DNA from: Terriglobia bacterium
GTDB taxonomy: Bacteria; Acidobacteriota; Terriglobia; 20CM-2-55-15
Reading direction: 5' to 3'
Length of the DNA: 64,000 bases
Assembly (NCBI GenBank): GCA_963664115.2
Contig: CAXWPJ010000009.1
Span: 1,056,001-1,120,000, forward strand
In this document: positions 1 through 64,000 of the stretch, one piece after another
Numbering within the stretch: position 1 is the stretch's first letter
Layout of the letters: each line of letters opens with the position of its first letter
The notes under the pieces: model-generated
Seen by the model: the letters and a program-made list of their open reading frames with translations, nothing else
The model's database searches: none
What the model was told of the DNA's origin: nothing
Made by a program: the position numbers and the translations under genes

Positions 1-2
1 AC

Positions 3-356
3 AGCCACGAAACCGGCGAGGACGACAACCAGGATTCGAACGCCAATGATCGGCCTCTGGGCGTATCGCGAAACAGTTTGATCGGGCCGTCATTCTTCGA
101 AATGGGCCTGGAACTGTCAAAGTCCATCATCCTCATACCCGAGGCCGAGAGTCGTGTGTTGGATCCCGCAGCCGGTGGCGGATATTTCGGCCGACGCTCG
201 GGTGTCCGGATGACAATCGTGGCCCAAGCCGAGAATGTCCTGAACCGCTTCAATGCCAGCCGCATCAGCGGCGTGGAATCCTCCCCGTTTTTCGGCCTGC
301 CGACCCGGGCCCGCGACGGCCGCAAGGTTTCTATGTCGGTGCGCTTCGACTTTTAA
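3..356 (+). CDS. C-terminal end of an Oar-like TonB-dependent receptor (5'-partial)
   Basis: The frame is open from the window edge: TGEDDNQDSNANDRPLGVSRNSLIGPSFF...NVLNRFN...SSPFFG...SVRFDF. It parallels the C-terminus of 12566-15007 and ends in Phe, typical of OM barrels. Confidence 0.8.
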   Translation, partial: SHETGEDDNQDSNANDRPLGVSRNSLIGPSFFEMGLELSKSIILIPEAESRVLDPAAGGGYFGRRSGVRMTIVAQAENVLNRFNASRISGVESSPFFGLPTRARDGRKVSMSVRFDF

Positions 357-707
357 CCCGCACGACCGCGTCCGCATTCCTGGGGTTTGAACCCTCGAGA
401 ATTAACCATGACGTTCAGGTCTGAAGGAATGGACGACGGAAGTGGGTCCCAACAGAGCGGCTATATGATTTTCGGTTGAACACGCTTGCGGGTGGACAAG
501 CGATGGGCCTTCACCGAGAAAGAGTCATCGCCTGGAAGTTGGGTTAATGCCTCTGGGTTGATGACGCCGTTCTCACTATTTCCTTCCGATTTACCACAAA
601 TCTCACAATCAGACGACCATGGAAACTGTTTGACCAACTTATTTGCGTGATAATATCTTACGCCATACAGGCACTGGTGACTCGACATTGAAAGGGAGAA
701 TAGAATC

Positions 708-2783
708 ATGTTGAAAAACTCGTTCCGTTTCTTGGTCCCTGGCGCTTTTGGGACTTTGGCGGCACTCCTTCTGCTGACCGGTACACAAGTCGGCATGATC
801 CTGGGAGAAGCCTCCCCCCCCCAACAGGGTGGGCTATCCCCAGAGACGAGGACTACGATCGAGTTGGAGCGCGCGCCTACACGGGAAATCAAAGATCCTT
901 ATCCTGGGTTCAGCGCGGTGGCAGTGGATGTGGCCAATGATGAAATCATTCTCCACGACGAAAACAATGCCCAGATCATGGTGTATAGCCGGCTGGACGA
1001 TACACCGGACCGGGCGACCCTGACCGAGCCTAAGCGGATCATCGGAGGGCCGGCGACGAATATCCAGATGAACTGTGGCATTTATGTGGACCCGTTTTCA
1101 GGGGACATCTATTCAGTGAACGGCGACACCGCGGATTGGATGGGCGTGTGGACTCGTGAGCAAAGGGGAAACGTCGCTCCCACCCGGGAGTTGGAGGCTC
1201 CGCATCGCGCTTTCGGCGTCGTGGTGGATGAAGAAGCCCAGGAGCTTTTCATGACCATCCAGCATCCGCCCGCAGTAGTGGTCTGGCCCAAGCTGGCCAA
1301 GGATCAGGATGCCCCCCTCCGCATTCTGGAAGGGGACAAGACCCAATTGGCCTCGGCACAGGGAATTACCATAGACACTGAAAATCAGTGGCTATATGTG
1401 AGCAATGTGGGCGCCACGAGCCGCAACAGCTTCAATCAGGGATGGTCCCGTGCCCTGATTCCCGGCTCTGCGACCTGGGAAATTCCGAACAGAATCTTGG
1501 ACTATATTCCCGGCTCCGGTGAATTCCGCCCCCCTTCGATCACGGTGCATGACCTGAAGGCAAACGGTGACACCGCACCTTTACGCGTGATCCAGGGGCC
1601 GTTGACCCAACTCAACTGGCCGGCACACATCTCGGTGGATGTAGAGAGCGACGAGCTTTTTGTGACCAACCCGGTCACGCATGAAATTCTCGTCTTCCGC
1701 GCCAGCGCCAGCGGCAACGTGGCTCCTATTCGCGTTCTGGGGGGGCCCCGGACGGGACTCAGTCATCCGCACGGCGTGTTTGTGGACCCGAATAACGACG
1801 AGCTCGTTGTGGCTAACTTCGGGAACCATTCGTCTACCGTTTACGCGCAGAACGCATCGGGCGACACCCCACCGCTCCGAACGATCCGGGCGGCTCCTGC
1901 CGACGCACCCGCCCCTATGTTTGGCAACATCGGGTCGGCGACCTACGACAGCATTCGGGATGAGCTTCTGGTGCCCAACTGAGTGGCCTTCCCGTCTATA
2001 GCGGCGTTCGCCAGGTTGGCGGACGGTAGTGTGGAAGCGACTCGAAGGATTGCAGGACAGGCATCGAAGGTTAGTCGTGCGGCGCACGACATTACTTTCG
2101 ATCCGGTCAATGATGAAATTATTGTGGCCAATCCCAGTGCCCAGGCCATCACAACGTTTAGGGGAGGGGCCGATGGAGACGAGGCGCCCCTACGGATCAT
2201 TCAGGGTCCGAACACGAACATCCAGTCACCGGGCTACGGTGTGACCGTAGATCCGGTCAACGACGAACTGTACGTGGTTGAAGGGAGATCGAGAAATACC
2301 TTCGGTGAAAGGCGTGAGGAGTACATTCTCGTGTTCCCCCGGGAAACCAATGGCGACGCTTCACCGATTCGTGTCATCCGGGGCCCGGACACTATGCTGG
2401 AGAACACACAGGCCATAGCGGTCGACCCGGTGCGTAACCTAATCGTCGTGAGCAGCAACAATGGGGCCCTGATCTTCAACCGGACCGACAACGGAAACGT
2501 GAAGCCCCGGGCAATCATCAGGAATCTGGATGGGGGGCGCACGATCAGCTCAAACTTCCGTCTGGTTCCCGAGACAGGCTACATCGTGTCGACAAGCCGC
2601 CGAGGCGGCATCGAGGTGTGGCACATTACTGATAACGGCGACGTCCCTCCGGCATATATCCTGAACAATCCCGACGGTGACATCGGGGGGGGGCGTGTCG
2701 CGCTGAACCCGAATGCGAAAGAGGTCATCGTTGCAGGACGGACAGCCGTGTCTGTCTATTCGTTCCCGGAAATTTTCGAGTAG
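708..2783 (+). CDS. Secreted NHL-like beta-propeller repeat protein, probable selenoprotein (in-frame UGA 1980-1982), 691 aa, paralog 1
   Basis: ORFs 708-1982 and 1983-2783 are contiguous and in frame. It has a hydrophobic N-terminal signal and G-[DN]-x-AP-x-R-x-I-x-G-x-x-T blade repeats on both sides of the TGA. A SECIS-like hairpin follows. Confidence 0.8.
2005..2025 (+). promoter_or_regulatory. Putative bacterial SECIS element (paralog 1)
   Basis: CGTTCGCCA-GGT-TGGCGGACG: 9-bp stem with one G-U pair and a G-led loop starting 32 nt after the UGA. Confidence 0.75.
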
Positions 2784-2795
2784 GCTGTGCAGGTT

Positions 2796-2822
2796 CGGAG
2801 GCATTCCGACGGAATGCCTCCG
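2796..2822. repeat. Perfect inverted repeat between convergent genes (terminator or REP-like)
   Basis: CGGAGGCATTCCG-A-CGGAATGCCTCCG. Confidence 0.6.
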
Positions 2823-2977
2823 ACGGCAAACGGAGGCAAGGCCAAAGCGTGATGTGAAGCCGCCGCCGAACTCGATAAAGATTCGCAAGACAAGAAGGTC
2901 GTAGCCTGCGCGACTTGACTCATCAAAGAAGTTCGAAACCCCGGTACCGAGCACTCGAACCCTAAAACCGAGCATTC

Positions 2978-5209
2978 CTAGAAGCTGAAAAGATTCGTCA
3001 GCTTGACGGTAAACGTGCGCTCGACGAGCTGACCGTTTCGCGTGTCCCGGAGGTCGTTATAAACAAGGTAAAGATCGCTCCGGGGATGGTGAATGAAGTT
3101 GAAGCGAATGTTGGAACTCACCTGGTGCGTGTCGGCGTTGTATTGAACGAAGCTATTGAGAAAGACCCGCGGTGAAAATCCGTAAAGCAGGCGCGCGCCG
3201 ACGAGAGTGGTCTGGAACGAGCCGTTCGGCAAACTCACCCGGTTGTGGCTGTAATTCACATTGATGTTCATATGGTAATTTGGCCTGAAACCCACAGCGC
3301 CACCGACGGACTTGCGATGGCCATGCCAGAACTCACCCAAATTGATGTTGACGTTTCCGGTAATCTTCCCTGTCTGGCTGCTGTTGAATCTCAATGAATA
3401 TTGGCGGTATCTGTAATCGCCCGCGTCGATCGCGAGATCCGATGCGTGTCCCCGTCTCAGGGATCGGATCAGAAAAGGGTTCACGAGCCGGTCGAAGGTT
3501 TCGGCGACAGTGAGATTGGCGCTTGCGCCGCTCTGCAACTCGATGCCAACGTTGACCTCCTGGTTACGAGTTGCCACTTTTCCGTTTCCACCTCCGTAGT
3601 AGTCCAGATAGGTCGAAAAGATCAGGTTTCGAACTATCCTGCTTTCTCTCAGGAGAGGCCGCCAGGCAAAATTTCCCGAGTACTGCGTCATGTCTCTGCG
3701 ACGGATGAAGCCCATCTCTGGATTGAAATTAGTTTGGACGGCGTGGTATTCCGCCCCAACGACCCATTCATCGTCGCGCCAGGCGGTCGCAAACTTCCTC
3801 GCCTGATCCTTGCCGGATTTGCCCGGCGTGTCGCTGCGGAGGAGGTAGGAGTCGAACTCCAGCCTTTCATAGAATTGGAAGTGCGCATCGGCGCCGTACA
3901 CGCGGTTGTAGTCGCCGGCTTCGGTGGATTGACGATTGGTGATCAACGAACCGATCCAGGAACTCGTGGAAAAATTCCGTTTGATGCGGCCAACGAGATA
4001 GTTGTTGGATGGTATCCGGAGGTCGTCATCTTTATTAAAGCTTTCGGTTTTCATGGTCAGAAAACCAAGGTCGTATCGTCCGACTTGTCCTGTAACGCGC
4101 GCGCCTCCAACAATGGGGACCGGCGTCCCACCGCTGAGACCGATGGATCGGCTGAAGAACGGAACCAGATTTACCCCACGTCCACTACCACCAAAATTAA
4201 AGGTGCCGGCGTTTTCGAGAAAGAAGTCGCGTTTTTCAGGGAAGAAAAGATTGAAGCGCGTGAGGTTTACCTGCTGCTGATCGACTTCGACCTGCGCGAA
4301 GTCGGTACGGTAGGTGGCGTCGAGAGTCAGCGAAGGTGTGAGGCTGTACTTTAGATCGACGCCGCCATCGTAGTCTGTCGTTGTCTGGATCGGGCCGTCT
4401 GTTTCACGAATCTGCGTGACCCCGGTTATCCCGAACGGCTTCACTTTCAAGTTACGGCCCTGGCGTATCCCTTCCAGGCCCTTGAGTGTGCCGGCCTGGG
4501 AGATTCGGCTCATGCCGTATCGGACGGGGATCGGCGACCAGAAGCTCTGTTCGTTTGTGCGGACAACGAAACGGTTCAGGTTGATGCCCCACTCCTGAGT
4601 GGGGGATTGTGAGAAACGGAGAGTTTTAAAGGGGATTGCGAATTCTGCAATCCAACTTTCGTCGTTCGTGCTGACCTTGACGTCCCACACGCTGTCCCAA
4701 TCATTATTGTATTGACCGTTGTTGGTGATGTGCGATTCGCGCTTCGCGCCCGCGGGATTCGTGCCGAACTGGTACGCGGACCGCCGGTCATGAAGGCTGT
4801 CGATAACCATAGAGACGCCGTCGGATTCCCGGGAAGTGAAGTCTTCTCTGAGAACAACGACATTGTCGGAGGGATCGGAATCGAAGCTGATGAAGCCGAC
4901 GTAGAGATTTTCGTCGTCATAAACGATGCGAACTTCGGTCCGTGCCTCCGACAGCTCTCCGGGCCGCGGGCGTAAGGTGAAGAATTCCGTTACGGGGCTG
5001 GCGAGATCCCATGCCGGCTCGTCCAGACGTCCATCAAGAACGATCTCGTCCGTGGCTCGAACCGCCGTCATGACCTTTTCCAGAGGGATGGTCTCGTAAT
5101 CAATCGCTGTTAGGGGCGAGCCGCTGCCACTTCCGTTTGCCTGCGCCCCGCCATAAGCTGCGACGGCGGACAGGAGGCAGAGTGCCAGTATCCGAGCCGA
5201 TGCATTCAT
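2978..5209 (-). CDS. DUF5916 / CBM9-like domain outer-membrane protein
   Basis: Signal peptide; LDGRLDEPAW, TEVRIVYDDENLYV, W-x-AEFAIPFKTLRF and DFAQVEVD...NLTRFNLFFPEKRDFFLE motifs; terminal Phe. Confidence 0.8.
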   Translation of the reverse strand: MNASARILALCLLSAVAAYGGAQANGSGSGSPLTAIDYETIPLEKVMTAVRATDEIVLDGRLDEPAWDLASPVTEFFTLRPRPGELSEARTEVRIVYDDENLYVGFISFDSDPSDNVVVLREDFTSRESDGVSMVIDSLHDRRSAYQFGTNPAGAKRESHITNNGQYNNDWDSVWDVKVSTNDESWIAEFAIPFKTLRFSQSPTQEWGINLNRFVVRTNEQSFWSPIPVRYGMSRISQAGTLKGLEGIRQGRNLKVKPFGITGVTQIRETDGPIQTTTDYDGGVDLKYSLTPSLTLDATYRTDFAQVEVDQQQVNLTRFNLFFPEKRDFFLENAGTFNFGGSGRGVNLVPFFSRSIGLSGGTPVPIVGGARVTGQVGRYDLGFLTMKTESFNKDDDLRIPSNNYLVGRIKRNFSTSSWIGSLITNRQSTEAGDYNRVYGADAHFQFYERLEFDSYLLRSDTPGKSGKDQARKFATAWRDDEWVVGAEYHAVQTNFNPEMGFIRRRDMTQYSGNFAWRPLLRESRIVRNLIFSTYLDYYGGGNGKVATRNQEVNVGIELQSGASANLTVAETFDRLVNPFLIRSLRRGHASDLAIDAGDYRYRQYSLRFNSSQTGKITGNVNINLGEFWHGHRKSVGGAVGFRPNYHMNINVNYSHNRVSLPNGSFQTTLVGARLLYGFSPRVFLNSFVQYNADTHQVSSNIRFNFIHHPRSDLYLVYNDLRDTRNGQLVERTFTVKLTNLFSF

Positions 5210-5563
5210 AGACCGCGCATTTTATCAGAGTGGGTGGGTGGAGACGTACTTGTGTCTGAGTTCCTGGTTTGTTTATCGATGAGCCCTCTGCAGGCGGGAG
5301 TTTTTCAAGGATTCGCCCGAGCGGCTTCAGCGATCGTCGAGGGGACACTCCTGATCTTGCGATTGTTAAGTGGAAGCAGTCACAACTACGGCTTTGAGTG
5401 GGTCCTGTTCGCTCGATTGGCAGCGTCCTTGGCTTGGCATCGCTCTACTGGGTCGTTTCAATTTGACTGATCCGTTTCCACGATCTCCTGCCTCCTATAT
5501 TTGAAACACATCAGCAGGAATTTGCCAATCTGACGAACTTGGAAATAAGTTTGACCGGGCTAA

Positions 5564-5645
5564 TATGAATGAGATATGGTACGCGCATTATGAATGAGAT
5601 TATGAATGAGATATAGTACGCATTATGAATGAGATATAGTACGCG
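5564..5645. repeat. Imperfect tandem repeat (4x TATGAATGAGAT) in a divergent promoter region
   Basis: Core starts at 5564, 5589, 5601 and 5624; three copies continue with AT[GA]GTACGC. Confidence 0.85.
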
Positions 5646-5752
5646 TTGTATCTGATTGCAGTAGTGTAAATCGGTTGCTCAATGATTCGTTTTGAGGCTC
5701 TTTTATTGGGTAGATCAAGGCCCCGTTAAGTGGGCCTGTGGAGGAAACGATT

Positions 5753-8700
5753 ATGAAGGTTGCGATGAGTGGAATGAAATGTCTGTTTGGGATAATTCTG
5801 ATCCTGGGGCTTGGCGGCGCTACAGCCTGGGCTCAGACGACCGGAGAGATCAGTGGTACGGTGACGGACACAAGCGGAGCTCTGCTACCGGGTGTCGAGG
5901 TGAGCGTGACCCAAACCGATACGGGTGCTACGCGAAACGCCGTGTCGAACGAGGTCGGAGGGTATGTGTTTACGAACCTGCCGTTGGGCCCGTATGAGCT
6001 GGAAGGGGCCTTGCCTGGATTCCAGACCTATGTGCAGACCGGCATTCTGTTACAGGTTGGCAGCGCGCCACGGATCAATGTCGTAATGGAGGTGGGTCAG
6101 GTCACCCAAACCATAGAGGTCCAGGCCAATAGGGTGATGGTAGAAACCCGGACATTGGGTGTGGCTTCCATCATGGAAAATGAACGCATTCTGGAACTGC
6201 CGCTGAACGGACGCCAGGTCGAGTCCCTGATCACGCTGGCCGGCGGCGCGGTTTCCGACGGCGGCCGCAGCAACCGGGCCCTGGGCGGAGAAGAGATTTC
6301 CGTGGCCGGCAGCTCGGTATACGCGGTGGACTATACCCTCGACGGCGCGAATCACATGAACTACACCAGTTCGGCGGGTCATGCCATGCCGTTTCCCGAC
6401 GCGCTGGAAGAGTTCAATGTGAGGACAAGCGGCCTGAGTGCTGAGAACGCACGGGCAGTCACGGTCGGAGCGGTGACCAAATCGGGTACCAACCAGTTCC
6501 ATGGCAGCGCGTTCGAATTCGTGCGCAACGACGCATTGAACGCGAGGGAATATTTCTCGCCGACGAACAGTACGCTCAAGCGCAACCAGTTCGGCGGCAC
6601 GTTCGGCGGGCCGATCATAGGGGACAAGCTGTTCTTCTTTGCCGCCGTCCAGTTCACCACCCTGCGTTCGGACCCGGCAAACGAGGTGGACATTCTGCCC
6701 ACTGAGGAAATGAAGCTGGGCGACTTCAGGAACTTCGGTTCAGAAGACTGCGAGGATCGAAATCTGAGAGACATAACGAATTGGGGCGGGCCGGACATAG
6801 ATTTCGACTTCAATGGCAACAACACGGTGGACCCGGCTCTGTTCAGCCCGGCTGCGATGAGTATCATCAACACGCTGCCCAGGCCGCAAGATCAGAAATG
6901 CGGCGAGTTCACCTACGGCATTTTGGAAGTCGATAACGCCTCCCAGTACGTGGGCCGGGTCGACTATACGGTCAGCGACCGTCACTCGGTGTTCGGACGC
7001 TACAACACATTCGGCAACCGCGCGCCGAGCCCGTTTTTAGCGGACCAGTCAAACATCCTGCTCGCGGACGTCCGCACGCTCGACAATCTGGGCCAGTACC
7101 TGGCGTTGGGCGATACCTATCTGTTTGGCGACAGCACGGTCAATTCATTCCGTTTCACCTACAACCGGGTGAAGGTCGGCCGTGACGGCACGACGTTCTA
7201 TTCCCCGTGTGACCATGGCGTCAATATGTACTGCGGGTACGTGCCGAAAACTTCGAACATTTCGGTCCGGGGCGGATTCGAGTTGAGCCAGACGTCGGCG
7301 CCGCTCGATTTTCTGTTCTCGCACGCCTTCGACGTCAACAACGATCTGAGCTTCATCATGGGAGACCACCAGATCACGGTCGGTGGAGGCATTAACCGCA
7401 CCTTACACCAGGCCAAGACCAGTTCGCGAGCCGTCGGCGACTTCGACTTTCGTACCGGAGGTTCCCGCGAAGCCGTGGCCAACTTCATGGTCGGATTCGT
7501 GGACCGGTTTATCCAGGGCGCGTTGAGCACCCACAACCCGATGCGATGGTTCCCCAGGGTGTATGCGACCGACACCTGGAGAGTGACGCCGACGCTCACC
7601 TTGAACTACGGGCTACGGTGGGATCCCCAGATGCCCGAGCACCGGTTGAACGACTCCGGTTTCAGTTGGACTCGGGAGAGATTCGACGCAGGCTTCCAAA
7701 GCAGTGTGTTCAACAACTCCGCTCCGGGTTTCTTCTACTTTGGCGATTCCGGGTTCCCCGACAACTCAGGGGGCATCGAGCCGATATGGAATCAGTTCGC
7801 ACCCCGAATCGGTTTGGCGTGGGATATGTTCGGCGACGGCAGCACTTCGCTTCGGACGTCCTACAGCTACAACTATGAAGTCGTACCCATGGAATGGGCC
7901 AACGAGATGGGCAACGCGCCGCCGTTCGGCAACCGTGTCGAGGTCAACCAGGTGCTTTTCGACGATCCCTGGAGGGGCACCTTCAATCCCCATCCCTTCG
8001 ATCTGGATGCAAACGTACCTTTCGGGAGCGGCGGAAATTACCCCATCCTGCCGACGGACTTTTCCCAACCCGATACCTCGTCGTGGAACCTGAGCATCCA
8101 GCGACAGCTTCCGGGCAACACGCTCGTGTCGGCGACCTATGTGGGTAACATCACAAACCACTTCATGGGCGTGCGGCAGATCAACCCGGCAGTCTTTTTC
8201 CCGGGTGAGACCGATGCGAACGGCAACTGCTCTGCCCAAGGCTTTACGATCAAAGCCGATTCCCGGGGCCGTTCAGGCCGCACCTGCTCGGTGTTCGGGA
8301 ACACGCAACAGCGGCGCGTTTTGAACCTGTTGCGTCCTGGAACCGATACCGGACTCCAGGGTTCCCTGCTGCAACTGGGAGCGATGACGGATCGGAGCCC
8401 GGAGGGCACCCAGCGCTACGCCGGCCTGATCACGAGTGTCCAAACCCGCCCCTCGGAACGTCTCAACTTCAATGCGAACTACACCTGGGGCCACTGCATC
8501 GGCGACTACACGTCGGGCAGTCCGACGGCCGGCCCGAACACAGACCAGACCCAATTGAAACCTCTGGATCGGCGGTTTGATTGGGGCGACTGCAATCTGG
8601 ACCGGCGGCACATATTCAATTTGACATCGGTGTTGGGTACGCCCGATTTCGCGAATAACACGACTCGCATGCTGCTGGGCAACTGGAGGTTAGCAGTCAT

Positions 8701-9151
8701 CTACAGAGCGTCTTCGGGCGAGAAGTCGTCGATCTTTACCTCCGACGACGACCTATCATTGACCGGGACCGCGACAGGCCACCAGCGCGGCAATCAGATA
8801 CTCCCCAGCGTTTATCTGAACAAGAGCGCCGGTCCCAACGAACGGTACCTCGATCCGGACGCTGTCGCGGACCCGGCTGAAGGCGCGTTTGGGAATTTAG
8901 GACGCAACAGCGTGGTGGGGCCCCGGCAATGGGACTTCGATGTCGCCCTGTCGCGAGTCTTCAACGTCGGCGAAACCTCGAGGATTGAGTTTCGAGCCGA
9001 GGCGTATAACCTCACGAACAGCTTCCGGGCGACACCGGGCGACGTAGATTTCTTTACGATCGACGATAGGAACTTCGGCCGATTCAACGCTGCAAACGGG
9101 AGTGCCCGGTCTCCACGAATCCTGCAGGGTGCCTTGAAGTTCGTCTTCTAG
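5753..9151 (+). CDS. TonB-dependent receptor, Oar-like, with carboxypeptidase-regulatory-like N-terminal domain
   Basis: GGAGG RBS; signal peptide; ISGTVTDTSGALLPG, ELPLNGR, TKSGTNQFHGSAFEF, NQFGGTFGGPI and FAPRIGLAWD motifs; ends LKFVF. Confidence 0.92.
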   Translation: MKVAMSGMKCLFGIILILGLGGATAWAQTTGEISGTVTDTSGALLPGVEVSVTQTDTGATRNAVSNEVGGYVFTNLPLGPYELEGALPGFQTYVQTGILLQVGSAPRINVVMEVGQVTQTIEVQANRVMVETRTLGVASIMENERILELPLNGRQVESLITLAGGAVSDGGRSNRALGGEEISVAGSSVYAVDYTLDGANHMNYTSSAGHAMPFPDALEEFNVRTSGLSAENARAVTVGAVTKSGTNQFHGSAFEFVRNDALNAREYFSPTNSTLKRNQFGGTFGGPIIGDKLFFFAAVQFTTLRSDPANEVDILPTEEMKLGDFRNFGSEDCEDRNLRDITNWGGPDIDFDFNGNNTVDPALFSPAAMSIINTLPRPQDQKCGEFTYGILEVDNASQYVGRVDYTVSDRHSVFGRYNTFGNRAPSPFLADQSNILLADVRTLDNLGQYLALGDTYLFGDSTVNSFRFTYNRVKVGRDGTTFYSPCDHGVNMYCGYVPKTSNISVRGGFELSQTSAPLDFLFSHAFDVNNDLSFIMGDHQITVGGGINRTLHQAKTSSRAVGDFDFRTGGSREAVANFMVGFVDRFIQGALSTHNPMRWFPRVYATDTWRVTPTLTLNYGLRWDPQMPEHRLNDSGFSWTRERFDAGFQSSVFNNSAPGFFYFGDSGFPDNSGGIEPIWNQFAPRIGLAWDMFGDGSTSLRTSYSYNYEVVPMEWANEMGNAPPFGNRVEVNQVLFDDPWRGTFNPHPFDLDANVPFGSGGNYPILPTDFSQPDTSSWNLSIQRQLPGNTLVSATYVGNITNHFMGVRQINPAVFFPGETDANGNCSAQGFTIKADSRGRSGRTCSVFGNTQQRRVLNLLRPGTDTGLQGSLLQLGAMTDRSPEGTQRYAGLITSVQTRPSERLNFNANYTWGHCIGDYTSGSPTAGPNTDQTQLKPLDRRFDWGDCNLDRRHIFNLTSVLGTPDFANNTTRMLLGNWRLAVIYRASSGEKSSIFTSDDDLSLTGTATGHQRGNQILPSVYLNKSAGPNERYLDPDAVADPAEGAFGNLGRNSVVGPRQWDFDVALSRVFNVGETSRIEFRAEAYNLTNSFRATPGDVDFFTIDDRNFGRFNAANGSARSPRILQGALKFVF

Positions 9152-9178
9152 TCGGCGGTAGCTGCAATCGATCCCGAT

Positions 9179-9235
9179 AAAGGGACGGATTCCTCTCCTC
9201 ATCGTGCTGTTCGAGGAGGGGGCCGTCCCTTTTTG
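9179..9235 (+). terminator. Rho-independent terminator
   Basis: AAGGGACGG...CCGTCCCTT stem followed by a T-run, just after the receptor stop codon. Confidence 0.7.
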
Positions 9236-9390
9236 TGCCTGTGGGAGGCTGGGTCGCGTACGAGGGGATGGCCTGGGACTGTTCCCGGTGTTTAGAACTG
9301 GGACCGCATCCCGATTTCAAATAGGCAAGAGGCCTGCCCCACGATAACACCGCGCCCACCGGCTATTCCGGGAGCCGGGCGATCAGGTCG

Positions 9391-9522
9391 TTACGGCTTT
9401 ACGCAGCACACACACGAGCAGTGGCACCGGCTTGGATCGGCCTCGCACTTGCAGGAACAACCTTCCGGGCCACAGTCGCAATTTTCGCAGCACTTACATT
9501 GGCACTGATATTCGGTGGGCAT
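9391..9522 (-). CDS. Cys-rich metallothionein-like microprotein (43 aa, 14 Cys)
   Basis: MPTEYQCQCKCCENCDCGPEGCSCKCEADPSRCHCSCVCCVKP; AAGGAG RBS 7 nt upstream of the ATG. Confidence 0.75.
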   Translation of the reverse strand: MPTEYQCQCKCCENCDCGPEGCSCKCEADPSRCHCSCVCCVKP

Positions 9523-10057
9523 GTCAATTCTCCTTCTTCGCCGGTAATTATAATCTACTGACAGCAGCGCACGATCCTCAAGCAGCGCAACCGGTGGACA
9601 GTGGGTCTTTTCAAAATAGATCGCGATCATCTTCTGCAGCGCGGCGGGTCCGGGTGACAATCCGGCGACTGTAGCGTCGCTTAGTATGGGGCGGGCCGTC
9701 CTCGCGGGCCGAAGCTCGACCATTTCAAATCACCACCTTCTTTGAACCATCGATATGGCGATCTGAATTGCACTGTCGCTGGGGGATCCTCAACCTACCG
9801 ATACCCCTAGCTGCTCGCCGGATCCAGGATCCAGCCTAGTCGCCAAGCTCCACCCGTGTAATTCCATTGACCGTCCGGCCCGTATTTAACGAACCAAAGA
9901 ACGAAACCCGCCTGGAAAGAAGTTGTGGTGTTTAATTGGCTATTATAGTATGTGCGATAAGGCTCTCTGCCTGCCCTGTCTGCCCGATATGAATGTTGTC
10001 GCAGCTGATGCCTGAGGTGATTTCTGATCTGAGACCTGACTGTTTAAAGGAGACGGA

Positions 10058-12274
10058 ATGAGATTAATAAGGAAAAGAAAAGGCGCCCTGAGCATTGTGT
10101 CGCTCGCGGTGATCGCGATCGTGGGTGTCTGGGCTGGTGCCGTTGGTGAGGCGGCCCGAGAGCTGGCCCCGGAGACATCTCGATTGGTTGCCATCCATGA
10201 GATCTCTGATTTAGAGGCCTGCGCGTGGGACCAGCCTGGGGCTGGCTATTCCGATCTGGGGCCGTCCTTGCAGCCCGTAAATCTCTTGGCCGCGCTGGGG
10301 CCGCGATCTGCCTTACCTCTGATGGGATCGGTCGCACAAACGCCGGCGGAAATGCAGCGGGGACGCAACAGAGAGCCGTTCGAGGCACAGAGGAACGGGA
10401 CTGCAACGCGTGTGCGCAGGATCGCGGATACCTATCCGACGTACACCGCCGTGGGTATTAATCTCCAGACCAATGAAGTCATCCTTCAGGATAACAATTT
10501 GTGGTCGACCCGAATCTTCAACCGCTTGGACAACACCCCGCCGGACGCCGATTTAACCGAAGCAAAGAAGGTTATTCAAGGCGAACAGACCCATATCCAG
10601 TTCAACAACGGCATCTACATCGATCCGGGGAATGGGGACATCTATTCGGTCGAATCGGACACGGGCGACAGGATGGTTGTGTTTGCTCACGACGCGAGAG
10701 GCAATGCCGCACCCAAGCGCATTCTGAACACGCCGCATCGTGTGTATAGCATTGCCGTCGACGAAGAGCGGGAAGAGCTGTACGTGACGGTGGAGTACCC
10801 GCCCGAGGTGGTTGTGTATCGCAAGGACGCCTCCGGTGACGAGCAGCCGCTTCGCCGAATCGTGGGTCAACGCACAAAGCTTGAGGGTCCCCACGGTATC
10901 GCCGTCGATGTCGAGAACCAACTCTTGTACGTCAATACCTGGGGCCAGGCGACCAATTTCAGGAATCCCGGTACGGGCCGGTTCAATCCACCGGCCATCA
11001 ACATCTATCCGCTTGACGCCAGCGGGGACACACCGCCGGTGCGAAGGATTCAAGGAGACCGGACCCAAATGAACTGGCCCGGGAATATGGCGTTGAACCC
11101 CGATAATGGGGATCTGTATGTGGCCAATGACGTGGAACACTCGATTCTCGTCTTCACGGGACTGGCTTACGTCCGGGGCAACGTACCGCCGACACGAGTC
11201 ATCAAGGGAGACCAGACGGCTCTGGTTTACCCGACGGGTGTGGCTATCGATAGGACGAATCAGGAGTTGTGGGTTTCCAATCTGGGCAACGCCTCGGCCA
11301 CGGCGTATCCGTTGATGGCTGAGGGAAACGTCGAGCCCCTGCGCACGATCCGCAGTGCGCCTCGGGAACATCAATCGTTGACTTTCGGCCGCACCGCGGC
11401 GGTGGCCTATGACCCCAACCGGCAAGAAATCCTGATACCGAACTGAGTGAACCACCCGCAGATTGCGGCTTTCGCCAGGCTGGCGGAAGAGAACGCGACG
11501 CCCACACGCAAATTGGAAGGTCAACTGACGCGGCTCGGTCGGACCATGCACGATCTGTCCTACGACGCGATTCACGACGAAATTGTTGTGAGCAGTCCTT
11601 TCGCCCAGGCGATCCTGACATTCCGGGGCGGGGCTGACGGAGAGGAAGCGCCCCTTCGCATCATCCAGGGACCGCGTACCCAGATCGTCAGTGAGCGCGG
11701 CCTCGATAAGGTCACCATTGATCCGATCAATGAGGAAATCTTCATCGCCACTAGCCTCGATCAGATTCTGGTATTTGAACGGGAAGCGAACGGGGACGTG
11801 GCTCCCATCCGGGTTCTGGGTGGGCCTGACACCCGATTCACCGGGCGCCCCACCGTCCGTGTCGATCCGGCCAATGATCTCTTGTTGGTTTCGGCTCCGG
11901 GGCGCGACGAGGGGCTGTTGATTTTTGATCGGACCGCGAGCGGCAATACCCCACCACGGGCCGTGATCCCGGGGCCTTCCGGCAATCAATTTGAGATCTA
12001 CAACGACTTGATCATTACCCACAGGGTGGACACTATTTACGCCTGGAGCATCCATGATACCGGCGAGGATGTTCTTCCGATCTGGAAAATCCCAGCGCCT
12101 CTGGGCGACCGAGCCGAGACAACCAACCAACGGGGCATAGCCCTGGATCCTCTGCACAAAGAGGTCATCATTGGAACGGCGGCCGGAAATCAGGTTATGG
12201 TATTTTCCGTTCCGGAATTGTTCGATGGACCTGGCCCTTCCTCGTTGAATACGGACACGGCCGAACTTCGCTGA
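10058..12274 (+). CDS. Secreted NHL-like beta-propeller protein, probable selenoprotein (in-frame UGA 11444-11446), 738 aa, paralog 2
   Basis: ORFs 10058-11446 and 11447-12274 are in frame; context EILIPN-TGA-VNHPQIAAFARLA; SECIS-like hairpin follows. Confidence 0.82.
11469..11489 (+). promoter_or_regulatory. Putative bacterial SECIS element (paralog 2)
   Basis: CTTTCGCCA-GGC-TGGCGGAAG at the same offset from the UGA as in paralog 1. Confidence 0.75.
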
Positions 12275-12565
12275 CCCTCCGGATTGGCGGCGCTTCCCGA
12301 AGGCGCCGCCAGACCTAGATTCCCGCCCTGTCCACCCACACCTATTTCGGCAGCTCCACGCTTCGGTTTCCGAGCCGATCTGCGGTCTGCCTCCGACGGA
12401 ATGACTATCATCGCGCCCCCCTGTCCACGCGGCAATCCATTGCAAATCGCGGAACCCGGAGGCACCCGTCGATCGGGGATTGTTTTCGATGGGGAACCCC
12501 GTTTCCCGGGTTTATAATCATCTCACTAGCCGTCCAGCGATTCAGGCACCACAGGAGCGCATAGC

Positions 12566-15007
12566 ATGGGCCTATTCCGACCGGTTTTAATTTGTCTTCT
12601 GCTTCCCGGGGGCGCGCTTGGACAATTGTTGACCGAGAATCCGCTCGACGCCGTAAAGAATCAGGTTGATGAGGTGCTCCGAGACGCAGGGGATCCATTT
12701 ACGGCAGAACAGGAGAGACGGATAACGCTTCTACTCGAAGATCAGCGTCGGGCGTCGGAAGAGTTGTTTGGCGAGATCATGGATTTCAGCAGCGGCGTGC
12801 CGGAGGGAGCCGACCAAGACCGAGCGATCGCCGCTATTCAATGGATTCATGATGCATTCAGGAGGCGGCTTTCCGAGTACTTGACCCCCTCTCAGAGAGC
12901 CGCCTGGGAAGCGTTCGAATCAAGCGGAGTCGCCATCGGTGCTGAGATCGAAGGGGCCGTCCCAGGCGCCGATACTGCTCGGATTCAGGAGATTCGGGTC
13001 ACGAATAATCCCTTCAGCGCGGAAAGCGACGTCACATTTGCGAGCAGATGGCCGGTCGAGACACTGCGAACCGAGATTATCGAACGCGGAGGGGCTGGCG
13101 CATTCCACGGCAACCTATCCATGGCATTTCAGGATGACGTTTTGAACGCCCGGAATCCGGCCGCCACCAACAAACCCTCCTATCGCGAAAGGACGATCAG
13201 CGGGAACATCAGCGGCCCGGTAATCCGAAACAGGCTCACGGCCACCCTGAGCCTGAGGGACAATCGGCGGGAGAACGTCGGTACGGTCAACGCGCTGACT
13301 CTGGACGGACCGTTTACTTTGGGTATCACCCGTCCGAACGTCAACAGATCTTACGCCGGGAGGGGGATTTTGCAGATCGGCGAATCGCAGTCGCTCCACT
13401 TCGGCGTCGAGTTCGGCCAGGGCAGCCGCGAGAATCTGGATATGGGGGACTTTACACTGCCCGAGCGGGGTTCCAATGCGGATAGCCATAGCACCGACTT
13501 GGACTTGCGGCATCTTTGGATCTTGTCGGAACGATCCGTTTACGAAACCCGTTTTTCGTGGCGGAAGGACCGCAGTGAAACCCGTCCAATTACGACGGGC
13601 GTGGCCATAAACGTCTTGGATGCGTTCAACGGCGGAGGCGGTCAGCTTCGTGAGGAGACCGATGGCGCGACATATGAGTTCGGAAACCTGCTCTACCGCA
13701 CCGGCGATCGACTGACGTTGAGGGTGGGAATGAACGGTATATACCGCACCGAGGTTTTGCTGCATGAGGCGAACTTTCTGGGCCTCTTTACTTTCTCGGA
13801 CCTGGAAAGTTTCCGGAACGGGCGGCCGCGACAATACGATGTCAACCGGGGTAACCCACTGCTTGAAATGGATCAGCTCGACCTGGGTTTCTTCGTCCAG
13901 AATGACTTTCAGCTTACGAGCCGATTCACGTTGATGTTCGGCACACGTTATCAGTGGCAGACGAACCTCAGCAACAAACATGATGTTGATCCGCGCCTGA
14001 ATTTCGCGTATGCGATCGGGAGTTCCACGGTCCTTCGAGGCGGGGCCGGGATATTTCACACCCGCTTCCCACTGGCCGGCTTTGAAGAGCTGGCTCGATT
14101 CGACGGCACGAGACAGTTTGGACTCCGAGTCTCCGAACCCGGATGGCCCGACCCTTTTCAGTCGGGCGATGCCGAGATCGTTCCGCCGCCCTCCCGTTAT
14201 GTCGCGACCGCGGACCTTACGACAGGGTATTTCATCACTCAGAACATCGCGATCGAGCAGAACCTACCGGGTAATCTTTTCTTGACCCTCAGCTACGACC
14301 GCTCGCGATCTATGGGCAACCGGCGGATTCGAAACATCAATACACCGCTTCCCGGCACCATTACCGAGGAAAGTCCGGACGGTATCAAGCCGTTCCCGAA
14401 CGAGGGCGACATCATCGAGCGGAGGTCGACCGGTGTGACCGTCTTCCAGAACGTCAGAATCCATGCCCGGCAGCGGTTCAGCGTCTTTAACGTTGTTGCC
14501 AACTACAGATTCAATTGGGGATATAGCGATGGGAGGGGCTCCTTTCCGGCCTCAGATGCCTATGATTTAGGGGCGGACTGGGGACGGTCGGAACAGTTTC
14601 CGGAACATGACTTTACGGCAGGTTTTAACTCCCGGCTACCGTTGGACGTGTACCTGACGACAACCGTCTCCGCCCGGTCAGGCGATATCTACACCATCAC
14701 GACCGGAACGGATGACAATCGAGACGGATTTTTCACGGACCGGCCTGTCGGCGAACCCTTCAACGGAGCAACCGGACCCAATTACTTCGCCCTCGGTTTC
14801 AACCTCTCGAAGGCGTTTCAGCTCGGCCAGGCCACGGGCATTGGAGCCACAGGCCCGCGACTGAGTATTTTCGCGAACGTGAACAATGCCTTTAACAGGA
14901 CGAATCTCCGCGCGCCCAGCGGCGTTATGACCTCCCGCAACTTTGGACGTTCGACGAGCGCGTACGCTCCCCGGGGAATCGAGGTAGGAATGCGATTCCA
15001 GTTCTAA
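12566..15007 (+). CDS. Atypical Oar-like TonB-dependent receptor barrel protein with a helical N-terminal domain
   Basis: NNPFSAE, GAFHG, LNARNP, GFFVQNDF, PRLNFAY...TVLRGGAGIF and TTGTDDNRDG..DRP motifs; ends MRFQF; no carboxypeptidase-like N-domain. Confidence 0.75.
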   Translation: MGLFRPVLICLLLPGGALGQLLTENPLDAVKNQVDEVLRDAGDPFTAEQERRITLLLEDQRRASEELFGEIMDFSSGVPEGADQDRAIAAIQWIHDAFRRRLSEYLTPSQRAAWEAFESSGVAIGAEIEGAVPGADTARIQEIRVTNNPFSAESDVTFASRWPVETLRTEIIERGGAGAFHGNLSMAFQDDVLNARNPAATNKPSYRERTISGNISGPVIRNRLTATLSLRDNRRENVGTVNALTLDGPFTLGITRPNVNRSYAGRGILQIGESQSLHFGVEFGQGSRENLDMGDFTLPERGSNADSHSTDLDLRHLWILSERSVYETRFSWRKDRSETRPITTGVAINVLDAFNGGGGQLREETDGATYEFGNLLYRTGDRLTLRVGMNGIYRTEVLLHEANFLGLFTFSDLESFRNGRPRQYDVNRGNPLLEMDQLDLGFFVQNDFQLTSRFTLMFGTRYQWQTNLSNKHDVDPRLNFAYAIGSSTVLRGGAGIFHTRFPLAGFEELARFDGTRQFGLRVSEPGWPDPFQSGDAEIVPPPSRYVATADLTTGYFITQNIAIEQNLPGNLFLTLSYDRSRSMGNRRIRNINTPLPGTITEESPDGIKPFPNEGDIIERRSTGVTVFQNVRIHARQRFSVFNVVANYRFNWGYSDGRGSFPASDAYDLGADWGRSEQFPEHDFTAGFNSRLPLDVYLTTTVSARSGDIYTITTGTDDNRDGFFTDRPVGEPFNGATGPNYFALGFNLSKAFQLGQATGIGATGPRLSIFANVNNAFNRTNLRAPSGVMTSRNFGRSTSAYAPRGIEVGMRFQF

Positions 15008-15230
15008 CGCCCTCCAGCTCGTCAGCCGCCACGATTGGCTTCGGGATCCGGACAATTTTCCGATTAAGAACACAGGTTTTCAGCGTAAAACCGGCTGCTG
15101 GGTCCCCGACAAAAAGTTGTGCGGTCCCCACCCCTGTTATAAGATCTCCACCAACTTCCCGAGTCCTAAAGCCTATAATCTGCCGGGCTAAGACACTGCG
15201 TGCTTGCACAAAGGAGTCTTGATGGGCCGC

Positions 15231-16799
15231 CTACCCGCTGTCCGCCGCCGCGCGTGTGAGATACCGCAGCAAGCCCTTGACGCCGACGAAAAATCCAATA
15301 CCGCTGAAGACAATACAACCCAGGCTGAGCAGGATGACACCGATATCCCAAAGCGGACGATTGTAGTACCAGAACGAAAAATCGAGACTGTGGAAACCCT
15401 TGTAGAGCCAGCGTACCGTTCGATCGAAGCGAGTGAACCTGCCTGTGACCTGACTCAGGCGGGGATCAATGTAGAACCACGTTCCGTCGGGATCGCCGAA
15501 CTTGACCCGAAGGACTGGCAAGGGCCGGGCGCCGTCTTGCGAGTAGTAGTAGGCGTCGTATTCAGTGAGCAACTCGGAATCGATAATCGGCACATCCGGA
15601 TTACCTTCGCTGACACGGCTCATCAGGGATTCGATAGCAAACGTCTCCTGCCGTATCGCGAGCGGGCTCTCAGCGATGTCGAAAAGATTTTCGAAGAGAT
15701 TCTCAGAAACGATGCCTGGATTTGCAGCGATCAGCAACGGGCGCTCTTCGATTCCGCGTATGAGGTAATACGGATCTCCCTGGATGTTTACGAACTCCAC
15801 CTCCTTCGCCAGGCGTCCCCCTAAAGCGTCGTTCCATTCATCGGGATCCACCCCCTGAAAGAAGGATCCAAGATCAGCGGTGCCCCCGCTCAACGATTGA
15901 GGGATTCCCTCGCCCGTACCTGGGCCCGGGGCCCTTCCCCATGGCTCCAGCGAAAGGATTCCGCTCAAAACCCAGGTCAACATGAAGATGCCGAAGAAGG
16001 AGCCCGCCATATGGTGCCAGCGCATCCTGCCCGAACGGGGAAGGTCTGTGCCGGCACGTATCCACCGAAACGGACTCCACCCCACGAAATGGATGATTCC
16101 CATCACGACGCCGATGAGGGCCAATATCGCGCAGAGGCCGGCTGTCGAGAGCACCACGGTTTTCCACGTTGGGCCATTGGGGCGTAGCGGCGCAAAGTAA
16201 AACCAATGGGGAATGGCCGAGATCCAGGCCAAAGCCCGCGTGCGGCGCGTGGTCGACACCACGACCTCAGCGATCTCGGCCGATACGTACAGCTCGGTGC
16301 CCGCATCGTCATCGACTCTGATTTTGTGCAAGGGCATCCGCCCGCGCCAGTCTATCGTCCACTGGTCGGGTGCATCAAGAACTCCGGCGTAACGCATCCG
16401 TTCTCGGGGCAGGTCCATAAAGCTGCCTGCGATCCGGATGGCACCTGCTCCCCCGACCTGGATCAGCCTCTCGCCGGTATCGGCGAACACCGTAACGGTC
16501 TCACGTCCAGTGAATCGATACGCGGGACGATCCATCACCGTCAGTAACGTTACCGAGGGGTTGATCAGTCCCAGGCCCGTTCCGTCAACGGCTTGTGACG
16601 GCGTAATCCGGACCCGGTTCATATCGAGCGCGGGCAAACGCTCGAGACGGGCTTCGGGACTCAAGCCCGGCATGTCGTGGGCGTACATCATCGCGATTCC
16701 CGAGACACCCCAGACCATGAACACCAGACTCAGCCCGATGCCGAGGCAGCGATAGATGGGAATCACCCACTTGCGAAACCACACCATAAAGTCACTCAC
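15231..16799 (-). CDS. PepSY-associated TM helix domain membrane protein
   Basis: WGVSGIAMMY, IPHWFYF, MRWHHMAG and RWLYKGFHSLDF motifs; several TM segments; lies downstream of a TonB receptor. Confidence 0.8.
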   Translation of the reverse strand: MSDFMVWFRKWVIPIYRCLGIGLSLVFMVWGVSGIAMMYAHDMPGLSPEARLERLPALDMNRVRITPSQAVDGTGLGLINPSVTLLTVMDRPAYRFTGRETVTVFADTGERLIQVGGAGAIRIAGSFMDLPRERMRYAGVLDAPDQWTIDWRGRMPLHKIRVDDDAGTELYVSAEIAEVVVSTTRRTRALAWISAIPHWFYFAPLRPNGPTWKTVVLSTAGLCAILALIGVVMGIIHFVGWSPFRWIRAGTDLPRSGRMRWHHMAGSFFGIFMLTWVLSGILSLEPWGRAPGPGTGEGIPQSLSGGTADLGSFFQGVDPDEWNDALGGRLAKEVEFVNIQGDPYYLIRGIEERPLLIAANPGIVSENLFENLFDIAESPLAIRQETFAIESLMSRVSEGNPDVPIIDSELLTEYDAYYYSQDGARPLPVLRVKFGDPDGTWFYIDPRLSQVTGRFTRFDRTVRWLYKGFHSLDFSFWYYNRPLWDIGVILLSLGCIVFSGIGFFVGVKGLLRYLTRAAADSG

Positions 16800-17074
16800 G
16801 AGGAAGATCGTATCTTAAAACATTTTGAATTCCTCATGAGATATTACGTGGAGAAGAGGCGGCCATGGCCGACCATGAACGAAACGGAAACCTACCCTGG
16901 GTTCCGCATTCCTGACACCTGGGTGAACCACGAATGGGGCGACGGCTCCACCTTGAGTCGGTAGATGATTGCACCCAGATCCACGTACAGACGCGCAACA
17001 GCGTGCACCCGATCACCGCAATCGATGGGTTTCAACGGATGGTTGTTGGATGGCGGGGACGAGCGTTCCCCCTC

Positions 17075-17112
17075 AAAAAAAAGCGGCCTTCCCCTTTCTC
17101 GAGGAAGGCCGC
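17075..17112 (-). terminator. Rho-independent terminator of the minus-strand receptor
   Basis: GCGGCCTTCC...GGAAGGCCGC stem followed by T8 on the minus strand. Confidence 0.75.
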
Positions 17113-17148
17113 AACTGTTACTTCAACTCCTTGATCGACAGATCGCGA

Positions 17149-20100
17149 TCAGAATTTGTACTTCAACGCGAACTGCAAGATCCGAGGATCCGCGGCCGAG
17201 GTGATCTGGCCAAAATCATTATCGTCGATAATATTCTCCGGGTTGCCCAGATTGACGTTGTTCGGCAAGTTAAAAGCCTCGGCTCGGATCTCGAGCGTCT
17301 GGTTCTCCCCGATGGCGAACGATCGAGTCAGTCCGACGTCGAGCGTAAAGATTCCCGGACCCCGGATGCTGTTGCGGCCAAGGTTCCCGTAGGTGCCACG
17401 CGCAGGTGTGGCGAAGGCGGCCGGGTTCAGCCACTGGTCGGCACTCTTGTTGGCCATGAAAACGTTGTCCATCAGTTGGTGCGCCCTCTGGTCGTCCTCA
17501 TCCGTATTCGCTCGGTCGCAATCGCAACCGACATCGAAAAAGTCGCCGGACAGGACCTTGAGAATGCCCGAGGCCCGCCAGCCGCCGGCCAGCACCCTCA
17601 GTGTGGAATTGGCGAACTGCGGCGTCTCGTACACCGTCGACATGTTGAACGCGTGCCGCCGGTCCAGAATGTTGTTGCCGCGGTTAGCCGTGCGCCGGCT
17701 GAGGTGCGGGCGCCCCGAACTGGTGGAATTGAAGCTGGTCTGATCGCCGATGCTGTGGGACCAGGTGTAGTTCATCCGGAGATTCATGCCCGCACTCTGC
17801 CGCTCGAGCGAGAGCCACATCGCGTTGTAGCTGCCCGTGCCCCCGTCGTCGAACTTATTGAGGGCGGCGAGCCCGGACTCTGGATTGGCGCGGGTCAGCT
17901 CCCGCACGCCGTCGATCTCCGGATTGGCCTCCCGGATGCCCAACAGGTGGATCGAGGTATTGCCGATGTAGTTCGCCGTCGCCATCCACTCGCGACCGAT
18001 CTGGCGCTGAAGACTGAGGTTCCATTGGTGAACGTAGGGCGACTTATAGTTCTCATCGAGGGTCATGAACAGCGCGTTTCGAGGGAAAACTAAGTCCGGG
18101 GTCGCAATGACAGGTATAGGGTTGCCTCCCGGATTCCTGATCCACGGGTCATCCAGTCCGCCGATGTACCGGTTCCACGTAATACGCGGGGTGAACGGCG
18201 TGAGGTTCCGCAGCCCGTTGAACTGGTATGTGTGCGGGTAGTCGTAGAAGACCCCATAGGCGGCGCGGATGCTCGTGCGGCCGTCGCCTGACACGTCCCA
18301 CGCCATGCCCACGCGGGGCGCAAAATGGCCCCACAGGTTGTTGCTGATCTGGGCATTGTCCGGCATTCCCTCATCGCCCGGGCCCGGTGGGCGGTCGCCG
18401 CCAGAGTACAGGTACCCCACCGGAGCGTTCACAAACACGGTGCTCTGGCGACCCTGGTCAAACCAGTCCCTCCGGAACCGCCCGGTGCGCTTGTCATTCC
18501 GCACCTGCGGCGTGAAGGGTTCCCAGCGGAGGCCGAGATTGAGCGTGAACTGATTATTCACCCTCCAGATGTCCTGCGCGTACAGCGATTGAAAGTCCTG
18601 CCGGGTATACCAGGTCGCGAGATCTTCCTGCCGGAAGCGGTCCACGTAACCGATCATGAAATCGGCCATCGACAGCCCGGTGCCCCGGGTTCGGAAGCGC
18701 CAATTGCCGGGGGAGGAGCTGCTGGACGAAATATACATGAGCTGGCGCATGTAAGATCCTCCGAACGCGAACTGGTGGTCGCCCTTCACCCAACCAATGT
18801 CGTTGGAGACTTCATAGCCGGTCGAGTTCGTGTACGACGGAGTGGCCTGCTGTGAGAACGTGTCGAACGCGCCTCGGACACTCGCCTCGGACATCGATGA
18901 TCATCATCTTCGGGTAAGGAGCCGCCGGAGAGGTGAAATCCTGGACCCCCACCTCCCCGGGCGTGAAAACGTCGAAGAACGATTTGGTGTTGGCTGTTCG
19001 AATCAGGGTCACCCGAAAAGAATTGATCAGATTGTTGTTGATCGACCACGTATCGCCGAACACGCCCGACTGGTATTTCCGGGCCCAATTCGGTTCATCC
19101 ACAGCTACGGGAATCGTCCCGTTGTAGTCGCTCGGACTCGTCAGCCTGTGAATCGAATAACGGAAAAACATCGAGTGGCTGTACTCACCTGAAAAGTCCG
19201 CGCGCGTTACCCACTGGTGCTCGTCTTCGTTTTCTCTTTCACTGAATTCGATTCTGCCGCACGGATCGGTTGTCTGCGGGAGCCGGGCGGCGATGTTTTT
19301 CGCCACCGGAGAGAGCAGCGCCGGGTCGATCTGGTTGTCAACGAAAGGGAAATCAGCCCTGATGTCTCTCCTGCCTCTCAAGGTGACCCCACGTCCCGCT
19401 CCCCGGCATTCGTCACCTGCGATCCGCCTGAAGTCACCGTTGAGCACCTCCGCGGTCGGAACGAAAGCGAAAGTGGTCGACGGCGCGGAACGCTTCATGG
19501 TCCGCTGATAGCCGGTGAAAAAGAACAGCCGGTCCCCGACAATCGGCCCCCCGAAGGTGCCGCCAAACTGGTTGCGCTTCAGCGAGTCGCGTTCGTTTGC
19601 GAACGTATTGCGGGCGTTGAATGCTTCGTTGCGCACGAATTCAAACGCGCTACCGTGAAACTGGTTTGTTCCCGACTTCGTCACTACGCTCACCAAGCCC
19701 GCCGAATGCTGGCCGTGCCGCGCGGGAATGGCACTGGTTTCGACTTTGAACTCCTGGAGTGCATCCGGAAACGGCAACGGCATGTTGAGGTTGTTGAACG
19801 GATCGTTGTGCGTTCCACCGTCCATCCGGTACGACAGGCCGTTATCCTGCCCACCACCGACCGAAACGGCGATGGTCGGATAGTTCCGGCTCGTGCCGCG
19901 GGTGGGTGAGGTGATAGCGGCCCCCGAAAGCGCGATCAGTTCGGTCGCATTACGTCCGTTGAGGGGAAGTTCCAGGACGCGCGCGTTGTCTAAGATCTGG
20001 CCAATGCCGGTGTTCCGGGTCTCCACCATTAGAGCGTCGGCCTGGACCTCGATGGTCTGGGCGAACTGTCCGACCTCCAGGACGACATTCGATGACAGGA

Positions 20101-20438
20101 CTGGCGCCCACCTGCAGCACGATTCCGGTTTGGAGAAAGGTACTGAAACCTGGAAGTGAAGCTTCCAGCGTATAGGGTCCCAGCGCGAGGTTCGGCAGGA
20201 TAAAGGATCCTGTTTCGTTCGAGACCGCCGTCCGAACCGTGCCCCTGTCAATGTTGGTTGTGGTGACTTCCACTCCGGGCAGCAAGGCCCCGGTCGGATC
20301 CGTAATCGTTCCGTTGATCTGGGCGGTCTCCTGGGCCCATGCTCCTGTCGACGTCAGTAGGACGATGAGAAGCCCTGCCAGCAGTCGGCACGCAACGATC
20401 CTACCGCCCCGTTCTTCGACTTTCTTAGCATTTTTCAT
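17149..20438 (-). pseudogene. Oar-like TonB-dependent receptor disrupted by two frameshifts
   Basis: Three overlapping ORFs join into a paralog of 5753-9151. There is an extra base at ~20090 (GTC ATC G AAT GTC) and a 13-nt duplication-insertion at 18870-18893. Confidence 0.8.
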
Positions 20439-20753
20439 AGCTGTCCTCCATTTCCATCATTAGCTACCGCCTGCTTTCTTCCTGGGCGGCTTCCGGATCT
20501 CGCGAAGCAGCCACGAGGGATCAAAGCGAAACCCTCAACCTTCAGGAAAGCACCAAACATCCCACCCGGTTCCGTGGTGGATCCATTCGTCCAGACAACA
20601 AATTTTCGGATTTCTGAGCGGACGATAACAATGCGGACCCGCTCTGTCAAGAGGGTACTGACTCATATGTCGAGACCACAAAATCTGTCAGGTTCTTGTA
20701 GCAAATGGCGTGTCTGGTCCTGAAAGAGCCGGGGTCTGGATAGAGGTTAGCGA

Positions 20754-20832
20754 ATGCCGGTGTATCCAGCCCGGAAACTGGAGCGGGCGATGAAGGTCAG
20801 AGAGGTGATTATACGAGCGATGAGCGGACAGA
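20754..20832 (+). mobile_element. Transposase N-terminal remnant (ISNCY/IS481-like)
   Basis: ERAMKVREVIIRAMSG resembles the start of HTH-containing acidobacterial transposases, then breaks off. Confidence 0.5.
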
Positions 20833-21020
20833 ACATCGACTATCGACCCGATGTCGGTTTTCTATTGACAGCCGGGCAACCGAAGTATAAACGTAACCGT
20901 GAAGCGTTCCGTCAAGGGGCCCGCATGGTTGATTTTCCACGAAGCGATTCGCTGCGGTTGCGACAAGATTGGCGTTTTTGCCGATCTGACTGCACCGCAG
21001 TTTTCTAAAGAGGGGACTTC

Positions 21021-23342
21021 ATGCACTTAACGAAAAGCAAATCTGTAATCGCAATTTTGGCGGTCACGCTGATCGGGATTGCGGGTGTCTGGGCCGGGCT
21101 TGTTCCGGAGTCGGCACCGGGAGTTGTTCCGGAGGCGACCTCGGGAACCGCCGAGAGCGTCGCTCGATTGGTTTCCGTCCAGGAATTCCCCCAACTCGAC
21201 GCCTGCGCATGGGATACCCCTGCCAGCTTCAGTTCGGGTCCGGCGCCATCGTTGAGTTCGGAAAATCTGCTCGGCGCCTTGGAGCAACGGGGGGGCGCTT
21301 CGTTTCTGACGGCTTCCCTGAGGCAACAAGCTCCGGTAATGCAGCAAGGGGGACGCGGGGGACCTGCAGAATTCGATTCCGACAGGCAGGGGACCTCGAC
21401 CCATCTGCGCACGCTGGCGGATACCTATCCCACCTTTACCGCTGTCGGCGTCAATACCAACACCAATGAAGTGATCCTGCAGGACAACAATCTATGGTCC
21501 GCCTACATCTTCAACCGGCTGGATAACACACCGCCGCGCGCGCGATTCAGCGAGCCGAAGCGGATCATCCAGGGGCCTGAGACCGAGATGCAGTTCAACA
21601 ACGGCCTCTACATCGATCCGGTGAACGGGGACATGTATTCGGTCGAATCGGACACGGGCGACAAGATGGTGGTGTTTGCCCAGGACGCCGGGGGTAACGT
21701 CGCGCCCAAGCGCATCCTGAACACACCCCATCGAGTGTACAGCGTTGCCGTCGACGAAGTGAGGGAGGAGCTCTACATCACCGTGGAGTACCCGCCCGAG
21801 GTGGTCGTGTACAACAAGAATGCCGAGGGGGATGAACTGCCGCTGCGGCGCATCGTCGGGGACAACACCCAGCTGGAAACACCCCACGGGATCGCCGTCG
21901 ACTCGAATCTCGGGCTCTTGTACGTGAACAACTGGGGCCATACCACGGATTTTGGAGATTCACGAGGTGGGACGACGGGTTACGAAGATAATGGCAGGAA
22001 TATTTCTCCTGTTGGCGATCCCTCTACGGGCCGGTTCAATCCGACTTCGATCACGATCTATTCGATCGAGGCGAACGGGGACGTGGCACCGATACGTGTG
22101 ATTGAAGGGGACCGGACGCAGTTGAATTGGCCTGGAAACATGACCGTGAACCAGGAGACCGGGGACCTGTATGTTGCCAATGACATGGATCACTCGATCC
22201 TGGTTTTCACAGGGTTGGACACCGCCGACGGCAACGTGGCGCCGACGCGGGTCATCAAGGGTGATCAGACCAAGCTGGTCCACCCGACCGGAGTGGCTGT
22301 GGACACCGTGAACCAGGAGTTGTGGGTGTCCAACCTGGGTAACGCATCGGGGGTGGCGTTTCCGCTCGAGGCCGATGGGAACGTGGCGCCCTTGCGGGTC
22401 GTACGTGCGGCGCCGGAGGAACACCAGTCGTTGATTTTCGGTCGGACCGCGGCGGTGACGTATGACCCCAACCGGGAAGAAATCCTGGTACCGAACTGAG
22501 TGAACCATCCGCAGGTTGCGGCCTTCGCCAGGTTGGCGGAGGAGAACGCGGTTCCGACACGTGTGATTGAAGGTGTGGCTTCACGGCTCGGCCGGACAAT
22601 GCATGATGTGATGTTCGATGCGATTCACGATGAACTCGTCGTGACGAGTCCATTCGCCCAGGCGATTTTGACATTCCGGGGCGATGCGGACGGCGAAGAA
22701 GCCCCCCTGCGCATCATCCAGGGTCCAAATACTCAGATCGTGAGCGAACGGGGTTTGGATAAAGTCACCATCGACCCGGTCAACAACGAGATCCTGATCG
22801 CGACCAACCACGGAGACGATCGAGACCCACTCGGAGCCATTCTGGTATTTCCGCGGGAAGCGGACGGCGATGTCGCTCCGATCCGGGTTCTAAGCGGGCC
22901 CGCCACCCAGTTCGGGGGCGGCCGTCCCTCGATGCGGGTCGACAACAAGAACGACCTGTTGCTCGTCGCTGAGAGTGGCGGTATTTTGATCTTTGATAGA
23001 ACCGCGAGCGGGAATACGCCGCCGGTTGGATGGATTCCAGGACCCAGCGGCAACCAGTTCGACGTCTACAACAATCTGATCATCACGCTGAGGGGCGACT
23101 ACCTCTACGCCTGGGACATCCACACCAGGGGCGAGGGCATCCGTCCGGTCTGGAAGATTTCAACTCCGCTGGGAGCGCGAGCCGCCCAGACGGGACTTGT
23201 TCTGGATCCTGTTCACGAGGAGGTCATCGTCGCGACCGGAGCCGGAAACCAGATTCTGGTGTTTCACGTTCCCGAAATATTCGCGGAACGCAGTGAGGTG
23301 CCACGCGCCTCGACACCATTCCGCTTCTCAGCTGAGGAGTAG
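21021..23342 (+). CDS. Secreted NHL-like beta-propeller protein, probable selenoprotein (in-frame UGA 22497-22499), 773 aa, paralog 3
   Basis: ORFs 21021-22499 and 22500-23342 are in frame; context EILVPN-TGA-VNHPQVAAFARLA; close paralog of copy 2. Confidence 0.82.
22522..22542 (+). promoter_or_regulatory. Putative bacterial SECIS element (paralog 3)
   Basis: CCTTCGCCA-GGT-TGGCGGAGG at the same offset from the UGA. Confidence 0.75.
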
Positions 23343-23448
23343 TTCGGGCGGTTTCGAATCTTTTCGAATATCTTGCCTGCAAAAACAAAAGCGAGGCAAC
23401 TGGCCCGTTTCGGGAGTTGCCTCGCTTCAGGTAAGACGTCGCGACCGT

Positions 23449-24441
23449 CTATGCCGTCGCTAACTTTTCCAGGCCGGATCTCAACAGGCCTTTCGCCATA
23501 TCGATCTTCATCGCGTTGTACTTGAGCGGGGCCGCCCCCGTCAGTGCCGTCGACTGTGCTTCCAGGGCCAACTCCGGGCTCAAGGCTTTCCCTCTCAGAA
23601 AGTCCTCCACCGCACGTTCTCTCCATGGCCTTCCGGCGATCCCGCCGAAGACCACACGCGAGTCCGTGATCGTCTGCCCGTTCATCTCCAGTCCCATCGC
23701 CAGCGACGCCATCGCGAAGTCCCACACCCCACGGGGCCGGATCTTCTCAAACGACGCCCGGAACCCCACCCGTGGCGCCGGCAGCGTCACTTCCGTCAAT
23801 ATCTCGTTGTACCGCACCACATGCGACTGGATCTTCCCATCCACCATCATGTCCCCCGGTACCAACTGTTCCACACTCAACTCCTTCGTCCCCAACGGTC
23901 CCACCAGCTTCACCGTCGCATCAAACGGGATCAGGGCCGGCGCCGCATCCCCCGGATACACCGCGTAGCACAACCGTCCCCCCATCGCCGAGTGGTAATA
24001 GCTGTTGTCTCCGATCGCTCCATGGCAGATGTAGCCCCCGTTGCGATAGCACGCATACCCCCCTCTCAGGTACTGGCACCACACCTCCTGCAACAGGTCC
24101 CCGCCCAACGTCGACGCGTTCCTCAACTCGGGCGAGGAAATCATATTCATCGCTTCTATCAGCATCGGGTACTTCCGCCCCACCAACGCCGAATCCGCAA
24201 TCTCCGACAGCTTCGTCAGCGCCCCGATATCCACGCCCCCCGTCGCATTCTCCCGGATGTAGCTCAGGTTTGGAATTCCCTTCACATCCACCAGATAACT
24301 CGGCGCCTGATCCAAGCGGTTCTTCAAGCGGATCAGCAGGTCCGTCCCCCCCGCATACACCCCCGCTTCCGTTCCATGCAGCGTCAATATCTGGATCGCT
24401 TCATCCATGCTCGTCGGCCGATATATCGATACTTTCTTCAT
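23449..24441 (-). CDS. Xanthine dehydrogenase family FAD-binding subunit with 4Fe-4S Cys insert (PaoB/HcrB-like)
   Basis: AGGTDLL, IGALT and RNASTLGG motifs; Cys insert CQYLR..CYRNGG..C...C; ATGA overlap with the upstream Mo subunit. Confidence 0.9.
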   Translation of the reverse strand: MKKVSIYRPTSMDEAIQILTLHGTEAGVYAGGTDLLIRLKNRLDQAPSYLVDVKGIPNLSYIRENATGGVDIGALTKLSEIADSALVGRKYPMLIEAMNMISSPELRNASTLGGDLLQEVWCQYLRGGYACYRNGGYICHGAIGDNSYYHSAMGGRLCYAVYPGDAAPALIPFDATVKLVGPLGTKELSVEQLVPGDMMVDGKIQSHVVRYNEILTEVTLPAPRVGFRASFEKIRPRGVWDFAMASLAMGLEMNGQTITDSRVVFGGIAGRPWRERAVEDFLRGKALSPELALEAQSTALTGAAPLKYNAMKIDMAKGLLRSGLEKLATA

Positions 24442-26954
24442 GCCCCCGCCTCCCTCTCTTTCAATCCCGCCATGATCTTGTCCCGCGTGATCGGATGCTC
24501 CCGGATTCGAACCCCGCACGCGTTGTAGATGGCATTCGCAATGGCACCGGGGACGGCCCCGATGGAGGTTTCGGCAAACCCTTTCGTCCCATAGAACCAA
24601 CGCGGCTCCAGACTGTTGACGAATACCTGCGTTGCGTCGGGAACATCCATTATCGTGGGCAATCGGTAGGACAGATAGCCGACGCTGTAGTGACGGATGC
24701 CGGGTAACTCGCGATCGGATGGAATCGCGTCCGTCGTCATCTGGAAGCTCTGGATCAGGGATCCAGTCATGTCGCCTTCCGCAACCAGGGGGTTGATGAC
24801 CTGCCCGGAATCATGGCAATAGGCCGATCTCACGAAATGCCAGTCGCCCGTCCAGGTGTCGACCTCGACCTCGGCAAAGCAAGCGCCGATGCCCCGGTTC
24901 ATGGCGCGTCCAATCGAACCGGGATGCACCGCCTGGCCCGGGAAGCTGATGACGCCGCTGTTCGCTCTGGCCAGCGCCGCGAATGTCGTCTGATTTTGAG
25001 GGTTGGCTTGCGAGGAGATTACGCCATCCCGGATCTCCAGCTCGGCGACATCCACCCCCAACGCCGCCCCCGCGCGCTGGAGAAGATCGTTCCGGAGCTT
25101 TTCGGCGGCAGCGTTCAAGGCCCCACCTTGCAACTGGGTCGTGAGACCGCTATTCCATCCTGGAGCAGAGGGCGCGAGGTCCGTGTCCCCCCAGATCGCC
25201 CGGATGTGATCCAGGCTCGTGAATCCCAGAATCTCCGCCACCAGGGCCGCCATCGAGGTGGCGTGGTTCGTCCCGCTATCGGGCTGGGCGAAGTGCAGGT
25301 AAATGTTGCCGTCGTCTCTCAGCTCCAGCTCCGCGTTGAAGGGAGCGCCGCCACCACCACCACCGCCGAAACCACCGTCGCTCAGGGCGATCTCCGCCAT
25401 GATTCTTTCGAAACCGACCTCCCCTTCGCGGTAACCCACACGTCCGGCATGGTGTTGCGAATTCGCCACGCCAAAGCCTCTCTTGAACCGGCCGGGGTTG
25501 CCTCCGGGTATGGGATTTCTCTGATCCCATCCGATAGTCTTCGCGCCTTCTTCCAGCACCTCCACCGACGCATACGAATCGTATGTGAGCGTATCGTTCT
25601 CGCTCTCGGGCATTTCGCTTACGGTCGGGCCGCCCGATTCATGCGTAACCTGAGTTCCGGGCTTTTGAATGTTGAGAAGCCGGAACTCGACGGGATCCAT
25701 CCCCACCGCTTCCGCCATTTCGTCCATCATGCTTTCCCAGGCGAACTTGAACTCCTGCTGCGCGTTGCTCCGGGACGGACCGATCAACTGCGAGTTCGTC
25801 GTGTAGTTGTACGCTATTTCTCTCCAGTTCGGGATAACGTGCAGGTAGAGTTCAGAACGCCCTCCACCGCGTCCTCCGCCGCCACCGCCACCGGCACCGA
25901 CCGCAACGTGGACTTCCCTCTGGCAGACCGTGATGCGCCCGTCGCTTGTGGCTCCAACCTTAAAATGGGTCAGGCTTTCCGGTTTCACCGACATCTGTCC
26001 CAATTCCTGGTCCTTGGGGAGCGAAATCTTCATCGGTCGACCTGTCATCTTGGCGATATGGGAGATGAAGACCTGGAACCTCACCGACCCGGTGTCGGGA
26101 CCAAAAGTGCCGCCGTTCCATTTGTTGATGAATCGAATATTGGATTCATCGATGCCCAATCCACGAGCTAGAGACTGTCGATGCGGGTAGATTCTCTGCC
26201 CCATCGCATAGAACGTCAGCTGATCACCGTCCCACTTGGCGACACAACTGGCAGGCTGCATCGGAATTGGCCGCGCGCCTCCGAAATAATAGGTGAACTC
26301 CCGAACGACATCCGCCGCTTCGAACGCGCCATCGACATCACCGAATTCGATGTTCGTCTGGTTGACGTTCTCCCGGTCCGGCCGGGTTTGAGGCGCATTC
26401 GGCATCATGACCTGATCGAGCGTCGCCGCGAAGGGAAGCCTTTCATACTCGACATCGATGGCCGCAACCCCATCCTCGGCCAGATCCTCGGTCTCAGCCG
26501 CGACGATGGCGACGATTTCTCCTGCATAGCGGAGTTCTTCCGACATCGGGAAGTTGGCCGGCGCGTTCTGGGCCGTGAGGATATAGGCCACGCCCGGCAT
26601 ACGCTCCGCCGCTGAAACATCCAGCCTCACGATTCGAGCTCTAGGGTGGGGGTTCACGAGGAGCTTCCCATAGAGCAGGTCGGGGAACCACACGCGTGTG
26701 GCGTACTGGGCGGTGCCCGTATGTCGCGGTATCGCGACCTCGGGCAACGGGGCATTCGATTTGCCGACGACGTTGAGATCGACAGGTGGGTAGCCCTGCC
26801 ATTTCTGCGTGACGATCTGATCGTCGCCTTCGACGAGTGTGTCTTCGGGACCGTGACCGCCTCCGGTGGAGTAATCGCGCACCATCGGTTGGTTGATCAC
26901 GATCGAATCGTGCGCTGTCGGCACGATCTTCGGTATACCGTTTTCCTGACTCAT
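24438..26954 (-). CDS. Xanthine dehydrogenase family molybdopterin-binding subunit (copy 1)
   Basis: TGTAQY, PHPRARI, ESMMDEMAEAVGMDPVEFRLLN, FAEVEVD..TG, HDSG..INP, KGFAET and AIANAIYNACGVRIREHPIT motifs. Confidence 0.92.
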   Translation of the reverse strand: MSQENGIPKIVPTAHDSIVINQPMVRDYSTGGGHGPEDTLVEGDDQIVTQKWQGYPPVDLNVVGKSNAPLPEVAIPRHTGTAQYATRVWFPDLLYGKLLVNPHPRARIVRLDVSAAERMPGVAYILTAQNAPANFPMSEELRYAGEIVAIVAAETEDLAEDGVAAIDVEYERLPFAATLDQVMMPNAPQTRPDRENVNQTNIEFGDVDGAFEAADVVREFTYYFGGARPIPMQPASCVAKWDGDQLTFYAMGQRIYPHRQSLARGLGIDESNIRFINKWNGGTFGPDTGSVRFQVFISHIAKMTGRPMKISLPKDQELGQMSVKPESLTHFKVGATSDGRITVCQREVHVAVGAGGGGGGGRGGGRSELYLHVIPNWREIAYNYTTNSQLIGPSRSNAQQEFKFAWESMMDEMAEAVGMDPVEFRLLNIQKPGTQVTHESGGPTVSEMPESENDTLTYDSYASVEVLEEGAKTIGWDQRNPIPGGNPGRFKRGFGVANSQHHAGRVGYREGEVGFERIMAEIALSDGGFGGGGGGGAPFNAELELRDDGNIYLHFAQPDSGTNHATSMAALVAEILGFTSLDHIRAIWGDTDLAPSAPGWNSGLTTQLQGGALNAAAEKLRNDLLQRAGAALGVDVAELEIRDGVISSQANPQNQTTFAALARANSGVISFPGQAVHPGSIGRAMNRGIGACFAEVEVDTWTGDWHFVRSAYCHDSGQVINPLVAEGDMTGSLIQSFQMTTDAIPSDRELPGIRHYSVGYLSYRLPTIMDVPDATQVFVNSLEPRWFYGTKGFAETSIGAVPGAIANAIYNACGVRIREHPITRDKIMAGLKEREAGA

Positions 26955-27568
26955 AGTTCCGCCTCCCCGCGCATGACTTTACCCGCATCCACCACCGTCC
27001 GTATGATCGCCGGGTAGGCCGCGCACCGGCAGATATGCCCCGACAGCGCCATCTTGACTTCGTCCACGGTCGGGTCCGGGTTCTCGTCGAGCAGTCCCTT
27101 CGCCGTCACTTCCCATCCCGGTGTACAGAATCCGCAGTCGGCCGCCACGTACCGGTGGCCCACCGCCTGGATGGGATGCAGATTGTCTGCGTCACCCAGG
27201 CCTTCCACCGTGAATATGTCTTTCTCCCTCGCCTCCGTCGCCAGGGTGTGACAGGAGTAGTAGGGCGTCCCCTCGATCAGCACGCTGCAGGCTCCACAGC
27301 TCGCCCGGTTGCAGCTCCGGTTCGTCCCCGTCAGCGCCAGCTTCATCGCGATCACTTCCCACAACGTCGTCCGGGCCTCGTATTCAGCCTGGTAGGTGGC
27401 TCCATTGATTATGAATGTACCGATCTCCACCGTCATCGGTGCGGGAATACCTGACGCCATCTGAGCCGAAGCCGCGGAACCGGCGACCGAGCGGTAACCG
27501 CCCACCGTCGTCAGTACGACCGCGCCTGAGCCGGCCGCCTTCAGAAAATGTCTCCGGGAATACTTCAT
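26951..27568 (-). CDS. Tat-exported (2Fe-2S)-binding subunit (PaoA-like)
   Basis: SRRHFLK twin-arginine signal; CNRASCGACSV...C, CGFCTPG and ICRC motifs. Confidence 0.93.
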   Translation of the reverse strand: MKYSRRHFLKAAGSGAVVLTTVGGYRSVAGSAASAQMASGIPAPMTVEIGTFIINGATYQAEYEARTTLWEVIAMKLALTGTNRSCNRASCGACSVLIEGTPYYSCHTLATEAREKDIFTVEGLGDADNLHPIQAVGHRYVAADCGFCTPGWEVTAKGLLDENPDPTVDEVKMALSGHICRCAAYPAIIRTVVDAGKVMRGEAEL

Positions 27569-27728
27569 ATCTCAAACCTCCATCAGTGCTAGGGAATCTG
27601 CAACATATTCCTTAGGGAACCCGGACCGGGAACCGGGATCGTTGACATAACGAATCGGCGTTAACGGTCCAAAAATCTGAAATAATTGTCTACAAATATC
27701 GCTTCAAAAAACTCCGTGCAAGCCACAA

Positions 27729-28385
27729 TCAACTCCGGTCGGACACCTTGGCGTTTTCAGCGACAAGCCGGATGAAATCGGGCAGTTCGTGTAGCGAGAC
27801 GATGCCCCCCGTGGGCCCGTGCATCGCCAATCTTCGGCCCTCGTCATAGTCATTGATCATCAGGATAGAGTTCGCACCGGCGTCGGTTGCGGTCTTCAGG
27901 CCCTCTTCAGTGTCCGCGAGAGATATCACGTTTCGAGGATCAAAGGATGCACCCTCCATCGCGCGAGCAAGCGGCACGGTCTTGACACCGCCGGCGTTGT
28001 CCCGGTTCCACACCGCCGAGAAGGAACCGGCAAGCGAGAACTTCTCCACGAAGTGCGCCACCGCCGGGCCAGACAGCGAAGAGGCAATCAAAGTCCTCAC
28101 ACCCATCTTGTTGCATTCGGAGAGCGAGGGAACGACGTCCTCGTACAGTTCCACGCGATCGATCGCTTGAATTTCCAGGCCTTCCACGAACTCCTTCTCC
28201 GGAGAACTCAACTCCATGTCCATCTTCTGCATCCAGTCGAGCACGTTCCAATACGCTTCGCTCCCGGATCTGTTCGCCGGCGTCGCCTGGCCGGACAACT
28301 TCAATGCGATTTCATTGAATTCTTCTCCCGGAAATTCAGCGAGGCAACCTACGGGCTCGAATAAAATACAGTTAACTATCTGCAT
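27729..28385 (-). CDS. HAD-like hydrolase fold protein with degenerate motif I
   Basis: ILFEPVGCL in place of FDxDGTL; HAD-like LYEDV..SL, ASS and ADT..G...A..AG segments. Confidence 0.65.
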   Translation of the reverse strand: MQIVNCILFEPVGCLAEFPGEEFNEIALKLSGQATPANRSGSEAYWNVLDWMQKMDMELSSPEKEFVEGLEIQAIDRVELYEDVVPSLSECNKMGVRTLIASSLSGPAVAHFVEKFSLAGSFSAVWNRDNAGGVKTVPLARAMEGASFDPRNVISLADTEEGLKTATDAGANSILMINDYDEGRRLAMHGPTGGIVSLHELPDFIRLVAENAKVSDRS

Positions 28386-28473
28386 CGATACTAGGGTTCC
28401 TCCCGGTGAAAATGTGGATATCGGTACGCCTATGCCGCAGCCGGTCCCTTCAACTTTCGGAACGAAACTCCCG

Positions 28474-31023
28474 TCACGCCCGCACTTCGTTTGCCTTCAA
28501 CCCAGCCATGATCTTTTCCCGCGTGATCGGATGCTCCCGGATTCGGACGCCGCACGCATTGTAAATCGCGTTGGCCAGCGCACCGGGCACGGACCCGATG
28601 GCGGTTTCGGCAAAACCCTTCGAACCATAGAACCAACGCGGCTCCAGGCTGTTCACGAACACCTGCGTCGCCTCGGGAACGTCCATAATCGTGGGCAGTC
28701 GGTATGATAGGAACCCGACACTGTAATGACGGACTCCCGGCAACTCCCGGTCCCTCGGAATGGAATCGGTCGACATCTGGAAACTCTGGATCAGGGACCC
28801 TTCCATATCGGCTTCGCCCAGCAGTGGGTTGATGATGAAGCCCGAATCGTGGCAATAGGCCGCGTTCAGGAAATGCCAGTCGCCCGTCCACGTGTCCACC
28901 TCGACTTCCGCGAAGCACGCCGCAATGCCCCGGTTCAGGGCGCGTCCGATCGATCCCGGATGGATGCACTGGCCCCGATGGGTGATGACACCGTCGGCGG
29001 TTCGAGCCAGTTCCGCAAAGGTCGTCTGGTTTCGTGAGTTGTCCCGTGCGGAGATGACGCCGTCCCGAATATCGAGTCCTGCCGCGTCGACGCTCAAACG
29101 GACCGCTGCGCGTTCCAGAAGGTCCTGCCGGAGCTTAATAATCGCGCTGCAAATGGCACCGCCCTGCAATTGGGTCGTCATGCCGCTGTTCCAACGCGGA
29201 CCCATCGGCGCTGTCTCGGAATCGCCCCATGTCGCCCGAATCTGCTCCAGGCTTGTGAACCCCAGGATTTCCGCAGCCAGGGCCGCCATTGCGGTGCCGT
29301 GGTTAGTGCCGCTGTCGGGATTGGTGAAGTAGAGAAGAATCGTGCCGTCCGGATTCAGGTCCACGCGCGCATCGAAGGGCACACCGCCACCGCCACCGCC
29401 ACTGAAGGGAGTCGTCCCTGCGCTTTGCGCCATGCGGATCTCGAAGCCGCGCTCGCCATCGCGATAACCCACGCGCCCGGCGTGGTGTTGCGACATCGCC
29501 AAGCCAATCCCGCGCTTAAACCGTCCGGGATTACCCCCGGGCACTGGATTGCGCTGATCCCACCCAATGACGCGGGCGCCTTCCTCAAGGACTTCGACCG
29601 ATGCATATGAATCGTAGGTGAGTGTCTCGTTTTCGCTCTCGGGCATCGGACTGATCGTGGGACCGCCCGAACGGTGTGTGATCGTCGTGCCGGGCTTTTG
29701 GACGTTCATCAGCCGGAACTCGACGGGATCCATCCCGACCGCTTCGGCCATTTCATCCATCATACTTTCCCAGGCGAACTTGAATTCCTGCTGCTCGTTG
29801 CTCCGCGAGGCGCCAATCCGCTGGGTATTCGTCATGTAGTTGTAGCCAATTTCCCTCCAGTTGGGGACCACGTGCAGGTAGAGCTCGGACCGGCCGCCAC
29901 CCGCGCCACCACCGCCCCCACCGCTGCTGCCTCGGCTCATGTAAAATGTCCGTTCGCTGGCGATGATCTTGCCGTCTCGATTCGCGCCTACTTTGAATCT
30001 CGTCAATGTTTCGGGCTTGACCGAGATTTGGCCCAGCTCCTGGTCCTTTGGAAGCGAGATCTTGGTGGGACGTCCCGTCATCTTGGCGATGTACGCAATC
30101 CAAACCTGGAACCTGCCGGATCCGGTGTCGGGACCAAAGGTGCCGCCGTTCCATTTGTTAATGAATCGAATGTTCGACTCATCGATGCCCAGCCCACGGG
30201 ATAACTCCCGCCGGTACTGAAAGATTCCCTGGCCCATGCCCCAGAAAGTCAGCCGGTCGCCGTCCCAATTGGCCACACAGCTGGCGGGCTGCAACGGAAT
30301 GGGGCGCGCGCCGCCGAAGTAATATGTGAACTCCCGGACGATATCGGCCTCTTCGAACGCCTGGTCGACGTCGCCATATTCGAGCACCCGGGTCGCATCG
30401 GGATCGTATCCCTCCTGATCCGGACGCAAGTGCCTCAGGTTCCCCGCTGGATTGATGAGCGGCGCATCCGATGCCATGACCTGCTCGAGAGTGGATGCAG
30501 ACGGAAGCACCTCGTAGTCCACCTCGATCGCCGCCGCCGCGTCCTCGGCCAGATCTTCGGTGTCCGCAGCCACAAAGGCGACGGTTTCGCCCACGTGATT
30601 CAGTTCTACAGGGAAGGGATGGGTGCTTGGGGCGTTCCCGGCGGTGAGGATGTACCGCACTCCCGGCATCCGTTCCGCCCGTGAAACGTCTATGCGGCCG
30701 ACGCGCGCTCGCGGATGCGGGCTTTGGACCATCTTCACGTAGAGCATATCGGGCAGCATGACCCGAGTGGCATAGAGCGCTGTTCCCGTATACCGGGGGA
30801 TCGCGATTTCCGGCAGCGGCGCAAACGGTTTGCCAACGACGTTGAGATTCACCGGCGGATAGCCCTGCCACTTCGGGGTGACGATCTGCTCGTCGCCTTC
30901 GATGAGCGTGTCTTCTGGACCGTGCCCCCCGCCGGTGGCATAATCCCGCTCCATCGGTTGGTTGATTATGATCGAATGGCTAGGTGTTGCCTCGATCTTG
31001 GGCTTGCCGTTTTCCTGACTCAT
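28474..31023 (-). CDS. Xanthine dehydrogenase family molybdopterin-binding subunit (copy 2)
   Basis: Full-length paralog of 24438-26954 with the same MSQENG start and the same motifs. Confidence 0.92.
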   Translation of the reverse strand: MSQENGKPKIEATPSHSIIINQPMERDYATGGGHGPEDTLIEGDEQIVTPKWQGYPPVNLNVVGKPFAPLPEIAIPRYTGTALYATRVMLPDMLYVKMVQSPHPRARVGRIDVSRAERMPGVRYILTAGNAPSTHPFPVELNHVGETVAFVAADTEDLAEDAAAAIEVDYEVLPSASTLEQVMASDAPLINPAGNLRHLRPDQEGYDPDATRVLEYGDVDQAFEEADIVREFTYYFGGARPIPLQPASCVANWDGDRLTFWGMGQGIFQYRRELSRGLGIDESNIRFINKWNGGTFGPDTGSGRFQVWIAYIAKMTGRPTKISLPKDQELGQISVKPETLTRFKVGANRDGKIIASERTFYMSRGSSGGGGGGAGGGRSELYLHVVPNWREIGYNYMTNTQRIGASRSNEQQEFKFAWESMMDEMAEAVGMDPVEFRLMNVQKPGTTITHRSGGPTISPMPESENETLTYDSYASVEVLEEGARVIGWDQRNPVPGGNPGRFKRGIGLAMSQHHAGRVGYRDGERGFEIRMAQSAGTTPFSGGGGGGVPFDARVDLNPDGTILLYFTNPDSGTNHGTAMAALAAEILGFTSLEQIRATWGDSETAPMGPRWNSGMTTQLQGGAICSAIIKLRQDLLERAAVRLSVDAAGLDIRDGVISARDNSRNQTTFAELARTADGVITHRGQCIHPGSIGRALNRGIAACFAEVEVDTWTGDWHFLNAAYCHDSGFIINPLLGEADMEGSLIQSFQMSTDSIPRDRELPGVRHYSVGFLSYRLPTIMDVPEATQVFVNSLEPRWFYGSKGFAETAIGSVPGALANAIYNACGVRIREHPITREKIMAGLKANEVRA

Positions 31024-31099
31024 AATAATTTCGCCTCCCCGCATGAGCTTCGCTCGAACCACCGCCGCGGACTATTGCCGGGTAAGCGACGGACCGGCA
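31024..31099 (-). pseudogene. Decayed C-terminal remnant of a 2Fe-2S subunit
   Basis: Reads CRSVAYPAIVR, then after a frameshift AVVRAKLMRGGE, against CRCAAYPAIIRTVVDAGKVMRGE in 26951-27568. Confidence 0.65.
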
Positions 31100-31215
31100 T
31101 GGCGGGATTCTCATGGAGCGACCTGACCGGCTCCGCTCACTGCACCGGATGATGACATCAGGGAGATCGGCTGATCTCCCTGCCCTTGGATCGGGTTCTA
31201 AGGCGCCCTCGGAGT

Positions 31216-32070
31216 TTACTGCTGCGACGACACGGGTATGTGGATCAGTTCGTCGAACAGCTTCTCATCCGACGGCACGCAGAAATACTCCCAGAGTTCG
31301 GCACTCGGAACCATTTTGATCGTACCTGAGGTTACGAACGGTTCCGTATACATCTTCGGATCATTGATCGTTAACTCGGCCTCAAGCGTGCCGTAATCCA
31401 CCCTCCGGTAGCGCTCCTCGAGGCGCATCTCGCCGCTGGCCCACGCCCTTTCGTCAAAACCGTTGGATTCGATGACGAACGTGTCGTCTTCCCAGTGGCC
31501 CACGTTCCAGCCCAGCCAGTGCAACATGGGGGGCTCTTCAGGAAGTTCCCGCCCGTCCGTCCAGATCGTGCGCCAGGTGTGGCCCCACTCAAAGAACTGC
31601 AGCACCCTGTCAGGTAGCATGACGAACTCGAAACCATAGTTGTATGAGAACAGGCGTGGATACGCCAGGGGGTCGCACGTCCGCAATTCCGGAGTGTTCC
31701 TCGATTCCGGCCGCAGTCCGCCCCGGGCGTCCAGCCACTCTTGTCCCCACTCCGTCAGCGGGGGTGAGTTCCTGAAAGCCCGGCCCACGCCGTCAAAGCC
31801 CCAGACACCGGAAAGATCCTGTGGGTCGAAGTCACGGCCTTCAATCCCATACTCTTCCCAACCGTCCAGCCTGTCCTGGTTGTTCTGGCATCGGGGACAT
31901 TGCTTCCAGCCATCCGGTGGAGGAATCGACGGCTGCACGGCCGTATGATCGACTCGGCTCTCCAGCTGTTCTGCCGTTTCCTGGCTCTCGGCTGGTGCTG
32001 GCAACATCACTATTACCGCGACAGCAAAGATCAGGACAATGATTTGTTTGCGCATTGATCGTAGCTCCAT
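31216..32070 (-). CDS. Secreted hypothetical protein, DUF6152-partner family, with N-terminal CPRC
   Basis: Signal peptide; DLSGVW, CDPLAYP, RTIWTDGR, GHWEDDTFV, EERYRR and EYFC motifs. Confidence 0.75.
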   Translation of the reverse strand: MELRSMRKQIIVLIFAVAVIVMLPAPAESQETAEQLESRVDHTAVQPSIPPPDGWKQCPRCQNNQDRLDGWEEYGIEGRDFDPQDLSGVWGFDGVGRAFRNSPPLTEWGQEWLDARGGLRPESRNTPELRTCDPLAYPRLFSYNYGFEFVMLPDRVLQFFEWGHTWRTIWTDGRELPEEPPMLHWLGWNVGHWEDDTFVIESNGFDERAWASGEMRLEERYRRVDYGTLEAELTINDPKMYTEPFVTSGTIKMVPSAELWEYFCVPSDEKLFDELIHIPVSSQQ

Positions 32071-32154
32071 AAGCTCAATAATTAGCGTGAGGTTTGAGTG
32101 CGATCTCGCCCCTCACATGGGTTCGCGTGTCCAACGGGGTGTTGGGGGTCGAAA

Positions 32155-32571
32155 CTAGGGAGCACGGACACCGCCGCGTCGTGCCGATAAATCCACCGAG
32201 ACGCTGCCGTCCACAGTCTCGATCTTTATGACCAGGCCGTGGGGCGTCCCGCTCGCCGCGGGCAGAGTGGTCACCAGGACTTCATCACCGGGCTTGAAAG
32301 CACTACGACTCATACCCTCGCTCATCATCGTTTGCGCGGAAGAAAACTCGCCCATCCACCGGACGACATCACCGCTGTCGCCGGTCACATCGTAAACGAC
32401 AAAAACGTGTGGATTTCTCCACATCACCTCCGCGACGACGCCTTGAATCGTCACGATTGAGTCGTCCGAGCCATAGCCTGAGCGTCCATGGTGCGCCAGA
32501 ACCGTGGTGCTCAACGATGAGCACACCACCAACGTACACGCCGTCAGTGCCAGTCTTCTAAGAGACTTCAT
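32155..32571 (-). CDS. DUF6152 family protein
   Basis: Signal peptide ending AHHG; GVV...W-x-NPH and W-x-x-E motifs. Confidence 0.75.
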   Translation of the reverse strand: MKSLRRLALTACTLVVCSSLSTTVLAHHGRSGYGSDDSIVTIQGVVAEVMWRNPHVFVVYDVTGDSGDVVRWMGEFSSAQTMMSEGMSRSAFKPGDEVLVTTLPAASGTPHGLVIKIETVDGSVSVDLSARRGGVRAP

Positions 32572-32967
32572 GCGTTACCTCCAAAATGTCTGTATCGAAC
32601 CGCGCCGATTGCGGTTTCTCACTTAACTACTAAACTATTTATTCACTTATCGTTCGGCATGCTGTTAGCGAATCGAGGATCAGATAGCGCCACTATACCC
32701 CACGGCAAGAGGCGATGTAAAAAGTTTTCACGACCCTTCAGGGGAGCGTTAAAGTGAATGATTTTCTAGACCTGATGCGCTCTTCACAGATTGGCAATCG
32801 GCATTTAGGCGCTTCAATCCATGTAATTCCATGTGGAAGGCGGGCACGAGACGGACTCGATTGTTACACCACCGGGCACGAACGCTTTAATCGGCCCGAA
32901 TAAGCCCAAAGAAAAACCCCGATCGCGCCTGCAATCGGGGTTTCTCGAGTGTCTTAACTTCCACGCG

Positions 32968-33828
32968 TTATTCGTTGACGATACCGCCGGCCGGGTCGCG
33001 GACATTTTCATTAAAATAGAGCTCATCCATTGGCGCGCAGAATATTTCTCGGAGTTCGTGTGCCTGCCGTTCCCAGACTTTCGTCGTACTGACCCATGGA
33101 CGCGTATACGAGGTGGGATCTTCGACACGGTAGACGGATTCGAGCGTATCCCGCCCCACACGCCGCCAGCGCTCCTCGAGGTGCATATCAGTGCTGTAAA
33201 CGTTGCCATACTGATCGAGCCAGGCCCTGTCATCGAAACCGGTCGTTTCGATCACGAGCGTGTCATCCTCCCAACGACCTACCGAATATCCGTTCCACCG
33301 GGGTTCGGGATTTATTGGAAGCGCCCTTCCGTCCATCCAGATGTTGCGTGTACTGCCCTGGCTTTGGAAAGTCATCAGCATCCGGTCGCCGGAGGCAGTG
33401 TGGATGAACTCAGAGGGGTTCGTGTACATGAAGAGGCGTAACAGTCCCTTCGGGTTGCACCCCATGATGGGATCGTTTCCGAACGCAGGTTCGACAGCCT
33501 CCTTACCGTCGTGCGGGCGGCCGGTCATTCGGCTGAGGTAGACTTCTTGAGCCCGGGGGGTCCTGGGAGGGATTTCCGACTCTACGGTCAAACTGCGGAA
33601 GCCGTTCGTGCCCCGGTGATTGGTCACCCAGACGCCGGAAAAGTCCTGTGCGTCAAACGGTTCGTTGGGATCGAGTGGCGGCAGTTCAGGCCGGGGACCC
33701 TCCGCCTGATAACCCCAATTCGAAATTTTTGCCCCTGATGGCTGCTCACCTTGAGCGAAGGTCATCGACGCGAACACCAGCAACGCCACCACAACAACTA
33801 CTGACTGAAAAATAGAACGATGTCGCAT
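32968..33828 (-). CDS. Secreted hypothetical protein, DUF6152-partner family
   Basis: DFSGVW, CNPKG, RNIWMDGR, GYSVGRWEDDTLV, HLEERW and EIFC motifs. Confidence 0.75.
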   Translation of the reverse strand: MRHRSIFQSVVVVVALLVFASMTFAQGEQPSGAKISNWGYQAEGPRPELPPLDPNEPFDAQDFSGVWVTNHRGTNGFRSLTVESEIPPRTPRAQEVYLSRMTGRPHDGKEAVEPAFGNDPIMGCNPKGLLRLFMYTNPSEFIHTASGDRMLMTFQSQGSTRNIWMDGRALPINPEPRWNGYSVGRWEDDTLVIETTGFDDRAWLDQYGNVYSTDMHLEERWRRVGRDTLESVYRVEDPTSYTRPWVSTTKVWERQAHELREIFCAPMDELYFNENVRDPAGGIVNE

Positions 33829-33935
33829 TTGAAAAACTCCTTAGTCTTCGCTTCCTTCCGTTGGGATTCTATTTGAAAATCCAGTGTCGTCAGCAAGCAG
33901 GGTGTTGGACAGAACCATCGTTGTGGGTGGTAAGT

Positions 33936-34349
33936 TTACCTCGTTCGATTCTCTCCGAATATTGCTTCGCCCTCTTCATTTACGATGCTCCGCAACAGCC
34001 CAACCGGCGTGCCGGCGCGGGAGGGGGACATCGTCACAGTAACTACGGTCCCTGGCATTAAGGCCTCCTCCGAGCGGCTCTTGTTCCAGCCTCTCAGGGC
34101 CAGGGTGTAGGGAGTTGGACCTGTTTCGAGTGTCCAATTCGTAACCTTACCCGACTCGCCCGTTACGTCAACAAAAATTGGAGGATGGGGATTGATATAC
34201 CTGAAACCCGTCACGACGCCCTCTACGGTAACCGTGACCGTCCTGTCGTAGGAAATATTGGTTCCGTGATGAGCCAGTGTTGGCACCGAGGCCACCACCA
34301 GACACACCATCAGCGAAACCAGCACCGACGCTTTCTTCCTGTCAAACAT
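33936..34349 (-). CDS. DUF6152 family protein
   Basis: AHHG after the signal peptide; INPH and WTLE motifs. Confidence 0.75.
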   Translation of the reverse strand: MFDRKKASVLVSLMVCLVVASVPTLAHHGTNISYDRTVTVTVEGVVTGFRYINPHPPIFVDVTGESGKVTNWTLETGPTPYTLALRGWNKSRSEEALMPGTVVTVTMSPSRAGTPVGLLRSIVNEEGEAIFGENRTR

Positions 34350-34653
34350 TTCGATTAAAACTCAGTCTGAAGCGAACGACTTCTATAAATCTCAAGTAAC
34401 AGCTCTTGCCTCTTTCGCCTGTCACCACACTATGTCTGGCTCCGGAATCTGTCAAGGCTGAAGCCGGTTCCGGGTTGTGGGATTTCCACCACCGGCAGAA
34501 ATCAATACCCGGTTGGAGACAAACTGTTAAAGGCGCGTTCTTTCATGACTTGGGAATCGGACACGGCAGGTTGATCGATCCACGCGGTACTAGCACAGGT
34601 TCGACCTGTGGGCCTTCAGTTGACAGTACCTGCAAGATCCCTCTAAGCCAAAG

Positions 34654-35742
34654 TTAGCGAGCTGCCCTCCACGCCAACTGTGCATCCAGACATTCACCAA
34701 CAACAGTCAGGTAGCGGTCGATGGCATTCGTATTTACATAAGGATGAGGATCACCAGGCCTTCGCAGTCCCAATGCGCGGGCCTTCTCCGCTTCTTGATC
34801 GTACAGCGAACGGACCGACAAAAAGACATCCACATTGGCCTGCGCTCTAATGTCCCGCAAACGATTGACCGATCCTCTATAGGTTCTCAAGGCTTCCTCG
34901 TCACTTGAAAAATATACAACTCCCTGCTCCACGGAGTCCCAATCCCGACCCCCAATCAAGACGCCGACATGCTGCTGACTTCCTTCCCTGAGGGGAACCA
35001 GAGTGGAAAGCGTGCCTGGAGAGTTCCCCGGCGTTACATAGAGTGTCAGCGTCGTATCACCGAGCGTCAGTGTCTGACCATCCGTCACCACAAGGTCTTT
35101 CCTGGGTTTGAGCCGCTCGGGAACTTCTGGCGTCGCCTCCACAACATTCCAATCGGCTTCCGACAGCATGATTTGCGAACCGTAACGGTCCTGAAAAAAT
35201 TTGGCCGCCCCATAATGCCGCACATCTGGTGTGTGTATGATGATGTACTTGACGTTCGCCGGATCGAGACCCATTTTCTCCAGTCCTTCGACAACTGCTT
35301 CGGCAGCGTAGTCCCTTCCCGAATTGAGCAGAATGATTCCCTCAGACGTCGTGATCGCCCAGACATAAAAGCTGGTACCGACGTTGAACAGGTTGTCGAA
35401 GACCTTCACCGGCTCGACATACCATTCCGATCGCTCCGGTACCGGTTGGGCCACACTGTTGGCGGGCCTCGCCGCTCTCGGTGGCCCCGGCTCAGGCGGC
35501 TCCCACTCCTCACAAAGCAGTTCGAAGGTGGGTGTCAAATCGTAGAGTCCCGGTTCGGACGCCGCGGCTCTCGCTGCCTCCACATGGGCCTGAGCCTGAC
35601 TGTCTTGCCCAATCGCCTCAATTGCGATCCAGCCGGCCAATAGAGGAATGCAACAGAATAGGCAAATCAAATAGCGTCTCATACCCTCTCTCCCTGGCCG
35701 GTCCGCCAGTCTGTTCGCGAATTGATCGAATGTCGTTTTCAT
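34654..35742 (-). CDS. Secreted subclass-B3-like metallo-beta-lactamase fold protein with substituted metal ligands
   Basis: PVKVFDNL, TTSEGIILL, GLDPANVKYIII and LTLGDTTL..Y.TPG segments; HTPDVRH instead of HxHxDH. Confidence 0.75.
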   Translation of the reverse strand: MKTTFDQFANRLADRPGREGMRRYLICLFCCIPLLAGWIAIEAIGQDSQAQAHVEAARAAASEPGLYDLTPTFELLCEEWEPPEPGPPRAARPANSVAQPVPERSEWYVEPVKVFDNLFNVGTSFYVWAITTSEGIILLNSGRDYAAEAVVEGLEKMGLDPANVKYIIIHTPDVRHYGAAKFFQDRYGSQIMLSEADWNVVEATPEVPERLKPRKDLVVTDGQTLTLGDTTLTLYVTPGNSPGTLSTLVPLREGSQQHVGVLIGGRDWDSVEQGVVYFSSDEEALRTYRGSVNRLRDIRAQANVDVFLSVRSLYDQEAEKARALGLRRPGDPHPYVNTNAIDRYLTVVGECLDAQLAWRAAR

Positions 35743-36719
35743 TGTGTTCCCCTAACTGTCTCGATGTCCCAACGCAGGAAACGAGGAATTTCAGGCAACG
35801 CTGCGGTCCCCATGGGTGTCAGTGGCCTTGTAGATATCTCCCATACCACGGGCACCCCTATGGTCAGCGCCCTGGTTTGGGCCGCGGTTTGTGCTTTCCG
35901 GGAGCGCCAAAAGTGCACGGTCTGTTCTTACAGAAATACTCGGTAAAGAATATTAAAGGAATAAGTTAGAAGCTACAAAATATTAAGAGTCTGTAATTGT
36001 TCAATGATTATGTCACCCGCTAACTGTTCAGTAGGCGTGCAACCCTGCGGGGTTATGGAGACAGCGATCAGGCGGGGCGATCTGGCGTCGTGAGGAGATC
36101 CTGATAGAGATTTGATGACAGAGGAGGCGAATCAATCGGGACCGCCGAGCTCCTCGCGATATTTGAAATCACGATTCACCCAGCGACCCCGCGGCATGAG
36201 TGGTGCCGTCCACATACGTATATCACCGGGAAACCAAAGTGGCCATATTTTTCGGGCGGACAGGTGTCGATTAATTTCGGGAGAATGAGCTTTCGCCCTG
36301 TCCGCTTTGCCTTGTTCACCCTCAGATCCAGGAATATGATTCCGGTGGGCGCGCCTCCAACTTCTTCCGAAGATTGGCGCAGTCCGATGCCTGGCTGACC
36401 CTCTCGGTTTGTCCGGTTGGTTGGCCGGGCCTGTTCAGTGGCTTGGTTTACATGGCCCGGCGAAGCCCGGAGTGGTCACCGTCGGATTCTGACGGTTGGT
36501 TACGGCCAGGATAGTACTTGAGTATCAGTGCGTCCCGTCTTGCTTTGGATTCGGCAGAACCGCAGATCTCGAAGCTATAGCCGACCGGTTCGTCCGGCCA
36601 ATTGTACAGCCTGAAGACTTCCGCCTCCATCGGGACGTTCCTAAGCAATTTTCTCCTGAACCTGAAACCATGCGATGGGGACCGTCTTCAGGCAACGTTG
36701 ACGCAACCGGGCCGGGTGT

Positions 36720-36974
36720 CAGCGACCTCGATCATGCGATCGAGCAATGGGTTGAACACTACAACCACCATCGGTATCACGAATCTCTTAACAACGTGAC
36801 ACCGGCAGACGTGTTCTTTGGGAGGTATCAGCAGGTCCTTTCACGTCGTGACCAGATCAAACGAACGACGCTGGCTCAACGCAGGATCGAGAACCTTAGG
36901 ACTGGAGTGGTATAACTTGAAAACCGTCTCTGAGCAAAATGGCCCTTGTGTCCGAATTATTCTGACGACGTACA
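36720..36974 (+). mobile_element. IS3-like transposase C-terminal remnant plus right end
   Basis: HYNHHRYHESLNNVTPADVFFGR...IKRTTLAQRR; terminal sequence TGTCCGAATTATTCTGACGACGTACA. Confidence 0.8.
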
Positions 36975-37017
36975 GTTGTTTAGCGGATTCTGTACGAAAT
37001 GCTCTGACGGGCTACAG
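36974..37017 (-). mobile_element. Isolated IS left-end copy
   Basis: 41/44 nt identical to 42556-42599. Confidence 0.7.
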
Positions 37018-37026
37018 AGGCAAACG

Positions 37027-38463
37027 ATGGGCAAGACGATGATGACAGTTGATACCACTGGAACTGGTTTGAAATCGAGAGCTGATGTCCTGGCCATCAT
37101 GGGGGCCTCGCTCCTGATGGCCGTCGTACTCCTGCTGCCGACACCGCAGGCGCTTCCCGCAGAAGGCCAGCGGATGGCCGCGCTTTTTGTGGCGGTCCTG
37201 GTTCTCTGGACCACTGAAGCCTTGCCAATCGCGGTGACGGCGATCCTTGCGCTTGTCCTTCAACCCGTCTTGGGTCTGAGCCCTTTGGGCGTGGCATTCG
37301 CGAACTTCGTCAGCCCGGTATTCTTTTTCGTGATCGCGATGTTCATAATCGCATTTGCGTGGACGAAGTCGGGATTGGCTCAACGATTCGCACTTTGGAT
37401 GATCTCGAGAGCGGGCACCGACGCAAATCGAGTAGTCTACGCCTTTCTCATCGCTACCGGCCTGGTGTCCATGGTCGTCTCCGATGTCCCTACCGCCGCA
37501 ATTTTCATGACGATTGCCTTGGGCATCTTCAAGAAGCTCAAGCTGCAGCCCGGACGCTCGCAATTCGCTAAAGCATTGATGATCGGTATTCCAATCGCCG
37601 CCTTGGTGGGGGGAGTGGGCACCCCTGCCGGAGCCTCGACCAATTTACTGGGCCTTTTCATGATCGAACAAAATGGCGGCCCTCGAATAACGTTTCTGCA
37701 ATGGATGGTGATCGGCATTCCGATGGTCATCATTTTGTTGCCTTTCACGGCATGGGTGTTAACGAAGTTTTTTCCTCCGGAGTTCAAGACGATTGGAGAC
37801 TTGGAAGACATTCACAAAGAGCGGAGACATTTGGGATTGATCAGTCCCGATGAATGGAAGGTGATCGGGATCATGGGGACCATGATTACCTTGTGGATAC
37901 TGAGCACCTGGATCCCAGCGTTTGACACGGTTCTTGTCGGCATGTGCGGAGCCTGCGCGATGTTTCTGCCGGGTATCAATCTCTTCACTTGGAACGAAGT
38001 TCAGAAAGCTACGGGTTGGGACACACTGCTGATGATCGGCGGGGTGACTTCATTGGGTGCCGCCTCCGCTCAAACTGGCCTGGCGCAATGGCTGGTGGAT
38101 TCCTCGCTCGGGGGCCTTCAGGATTGGAACACCGTTTGGATCATCGCCCTGATCAGCACATTCACCGTGGTCATACATCTGATGTTACCGATCAATCCGG
38201 TTATCAATGCCGTATTGATCCCTCCCATCATGGTACTGGCGTCAGTCGCAGGCCAGAACCCAGCGCTGTATGCACTACCCGTTGCTTTCATGGCTTCGTG
38301 TTCCTTCCTCTTGCCGCTGGATGCAGTCCCTTTGGTGACCTATGCGAAAGGCTATTTCAAGATGTTCGATATGTTTCGGCCGGGCGTTGTCATCAGTGTC
38401 GTGTGGGCCATCCTCATGACAGTTTCGGTGATGATCTTCGGGCCAATGCTGGGTCTGATATAA
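37027..38463 (+). CDS. DASS/SLC13 family di/tricarboxylate transporter
   Basis: LWTTEALPIAVT, GGVGTPAGASTN, ITFLQWM, WDTLLMIGG and ASCSFLLP motifs; GAGG RBS before ATG 37027. Confidence 0.88.
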   Translation: MGKTMMTVDTTGTGLKSRADVLAIMGASLLMAVVLLLPTPQALPAEGQRMAALFVAVLVLWTTEALPIAVTAILALVLQPVLGLSPLGVAFANFVSPVFFFVIAMFIIAFAWTKSGLAQRFALWMISRAGTDANRVVYAFLIATGLVSMVVSDVPTAAIFMTIALGIFKKLKLQPGRSQFAKALMIGIPIAALVGGVGTPAGASTNLLGLFMIEQNGGPRITFLQWMVIGIPMVIILLPFTAWVLTKFFPPEFKTIGDLEDIHKERRHLGLISPDEWKVIGIMGTMITLWILSTWIPAFDTVLVGMCGACAMFLPGINLFTWNEVQKATGWDTLLMIGGVTSLGAASAQTGLAQWLVDSSLGGLQDWNTVWIIALISTFTVVIHLMLPINPVINAVLIPPIMVLASVAGQNPALYALPVAFMASCSFLLPLDAVPLVTYAKGYFKMFDMFRPGVVISVVWAILMTVSVMIFGPMLGLI

Positions 38464-38501
38464 GAAGTTACTGGAAGTTGAGGACTGAGGAGCTTTTGAC
38501 A

Positions 38502-38876
38502 ATGAGTAAACCGGAAGACTACAAGAAGCGATACGAAGAAATGATTGGCTTCGTTCCGCCGAAAATCGGCAAGCGTATCGAGGTGGCCTATGATATCGAT
38601 CCCGACACCCTTGAGCTGATAGAGAATTGGCGCATGAACGCATTGACGCCCGAGGCACTTGATGCAAAGACGGTTCAACTGATTTGTGTGGCTATCCTCC
38701 TGGTACAGAAATCCGCTGCGACAAAGAACCATGCGTTCGCAGCCAAAAAGGCCGGGGCGACGCGCGAGGAATTGCATTCAGTTGCAGCAATCGCCAACCT
38801 GTTCGGCGGAATTGCCGCCTACAATCACGCGGGCGAAGTAATTGAGGCTGTCTTTGATGAAACAGAGACACCATAG
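38502..38876 (+). CDS. Carboxymuconolactone decarboxylase family protein
   Basis: ALDAKTVQLI...H..AAKKAGATREEL; GAGGAG RBS; no AhpD CxxC. Confidence 0.8.
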   Translation: MSKPEDYKKRYEEMIGFVPPKIGKRIEVAYDIDPDTLELIENWRMNALTPEALDAKTVQLICVAILLVQKSAATKNHAFAAKKAGATREELHSVAAIANLFGGIAAYNHAGEVIEAVFDETETP

Positions 38877-39075
38877 GTGATCCGCTGTCCGGACGGCTGG
38901 GGGATGCGGAACTCAATACCAGTACAACGTCGATGTTATCCGACGATTACCCTGACATGGATATTGCGGATGCCGACAAATCCAGTGTGCAATAGGTGCG
39001 AGGAAGGAACAGAGCGGAGCCAGCTTAGTTTGCTTGATCTGTTCACGACGTGAAAGGATGCGTGTGTCAGCCCCA

Positions 39076-40602
39076 CTAACCCAGCGTCGGCATGTCTAAA
39101 TTGGGTGTCGGGGTTTCCGTGTCCGTCCACCGCGTGGTAACGACCTTGGTGCGGGTGTAGAAGTGGACGCCCTCCATTCCGTAGGTGTGCGTGTCGCCGA
39201 AGAATGAATTCTTCCAGCCACCGAAAGAATAAAATGCCATCGGCACGGGGATCGCGATGTTGACCCCGACCATGCCGACTTGGATCTCGTTTTCGAAACG
39301 CCTGGCCGCCCCGCCTGAACCGGTAAAAATCGCAGTCCCGTTGCCATACGGATTCGCGTTGACCAGTTCGATTGCCTCTTCCAATGTGTTGACACGCAGT
39401 ATGAGAAGGATAGGCCCAAAAATCTCGTCTTTGTAGATCGTCATTTCCGGCGTCACATGGTCAAACAACGTGGGGCCAAGATAAAAGCCGGACTCGAGGC
39501 CCGCCACCTCGTGACGACGTCCGTCCTTGACTAAAGTGGCACGTTCCTGCTCACCAATGTCAATATAGCCCTTCACCCTGTCGTGGTGTGCCTTTGTAAC
39601 CAGTGGTCCCATATCGATGCCCACCTCATCGCCCGGTCCGACCTTGATCCCGTCGGCCTTGGTTTTGAGCAAGGACACCAGAGGGTCGGCGGCCGCACCC
39701 ACCGCCACCACCGCCGAGATCGCCATGCAGCGCTCGCCCGCCGAGCCATAAGCGGCCCCTATCAGTGCGTTGGCTGTGAATTCCAAGTCGGCGTCGGGCA
39801 GCACTACGGCGTGGTTCTTAGCCCCGCCGAGTGCCTGCACCCGCTTACCGTTCTTGGCGGAAGTCTCATAGATGTGCTTGGCAATAGGCGTCGAGCCTAC
39901 GAAAGACACGGCGTCGACTCCGGGATGGTTTAGTATGGCGTCCACCGCCTCCTTGTCGCCGTGCACAACATTGAACACGCCGTCGGGAAGCCCCGCCTCC
40001 TTGAACAAGTCGGCAATCTTCATCGAAACCGAGGGGTCTTTCTCTGAAGGCTTCAGGATAAATGTGTTGCCGCAGGCAATCGCCATTGGGAACATCCATA
40101 AAGGAACCATCACCGGAAAATTGAATGGAGTGATGCCGGCACACACACCGACCGACTGGCGCAGAGTGTGACAATCCACACCGGTGCCAACCTTCTCGGA
40201 ATACTCGCCTTTCAGCAGATGTGGAATCCCACAGGCAAACTCCACTACTTCGATTCCGCGCGCCACGCTGCCCATGGCGTCGGGCAAGGTCTTTCCATGC
40301 TCTTCTGTTACCAGACCAGCCAGTTCCCCTTGATGGGCCTGCAGCAGTGAGAGGAAACGTTGCATGGTTCGCCCTCGTTTAAGCAGCGAGGTGTCCCGCC
40401 ATGCAGGAAACGCGGCTTGGGCGGCCTTGACGGCTGCATCCACGTCGGCGGCGTTGCTCATCGGAACGAGGCGAATCACTGTCCCGTTCGCCGGATTCGT
40501 GATTTCCCCCCTACGGGTGCTTTCCCCGGCCACCGGCTTGCCTGCAATCCACAACCGAATTGTCTCTGTCGTCACGTGTTTGTTGGTAAGCGCACTCGTC
40601 AT
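39076..40602 (-). CDS. mmsA: CoA-acylating (methyl)malonate-semialdehyde dehydrogenase
   Basis: GITPFNFP, LKPSEKDP, RVQALGGAKNH, GSAGERCMA and GMVGVN.AIPVPMAFYSFGGWK motifs. Confidence 0.92.
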   Translation of the reverse strand: MTSALTNKHVTTETIRLWIAGKPVAGESTRRGEITNPANGTVIRLVPMSNAADVDAAVKAAQAAFPAWRDTSLLKRGRTMQRFLSLLQAHQGELAGLVTEEHGKTLPDAMGSVARGIEVVEFACGIPHLLKGEYSEKVGTGVDCHTLRQSVGVCAGITPFNFPVMVPLWMFPMAIACGNTFILKPSEKDPSVSMKIADLFKEAGLPDGVFNVVHGDKEAVDAILNHPGVDAVSFVGSTPIAKHIYETSAKNGKRVQALGGAKNHAVVLPDADLEFTANALIGAAYGSAGERCMAISAVVAVGAAADPLVSLLKTKADGIKVGPGDEVGIDMGPLVTKAHHDRVKGYIDIGEQERATLVKDGRRHEVAGLESGFYLGPTLFDHVTPEMTIYKDEIFGPILLILRVNTLEEAIELVNANPYGNGTAIFTGSGGAARRFENEIQVGMVGVNIAIPVPMAFYSFGGWKNSFFGDTHTYGMEGVHFYTRTKVVTTRWTDTETPTPNLDMPTLG

Positions 40603-40683
40603 GATTGCTCCTCACCTGTACGGACTGTGGTCGGCAAGGAAAGCGGCTCTTCCCTATCGATCACCACTCCCGAGGCAGTCGAA

Positions 40684-41451
40684 TCACAAAGCCTTGAACT
40701 TGGTAGCCAGATTCTGGGTCTCACGCGCCAGAATGGCGGTATCTAAGCCAACCGCGACAAACTGGCAGCCCAGCTCAAGCCAGTGCCTGGCATCGGCCTC
40801 GACCCCCGTCAGAATGCCGGACGCTTTCCCAGCCTTGCGGATGCGCCGGATCGCGTCGTCAATGACAGGCTTCACCTTGGGATTGGCAGTTTCGCCACGA
40901 TACCCCAAAGAGGCGTGCAAATCGGCCGGGCCGATGAATACCCCATCGACACCGTCCACGGCGGTAATTTCGTCCAGGTTGTCGATGCCGGACTGCGTCT
41001 CGATCTGCACCAGCACACAAAGCTCCTCATGGGCGCGCTTGTGGTAATCTTTGACGCGACCGAAACGGTTCGCACGCACCGACCCCGCGATACCCCGCAC
41101 CCCCTCAGGCGGATAGCGTGTAAAGGCCACCGCGTTCCGCGCCTCCTCCGCACTCTGCACATAGGGTATCAGCAAGCTCTGAGCACCGATATCCAGGAAG
41201 CGCTTGATCATGACCATGTCGTTCCAAGGAACGCGGACGACAGGATGGGTGGGGTAGGGCGCGATGGCCTGCAACTGCGTAAAGACCATGTCGAGTTCGT
41301 TGGGTGAGTGTTCGGTGTCGAACAGCAGCCAATCGAATCCCGAACCCGCCAACAATTCGACTGAATAGTGGCTGGCAAGACTGGACCACAGGCCGATTTG
41401 GCGTTCTCCTTCCTGGAGGGCGCGTTTGAACGTGTTGACGGGAAGATCCAC
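40684..41451 (-). CDS. hpaI: 4-hydroxy-2-oxoheptanedioate aldolase (HpcH/HpaI family)
   Basis: GFDWLLFDTEHSP, RYPPEGVRG, VQIET and DGVFIGPADL motifs. Confidence 0.88.
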   Translation of the reverse strand: MDLPVNTFKRALQEGERQIGLWSSLASHYSVELLAGSGFDWLLFDTEHSPNELDMVFTQLQAIAPYPTHPVVRVPWNDMVMIKRFLDIGAQSLLIPYVQSAEEARNAVAFTRYPPEGVRGIAGSVRANRFGRVKDYHKRAHEELCVLVQIETQSGIDNLDEITAVDGVDGVFIGPADLHASLGYRGETANPKVKPVIDDAIRRIRKAGKASGILTGVEADARHWLELGCQFVAVGLDTAILARETQNLATKFKAL

Positions 41452-41510
41452 TATTTCTCGCTCCTTAGATAACGACTTCGTGCCCCACCGAAGGTGAGCT
41501 CGGGTAATTC

Positions 41511-42293
41511 TTACACGAACTGGACAGTGACACTGCCCATCGTGCCGAAATCGGCGTTCACGGTATCGCCTTTTTCCGCCCAGACGGGGCGTGTGAAGGA
41601 GCCGGAAAGCAAGATCTGGCCGGCCTCGAGGCCAACGCCGAACCGGCCGAACTTGTTGGCCAACCAGGCAACGCCCATGGCTGGGTGGCCAAGCACGCCT
41701 GCCGCGACGCCGGTTTCCTCAATCTCGGAGTTTAGATACAAAAGTCCACTCACCCAGCGCAAATCCACGTCCATCGGACCTACCGGGCGCCCGCCCAAAA
41801 CAATACCGGAGGCTGCCCCATTGTCTGAGATGGTGTCGAAGATCAGGCGCCGGTCCTGGATACGCGCGTCGATGATTTCGATGGCGGGAACAACATATTC
41901 AGTGGCACGCAAGACGTCCAACAGTCCGACTCCCGGCCCTTTCAGCGGTTTGCCCAACACGAAGGCGAGCTCAATTTCGGCACGCGGGACACAGTGTTTG
42001 TCCCGCTCTAATTTGGCCCCATCTTGGAGCATCATGGAGTCGAGAAGGTGGCCGTAGTCCGGCTCATCGATCTGCGAGGACCGCTGCATGGCCTTGGAGG
42101 TCAGGCCAATCTTGTAGCCGATGATCTTCGATCCGGCAGCGACCTTCTGCCCGATCCACTCGCTCTGAACGGCATACGCGTCTTCGATGGTCATGTCCGG
42201 CCACGTCTTCGTGAGTTGGGGGATCTGTTTGCACGCCTTTTCCGCGCCGCTCAGCAGTTCAACGGCCCTCTTGCGATCAGTTTCCGAAAGCAT
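41511..42293 (-). CDS. hpaH: 2-oxo-hept-4-ene-1,7-dioate hydratase-like protein
   Basis: GYKIGLTSKAMQ...IDEPDYG, DTISDN, IEETGVAAGVLGHPA and LSGSFTRP motifs. Confidence 0.88.
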   Translation of the reverse strand: MLSETDRKRAVELLSGAEKACKQIPQLTKTWPDMTIEDAYAVQSEWIGQKVAAGSKIIGYKIGLTSKAMQRSSQIDEPDYGHLLDSMMLQDGAKLERDKHCVPRAEIELAFVLGKPLKGPGVGLLDVLRATEYVVPAIEIIDARIQDRRLIFDTISDNGAASGIVLGGRPVGPMDVDLRWVSGLLYLNSEIEETGVAAGVLGHPAMGVAWLANKFGRFGVGLEAGQILLSGSFTRPVWAEKGDTVNADFGTMGSVTVQFV

Positions 42294-42408
42294 TCCTGTT
42301 CCTTTCCTTATCGGACAACGACTCTACCCACAACGAGAGTGAAGTCAGAATTGACGATTGGTTGTTCTAAAGACAAAAGCGGTCTCAAATATTTCTGCCA
42401 ACACCTGA

Positions 42409-42599
42409 ACTTGCGACCTCGCAGCCCTTCCAACACGATCCGGACCTTCTTCTCGGACGAGTACTTCTTTCGAGTCTTTCGACGGATTTCTCACACTCGA
42501 TCTTCTGCAGACACTTTTTCCTTCACTCGATCCTCCGATCAGGAAAGTGTCTCTTAGTTTTTCAGCGGATTCTGTACGAAATGCTTTGACGGGCTACAG
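42409..42599 (-). mobile_element. IS3-like left end plus truncated orfA
   Basis: Minus strand starts TGTAGCCCGTCAAAGCATTTCGTACA; reads VKEKVSAEDRV*EIRRKTRKKYSSEEKVRIVLEGLRG. Confidence 0.8.
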
Positions 42600-42767
42600 G
42601 CCATGGCTGCCGCAGCGGTCGATATGCACAACGTTGGAGCGTCGATGCCAGAAAGGAGCGTTGAAATGAAGCGGGACAAGGTCCCTCCGTTCGAGCGGCG
42701 GAGGTCCCAGTCGCGATTGCGCCTCGGACATTAGACTTTACGCCTTCCCTGAGCCCGGCCTCCGCTC

Positions 42768-43466
42768 TTAGTTGGTGCCCCCGCCGAAGGTAAACGTTTG
42801 GTCCGGGTCGACCTCGGGTGCGTTGAAGTAAAGGCCACCGTGGCCCGCTCGGCTTCCGTCCTCTTCAAAGAGAGAGATCGACTGGTGAAATATCGCGGGC
42901 GGCGGGCCGTTTTCCGGCGCCGTTTCTTCCAGTATGTAGAGCCAGTTGTGGTGCATGTAGATGTTAACGAAGATCCGGGCCTGGTCGGCGTTGTTGATCA
43001 GTTGCAACTGATGGACCTCGGGCCCTTGACCCAACCAGTTCCACATGTAGTCGGTCACCGTGACGTCGCTCTTCAGATACTGGGACGTCACGTAGATCAT
43101 CGCGCCCCGAATATCGGTCTTCCAGTACCCGGCACCATTGTTGTCTGAACGTCTGGCGGCGGTCGTTCCCTCGCACCCTGCCAGACCCGGTGGGCAGATT
43201 TTCCCTTTTTCGGTGAGTATCTCCACGATCGGGTTGTAATCCACCACGGTCGCCGCGTACTTGTTTGCACCCTGCTCTACGGTGTAGACACGCCCCGGCA
43301 GCATCGCCCCGTATTCGCTCTCCCAGAGGATCTCGGTGACTTCCGGCTCGCCGGGGTAATTAGCGGAGAAGCGGTCCTCCATGCTGGTGAACGTGCGCCA
43401 CTCCTGGGCGAAGGACGTCCCCAGCGACAGCGCAAAGACGACGACAAACGATACAATCTGTCTCAT
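42768..43466 (-). CDS. Secreted hypothetical protein
   Basis: Signal peptide (SFA-QEW); AGGAG RBS; 232 aa. Confidence 0.7.
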   Translation of the reverse strand: MRQIVSFVVVFALSLGTSFAQEWRTFTSMEDRFSANYPGEPEVTEILWESEYGAMLPGRVYTVEQGANKYAATVVDYNPIVEILTEKGKICPPGLAGCEGTTAARRSDNNGAGYWKTDIRGAMIYVTSQYLKSDVTVTDYMWNWLGQGPEVHQLQLINNADQARIFVNIYMHHNWLYILEETAPENGPPPAIFHQSISLFEEDGSRAGHGGLYFNAPEVDPDQTFTFGGGTN

Positions 43467-43564
43467 GACGATTTTAACTCCCTGAAGCTATGGGGTTTCG
43501 CGTCCAGGTGCGAGCCCGGCTTGACGCGTACAAGAACTGATCTTGTAGATCCAGCGGCTTTCTT

Positions 43565-43939
43565 TCAGAGGTCCTGAGGCACCGGCCGATCCCCATCCCA
43601 GTCTACGACCGTTCCGTCTGGGGCCTTCAGAAATCCCAGTTGGCAGGCGCGGTTGCCGTCCCTCAACGGAAAGCATCGCACCTTGATCGTGTCACCCGGC
43701 TTGATATCTTGATCCCTCTGGGCGCCGCCCTCAAGCGCCCACACCTGCTTCTGGCTGTCGGGGCCGGTCACTTCGATATAGATCCAGGGATGCGGTCTGA
43801 TTTTATGCAACTCCGTGATCACGCCCTCCATATCGATGGGGTCTGGCGCGTAGTTTCCGTGCGCATGGTGCGACCATAGGGGCAGGGTCCCTGCCACCAG
43901 ACCGATCACAGCCAAACCGAGAACCGTTTTGAGACGCAT
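43565..43939 (-). CDS. DUF6152 family protein
   Basis: SHHAH after the signal peptide; RPHPWIY, WALEGG and C-x-PLRDG..AC motifs. Confidence 0.7.
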   Translation of the reverse strand: MRLKTVLGLAVIGLVAGTLPLWSHHAHGNYAPDPIDMEGVITELHKIRPHPWIYIEVTGPDSQKQVWALEGGAQRDQDIKPGDTIKVRCFPLRDGNRACQLGFLKAPDGTVVDWDGDRPVPQDL

Positions 43940-44165
43940 ATCCAACCTCCGGGGTGATGTGGAAACTTTCTCGACCTTTTACGAAGTCAACGTAGTGTCA
44001 TGATGCCATGATCATGCTTGGATTACCTACTCTTTACCTACTCCTACCCTCGAATAGACCAGGGGGCCTCGGAGTATAGAGAACTAATAGCCCTCGGCCC
44101 GATAAGCAAGCCTATCTTCGAGATCGACTGAATTTTTTGCCTCCACTCTTCAGCGATTACTTTTC

Positions 44166-44423
44166 CTAAGAGAGTTCGCCAATGGATCGCGACCAACAAG
44201 CCGCGAAAGAGAGCGCGTCGCGAATCACGCGTCGCTCGCTTGGACTTTTTTCCTTGGTGAGTTGCGACTGTAAGACCGGTTGACTGCGAACGCCTACCGA
44301 CCCCACCAAGGCGTCGACTGCGGCTGCTCGGATTTGCTCATCCTTGTCGCGAAGCCGCCGCTTGAGGAAGCTTACAGTTCTTTTGTCGTCAACGCCCGAC
44401 AGCGCCTGAGAGATTGATTCTAG
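44166..44423 (-). pseudogene. HEAT-repeat protein fragment
   Basis: LRDKDEQIRAAAVDAL; no credible start codon; begins at the tRNA duplicate. Confidence 0.4.
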
Positions 44424-44426
44424 AAG

Positions 44427-44489
44427 TGCCGGAGGGGGGACTTGAACCCCCACGAGACTAAGTCTCGGCAGATTTTGAGTCTGCTGCGT
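44427..44489 (-). repeat. Duplicated 3' 63 nt of tRNA-Leu (att-like direct repeat)
   Basis: Identical to 45607-45669. Confidence 0.9.
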
Positions 44490-44518
44490 ATGAACGTAAC
44501 TATATTATATTGAACTAG

Positions 44519-44905
44519 TTATAGCGACAACAGATGTGTATGTGTGAAGGAGCTGTGTAAGGGGCCATAGACTGAAGAACTGCAACCTTCTCCTAGGCGG
44601 ACCGTTTGACTAACGCGTGGTGTGGTTCGTATCGCTCGAACCTTGATCTTATCCTGACGCTGACGCGACTGCGCCAGATCGTAGGCGGCCTGCAGTCGTA
44701 TCCACTGATCGGCTGTCGACCACCCGAGCTTTTCCAGGCGGATAGCCATCTCGGGCGAAATGCCTGCCTTTTCATTGATTAAGTTGTTCAAGGTCTGGCG
44801 TGTCACACCTAGAAGTTTGGCGGCCCTGGTGACTGTCAACTCCAGAGCCTCGATACAATCCTGGCGGACAATACGGCCTGGGTGAGGCGGACTCTTCATC
44901 GGCAT
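44519..44905 (-). CDS. higA: HigA family antitoxin
   Basis: PPHPGRIVR, HTH, GISPEMAIRL and W..LQAAYDL motifs. Confidence 0.88.
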   Translation of the reverse strand: MPMKSPPHPGRIVRQDCIEALELTVTRAAKLLGVTRQTLNNLINEKAGISPEMAIRLEKLGWSTADQWIRLQAAYDLAQSRQRQDKIKVRAIRTTPRVSQTVRLGEGCSSSVYGPLHSSFTHTHLLSL

Positions 44906-44919
44906 CGCAGTATCCTCCT

Positions 44920-45045
44920 TTAATGGTAGTCGATCAATTCTAGATCGTGGGCATCACCTCGTTCGAACCTGAAGCTGATGCGCCAGTTTTCCTTGACCGT
45001 CAGCGACCAATAACCCCCGAGCTGTCCTCTGAGTGGGTTCGGTTT
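44920..45045 (-). pseudogene. higB: HigB/RelE toxin, C-terminal half only
   Basis: PLRGQLGGYWSLTVKENWRISFRFE..A.DLELIDYH; the N-terminal half is missing. Confidence 0.75.
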
Positions 45046-45184
45046 GGTGGCTGTCTTATCAGTGCAGATTGCACGAAAAGGTGCGTGGTTTTGGAGTATG
45101 GCCGTCCGACTGCCGATTGGGCCCTTGGTGTCCTCCACAAGCATGTGCTTTGTGGATCCCATTTCGTGTGACACACTCCACGTA

Positions 45185-45391
45185 ATGAGACGAGAATTCG
45201 CAGCGACGGTGTGGCAGGAAGGTGACTGGTATGTGTCCCAATGCTTGGAAGTCGACGTTGCCAGTCAAGGTGAAACCGAAGACGAGGCTCTGAGAAATCT
45301 TCAGGAAGCGCTTGCTCTGCATTTCGAACCACCGCAGGCGACCCGTCCGCCGAAGGTACGGACTGTTGAGGTCGAGGTTGGGGCGCCTTAA
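45185..45391 (+). CDS. hicB: HicB family antitoxin (short form)
   Basis: WQEGDWYVSQCLEVDVASQGETEDEALRNLQEAL. Confidence 0.85.
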   Translation: MRREFAATVWQEGDWYVSQCLEVDVASQGETEDEALRNLQEALALHFEPPQATRPPKVRTVEVEVGAP

Positions 45392-45602
45392 ACCCCTTCC
45401 TTATCGGGAAGTGAGACGTCGTCTGGAATCTGCCGGTTTTCGCGAGGTCAGCCAGAAGGGCAGCCACGTCAAGTTTGCCCGGGTCGGCGGCGATACGACC
45501 GATACAGCAATTGTCCCCCGCAAGAGCGAAATTCCGGTGGGGACGCTGCGCAGTATTTTGCATCAGGCCCACATCGATACCGACGAATGGGACTCGTTTT
45601 GA
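45378..45602 (+). CDS. hicA: HicA family toxin
   Basis: L...GF...SQKGSH...VP...EIPVGTLRSIL.QA; TTG start overlapping hicB. Confidence 0.85.
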   Translation: MGRLKPLPYREVRRRLESAGFREVSQKGSHVKFARVGGDTTDTAIVPRKSEIPVGTLRSILHQAHIDTDEWDSF

Positions 45603-45606
45603 AAGA

Positions 45607-45690
45607 TGCCGGAGGGGGGACTTGAACCCCCACGAGACTAAGTCTCGGCAGATTTTGAGTCTGCTGCGTCTGCCATTCCGCCACTCCGGC
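45607..45690 (-). tRNA. tRNA-Leu(CAA)
   Basis: GCCGGAG...GGAATGGCAGAC...GCAGA-CTCAAAA-TCTGC, long variable arm, GGTTCAAGTCC T-loop, ends CTCCGGCA; CCA not encoded. Confidence 0.95.
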
Positions 45691-45954
45691 GAGAGTGCGA
45701 ACTCTCGGGCCCGTGTCGCAGGGTGAGCCCAGACGATTTTGTCACAGCCTCCTATCCGGAGTCCAACGGGCCTGGGGTTCACCCGACGGAGACGTTTCGT
45801 TTTTCTCAGACGATCGCGGTTTCGTCCTTCCCCGGACCTTCTGGCCGTCCGCTGATATCTGGCCGCCAGACGATTTGTAAGCGATAACCTGCTACTCTAT
45901 ATTGCTCTAGCTTTAGAACGAACCCGGCAGCGCATTATTAAATAGGAGTACACA

Positions 45955-46083
45955 ATGGGCGAATCGAAGTCGAAAAAACCCAAATGCACCCGCTGTGGCA
46001 ACGCACATGCCGTTTCAGCGATCAGTCATTGGAAAAAGGGTTGGTTTATGTGCAGGGTGTGTAATATCCGCTGGGAGGGATAA
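45955..46083 (+). CDS. 42-aa zinc-ribbon microprotein
   Basis: AGGAG RBS; MGESKSKKPKCTRCGNAHAVSAISHWKKGWFMCRVCNIRWEG. Confidence 0.7.
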   Translation: MGESKSKKPKCTRCGNAHAVSAISHWKKGWFMCRVCNIRWEG

Positions 46084-46230
46084 TTAGCGAGATTGGTAAA
46101 TTGATTGATGGTTGAGAGCCACGAATCGACTGCCAAGAGCGGCTCGTGTCTCGGAGGCTTTCAACGGGTCACTATTAAACGGTGCTTCTCACGCGCCACT
46201 TCCGCATCTGGCACTGCCGCTTGAAACATT

Positions 46231-46926
46231 TCACTGTCGGGCCGACCGCGGCCCGATTAGTTTTCTTGCAAGCCCGAAGACTTCATCCAACATCTCTTCA
46301 GTCAGCCTGCCGGTGAAAGTGTTCTGTTGGCTCGGGTGATAGGACCCGATGAGGGCGATGGGGCCAGCCAGTTCGGTGGATTTGCAATGGCCGAATTTTG
46401 GCGCCGGTTTCGGGTTCTCCAGTCCCAGTTCTTTCCGGGCCTGCAGATACATGCGGAAACCCACCTGGCCCAGGCAGACCACGACTCTCAAACTTTTCAG
46501 GCGCTGCAATTCGTCCAGGAAATAGGGCCGGCACCGGGTCATTTCCTCCGGTGTCGGTTTGTTCCCCGGAGGAGCGCAGTGGGCTGCGGCGGTAATCAGG
46601 CAATCGGTGAGTCGGAGTCCGTCGTTGCGGTCGGTGGAGGTGGCCTGGTTGGCAAAGCCCGCCCGGTGCAGAGCACGGAAGAGCCAGTCCCCGGATCGAT
46701 CGCCAGTGAACATTCTTCCAGTCCGGTTCGAGCCGTGGGCTCCGGGCGCCAGACCGACCACCAGCAACCTGGCTTTGCGGTCTCCGAAGCTGGGCACGGG
46801 CCGGCCCCAGTAGTCCCATTCCTGGAAACGCCGGGTCTTCTTTTCGGCAACGTCCTCGCGGTGAGCCACCAGGCGGGGGCATCGCCGGCAGGACGTGATC
46901 TCAGCGAATGAGGGCCACGACGCCAT
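46231..46926 (-). CDS. udgB: Uracil-DNA glycosylase family 5 (4Fe-4S)
   Basis: CRRCPRL, WGRPVP, GLAPGAHGSNRTGRMFTGDRSG, CAPPGNKP and YHPSQQNT motifs. Confidence 0.9.
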   Translation of the reverse strand: MASWPSFAEITSCRRCPRLVAHREDVAEKKTRRFQEWDYWGRPVPSFGDRKARLLVVGLAPGAHGSNRTGRMFTGDRSGDWLFRALHRAGFANQATSTDRNDGLRLTDCLITAAAHCAPPGNKPTPEEMTRCRPYFLDELQRLKSLRVVVCLGQVGFRMYLQARKELGLENPKPAPKFGHCKSTELAGPIALIGSYHPSQQNTFTGRLTEEMLDEVFGLARKLIGPRSARQ

Positions 46927-47659
46927 TCTCAATAATGATGGTGGTTCCACCGAAGATCATCGTTTCCGAATTTCTTTTGAGGATCGCTACCCTGGGTCTG
47001 CCAAAACGTGCGATCACTTCGTCTCGGGAGGTCCCAGCGACGATGTTGACGACGGGTTGGTTTCCGGAATGACGATTGCGTCCCCTGACGGCGATGGCCG
47101 GTCCGATTCCAGGCTGAAAAATTTGAACGCCCGGCTGAACGCCGATCGGAGTCCGCGGGCGGCGGTTGGTAAAGACCCTTCCCGTCCCGGGTGTGATTAC
47201 CGTTACGCCCGGTGCGACGACGGGATGGGTGGGTGTTCGAGGTTCATGTCTACGAGCATTGTTCGGTGCAATATTGATGGCCGGAGGACCGACGAAAACG
47301 ACCGCGCCTCTGGGTACAACCATTCCGCCTTGGGTAAAAGTCCCGCCGCGACGGGGAAAAGCCGTTCCGAGTTGGGGAAACCCTCTGCCGCGTTGAGGAA
47401 AGGTTCGTCCACCTTGAGGGAAGGCTGTCCCATGTTGGGGAAAGATTGATCCATGTTGGGGAAAGGCTGATCCACGGCGAGACTGGACGACACCGGCACC
47501 TCTGTGGGCAGGCGGCGTCCGGACGCGGCCATGCTGTCCAATTTGGGCATGTTGGGGTCTGGAACCGATGCCGACGATAAACCCCGCCTGCTGTGCTCGA
47601 ACTCCGGCAGGGAACGCAAGCAGAATAGCGAGTGTCGCAAAGATCGCTTTATTCTTCAT
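46901..47659 (-). CDS. Secreted Gly/Pro/Arg-rich protein with heptad repeats and a SmpA/OmlA-like C-terminus
   Basis: Signal peptide; 7x FP[QR]xGxx-like repeats; GTSRDEVIARFGRP. Confidence 0.65.
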   Translation of the reverse strand: MKNKAIFATLAILLAFPAGVRAQQAGFIVGIGSRPQHAQIGQHGRVRTPPAHRGAGVVQSRRGSAFPQHGSIFPQHGTAFPQGGRTFPQRGRGFPQLGTAFPRRGGTFTQGGMVVPRGAVVFVGPPAINIAPNNARRHEPRTPTHPVVAPGVTVITPGTGRVFTNRRPRTPIGVQPGVQIFQPGIGPAIAVRGRNRHSGNQPVVNIVAGTSRDEVIARFGRPRVAILKRNSETMIFGGTTIIIENGVVALIR

Positions 47660-47773
47660 GACCGAGTCCTCCTGGGATTTCCTACCCTATTCAGACGGAT
47701 GGTTTTCCTGAAAGTCGTCCGATAGTTTCGATTATAACGCTTAGTCTGTCTGTGAAGGTGATCGTCTGGGGCC

Positions 47774-48502
47774 GTGATAGAATTGCCACATCCCGACGGC
47801 CTATTTCCGATGCAACGCGCACCCTCTAAACGGACACCTTTCCGGACACGTTTCGCACTGCCCATAGTTGTAGGCCTGATGGTCGTAGGCTCTGTATCCT
47901 CAAATGCCGCGCAGTTCGACAACGTAGGCGTTTTGCGCGATTTACTTGATTCAGACTTTGATACCGCGATCGAGCATCTCGCCGTCTGGAATCGAACGCT
48001 GATCCGGGACCTTCAGATAACGGCTCCGGACGATGCGATCGCATTCGAGGCCCGGCTGGAAGCACCCGAGGCGCTTCCGTCCACAAATATCCTTCCCTTG
48101 GGGGATTCCAATTTCGGGCGGGGGCTCGTGACCTTTCTGTTTGACGAAGATCTTTCGGTCGAACAGGTCAACCTCCTGTTTTGCGACGAACGCGTTGGCG
48201 CGATCCAGGTTCTCTTCGACGACGTCGAAACCTTCGGTGATACTGAACAGTTGCTGAGTCGCGTCCATGGCATGGGGCCTGCCGTCCCTTTCGGTTCCCA
48301 CGCGCCCGCCTTCCGCTACCCCTTGCCCGGCGTGGCCTACGATGAATCCGGGGATTGGAGCCTCGAGGTCGGAGCCTCGCCCGTCACGGTCTGGAACATG
48401 GGAACCCTCGAAGCGCTCTACCAACCCGTAGCCGGCCAACGGGTCATCACCGGCCAGTTCTGGTTGACCAGCAGGGAACTAGCCTCAAGTTGCTCCGGGT
48501 AA
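47774..48502 (+). CDS. Hypothetical secreted protein (start uncertain)
   Basis: Hydrophobic segment ending NAA-Q; acidic body. Confidence 0.55.
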   Translation: MIELPHPDGLFPMQRAPSKRTPFRTRFALPIVVGLMVVGSVSSNAAQFDNVGVLRDLLDSDFDTAIEHLAVWNRTLIRDLQITAPDDAIAFEARLEAPEALPSTNILPLGDSNFGRGLVTFLFDEDLSVEQVNLLFCDERVGAIQVLFDDVETFGDTEQLLSRVHGMGPAVPFGSHAPAFRYPLPGVAYDESGDWSLEVGASPVTVWNMGTLEALYQPVAGQRVITGQFWLTSRELASSCSG

Positions 48503-48581
48503 CAAAATGGGGTCAGAGCCCTATTTCCCCTATTTCTCAATCTGCATGTTTAAGGGTCTTCTCAGGGTAATCTGAGTACCC

Positions 48582-51500
48582 ATGACCTCTCCTGTTGCCA
48601 ATCTCATTGAGACGCTGTCTTCGACCCCGGGCCTGGAGGTCAAAGAGGCCGGCAGTACGATGCTGGCGGCGCTGTCTGGTGGGACTGTATCCATTGAGGC
48701 ATTTCAGGAAGATCCTCGTGTTCTGATGCGTTCGGAGCACGGTGTTTCCCGCTATCTGGCGCAGGTGGTTTGGCGTGCCATCGGGGGGGGTTACGAATCT
48801 CTCGATGAAATCGTGGCGGGTCTATACGGCGTTCTGGACCGCAATCCACCCGTTATCGAGGCCGCATCACCCGAGAAGGGAGCGGGCGATCCGCGTGTCG
48901 TAATCCCTGAGGCGCGCATACTGCGGGTCGGGCCACTGGTCCGGTCCGATACTGACGGGTGGGAGGCATCCTTCGAGGCTCAGGTGACCAGCGGGCAACT
49001 TCGGAATCAGGAAATAGCAATCCATGCACACGCGTCGGTAAACCCTTCCGCGTGCTTTATCGTTCCATATTTCTGGATCCACGCACGTGTGGCGGCATAC
49101 AACCTCGTTCCAGGCCAGGGCAAGCACTACTCTGCCGGTCCGGACACTTTCTTCGTACTCGAACCCTTGCGTCAGGTCAATGCCACGGCCGTAGCGCGGA
49201 GCCTGCATTGTCCCAAACCCCAAATCGATCAGATCCGGAAAGGGCGGGGAGATGTTACGGTGCACACGCTGAAAGGGATGGTCGTCCATTCGATGTTGGA
49301 CAGGATCATCGAAGGCGAGGATGATCTCGATGCCTGTTATGTGAGGGTGCTTCCCGACTTTCTGGTCCAGTTGGCGTCGATCGCGGATGAATCCTTCGAC
49401 GAAGATGCGTTTCGTGCGGATGTATTCCGGCATGCAAAGGCGCTCAAAGAGTTTGTCGCACTCAATCCGCACATGCGTCGGGATCCTCAAGTGGAGCTGC
49501 GGCGGTATTCAGCGACGATCGGTATTCAGGGCCGTATCGACGCCGTGTTCAAGAGCGAGAACAAGTTGGATATCGTCGAGCTGAAGACGGGCCGGCGCAT
49601 TCGTTCCGAGGATCACGCGCAGCTGTTCATATATCGACTGTTGCTCTCCGATCAGGTCCGTCGTGCGCGGACCCGAAAAGAAGATCCGATCACATTGACC
49701 GCGCGACTGCTCTCATCCCATGACGGCACGAGTACCCCGCTCGGAACCGATACGAATTTTCTCCAGGTCCTCCAGGCGCGAAACCGCATCGTGGCCCATG
49801 CGAACGATCTGGGCCGATCTGAGCCCCATGTGCGTTTGCCTTATGCCGGTTATGAGAGCGAAGTCTGTAATGCGTGTCCGTCCTGGACCCGATCCCGGTG
49901 TGGTGACGACTCCGTGATTTTCGGAGACATGCCGGACGCTGCTGAAGCGCGTGACCTGGCCTACTACCGGAAGTTTTCCCGCCTTGTTCAGCGCGAGGGT
50001 GAATACACGGCCCGGGATCTGGCCGATCTTCTCGACGACAGCCGCCTGGGGTATCGCGTCCGCAATTTCAGAACTTTATGTGGCGCCCGTTGTGTTGGAA
50101 TGGAGTCCGGGTCTTTTACCTTCGAGTTCGAAGAGAACACTTCGGATCTAAACGTCGGCGACCGTGTCGTAATTCATTCGGGAGCGATTTCGAGCACGCC
50201 GTCCTACCACGGTCATTTGAGGTCGATCGATGCACATGCGGTGAATATCCGTATCCCTCTGAACAACATCTCTCGCGACACCTTTGGAGGAGGTCTGTGG
50301 ACGATCGACCGTTTTCCCTCGGATCAAACCTCAACCGCCAGTCAGACCGCGTTGTTCGATTTTCTTCGTGCACCGTCCGGCCCTTTGAAACGTGTAGTTC
50401 TCGGGAACATGGAAAGCCAAATCGATCACGAAGTCGCTCGCGAGTCCCATGCTGTGATCGGCAGCGATGGTGCGGTCACAGATATAACTCCCTCCGGTTT
50501 TAAAACCGGACTCAATTCCCGCCAGGCGCAGGCCGTCGGCCGGGCGATCAGCTGCCCGACGTTTCATCTCATCTGGGGGCCGCCCGGAACGGGGAAGACA
50601 CGCGTCATCCCCGAGATCGTCGCGAATGTTTCAGGCGGCGTACTTCTGGGCGCTTTCACGAACACCGCGCTCGACAAAATGTTGCTGTCGGTATTGGAAG
50701 GACATCCGGAAATGGAGTTCATACGGATGGGCCGTTCCCAGGATTCTCCCGAGCTGGCCCGGCGACTGGGAGAGCGAACCTCAGATTACTTCAGCGAAGA
50801 CCTTGCGGCATCGATCCGGAGTCCGAAGCAACTGCGTCGTCGTTTGGACCAGGCCCCCCTGGTCGCTGCCACAGCGCACCGCGCGTCGAGCCATCCCTAT
50901 CTTCGGGGGCGGTCCTTCGAGATGACTGTTGTTGACGAAGCTGGCCAGTTGACCGAACCCCTCACTCTGGGTCTCATCATGCGTGCCCGGCGATTCGTGC
51001 TGATCGGGGACGATCTGCAGTTGCCCCCCGTGGTGCGCACGAAGGGATTGCAATCCTCTCTGTTCGAACGCTTGAAGGGCCTGGCTCTTCGAGACAAATC
51101 CGATACCCTGACACTTCTTGACGTGCAGTACCGGATGCATCCGGAGATCATGAATGTTTCGAATCGCCTGTACTACGAGGGCGCACTCAAGTCCGGTATC
51201 CAATCCGGCGACCGGCAGCCCCCGACGGGGCAAGCCCTCGTATTTGTTCCTGTCGATTCCGTGTCGGAGGGACGCACGAACCCCGGTGAAGCTTTGGTTG
51301 TTAACGATCTCGTCCGCTCCCTTGCTATCCACACTCCACCCGAAGATATCGGCGTGATTTCGCCCTTCCGGGCACAGGCTGTCTTGCTGAGACGCTTACT
51401 GGAAGGTACCGGTGTGACCGTGGACACGGTCGAGCGCTTCCAGGGTGGAGAGAGGGAGGTGATCGTCCTTTCGTTTGTCCGGTCGCACGGCAGCAATTTT

Positions 51501-51632
51501 GTCTTTGACGACCGCCGCTTCAATGTTGCCATGACCCGGGCCCGCAGAAAACTGGTGCTGGTGGCGCACCCCGATCTGTTTCGGAACACCAAGTACGAAT
51601 GGATATGTGAATTTCAGGAGAGTCAGGACTGA
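48582..51632 (+). CDS. Dna2-like PD-(D/E)xK Fe-S nuclease fused to an SF1 (Upf1-like) helicase
   Basis: Nuclease: HCPK, GRIDAV, VELKTG, HAQLFIY, CNAC..C. Helicase: WGPPGTGKT, VDEAGQ, GDDLQLPP, QYRMH, TVERFQGGE, RFNVAMTRAR. Confidence 0.88.
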   Translation: MTSPVANLIETLSSTPGLEVKEAGSTMLAALSGGTVSIEAFQEDPRVLMRSEHGVSRYLAQVVWRAIGGGYESLDEIVAGLYGVLDRNPPVIEAASPEKGAGDPRVVIPEARILRVGPLVRSDTDGWEASFEAQVTSGQLRNQEIAIHAHASVNPSACFIVPYFWIHARVAAYNLVPGQGKHYSAGPDTFFVLEPLRQVNATAVARSLHCPKPQIDQIRKGRGDVTVHTLKGMVVHSMLDRIIEGEDDLDACYVRVLPDFLVQLASIADESFDEDAFRADVFRHAKALKEFVALNPHMRRDPQVELRRYSATIGIQGRIDAVFKSENKLDIVELKTGRRIRSEDHAQLFIYRLLLSDQVRRARTRKEDPITLTARLLSSHDGTSTPLGTDTNFLQVLQARNRIVAHANDLGRSEPHVRLPYAGYESEVCNACPSWTRSRCGDDSVIFGDMPDAAEARDLAYYRKFSRLVQREGEYTARDLADLLDDSRLGYRVRNFRTLCGARCVGMESGSFTFEFEENTSDLNVGDRVVIHSGAISSTPSYHGHLRSIDAHAVNIRIPLNNISRDTFGGGLWTIDRFPSDQTSTASQTALFDFLRAPSGPLKRVVLGNMESQIDHEVARESHAVIGSDGAVTDITPSGFKTGLNSRQAQAVGRAISCPTFHLIWGPPGTGKTRVIPEIVANVSGGVLLGAFTNTALDKMLLSVLEGHPEMEFIRMGRSQDSPELARRLGERTSDYFSEDLAASIRSPKQLRRRLDQAPLVAATAHRASSHPYLRGRSFEMTVVDEAGQLTEPLTLGLIMRARRFVLIGDDLQLPPVVRTKGLQSSLFERLKGLALRDKSDTLTLLDVQYRMHPEIMNVSNRLYYEGALKSGIQSGDRQPPTGQALVFVPVDSVSEGRTNPGEALVVNDLVRSLAIHTPPEDIGVISPFRAQAVLLRRLLEGTGVTVDTVERFQGGEREVIVLSFVRSHGSNFVFDDRRFNVAMTRARRKLVLVAHPDLFRNTKYEWICEFQESQD

Positions 51633-51657
51633 TCTGTGCTGGCTCCGACCGTTTAGC

Positions 51658-52380
51658 TCATTCCATCCAACCCGTAAACCTTTCACGGCTGGGCGGGTCC
51701 GTCATCCAGGAGGTATCGGGAAGTGGCAGTTCCTGCGCATCACGCACCGTCAGCCAACCCTGTTCCAGAGGCATCTGGCGCCGTTGGCCACGCCGCGTGA
51801 TCCATGCCATCTTTTTGCGCTCCTCGCACAACTCGGCTAACTCGGCCGTCGCTACGGCATCCTGCTGTACGTAAGCGAGGACTTCCTTGTACCTGGCCGC
51901 CGCCCAGGCCGCAGGCGCTTCGGCTCCGCTCATGTCGGCGAGTTTGCCTGGGATTTCCATCCCTTCGGCAGCCTTCTGAAGGCTGACGGGATGACCCAGC
52001 ACGCAGACGGCATGAAACAACATGTCGACATGATTCACGGCCAGAGCGATACACTCGGCACGCTTCGCAGACTCCTCGGCCAGCACGTCGAAGTCGAAGC
52101 CCGTACCGTTCCACGTGACGAGCGTGTAACCGTCACGGACATAGGCCACCAGGTCGTCAACCATTGCTCCGGATTCGGCCCCCGACATCTGAGGTGCCGG
52201 CTCACCGTTCGATGTTCGGCCGTACCAGGTCACGGTCTTTTTCGAGTCACTCATGCAAGCGGCCGCACAGCTGATTCCCAGCGGCCTGTAGGCGAGAATC
52301 TCCGTTGCATCATCGGGTAAGATCTTCGCCGTTTCGATGTCGAAGGAAAGGTAGCGGGTTTGGAATAAGCTCCGTGTCAT
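51658..52380 (-). CDS. DEDD / RNase H-like 3'-5' exonuclease domain protein
   Basis: ExoI SFDIET, ExoII TWNGTGFD, ExoIII YVQQD. Confidence 0.78.
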   Translation of the reverse strand: MTRSLFQTRYLSFDIETAKILPDDATEILAYRPLGISCAAACMSDSKKTVTWYGRTSNGEPAPQMSGAESGAMVDDLVAYVRDGYTLVTWNGTGFDFDVLAEESAKRAECIALAVNHVDMLFHAVCVLGHPVSLQKAAEGMEIPGKLADMSGAEAPAAWAAARYKEVLAYVQQDAVATAELAELCEERKKMAWITRRGQRRQMPLEQGWLTVRDAQELPLPDTSWMTDPPSRERFTGWME

Positions 52381-52798
52381 GTTCTGGAAAAAGTCCGATC
52401 AGCCTTGCTGACTACGTCGATGATTTCATGTGCGTCTTCTCTATTTATCATCTTCATCCGCGGTTCACATCAGGTCCCGGCCGACTGATCCGCGTGAGGG
52501 GTCTCGACCGGGTGGCGCTGGAACCGAACCCTGCGAAGTCATGCCGTCTTTTAAACCACACGCGTACACGGCTGGGCAGACTTTCCCGCGCGTGTTCTTC
52601 CGTTTATTGTTCTGACTCCATACAGTACAATTTGTCCGAAACTTTGCGTACCTCGAACTGCCTCGAACAGGCTCGGACAGGACTGTTGCAGTGTCTTCCG
52701 AGGATTAGAGCTTTGCTAGACTGGAGCATCCTCGGCGAGGCCGCAAGGCATCGATTCCCGGTCGGAGGCTTTATTCCGATTCAGCAATGGAGAGACTT

Positions 52799-53893
52799 AT
52801 GAAACGAATAATCGCGCTTGTTGCTCTCGGCGTTCTTGTGTTCACGACGCCAGGTTCTACTCTGGGTCAGAACGCGGAGCTTCGCAATCTGGAAATCTAC
52901 TGGGTGGACGTCGAAGGCGGGCAGGCGACGCTGTTCGTGTCGCCGACCGGAGAGTCGCTGCTCTATGACACCGGATATCCGGATGAAGACCGCGATGCGA
53001 TGCGGATATTTGCGGCGACCCAAGAGGCGGGTTTGACACGGATCGATCATGTCGTGACCAGCCATTGGCACGGAGACCATGTGGGTGGACTGGCCGCGCT
53101 CTCCGAGATGATCCCGATCGGCAGGTTCTACGATCATGGCGAGGGCGTCGAACCCTCAGACCAGGCAAGGCTGGACGCGTACAAGGTCGTAGCCGGCGAC
53201 AGTCGGACGATCGTCAACGCCGGAGACACCATTCCTTTCGATGGCGTGCAGATGAGAGTGGTTGTTTCCGAAGGGCCGGTGATCGCTCGGCCGATCAATG
53301 GGGGCGGTCCCAACCCACTCTGCGCCAATGCCGTGCAGATGGGGCCGGCCGGACCCGAGAACCAGCGCATGGTCGGGCTGGCGCTCAACTACGGCGATTT
53401 CAAGTTCGTCAGCCTCGGTGATCTCGACTGGCAAAGAGAAATGGAACTGGCATGTCCCGTCAACAAACTCGGCACCGTCACGCTCTTTACGGTGAGCCGC
53501 CATGGCAGCCTCGATAACTCCGGGCCGCCGGCGATGCTCGGCGCGATCAGACCGCAAGTCGTGGTTGTGAACAACGGACCGCGAAAAGGCCTGGGTGCGC
53601 GCGACGACCGCGTGGCGACGATCACAGTCCCTGGCGTTCAACCCGACCCCTTTGAGCAAAATGCATACCTGAGGTTGGCGGGGACACCGGGAGTGGAAGA
53701 CATCTGGCAGGGGCACTTGTCGCTGCTGGATAGCGATCCCAACCACAACACGTCTCCGGACATGATCGCGAATCTCGAAGAGGGTGCCCGAGACCAGGCG
53801 CATTGGATTCATGCCTCGGTCGGGGCTGACGGCAGGTTCACGCTGACGAACAGCCGGAACGGATTCAGCAAGACCTACATGTCGCGGAGGTAA
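52799..53893 (+). CDS. Secreted ComEC/Rec2-like MBL-fold hydrolase
   Basis: WVDVEGGQATL, YDTG, SHWHGDHVGG, GDL and RHG motifs. Confidence 0.85.
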   Translation: MKRIIALVALGVLVFTTPGSTLGQNAELRNLEIYWVDVEGGQATLFVSPTGESLLYDTGYPDEDRDAMRIFAATQEAGLTRIDHVVTSHWHGDHVGGLAALSEMIPIGRFYDHGEGVEPSDQARLDAYKVVAGDSRTIVNAGDTIPFDGVQMRVVVSEGPVIARPINGGGPNPLCANAVQMGPAGPENQRMVGLALNYGDFKFVSLGDLDWQREMELACPVNKLGTVTLFTVSRHGSLDNSGPPAMLGAIRPQVVVVNNGPRKGLGARDDRVATITVPGVQPDPFEQNAYLRLAGTPGVEDIWQGHLSLLDSDPNHNTSPDMIANLEEGARDQAHWIHASVGADGRFTLTNSRNGFSKTYMSRR

Positions 53894-54123
53894 TCCCAAT
53901 AGCCATAGCGGGGACCAGATGCCGCTATCGTCGTGCCGGGTTGAGGAAGCCCAGCACGGGGTATTACGTATTCACGCGTTCGCGGTAATCAATCAATATT
54001 CGGTTCAGGAATCTTCGGACAAAACTCAGCGACACACCTTCGAAAGTCGTTTTTCCCTTTCGTAAGGCCGAATTTTCGCTTTCGGTCCCCTGGACAGTAC
54101 CCACCGTTCCATAATTAGAAAGC

Positions 54124-55752
54124 ATGTTGCGATTAACCGAAGTCAAACTGCCACTCGACCATCCCGCAGGCAAAATCGAAGCGGCCATTCTAAAGCGGTT
54201 GGGCATTCGGGCCGACGATCTGGAGAAATACGTCATCTTCAAGCGAGGCGTGGATGCGCGCAAGCCGAACGCGATTCTGTTTGTCTATACGCTGGATGTG
54301 ACCGTGCGCGAGGAAGAGGCGATCCTGGTGCGGTTCAAAAAAGACAGGCGTGTCAGCCTCGCACCCGATACCCGTTACCACTTCGTTGCCCGGGCACCGC
54401 TCGATTTATCGTCGCGCCCCCTCGTCGTGGGCATGGGACCGGCGGGTTTGTTCGCCGGCTTGATACTTGCCCAGACAGGCTTTCGCCCGCTGATTCTGGA
54501 ACGTGGCAAGGTGGTGCGTGAGCGCACCAAGGATACCTTTGGGTTCTGGCGGAAGGGCGTGCTCCACCCCGAATCCAACGTACAGTTCGGCGAGGGTGGC
54601 GCCGGGACCTTCTCTGACGGCAAGTTGTACAGCCAAATCAAAGACCCCAAACATTACGGCAGAAAAGTGCTGGATGAATTCGTCAAGGCCGGCGCGCCGG
54701 AAGAAATTCTGTACGACAGCAAACCTCACATCGGGACCTTTCGTTTAGTCGCCATGGTGGAAAAGATGCGGGCCAGCATACAGGCCCTGGGCGGTGAGAT
54801 TCGCTTCGAGAGCCGTGTGGACGATATCGATATCGTTGACGATCACGTTCGCGGCGTCGTGCTTGCCAGTGGCGAACATATTGCCGCCGATCATCTTGTC
54901 CTGGCACTCGGACACAGCGCGCGCGACACTTTCGAGATGCTCCTCCGGCGTGGTGTGTATATCGAAGCCAAACCCTTCTCCATCGGCTTTCGCATCGAGC
55001 ATCCACAATCGCTGATCGACCACAATCGCTACGGAAGAAATGCGGGCAATCCCTTGCTCGGCGCAGCCGATTACAACCTGGTGCACCACGCCAGCAACGG
55101 GCGTTCGGTATACAGCTTCTGCATGTGCCCGGGCGGTACGGTGGTCGCCGCGGCGTCGGAACCGGGACGCGTGGTCACCAACGGCATGAGTCAGTATTCG
55201 CGCAAGGAGGCCAACGCCAACAGCGCCATCGTGGTGGGCATCTCGCCGGAAGACTACCGGGTCGCTTCGCCCGATCCGGACAGCCCGCTTGCCGGAGTGG
55301 AATTCCAGCGGCATTGGGAATCACGTGCTTATGAGCTGGGTGGCAGTAACTATCAGGCTCCCGGACAACTGCTCGGTGATTTCATGGCGGGCGAACCCTC
55401 ATCGAAATCCGGCACGGTGGGGCCGTCCTATACTCCAGGTGTGCATTTCTGCGATCTGAGCACAGCCCTTCCCGACTACGCCATCGCTGCGATACGTGAA
55501 GCCCTGCCCGTCTTCGCAACAAAAATTAAAGGATTTGATTTGTCCGATGCCGTCCTGACTGCGGTGGAAACGCGCACCTCTTCGCCGATACGTATCGCCC
55601 GCAACGACAACGATTTCCAAAGCATCAACATCCACGGTCTCTACCCGACCGGGGAGGGCGCCGGCTATGCGGGCGGCATCCTGTCTGCAGCCGTGGACGG
55701 CCTCAAGGTTGGGGAAGCTGTCGCTTTGAGTATGACGTCTGTAAAGAAGTGA
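54124..55752 (+). CDS. NAD(P)/FAD-dependent oxidoreductase (COG2509-like)
   Basis: GMGPAG, SNVQFGEGGAGTFSDGKL, YSFCMCPGG, ETRTSSP and GEGAGYAGGI motifs. Confidence 0.9.
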   Translation: MLRLTEVKLPLDHPAGKIEAAILKRLGIRADDLEKYVIFKRGVDARKPNAILFVYTLDVTVREEEAILVRFKKDRRVSLAPDTRYHFVARAPLDLSSRPLVVGMGPAGLFAGLILAQTGFRPLILERGKVVRERTKDTFGFWRKGVLHPESNVQFGEGGAGTFSDGKLYSQIKDPKHYGRKVLDEFVKAGAPEEILYDSKPHIGTFRLVAMVEKMRASIQALGGEIRFESRVDDIDIVDDHVRGVVLASGEHIAADHLVLALGHSARDTFEMLLRRGVYIEAKPFSIGFRIEHPQSLIDHNRYGRNAGNPLLGAADYNLVHHASNGRSVYSFCMCPGGTVVAAASEPGRVVTNGMSQYSRKEANANSAIVVGISPEDYRVASPDPDSPLAGVEFQRHWESRAYELGGSNYQAPGQLLGDFMAGEPSSKSGTVGPSYTPGVHFCDLSTALPDYAIAAIREALPVFATKIKGFDLSDAVLTAVETRTSSPIRIARNDNDFQSINIHGLYPTGEGAGYAGGILSAAVDGLKVGEAVALSMTSVKK

Positions 55753-56123
55753 GAAATCAGATAGACCTCCCTCCCTCCGCACAGCCGCCCACCGCTGAAC
55801 GATACCGAAGCTCTCAATGTTGGTAGACGCTTTGACAGGTGGTGCCGACCTGCACACCGCCTGATATCCGCTGTGCGAACCCTCATCGGGTCGTCATCTC
55901 TTCCAGTCCTGAGTGCAGATTGCTGAATCGGCAAACAAAAACCAAGATTCCTACTACATATTCCTAATGAAAGACTGAATTCCTGCCGATACCTTCAACA
56001 TAAGCACGCATTTGCCCAAGACTGGGCAGGGTCGGTGGAAAGCAGCCGACCGGATTTTACCCGTCCAGAGAAGACGGGATTCTTTGCCACTTAAGTGTTT
56101 GAGTGGCTTGAAGGAGAATCAAA

Positions 56124-57623
56124 ATGGGGAACGGAATAAATGGCATTGGAAACGGGGCGCCAGCCTCGTTGGCCAATGATCTGCTTACTGATTCGACAAG
56201 CGCGAATTCGGGAAAAGGCAAGGCGAATTCGGTGAACGCAAACGCAAACACCGATTCGACAAACAAACCATTGTCACTAAGAGAGTCGCGGAAGCAGGCA
56301 AGACAGGAACGGCGAGCGGAGCGACATGCCCAAAGAGCTGCTGCCAAGAAAGCGGGGAACGCAGCCGCCGATTCTGCTCGGGTGGACGCGAAGCAAGCCC
56401 GAAAAGCTGCGAGGGTAGCGGCGCGGCAAGCCAGCAAGGGTCGTCGGTCGGCGAAAAGAGTCGCCATGAATCGGGACACCGTCAAGCTGAGTGTTAGAGG
56501 CACGTCGACCCGGAGTCAAGGCCTTCAGGCTGAGGCTTCGAAGCCAGACGTCGTCACGTCCAAGTCTGACCCGGCGCAGAACGACTACTCAAGTATGAAA
56601 ACCACGTTCAAGGCCAGTCTTTCGCCGAATTTCGTCGATTCGAACAACGCTTCCTTCGGTGTCACGAACCCGACGACAGCGCTACACACTCCCACGTCTG
56701 GTGTGAACTTTGCGCCAGCCGACAAAGGCTCCGCCAACGGTCCGGTACTCTCGGCACCGACCAGTGCGGCCGGAGCAGGAGACAATGGCTTTACAGGGTC
56801 GTTGAATCCTCCTGTCGATCCGTCGCGAAACAATTTAGGACAGCCCCAAAAGGGTCTGGGGGCCGCACCCAAGAACGGCAACGGTCTGGGTCAAGGCCTC
56901 GGTCAGGGTCCCGTTAAGGGTCCGGGCATCGGGAACAAGCCGAGTCCGGGTCTGGGAAACAAACCGGGTCAAGGCATCGGGAACGGACCGGGCCAGGGCA
57001 AGGGAAAAGGGAACATTAATTATTCGGGCGAAGATCCGACCGGCGGAGTCTTCAAGGGAACGATGGAGGCCTTTAAGGGGCAGCTCAATTCCTTCTACGA
57101 AAAAGGCCCTGAAAAATCCGAAGGTCCGAAGGGTCCGGGTAATAACGAAGGATCCGGTAAAGGTGAGGGTCCCGGTAAGGGTAAGGGTTACGGCAAGTGG
57201 CAGAGTTCGGGTGGAGGCTACGCGAACGCAAAGGCAGCTCAGCCGGCCAACAAGCCGTACAAGTTTGCCGAACGTGGGCCGAGCCCCGCTCAGCTCCTGA
57301 GGTACTCTGGGAATCTGACACAATCGGTCACCCGAGGTCCCGTCAATATGAATGCCCTGAAACTCAATGTTGAGGGTGCGGACACCGCCCCTGCTGCCTC
57401 AGCTTCCGGGCGAGTCAGCATCAAGCTGGATGACAACTATCTCGAGACGTTGTCCCGCATGAAGGCAGTTACAGGTGGCAATCAGGCGTCGTCTACAAAT
57501 GAAAAGCTGAGAATTCCCAGCGTTCAGGAGTCGATGGCACAATTGTCGAAGTTCCACCGGGACGCATTTGGAGGCCAGGACGCGATCTTTACGGATCGGC
57601 CCTCGTTCTCCATTTCCGGATAG
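56124..57623 (+). CDS. Low-complexity Gly/Lys/Asn/Ala-rich hypothetical protein
   Basis: AAGGAG RBS; 499-aa ORF; terminator directly downstream. Confidence 0.7.
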   Translation: MGNGINGIGNGAPASLANDLLTDSTSANSGKGKANSVNANANTDSTNKPLSLRESRKQARQERRAERHAQRAAAKKAGNAAADSARVDAKQARKAARVAARQASKGRRSAKRVAMNRDTVKLSVRGTSTRSQGLQAEASKPDVVTSKSDPAQNDYSSMKTTFKASLSPNFVDSNNASFGVTNPTTALHTPTSGVNFAPADKGSANGPVLSAPTSAAGAGDNGFTGSLNPPVDPSRNNLGQPQKGLGAAPKNGNGLGQGLGQGPVKGPGIGNKPSPGLGNKPGQGIGNGPGQGKGKGNINYSGEDPTGGVFKGTMEAFKGQLNSFYEKGPEKSEGPKGPGNNEGSGKGEGPGKGKGYGKWQSSGGGYANAKAAQPANKPYKFAERGPSPAQLLRYSGNLTQSVTRGPVNMNALKLNVEGADTAPAASASGRVSIKLDDNYLETLSRMKAVTGGNQASSTNEKLRIPSVQESMAQLSKFHRDAFGGQDAIFTDRPSFSISG

Positions 57624-57655
57624 TTCGGAATTCGGTTCTTTAGCAGCAAACGGTT

Positions 57656-57693
57656 GGACACCCCGGGTGACTACACTGGGGTGTCCTTTTTTT
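57656..57693 (+). terminator. Rho-independent terminator
   Basis: GGACACCCC...GGGGTGTCC followed by T7. Confidence 0.8.
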
Positions 57694-57765
57694 ATCGGGA
57701 ACGGGGGAGCTTTTCCATGACGCGTAAACCGCAGGCTCCCCACTGGCCAATTCTAAAATAGCCGG

Positions 57766-58440
57766 TTAAGTTTTCCATCCAGTGAATACCACGTGGTGCG
57801 TTCCGCCTGTTCCGTTGCGGGTCTTGTGGGCCGAGATGCGGTGATGGTCGGAACGAAACCCGTTCCGCCGCAAACGAACGGGGAATTGCGGCGCGTCATA
57901 CGCCGACCAGATCGAGACCCGGCCACCATCTCGAAGCGCCCGCCGGATGGCCTGCAGACCGCTGTCGGTGTAGAGCCATGCATTAGGTTCGGCGACTTGT
58001 GGCGAGGGACCGTTGTCGACATCGAGCATGATGGCATCGAACTCGTTGTTGGCCGCGCGAATTACCTTTGCCACATCGTCCTCGACCAGCTGAACGCGCG
58101 GATCGTCGAGCGGGTGATCTGCGAATGTTGCCAGCGGTCCGCGGTTCCACCGAACGACTTCAGGGACGAGCTCAACCTGCACGGCCGTGCCACCTTGAGG
58201 TAGCAGGTCGGGTGCCCCACGCAGTGTGTAGCCCATACCCAGGCCGCCAATCATGACTTTCGCACCCGCCCTGAGTTTCTCGCACACGACCCGGGCCAGC
58301 TCGACTTCGGAAAAGTGCATCCGTGTCCCCATCAAGGGCAGGTTGTCCGCTTTGATGACGAACTCGCCGTCATGTTCGACCAGTTCGAGGCGGGTGCCGT
58401 CGGGCGAGACGGTTTCTTCGATTGTGGTCCAGGGTTTCAT
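57766..58440 (-). CDS. Spermidine synthase-like SAM-dependent methyltransferase
   Basis: IGGLGMGYT, VELVPEV..WN and FDAIMLDVDNGP motifs. Confidence 0.82.
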   Translation of the reverse strand: MKPWTTIEETVSPDGTRLELVEHDGEFVIKADNLPLMGTRMHFSEVELARVVCEKLRAGAKVMIGGLGMGYTLRGAPDLLPQGGTAVQVELVPEVVRWNRGPLATFADHPLDDPRVQLVEDDVAKVIRAANNEFDAIMLDVDNGPSPQVAEPNAWLYTDSGLQAIRRALRDGGRVSIWSAYDAPQFPVRLRRNGFRSDHHRISAHKTRNGTGGTHHVVFTGWKT

Positions 58441-59178
58441 AAGGGACTTTAGTTATCGGTGTAAATCCGGGTCATTGTCAACTCGAGCTGACGCCGCTGG
58501 TCGTTTCCCTTCACGGTGACGTTCAGGATCTATTCCGATTTGGAAGAGGTAGGCTGAAACCGATTCCTCACCGACAGTTGCGGGCGTGTTCTTTCCCGAC
58601 GTGGAAATCGGTTGCCTAAGCGTGATCGATTGAACTCGGTAATCTTCAGTGAAGGTATGGTTTGCCGATACATCGGCTGAACAGATCGGGTTCCTCAAGG
58701 TTTAGGTTGGGTAGAAGTAGCTGAAGCGTTTCCTCTGCTACCGGGAAAGGTCGAGGGACGTTGCCCAAAGGAGCCCGCGCAGGAGCAGGTCATACGTCTC
58801 TGTCTACCGCTGAAATCGATACTCAAGTCCTGCCAAAGCATCTTCGCGGACATTGAGAATTTCACACTCTGGGCAGAACCAGCCGAGTCTGTCGAGTCAT
58901 CCCCTGAAACTAACAACTCAGAACTGAGGCGGTGGGGCGAGTCGCTGTCGAGGCGTCGTCGGAGTCCTTTCAACACCTGCGATATCGTGACTCCAGACGG
59001 CGTGGCTTACGATTTCGGGTGGGTAACGGTGCCTGATGTGGAGAGATCGATGGGTCTTCATCCCGGCAGTGTGGCACCTAGGGAATTAACCTGACAATGC
59101 CCGCAGATTTTACCTATACTCTGCAGGGTGACACGTAGTTCCCGTGATCGATCGAACCGGCTTGCACTGGAGGGCCTT

Positions 59179-59976
59179 GTGAAAATACGGTCGCTTGCTC
59201 GATGGGTTGTCAGGCTTGGCGCGGTCGTCCTGTTGGCGTCTGGCGCGGCTTCTGCCGAAGAAGTGCGCGTGATGATTTCTGCCGGTTTTTACGGAGTGTA
59301 TGCCGAGCTGGGCCCGGCGTTTGAGCGCGCGACCGGCCACCGCCTGATCACGACCCGCGGCCCGTCGATGGGCGACTCTCCCGAGGCCATTTCCACCCGC
59401 CTTGCGCGTGGCGAGACTGCGGACGTCGTGATCCTGGACGGAGGATCCGCCGACGAGCTTGCCGAACGAGGATTCGTGCGCGCAGGCAGCAAGATCGACC
59501 TCGCGAAGTCACAGATCGGCATGGTCGTGAGCGCTGGGGCCGCGACGCCGGATATCGGCAGCGTCGAGGCGTTCCGGCGAACGCTGCTCGCCGCTCAGTC
59601 CATCGGCTACTCGGACAGCGGCAGCGGCACCTATCTCTCGACGGTCCTGTTCGCGGAGCTGGGCGTTGCGGACCAGGTACTGGGCAAGGGTCGAAAGGTA
59701 CGCGGGCCGCCGTCCGGGGAACCTGTGGCAGCGGTGGTTGCACGTGGCGAGGTGGAGATCGGTTTTCAGCAGGTCAGTGAACTCATACACGTCCCCGGCG
59801 TGACCTTCGTCGGTGCGATTCCGGCCGAACTTCAGCCCGGATTCACTTTCGCCGGTGCTATCACGGGTTCAGCCCAACAGCCGGACGCGGCGCTTGCGCT
59901 GCTGCAGTTCCTCGCATCGCCCGAAGCGGCCCCGACGATCCTGGAGCACGGGCTGACGCCACCTGATCGACAGTAG
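59179..59976 (+). CDS. ModA-like substrate-binding domain protein
   Basis: GGAGG RBS and GTG start; signal peptide; YSDSGSG.Y and GEVEIGFQQVSEL motifs. Confidence 0.8.
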   Translation: MKIRSLARWVVRLGAVVLLASGAASAEEVRVMISAGFYGVYAELGPAFERATGHRLITTRGPSMGDSPEAISTRLARGETADVVILDGGSADELAERGFVRAGSKIDLAKSQIGMVVSAGAATPDIGSVEAFRRTLLAAQSIGYSDSGSGTYLSTVLFAELGVADQVLGKGRKVRGPPSGEPVAAVVARGEVEIGFQQVSELIHVPGVTFVGAIPAELQPGFTFAGAITGSAQQPDAALALLQFLASPEAAPTILEHGLTPPDRQ

Positions 59977-60116
59977 CTGAAACGGGTGGTGGTTCCCACT
60001 CGAAACAAGTTGTGGACGACGCCTTGAACATGGAGAAACGACCAGATCAACGTCGTCCTGAATTTCTTTGAAGGACCGAAGGAACGGGTTCCCGTCCCGT
60101 AAAACCTTGAAATCCG

Positions 60117-60156
60117 TTCTCGAGTCCTGATAAATCATCTTCTCGGACCTTGAGAA
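60117..60156. repeat. 40-bp imperfect palindrome, copy 1
   Basis: 36/40 identical to 61945-61984; TTCTC...GAGAA ends. Confidence 0.7.
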
Positions 60157-60209
60157 TTGGACACGCTATCACCTGCTTGCGGCGGTCATAAGGTGGTACA
60201 AGCAAGGCC

Positions 60210-61319
60210 ATGAAAACCATCATTAGATTTTTCGCGGTGCTTTTGTTGGCGGTAATGCTGTGGGGGCCGGTACCGGTCACGGGCCAGGCCCCGCCGTCCG
60301 CGCTTGTCAACCAGGGGGCAGAGGAAACGGTGGAGGCGGCCCGAGCGGCTTCCCCGCGAACGTCGGAAGAGACGTTTGCGTACTTCGAGGATGAAGTCGA
60401 CGAGGCGCTCGCAAGAGCAATCCAACGTGTCTGGGATCCCACCCGGCCTCGAGGAAGCTCCCCACGTACCCCGTGGGGCGACCCGGACCTGCGGGGATAC
60501 TGGTCGAACATTGCCTATACGCCCTTGGAACGACCCGACGAGCTCGCAGAGAAGCCGCTGTACACGAAAGAAGAAGCGATCGAGGCGTTCCAGGGATACG
60601 TCACCAGGGATGCATCTGTCGATCCGGCAACGGTGCATTATGATTGGACGGAGTTCGGGATGGACATCTGGCAAAGCCCGGTTCGACCGAACCTCCGCAC
60701 GGCGCTGATCGTGGATCCGCCGGACGGGAAGCTTCCCGCTCTGACGCCGCAGGGGAGGAATCGCTTACAGGCACAGGCGAGGGTTGACACACTAGAATCC
60801 CGGAGCCTGTACGAGCGTTGCATTACCGGGAGCCAGGGACCGCCAAGGATTCCTGGCAGACAGCAAACCGGTGAGTCTCAGATCGTCCAGACGCCGGACC
60901 ACGTGGTACTCACCATGCAGTCGAATAGTGATGTGCGCATCATCCCCCTGGATGGACGCCCGCGCCCTCCAGACAGCATTCGAGCTTGGTTGGGCGATGC
61001 ACGCGGCCGCTGGGAGGGTGATACGCTCGTCGTTGAGACGACGAACTTCCATGAGGAGCGCAAGTGGAGAGGAGCTGCGGGCAACCTGCACCTCGAGGAA
61101 CGCTTCACACGAATCGACGAAGCCACACTTCTTTACGAAATCACGGTCACCGATCCGACGACGTGGGAAGCACCATGGACAGTGGAGGTTCCCTGGCCGA
61201 AATTGGAACCGCCGGGGCTGTTTGAGTTCGCGTGCCACGAGCAGAATTATGGCATCATTAACGTCATGCGAGGCGTACAGGCTCGGGCAGCCGAATACGA
61301 AGCGGAGTTGGCGAGGTGA
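60210..61319 (+). CDS. Secreted hypothetical protein, DUF6152-partner family
   Basis: PRTPWGDPDLRGYW, TPLERP, IVDPPDGKLP, ERC, RIIPLDGR, GRWEGDTLVVET and EFACHE motifs. Confidence 0.8.
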   Translation: MKTIIRFFAVLLLAVMLWGPVPVTGQAPPSALVNQGAEETVEAARAASPRTSEETFAYFEDEVDEALARAIQRVWDPTRPRGSSPRTPWGDPDLRGYWSNIAYTPLERPDELAEKPLYTKEEAIEAFQGYVTRDASVDPATVHYDWTEFGMDIWQSPVRPNLRTALIVDPPDGKLPALTPQGRNRLQAQARVDTLESRSLYERCITGSQGPPRIPGRQQTGESQIVQTPDHVVLTMQSNSDVRIIPLDGRPRPPDSIRAWLGDARGRWEGDTLVVETTNFHEERKWRGAAGNLHLEERFTRIDEATLLYEITVTDPTTWEAPWTVEVPWPKLEPPGLFEFACHEQNYGIINVMRGVQARAAEYEAELAR

Positions 61320-61393
61320 TCCACAAGGAAACCTACAAATCTTTGAATGGCCCAGAGCCGAAGAGTCGGACTTTATGGGCAACGGGAGCCACC

Positions 61394-61822
61394 ATGCGGA
61401 ATGCAATCACGATAGTTTGCACGGTTGTCGCGGGTGCTGCGTTACTGTTCTCAGCGCCGGTTGCGGCACATCATTCGTTTGCAGCAGCGTACGACGAGAG
61501 TAAGCCGGTAAACCTGCAGGGAGTAGTCACTCAGGTGGAATTGGTCAACCCGCACTCCTGGATCTGGATGGATGTGACCCACGAAGACGGTACCGTGACC
61601 AACTGGGGGCTGGAAGGGGGTCCACCGATTAACCTCTTCAGGAACGGTGTGACGAAGAATACCTTGCCGGTAGGGTCCGAGATCACGGTCTTTGCGTATC
61701 AGGCCAAGAGTGGAGAAAGCAAAGGCGTCGCGGTGTTCTTCGAGTATCTGGATGGACGAAAGGTGTTCATGGGCGGTTCTGCCCCGGGCGCTGATGGTAA
61801 TCCAAGCCCTCGTACTCGGTAG
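61394..61822 (+). CDS. DUF6152 family protein
   Basis: AHHSFAAAYD, VNPHSWI and WGLEGGPP motifs. Confidence 0.8.
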   Translation: MRNAITIVCTVVAGAALLFSAPVAAHHSFAAAYDESKPVNLQGVVTQVELVNPHSWIWMDVTHEDGTVTNWGLEGGPPINLFRNGVTKNTLPVGSEITVFAYQAKSGESKGVAVFFEYLDGRKVFMGGSAPGADGNPSPRTR

Positions 61823-61944
61823 AGTTCAAGCCGGAAAAGGTCAACCCGTTTTGGGTCGGTGAGGGCAGTGTCAACTTGGGCCTTAACTGACAGGCTCGCC
61901 CCATGAAATCCACCAAATCTCGCTATAACGGTTGCTGAATTCCA

Positions 61945-61984
61945 TTCTCAACTCCTGACAAATGATCTTCTCGGACCTTGAGAA
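61945..61984. repeat. 40-bp imperfect palindrome, copy 2
   Basis: Direct copy of 60117-60156. Confidence 0.7.
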
Positions 61985-62114
61985 CCCCTGTTTTTGCACC
62001 TTTGTCAACGTCCGACAAGGTTTAACAGGCGTTGAGAATTTGATAGCACCTAACTTCCTGCCTTAGAATCTTTTACCGACTTTTTCACGGTTCTTTCAGC
62101 GACAAACCAAAACG

Positions 62115-62415
62115 ATGGAATCTGTCACACAACTTGGTCCCCTCGGTAAAGGGAGTATGGGAGAGGTCTACCGTGCCACCGACACCAGCCTAAATCGACA
62201 AGTCGCCATCAAGGTGCTCCCCACCGAATTCGCCCAGGACAGTGAACGTCTGGCCCGTTTCGAGCGCGAGGCGAAATCCCTGGCGACATTGCACCACCCG
62301 AACATCGCCCAGATATTCGGATTTGAGAAGTCCACGGGTGTCCATGCCCTCGTGATGGAGTTGGTGGAGGGACCGACGCTTGCCGACCGTATCACCCAGG
62401 GTGCCATCCCGGTTC
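62115..62415 (+). pseudogene. Hanks-type Ser/Thr protein kinase, N-lobe only
   Basis: LGKGSMGEVYRA, VAIKVL, RFEREA, HPNIA and LVMELVEG motifs; no HRD or DFG downstream. Confidence 0.8.
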
Positions 62416-62665
62416 TAAACATCGCGCTCGGCATGCGCAAGCGTGAGGTGGCCCAACGACCAGCCTTTTGGTCGTCTGCATCGGGTTCGAACGAGCACCT
62501 TGAATTGTCGCGAGGACTAATGCGAAGGGATGATAGGATGCACTATGATCCCGATGGAGAGTATTTTCGAGCCGCTCACTGCCGACCAGCCAAGCAGCAG
62601 AATGATGACTGGGTTGGTAGTGCGCGGTTGTTATGTAACGTAAGATCACCACGGAGGAATGAGTG

Positions 62666-63910
62666 ATGAAATTAATGCTCAAGAGTTCGAGGCTCCTCGC
62701 ACTCGGTGCCCTCGTTGGAGTCGTCTCGATTGCAGGGTGTGCCACGCAGGAGACCTCAGGAGAGGACGCCAGTACCGCGACCACCACGCAACAGGGCTTG
62801 GTCCATGACGGGCAGGAGCTATTCGGCCATTACTCCCAGCCCCAGCCGTTCCCGCAGGGTTTGCCCGACGACGACCATTCACACGACGGATGGACCTGGG
62901 GGTCCATGGCTGCGGTCTTCGCGGAGAGCTCGGACAGGATTTGGATCGCCATGAGGGGTGAGCTGCCCCTTTCGCCTGGCAACGAACCGTGGACTCCATA
63001 CGCTCTGATGGAGCCCTCTGTGGGGAATGCCTCGCCCAACGACGACAACGGGACGCGTGGATATGAGAGACGCTACCTGCATACCATGATCGCCGTGAAT
63101 TCCCAGGGAGAGCTGGTTGAGCACTGGCCACAACATGACCAGCTCTTCGACGTACGTGGAGGGCGCGGACCCCACAAGATCAAGATGAGTCCGTACGATC
63201 CCGCGAAGAACATCTGGGTCATCGACGACCTCCTACACCAGATCCACAAGTTCTCCTATGACGGCGAGCTGTTGCTCACGCACGGAGAGCAACTCGTACC
63301 CGGACGGGGGCCGAACAACTTCGCCCGCCCGACGGACATCGCGTGGCTGCCAGACGGAACCTACTTCATCAGTGATGGCTACGACGGAACCCGCGTCGCG
63401 AAGTTCGACGCCAACGACAACTTCATCATGGATTGGGGCCAAGCGCCCGTCGACCCCGCGAATCCGGGCCCCTACGAATTCGATACCGTCCATGCCATCA
63501 CAATCAGCCAAGAGAGGCTGCTCTACGTTTCGGACCGGGCGCACGCTCGAATCCAAGTATTCGACGAGAACGGGGAATTCCAGTTCATGTTCCCGACCGG
63601 CCCGCGGGGGCATTCCCTCCCCTACGCGATCGAGGTCCTGAGCGATCCCTCAGGAGAGGAATTCCTTTGGGTTGCGGATGGTGGGATTGGTCGAATGCTG
63701 AAATTCGATCTGCAGGGGAATTTCCTATACGCTTGGGGTATCCCGGGCGGAGAGGATGGCTACTTCAATGGGCCGCACTCAATCACGACCGACGAGAACG
63801 GCAACCTGTATATTGCCGAGGTATTCAACGGCCGGGTCCAGAAGTTCGAGCCCCTGCCGGGAGCCGACCCTGCGAAGATCTTGGGACAGCAACGGCGTGA
63901 GTTTAACTGA
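62666..63910 (+). CDS. NHL-repeat (PAL-like) beta-propeller lipoprotein
   Basis: Lipobox IAGC; FARPTDIAW...SDGY...RVAKFD, VSDR.HARIQVFD and PHSITTD motifs. Confidence 0.82.
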   Translation: MKLMLKSSRLLALGALVGVVSIAGCATQETSGEDASTATTTQQGLVHDGQELFGHYSQPQPFPQGLPDDDHSHDGWTWGSMAAVFAESSDRIWIAMRGELPLSPGNEPWTPYALMEPSVGNASPNDDNGTRGYERRYLHTMIAVNSQGELVEHWPQHDQLFDVRGGRGPHKIKMSPYDPAKNIWVIDDLLHQIHKFSYDGELLLTHGEQLVPGRGPNNFARPTDIAWLPDGTYFISDGYDGTRVAKFDANDNFIMDWGQAPVDPANPGPYEFDTVHAITISQERLLYVSDRAHARIQVFDENGEFQFMFPTGPRGHSLPYAIEVLSDPSGEEFLWVADGGIGRMLKFDLQGNFLYAWGIPGGEDGYFNGPHSITTDENGNLYIAEVFNGRVQKFEPLPGADPAKILGQQRREFN

Positions 63911-64000
63911 AGGCCGGATCAGCTAGTGTACCCCGCTCGAAGTAATGTAACTAAAATAGCTTTCCAACGTCCAATAGAGAATGAGGAAAGCACCGACCAT

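Follow-up and report, generated by a model that had tools for sequence, protein, structure and literature searches.

The window, that is, the whole 64,000-nt stretch of Terriglobia DNA analysed here, contains three genes for double beta-propeller proteins of 691-773 aa. Each carries a single in-frame TGA codon, followed at +23..+43 by a hairpin (P2) and, directly before it at +10..+22, by another small hairpin (P1) that the original prediction had missed (Table 1).

Table 1. Propeller genes, in-frame TGA codons, hairpins and neighbouring genes (window coordinates)
Feature	Position	Strand	Remarks
Propeller gene copy 1	708..2783	+	691 aa with in-frame TGA as Sec (U425); hydrophobic N-terminal segment
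In-frame TGA of copy 1	1980..1982	+	Likely Sec, PN-U-VAFP
Upstream hairpin P1 of copy 1	1992..2004	+	+10..+22; weakened: 4 pairs, one of them U-G
Putative SECIS hairpin P2 of copy 1	2005..2025	+	+23..+43; GGU loop, outer pair G-C
TonB-dependent-type outer-membrane barrel gene	5738..9151	+	PF25183 and PF13620; upstream of copy 2, context
Propeller gene copy 2	10058..12274	+	738 aa (U463); the model has two propellers of six blades each (12 in all)
In-frame TGA of copy 2	11444..11446	+	Likely Sec, PN-U-VNHP
Upstream hairpin P1 of copy 2	11456..11468	+	5 bp, GAU loop
Putative SECIS hairpin P2 of copy 2	11469..11489	+	GGC loop, outer pair U-A
TonB-dependent-type barrel gene	12566..15007	+	Downstream of copy 2, context
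TonB-dependent-type barrel gene	17149..20251	-	Split in two frames; divergent from copy 3, context
Propeller gene copy 3	21021..23342	+	773 aa (U493)
In-frame TGA of copy 3	22497..22499	+	Likely Sec, PN-U-VNHP
Upstream hairpin P1 of copy 3	22509..22521	+	5 bp, GGU loop
Putative SECIS hairpin P2 of copy 3	22522..22542	+	GGU loop, outer pair C-G

In public annotation each propeller gene appears as two pieces, under the name YncE or lactonase. A contig from a public run that may be related to the source showed 0 differences over 9800-11482, and it carries the copy 2 TGA as well. RNA-run contigs from two studies covered parts on either side of the UGA; evidence of this kind is unable to show transcription or readthrough. 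A search for sigma-70-like promoters over 9000-12700 found none, and an Rfam search of 11300-11700 (E <= 5) gave 0 matches.

The genome contains 13 paralogs, mostly 40-65% identical, and all 13 have the TGA in one alignment column. The family was found in 10 of 40 relatives, nine of which had a selA match (one as fragments only), while the tenth genome is 81% complete; selA occurs in 36 of the 41 genomes of that set, so its co-occurrence with the family says little. Among four genomes with Cys forms, two had selA, and the two without it are partial genomes of about 2 Mb. In a sample of the phylum, 3 of 300 other genomes matched an 82-aa query, one of them strongly and with a TGA; a non-match in this search does not mean absence.

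Hairpins downstream of the TGA codon

The sequences, coordinates and offsets originally proposed for P2 were exact in all three copies. Folded alone, P2 formed a 9-bp stem with a GGY loop (-12.7, -11.1 and -13.5 kcal/mol in copies 1, 2 and 3), and the family consensus is an 8-bp stem with a 5-nt loop. When the 66 nt from the UGA were folded whole, the predicted minimum-energy fold of copy 2 lacked P2, and only copy 1 was more stable than its shuffles (z of -2.9, -0.9 and -1.2 for copies 1-3); when folding began at +10, P2 was present in all three.

The consensus bacterial SECIS has an apical loop of 3-9 nt, an upper stem of 4-16 bp, a G at loop position 1 or 2 with a G or U next after it, 16-37 nt between the UGA and the loop, and a minimum free energy of at most -7.5 kcal/mol (PMC13188914, section 5, Fig. 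2A legend). P2 falls within all four published bounds (loop and stem size, G-G/U, spacing and energy), and it shares with the consensus its place in the coding region just after the UGA, the 3-nt loop, the 9-bp stem and the N1-G-[G/U]-N-N2 apex. The suggestion that a loop at +32 fits the general bacterial spacing was borne out, since the distance is 31 nt, although the apex lies near the far end of the permitted range. The consensus model does not describe a second conserved hairpin, whereas here P1 abuts P2 on the 5' side.

The proposed likeness to the Escherichia coli fdhF apex proved loose. Both follow an in-frame Sec UGA and share a CAGG-Y apex with an A-U closing pair; however, the fdhF SECIS (NC_000913.3) stands on a long lower stem, bulges a U at +15 and has a four-base GGUC loop at +19..+22, whereas P2 lacks both the lower stem and the bulge and places its GGY loop at +32. 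P2 was accordingly rejected as an element of the fdhF type, which is defined by the GGUC loop at about +19..+22 and the bulged U.

We compared 124 distinct TGA sites with 54 Cys sites encoding nearly the same peptide; the two sets came mostly from different collections, and the DNA patterns that collected them admitted TGA, TGC and TGT only. The original prediction required the hairpin and its AGG codon to be less conserved in Cys-encoding homologs, and this was the case: the P2 core was intact in 117/124 TGA sites against 15/54 Cys sites, and AGG, with a gene-body background of 8%, was present in 116/124 against 20/54. Part of the signal thus persists without the UGA; we read the intact cores and AGG codons of some Cys sites as recent conversion, which is not proven. 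The C30-G36 pair was present in 124/124 TGA sites and 37/54 Cys sites, G32 followed by G or U at position 33 in 124/124 and 35/54 (the encoded amino acid fixes G32 as well), and a stem energy of at most -7.5 kcal/mol in 122/124 and 18/54. On the tree, 7.2 of 12 independent Sec/Cys pairs agreed with core loss in the Cys form and 0 went against it (median p 0.016). Third-position entropy in codons +9..+13 was 0-0.3 bits in TGA genes only, compared with 0.6-1.5 bits in Cys genes. The AGG codon, held to supply the loop GG, does so in all three window copies, but family-wide 8/124 TGA sites use CGT, CGG or AGT; all eight keep G and then G or U at +32/+33.

The second pair of P2 (+24/+42) is G-C, T-A and C-G in copies 1-3, as was first noticed. 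Three copies alone are thin evidence, expected by chance at about 0.03 with 30% background pairing, and the pair forms in only 9 of the 13 paralogs. Across the distinct TGA sites it was Watson-Crick in 86/124 (C-G 41, G-C 27, A-U 12, U-A 6), compared with 36.6 after shuffling. A tree-simulated null gave a mean of 36.1 and a maximum of 73 against 86/123 observed, which 0 of 3000 simulations reached, and among 171 wobble-wobble pairs this one ranked first, with an excess of 0.405 against 0.059 for the runner-up. The claim that this covariation is independent of the protein holds only partly, because Asp, Glu, Lys or Asn sets a purine or pyrimidine at +42; it nevertheless exceeded a shuffle among the same amino acids (86 versus 66.7, 0/5000). 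The Sec-versus-Cys contrast at this pair alone was not significant (independent pairs 4.8 versus 0.5, median p 0.125), and the fraction of shared parsimony changes, 0.52, did not exceed that of the best control column, also 0.52. Within the core, double changes kept pairing at U27-A39 (L054), C28-G38 (L021) and A29-U37 (L023), even though two of them meant replacing two amino acids. In a subset of 66 TGA sites, pairing held in 94.5% of cells, compared with 33-53% for slid partners. RNAalifold, run on the UGA-downstream regions as had been proposed, predicted P2 as well as P1.

The pattern of synonymous bases suggests that P1 probably forms too. Pairing-favouring bases prevailed at its synonymous positions in TGA sites: G12 in 124/124 (background 49%), G21 in 123/124 compared with 32/54 Cys sites (background 38%), and U18 in 106/124 compared with 30/54 (background 31%). 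Should the UGA encode selenocysteine, SelB might need P1, or P1 and P2 together, with P2 alone being insufficient. The fixation of these bases in TGA genes and the joint prediction of both hairpins by RNAalifold point in that direction, as do the coincidence of the P1 start with that of the fdhF upper stem (+12) and the tree comparison of a four-pair version of P1 (independent pairs 7.8 versus 0.6, median p 0.03). We consider such a need rather unlikely, since a three-pair version was not significant on the tree (p 0.375), the P1 loop varies and is usually GAU rather than G-G/U, and covariation is scant, with one double change in 124 sites (L024, G14-C18) and none in the 66-row subset. Against it also stand the OsmC-like Sec genes, which have their apex at +27 and lack a conserved spacer hairpin (paired in 6 of 10 distinct true sites recovered from 30 loci, one false row being left out); these genes likewise do not support a small upstream hairpin as a general compensation for long spacing.

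Decoding of the in-frame UGA

The genome has selA, selB and selD matches above the model cut-offs and a tRNA-Sec, and selD itself carries an in-frame TGA. A conserved in-frame UGA aligned with the Cys of homologs, in a genome with selA, selB, selC and selD, is what is expected of a bacterial selenoprotein gene. The genome scan for the hairpin in known selenogenes found seven other in-frame-TGA genes with G-G/U loops; their apex, however, lies nearer the UGA, at +18 to +27, so that the P2 apex is 5-14 nt further out. The propeller family makes up 13 of at least 20 Sec candidates found in the genome.

Together with the excess of intact cores in TGA sites over Cys sites and the tree null, these data support the original reading of the hairpin: P2 is very probably a bacterial SECIS at which UGA is read as selenocysteine. 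SelB would bind P2 and, carrying Sec-tRNA, dock on the N-G-(G/U)-N-N apex; the G-G/U loop there is also that of the SECIS candidates in the other Sec genes of the genome. The product would be one exported double beta-propeller selenoprotein, rather than the two ORFs of the gene callers.

The two ORFs would be real if the TGA were a true stop and a second protein began at the GTG just after it, the hairpin serving in translational coupling or mRNA stability. GTG does follow directly in 112/124 TGA sites compared with 29/54 Cys forms (background 40%), a bias without explanation, and gene callers start the second ORF there, as seen in 26 of 150 representatives that begin just after the TGA site. 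Such an arrangement is nevertheless highly improbable: of 120 homologs listed, 39 span the site and all 39 are single chains with Cys (the other 81 end at the Asn before it), the break would separate strands B and C of blade 7, and a hydrophobic export segment is found at the N-terminus only. Every interrupted site scored was also a TGA, within patterns limited to TGA, TGC and TGT; unrestricted checks agreed, nearly every full-length match having an internal TGA.

Hairpins 3' of stop codons can stimulate readthrough, and the UGA could in principle be read as Trp, Gly or Cys in this way or through reassignment. We regard this as slightly less probable still, as TGA terminates 550 of 1103 long frames in the genome, no tRNA with a UCA anticodon was found other than the 98-nt tRNA-Sec, and the homologs carry Cys, not Trp or Gly. 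Least probable of all are pseudogenes or assembly errors, with the hairpin as a by-product of the conserved F-A-R-L-A peptide and shared ancestry. The peptide does dictate a number of stem bases, and pairing persists in Cys forms at 26-40 (53/54) and 13-19 (54/54); however, the same TGA recurs in the 13 divergent paralogs and in 124 distinct sites, the frame after it stays open (103/124 reach 238 or more codons, and many that fall short were taken from flanks of 300 bases), other codons encode the same peptide in Cys genes, and the covariation survives the tree null.

Protein fold, gene neighbourhood and relation to known selenoproteins

The first propeller (model 124-417) matched six-bladed NHL propellers with a Z of 29.2 and an rmsd of 2.2 A over 246 residues, and the Pfam NHL model scored 27-33 bits, above its whole-protein cut-off of 20; propeller 1 is accordingly assigned to the NHL-repeat fold of six four-stranded blades. 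TRIM71 (9jur), TRIM2 (7qrv), NHLRC2 (6gc1) and 7djl have the fold of propeller 1 at 14-19% identity, but the window proteins have two propellers in tandem, and the shared fold shows no function. From its strand pattern we infer that propeller 2, which bears the Sec, is likewise six-bladed, the fold search bearing mainly on propeller 1; a single-sequence model of this half had a pLDDT of 45 and was discarded. Foldseek with the whole model returned only tandem WD40-type matches (TM about 0.3), and a PDB sequence search with an alignment gave one weak match, TRIM3 (E 6.5e-4). The database names YncE and 6-phosphogluconolactonase were rejected, with 15-28 bits against NCBIfam cut-offs of 370-400; that fold would have seven blades, whereas the best matches of the model are six-bladed. 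NCBIfam selenoprotein models (release 20.0) did not match P0001-P0003 or three Cys homologs.

We infer both selenocysteine incorporation and an enzyme function for the family; whether the protein is a periplasmic or surface redox or nucleophilic enzyme appears evenly balanced. In blade 7 the Sec would occupy the B-C loop, where His498 and Arg495 are predicted to be close by; the resolving residue would be a conserved Cys of the N-terminal half, at about residue 55 or 184 and kept in 94 of 95 near-full Sec forms. The closeness of Sec to His498 or the partner Cys here refers to blade register only, not to coordinates. Neighbouring TonB-dependent transporters may handle the substrates. Of the 13 paralogs, eight have one of 36 TonB-type genes no more than 5 kb away, compared with 9% of random intervals; the paralogs are clustered in the genome, so these are not 13 independent events.

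The RNA signal is of a known kind, and the protein fold is absent by name from the current catalogue. Table 1 of PMC13188914 covers 119 prokaryotic selenoprotein families, including those of Haft and Tolstoy 2025, and no family name or domain label in it points to an NHL domain, a beta-propeller or an N-U-V-x-H-P motif (names and motifs, rather than representative sequences, were compared). Neither NHL nor propeller occurs in PMC13188914, PMC12013277 (text and 4 supplements), PMC2398784, PMC1976440, PMC9312934, PMC13326102 or 10.1101/2022.07.06.499078. For BSepDB the comparison covers Table S1 of the supplement. Our literature search found no paper on a propeller selenoprotein family, and text searches gave no sign of an NHL-repeat selenoprotein in the 2007-2008 surveys. 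Deng et al. 2026 (Cell Rep) reportedly present new, unvalidated candidates.

Like the catalogued families (PMC13188914), the propeller family has a single Sec, Cys homologs and misannotation as truncated genes; unlike them, it numbers 13 copies in a single genome, with no fewer than 12 changes between Sec and Cys. The same 2026 review describes Sec-to-Cys change as rare in bacteria, and our count suggests that such reversion is less rare than stated. As a whole, it is a speculative and somewhat doubtful proposal that this is the first beta-propeller selenoprotein family, comprising an exported, TonB-transporter-linked Sec enzyme (in some Acidobacteriota at a dozen copies per genome or more), repeated reversion to Cys, and a two-hairpin SECIS in which P1 would take up about ten bases so that the +32 loop reaches the usual +21/+22 position. 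With 124 UGA and 54 Cys sites and hairpin decay visible after the switch, the family offers an unusually clean natural experiment; it would define the needs of the host SelB, namely an N-G-G/U-N-N apex and a short G-C stem, and it makes SECIS action with a loop at +32 testable. Immediately downstream of one copy of the family are a DUF3179 Sec gene and a redoxin gene.

Sec and Cys sites differ in the hairpin downstream of the UGA

The three double beta-propeller genes in the window (copies 1, 2 and 3) carry the predicted hairpin exactly at +23 to +43, counted from the in-frame TGA, with a 9-bp stem and a GGY loop in each copy. When 66 nt from the UGA were folded, the hairpin was recovered in copies 1 and 3 and not in copy 2, and among the three only copy 1 folded better than shuffled sequence; a fold started at +10 recovered it in all three. 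Nucleotide-level conservation of the segment from the UGA to the hairpin (window 11441-11487) makes contigs from other paralogs and other organisms accumulate there and causes assemblies to break.

We compared 124 distinct TGA sites of 63 nt (from this genome, relatives and a genome scan of at least 103 stretches) with 54 sites carrying Cys in the same column (4 from the genome scan, 50 from 73 metagenome stretches); the scan patterns left every base past +20 free. The hairpin core, defined as the pairs from 27-39 to 30-36 together with G32 and G/U33, was intact in 117/124 TGA sites versus 15/54 Cys sites, and the stem reached -7.5 kcal/mol in 122 and 18, respectively. The AGG codon, which the original prediction had noted in all three copies, was used in 116/124 TGA sites versus 20/54 Cys sites (gene-body background, 8%); the eight exceptions retained G followed by G/U, as required by the consensus model in section 5 of PMC13188914. 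The hairpin and its AGG codon are thus not kept equally in Cys-encoding homologs.

An unrooted FastTree tree built from 175 sites (three of the 178 were too short) contained 13 Sec/Cys switches, 12 of them forced by well-supported branches. Among 12 independent pairs, the core was lost with Cys 7.2 times and the reverse occurred 0 times (median p 0.016). The hairpin was kept where a Cys gene sits on a short branch next to a Sec sister and was gone from deeper Cys clades; together with an AGG frequency of 37% in Cys genes versus 8% in the background, this suggests that the switches were mostly from Sec to Cys, a direction we infer since the tree is unrooted. The first codon after the UGA was GTG in 112/124 Sec sites versus 29/54 Cys sites, a bias for which neither this hairpin nor the second one described below accounts.

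Covariation, a probable second hairpin and comparison with known SECIS elements

The compensatory covariation claimed for the second pair (+24/+42) was borne out as an excess of pairing. This pair was Watson-Crick in 86/124 TGA sites (C-G 41, G-C 27, A-U 12, U-A 6), against 36.6 after shuffling and 66.7 after shuffling within the same amino acid; of 171 wobble pairs it ranked first by a wide margin, and none of 3000 simulations of independent evolution on the tree reached 86 (mean 36.1, maximum 73). In a pair count over a 66-site subset of the 124, double-change cells numbered 31, versus 14.3 after shuffling. However, the small independent-pair tests were not significant (median p 0.06-0.25), and shared parsimony changes were no better than in the best control column. 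The Cys sites showed no significant excess (23/54 versus 17.3 shuffled). Because the pair is broken in 30/124 TGA sites, it is a tolerant outer pair. Single-case covariation is stronger in the core, where double changes were found at U27-A39, C28-G38 and A29-U37, the latter two each changing two amino acids.

Directly 5' of this hairpin, +10 to +14 can pair with +18 to +22, and RNAalifold predicts both hairpins together. Synonymous bases in TGA genes were fixed toward pairing (G12 124/124, G21 123/124, U18 106/124) relative to Cys sites (50/54, 32/54 and 30/54) and backgrounds of 49%, 38% and 31%; the wobble base in the loop varied. The four-pair form tracked Sec on the tree (7.8 versus 0.6, p 0.03); the three-pair form did not reach significance there, and only one double change was found in 124 sites. 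We consider it likely that this second hairpin exists. That it serves as a spacer, absorbing the ten or so additional bases that precede the loop, is a tentative idea that we rather doubt; OsmC-like genes with a loop at +27 have no such conserved hairpin.

All four features of the consensus bacterial SECIS model in section 5 of PMC13188914 are present in the hairpin at +23 to +43, in line with the predicted fit. The proposed likeness to the E. coli fdhF apex is loose, since fdhF has a GGUC loop at +19 to +22 and a bulged U. The Sec/Cys contrast, the covariation tests and the consensus comparison support the SECIS reading, in the form of a standard-type element whose loop lies unusually far out and which is probably accompanied by a second hairpin.

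The propeller family and other candidate Sec genes of the genome

The TGA is the sole internal stop in each of copies 1-3, which have an N-terminal hydrophobic segment and weak NHL/propeller Pfam matches. TGA is also the commonest stop elsewhere in the genome (550/1103 long frames). The 13 paralogs, mostly 40-65% identical, all carry the TGA in the same column of an N-U-V-x-H-P motif. Among the 120 listed of 727 homologs found, 39 span the site, all with Cys, and 81 stop at the Asn immediately preceding it. Acidobacteriota supply most of the named records carrying the motif, with a few from elsewhere; the family was found in 10/40 close relatives and in 3/300 genomes of a phylum sample. One record labelled Verrucomicrobiae (L085:1242) is identical to copy 3 across the 96 bases compared at the site and is possibly a mis-binned contig. 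Insertion-sequence genes lie close to several paralogs, and copy 3 and the paralog at G000:C2:357005-359326 are a recent duplication.

Table 1 (119 families) and sections 5, 6 and 10 of PMC13188914 contain no entry naming an NHL/propeller domain or the motif, no NCBIfam 20.0 model scored over its cut-off, and literature searches and term look-ups returned no paper on the family; the family list of BSepDB and the work of Deng et al. 2026 lie outside this comparison and may bear on novelty. The family is apparently an uncatalogued, expanded selenoprotein family.

The genome encodes selA, selB, selD and a 98-nt tRNA-Sec. Seven other genes from known selenoprotein families, selD itself among them, contain an in-frame TGA, with G-G/U loops starting at +18, +21, +22, +22, +22, +23 and +27. 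This list is a lower bound because the filtered scan missed 5/13 propeller genes and the DUF3179 gene. The latter lies downstream of the propeller paralog on contig C2 and is followed by an AhpC/TSA redoxin gene, with which it forms a small Sec cluster. In the OsmC search, all listed matches (57/201 genomes) except one fragment had one TGA.

Locations of propeller genes, neighbours and other Sec candidates (window positions, unless a contig of the source genome G000 or the stretch L231 is named)
Feature	Location	Strand	Details
Copy 1	708-2783	+	TGA 1980; 691 aa; stem -12.7 kcal/mol
Copy 2	10058-12274	+	TGA 11444; 738 aa; stem -11.1 kcal/mol
Copy 3	21021-23342	+	TGA 22497; 773 aa; stem -13.5 kcal/mol
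Propeller paralog	G000:C2:357005-359326		96.5% protein identity to copy 3
TonB-dependent-type barrel gene	17149-20251	-	two overlapping frames; break near 18850-18900
Molybdoenzyme cluster	23449-31062	-	xanthine/aldehyde-dehydrogenase type; adjoins copy 3
Three further genes	60210-63910	+	DUF6152 gene; short kinase fragment (183 aa); NHL-repeat gene (415 aa)
OsmC	G000:C2:786105		in-frame TGA; G-G/U-loop hairpin
AhpC/TSA	G000:C2:701068		in-frame TGA; G-G/U-loop hairpin
AhpC/TSA	G000:C9:74840		in-frame TGA; G-G/U-loop hairpin
Rdx	G000:C2:141203		in-frame TGA; G-G/U-loop hairpin
Deiodinase	G000:C5:131175		in-frame TGA; G-G/U-loop hairpin
SelD	G000:C9:453331		in-frame TGA; G-G/U-loop hairpin
DUF3179	L231:9714-11357		in-frame TGA (VTF-U-VVC); 8-bp hairpin, GU loop at +23

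Protein model and possible function

An AlphaFold2 model of copy 2 from a 36-sequence alignment (pLDDT 84, pTM 0.81) contained twelve four-stranded repeats. The part from residue 124 to about residue 430 matches NHL propellers with six blades (Z up to 29), and the model suggests a second six-bladed propeller that would be closed by the N-terminal strand 117-123, for which a single chain would be required. Sec463 lies in blade 7 between strands 457-462 and 468-473. Among 139 near-full-length members, N462, P467, R455, F472, R495, H498, D507 and E508 are invariant, and 137 retain a Cys, either near residue 55 or at residue 184, the two exceptions being out of frame there. A TonB-dependent-type barrel gene lies within 5 kb of 8/13 paralogs versus 9% of random intervals, although the paralogs cluster, and one paralog precedes the DUF3179 Sec gene and redoxin. 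From the model, the invariant residues, the kept Cys and these neighbours, we infer with about even confidence that the product is an exported Sec enzyme acting in redox or nucleophilic chemistry; metal binding and hydrolysis are alternatives.

At the frame junction of the split barrel gene (17149-20251) lies a short direct repeat, about 11 bases long. The molybdoenzyme cluster encodes two large subunits, an FAD subunit and a 2Fe-2S subunit with a Tat-like signal. The 415-aa NHL-repeat gene was not matched by the propeller-family search.

Follow-up and report, generated by a model that had tools for sequence, protein, structure and literature searches.

A conserved family of 14-cysteine small proteins in Terriglobia with a metallothionein-like make-up

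The characterised types of bacterial metallothioneins (MTs) are described as few, mainly SmtA/BmtA and MymT (PMC7387436, PMC13578184). BmtA proteins are reported to be 53-56 aa long, with nine conserved Cys, conserved Tyr and His residues and the pattern K-C-A-C-x2-C-L-C (PMC10537150), and to contain about 16% Cys (PMC13578184). In metazoan MTs, the mean contents are given as 31.65% Cys and 0.15% His (PMC11705764). The vertebrate clusters M3Cys9 and M4Cys11 hold their metal at 2.75-3 Cys per ion, and CxC and CC arrangements in proteins of fewer than 100 aa are presented as a textbook MT hallmark (PMC11645667). The DeepMetagenome EnvMT set, which was mined by composition, consists of short proteins (mean 40.5 aa), many of which gave Cu/Cd tolerance in E. 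coli. These proteins average 10.6% Cys and 13.3% His, and prokaryotic MTs are said to prefer His (PMC11705764).

Here we describe a Cys-rich 43-aa ORF from a Terriglobia bacterium, located in a 64,000-nucleotide stretch of contig CAXWPJ010000009.1 (hereafter the window). Read on the minus strand from 9522 to 9391, the ORF translates to MPTEYQCQCKCCENCDCGPEGCSCKCEADPSRCHCSCVCCVKP, followed by TAA, while the plus strand of 9391-9522 gives a frame unrelated to this peptide. The peptide contains 14 Cys (32.6%), in CxC, CC and CxxC arrangements, and one His. The initial annotation of the window had given the same length and counts together with an AAGGAG ribosome-binding site, in agreement with our translation and the upstream sequence. 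The features of the locus are as follows.

5738-9151, plus strand: TonB-dependent receptor gene (PF25183/PF13620), convergent with the 43-aa ORF
9356..9382, minus strand: GC-rich hairpin directly 3′ of the stop codon (RNAfold, downstream 90 nt)
9391..9522, minus strand: 14-Cys metallothionein-like CDS, ATG at 9522 and TAA at 9391-9393 (translation, 17 homologues, pN/pS 0.22)
9530..9535, minus strand: Shine-Dalgarno sequence AAGGAG, 7 nt before the ATG
9547..9552, minus strand: TATAAT, predicted -10 box of putative function, 24 nt before the ATG
10058-12274, plus strand: NHL beta-propeller gene pair, divergent from the 43-aa ORF

The ORF lister gives the peptide merely as the tail of a 110-aa ORF (9391-9723), where the initial annotation had rightly found it buried. 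That annotation had missed a second genomic copy and the perfect TATAAT 24 nt 5′ of the ATG. The latter has no -35 consensus and was therefore also missed by a strict promoter scan. A perfect TATAAT lies 24-28 nt 5′ of the ATG in five of 16 loci (four of them from the window's genus), and four more loci have five of the six letters; the genome-wide chance of TATAAT is about 0.001 per 25-nt window. The hairpin, possibly a transcript end or a stabiliser, lacks a T-run, and the terminator scan called none. Congener similarity reaches through this stretch. Between the TonB gene and the 43-aa ORF, a long inverted repeat rich in GC, with runs of A and T on its flanks (9170-9235), looks like a bidirectional terminator, although it was not called by the strict scan.

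The Cys density of the ORF is not due to chance. When all stop-to-stop segments of at least 25 aa were scanned in six frames of the whole 4.89-Mb genome (112,915 segments), 14 Cys within 43 residues were found in two segments alone, the 43-aa ORF and its paralog, which tied. The next most Cys-dense segments had 12 and 11 Cys. The paralog, on contig C5, is 86% identical to the 43-aa ORF, and the DNA similarity spans 158 bp, covering the coding region and some 30 nt 5′ of it, with the -10 box among them. The third most Cys-dense segment of the genome is an open stretch of 73 codons whose 12 Cys lie in repeated units (G000:C5:92862, plus strand). The genome also carries dozens of identical copies of an insertion sequence with a DDE transposase (PF13701), for example one adjoining the paralog (L011:3651-7090). 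An alternative frame of this element yields a recurring 9-Cys segment, which is background and not a gene family.

Conserved homologues, which the initial annotation had proposed to look for, were indeed found. Searches of 61 related genomes, a class-wide search, collection scans and phmmer over 1.84 billion representatives (three matches, two of them real) yielded 17 distinct homologous proteins with 44-86% identity to the query. Every one of them is 41-43 aa long and contains 14 Cys (32.6-34.1%) in a single spacing pattern, C-x-C-x-C-C-x2-C-x(1-2)-C-x(3-4)-C-x-C-x-C-x6-C-x-C-x-C-x-C-C. Thirteen Cys columns are invariant, and the 14th is moved by one place in one member. Among the non-Cys columns, G21, S23 and G28 are kept in at least 90% of members. 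Each of the 17 members has 0-1 aromatic residues and 0-2 Ile/Leu/Val, and Lys outnumbers Arg by 87 to 10 across the family. The mass of the 15 members computed is 4.35-4.69 kDa, and the natural variants include acidic ones with a pI of about 5 and basic ones with a pI of about 8.5. His, which the initial annotation had counted among the features of the protein, is not conserved. It is absent from eight of the 17 members and therefore cannot be a required ligand.

Selection on this family was evident at the codon level. In the 15 colinear DNA sequences, from which L022 (indels) and P0003 (no DNA) were omitted, the pooled pN/pS was 0.22. The dN/dS ratio was below 1 in all 63 correctable pairs of 105, with a median of 0.12, the sequences being related and the pairs not independent. 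Variable columns numbered 21, 18 and 37 of 40 at codon positions 1, 2 and 3, respectively. Both TGC and TGT are used in 12 of the 14 Cys columns, and therefore the Cys residue, rather than the DNA, is conserved. The frame is free of stops in all 15 sequences; in four of the five other frames, some members have stops. The ATG has the same position in every homologue, and a GGAG/GAGGA-type site was present within 20 nt 5′ of it in all 16 loci examined. The open frame 5′ of the ATG is anywhere between 1 and 69 codons long, with nine codons or fewer in eight of 16 loci; therefore, the 110-aa ORF is an accident. Public data include one homologue, P0003, as a called protein of 42 aa. Judged from these sequence comparisons, 9391..9522 is a real gene under purifying selection that starts at the ATG at 9522.

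The gene was found in eight of 401 class genomes after removal of four chance matches, and among genome matches it is confined to two orders of Terriglobia, being carried by five of 35 genomes in the window's order and three of 14 in the second. Weak class-level matches in G071, G014, G391 and G027 (E 0.004-0.008) misfit the family pattern and were excluded from the counts; the most similar of the four, in G014, overlaps another long frame and gave no DNA-level alignment. A phylum-wide draw found the gene in none of 400 other genomes. Many of the surveyed genomes are incomplete, and therefore absence means that the gene was not found in those searched. When 185,579 species genomes were scanned with the pattern, only three loci were recovered and three known members went undetected; occurrence beyond Acidobacteriota is therefore poorly probed. 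The gene also occurs on nine metagenome contigs, and searches of viral contigs and plasmids gave no match. In the congener G002, the homologue is a pseudogene (L010:6273-8760; G002:C1 about 446270-448760) interrupted by an IS1-like element. This element has terminal inverted repeats, is flanked by an 8-bp target duplication and contains a 345-aa passenger ORF without a Pfam match. The 5′ end of the pseudogene appears to have been replaced by a second mobile element. Given its patchy occurrence in the order and its broken state in G002, the gene is dispensable.

The flanking annotation confirmed the position between a TonB receptor and a propeller, from which the initial annotation had derived a role in metal buffering. 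This derivation did not hold. The gene order of the genus is a divergent propeller pair, the 14-Cys gene, a DUF5916 gene and a second propeller pair, and this context was seen only within the genus. An intact TonB gene between the 14-Cys and DUF5916 genes is found in the window only, G004 having none and G001 and G002 having short fragments, so that the gene persists without an intact TonB gene in all three congeners with a copy. TonB-like genes are frequent here in any case (19 loci). A second TonB-like gene in the window (17149-20251, minus strand) appears as overlapping ORFs in different frames (17149-18894, 18812-20251 and 19950-20438), which suggests frameshifts or assembly errors. As for the propellers, each of the 13 full-length paralog pairs of the window genome (G000) is interrupted in frame by a stop codon at one shared position, after Asn and before Val/Leu (1980-1982, 11444-11446 and 22497-22499 in the window, and ten more places in G000). 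In two window copies that were checked, the stop reads TGA and the next codon is GTG, and a tRNA-Sec lies at C2:428554-428651 of the same genome. The pattern fits selenocysteine or readthrough, or a conserved stop-restart.

The paralog and all homologues outside the genus have different neighbours. These are an amidohydrolase and a transposase for the paralog, a nickel-insertion protein and Met-tRNA ligase in G015, tRNA-Ala and an M50 peptidase in G087, L019 and L020, an alanine racemase in L022, a metallo-beta-lactamase-fold gene and then a TonB gene in L023 and L026, a P-type ATPase matching Cation_ATPase_C and no heavy-metal domain in G048, an ECF sigma factor in G080, and a convergent Cys/Met PLP-enzyme gene in L027. 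The tail-to-tail arrangement with tRNA-Ala(GGC), followed by the M50 peptidase, recurs at L038:6020-6281, L019:3001-3370 and L020:3001-3339 and includes G087 of the second order; this is possibly an old insertion site. No metal sensor or heavy-metal efflux family was detected among 54 flanking proteins scanned, a selection of longer ORFs. A direct search for ArsR, CsoR, MerR and Fur within 10 kb of six copies in five genomes gave a hit for one copy, a MerR-family gene 7 kb away in G080. No PF01022 match (smtB/ArsR type) was found within 40 kb of the six copies, the contigs of G015 and G080 being short. An upstream operator search found no inverted repeat common to the loci. With differing neighbours and no adjacent metal regulator or shared operator, the 14-Cys gene therefore behaves as a self-contained unit.

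Database searches returned little beyond the family itself. The exact 43-aa sequence was absent from a 15-billion protein collection. A word-indexed protein search with the single 43-aa query gave no match, and the same type of search with alignments matched P0003 alone. P0005 proved to be a Cys-poor repeat ORF and was rejected as a homologue. Among longer proteins, one weak match was returned (E 8.7e-3, 47% cover) and fused forms were not seen, a negative of little weight. None of the 17 members matched Pfam or NCBIfam at E≤10, and PDB sequences gave no match with either the profile or the single protein. HMMER filters can suppress Cys-biased matches, and blank searches are therefore not proof of no relationship. 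At the 43-aa locus, neither PF02069, the control for which passed the cut-off in one of 14 genomes, nor PF02067, which had no positive control above the cut-off and for which Cys-biased matches may be suppressed, matched at E≤10. In the ESM Atlas, the nearest cluster was the PF02067 metallothionein at 0.85, followed by unnamed 45-52-aa clusters, with PF00131 at 0.76; all lie below the 0.9 line, recognition was low (1767), and the clusters count as leads only. The AlphaFold2 model, built on a shallow alignment, had almost no secondary structure (pLDDT 60.9, pTM 0.27), and Foldseek and VIA-align found no fold match with this low-confidence model, an uninformative result. A literature search, outside the scope of which most subscription papers lie, found no published description of the 14-Cys family, of a metallothionein in Terriglobia or of three family motifs. 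The family is, by profile and literature searches alike, uncatalogued in the libraries searched.

We regard a stand-alone, Cys-only cytoplasmic metallothionein as the probable identity of this family. From the initial proposal of a metallothionein-like protein we retain the hidden but real and conserved gene, the MT-like make-up and the unlikeness to SmtA, and drop the argument from the neighbourhood. The proteins have the sequence marks of metallothioneins: they are smaller than 100 aa, with abundant conserved Cys in CxC, CC and CxxC and few aromatic or hydrophobic residues. The 43-aa protein would fold around a thiol-bound cluster of metal ions and buffer Zn/Cd or Cu. Its gene would form a monocistronic unit driven by its own -10 box, with the strong ribosome site directing translation. 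The first Cys comes after just 5-6 residues, too few for a signal or leader peptide. The cytoplasm is a reducing compartment. A protein that has no export signal would stay there, with its Cys present as free thiolates rather than disulfides. The apo-protein would be largely unfolded and fold upon metal binding; the near absence of secondary structure in the AlphaFold2 model is as expected for an apo-MT, though the indication is weak. The Cys spacing, fixed across two orders down to 44% identity, suggests a defined cluster. At the M3Cys9/M4Cys11 ratios, 14 Cys could hold about five divalent ions, or more Cu(I). With no sensor or operator adjacent, the protein may serve as a buffer that is made constitutively or under stress or in stationary phase, in the manner of Pseudomonas MT, and not as a detoxifier induced by metal, as SmtA is. 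A bolder reading, to which we give less than even credence, is that the family represents an undescribed type, an independently evolved class of Cys-only bacterial MT with animal-like Cys density and 14 thiolates gathered around some five Zn/Cd ions as a single cluster, or around a larger Cu(I) core, and that the His-rich zinc-finger picture reflects annotation bias.

The same Cys residues could instead serve mainly as a thiol redox buffer or as a cysteine or sulfur store, metal binding being incidental. The lack of metal-related neighbours or regulators would agree with this, as would the report that the MT of Pseudomonas is not needed for metal resistance but is important for survival in stationary phase (PMC7387436). 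However, a bulk thiol store would need no fixed spacing of the kind seen across the two orders, and a redox role is also compatible with MT identity. We consider this role unlikely, to the same degree as that of a small Fe-S or zinc-finger-type protein acting with a specific partner as a cluster carrier or regulator. For the latter, the conservation of G21, S23 and G28 is higher than many MTs need, but 14 Cys are far above a 4-Cys finger or ferredoxin motif, a hydrophobic core and a conserved neighbour that could be the partner are both lacking, and the low-confidence model gave no fold match.

A precursor of a ribosomally synthesised peptide (RiPP), either a ranthipeptide/sactipeptide or an MNIO-modified peptide, with its maturase encoded elsewhere, is a still more improbable identity. 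The ORF is small and Cys-rich, SPASM-domain genes occur in three of five carrier genomes tested, and the G087 copy has a B12-radical-SAM gene at a distance of about 850 bp. Yet there is no leader, the Cys beginning at residue 6-7, and no conserved maturase or exporter is nearby; MNIO (PF05114) was found in none of six carrier genomes, the SPASM genes of G000, G001 and G004 are distant or on other contigs, and G087, a single contig of 100% completeness, has the gene and no SPASM match. It is hardly credible that the ORF is a cysteine-sensing leader peptide attenuating a downstream gene. One third of its codons are for Cys, a hairpin follows the stop, and a Cys/Met PLP-enzyme gene adjoins the L027 copy, but the downstream gene, including this one, is convergent in the window, G015, G087, L019, L020, L022 and L027, and cis-attenuation is therefore impossible there; the spacing is moreover conserved at the protein level. 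Just as hard to believe is that the locus is not a gene or that its product is the 110-aa ORF. The missing exact sequence in the 15-billion collection is countered by the low pN/pS, the open frame in every sequence, the conserved ribosome site and the public call of P0003, and the short upstream frames of half the loci speak against the longer product.

A metallothionein of this make-up would be a clean compositional counter-example to the His preference stated for prokaryotic MTs in PMC11705764. At 4.5 kDa, the protein is easy to synthesise and assay, and the pI variants of about 5 and 8.5 would allow a test of the determinants of metal preference. The single 14-Cys span may form an undescribed cluster. 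The chemistry is likely to be classical and the family is small and patchy; it does not amount to a new kind of system.

Among known MTs, the family resembles SmtA/BmtA (family 14, PF02069, including Pseudomonas PflQ2MT/PmtA) in being small, Cys-rich, cytoplasmic and, as described for that family in PMC3323870, often missed in annotation, and it resembles Pseudomonas MT in having no adjacent metal sensor (PMC7387436). BmtA has a GATA-type zinc finger, whereas the 14-Cys proteins are 41-43 aa long with 33% Cys and no conserved His. The pattern K-C-A-C-x2-C-L-C was found in none of the 17 members, and neither was its relaxed form CxCxxCxC. Together with the blank PF02069 search, this supports the initial statement that the protein is unlike SmtA. 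MymT, the mycobacterial Cu(I) MT, is likewise small (4.9 kDa), was originally unannotated and is unrelated to BmtA (PMC7558416, PMC10612145). M. avium MymT has 48 aa and seven Cys according to PMC13519478, half of 14; the comparison with MymT covers this Cys count and the blank Pfam and NCBIfam scans. The EnvMT proteins share the short length and the discovery by composition, but the 14-Cys family is Cys-rich and its His dispensable, and the three short family motifs were not found in four supplementary files of PMC11705764. The closest resemblance in composition and spacing is to eukaryotic single-domain MTs (Diptera family 5, PF02067; vertebrate alpha/beta, PF00131), which are also about 40 aa long with about 32% Cys, CxC and CC arrangements and Lys over Arg, although 14 Cys in one 34-residue span exceed the 9- or 11-Cys vertebrate domains. 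The eukaryote-like appearance noted initially stands for composition and spacing only. Searches of Pfam, PDB and PF02067 revealed no relationship to a eukaryotic MT family, and the likeness is best read as convergent composition. The 14-Cys family likely works like a metallothionein, but it falls outside BmtA and, as far as can be detected, outside the eukaryotic families.
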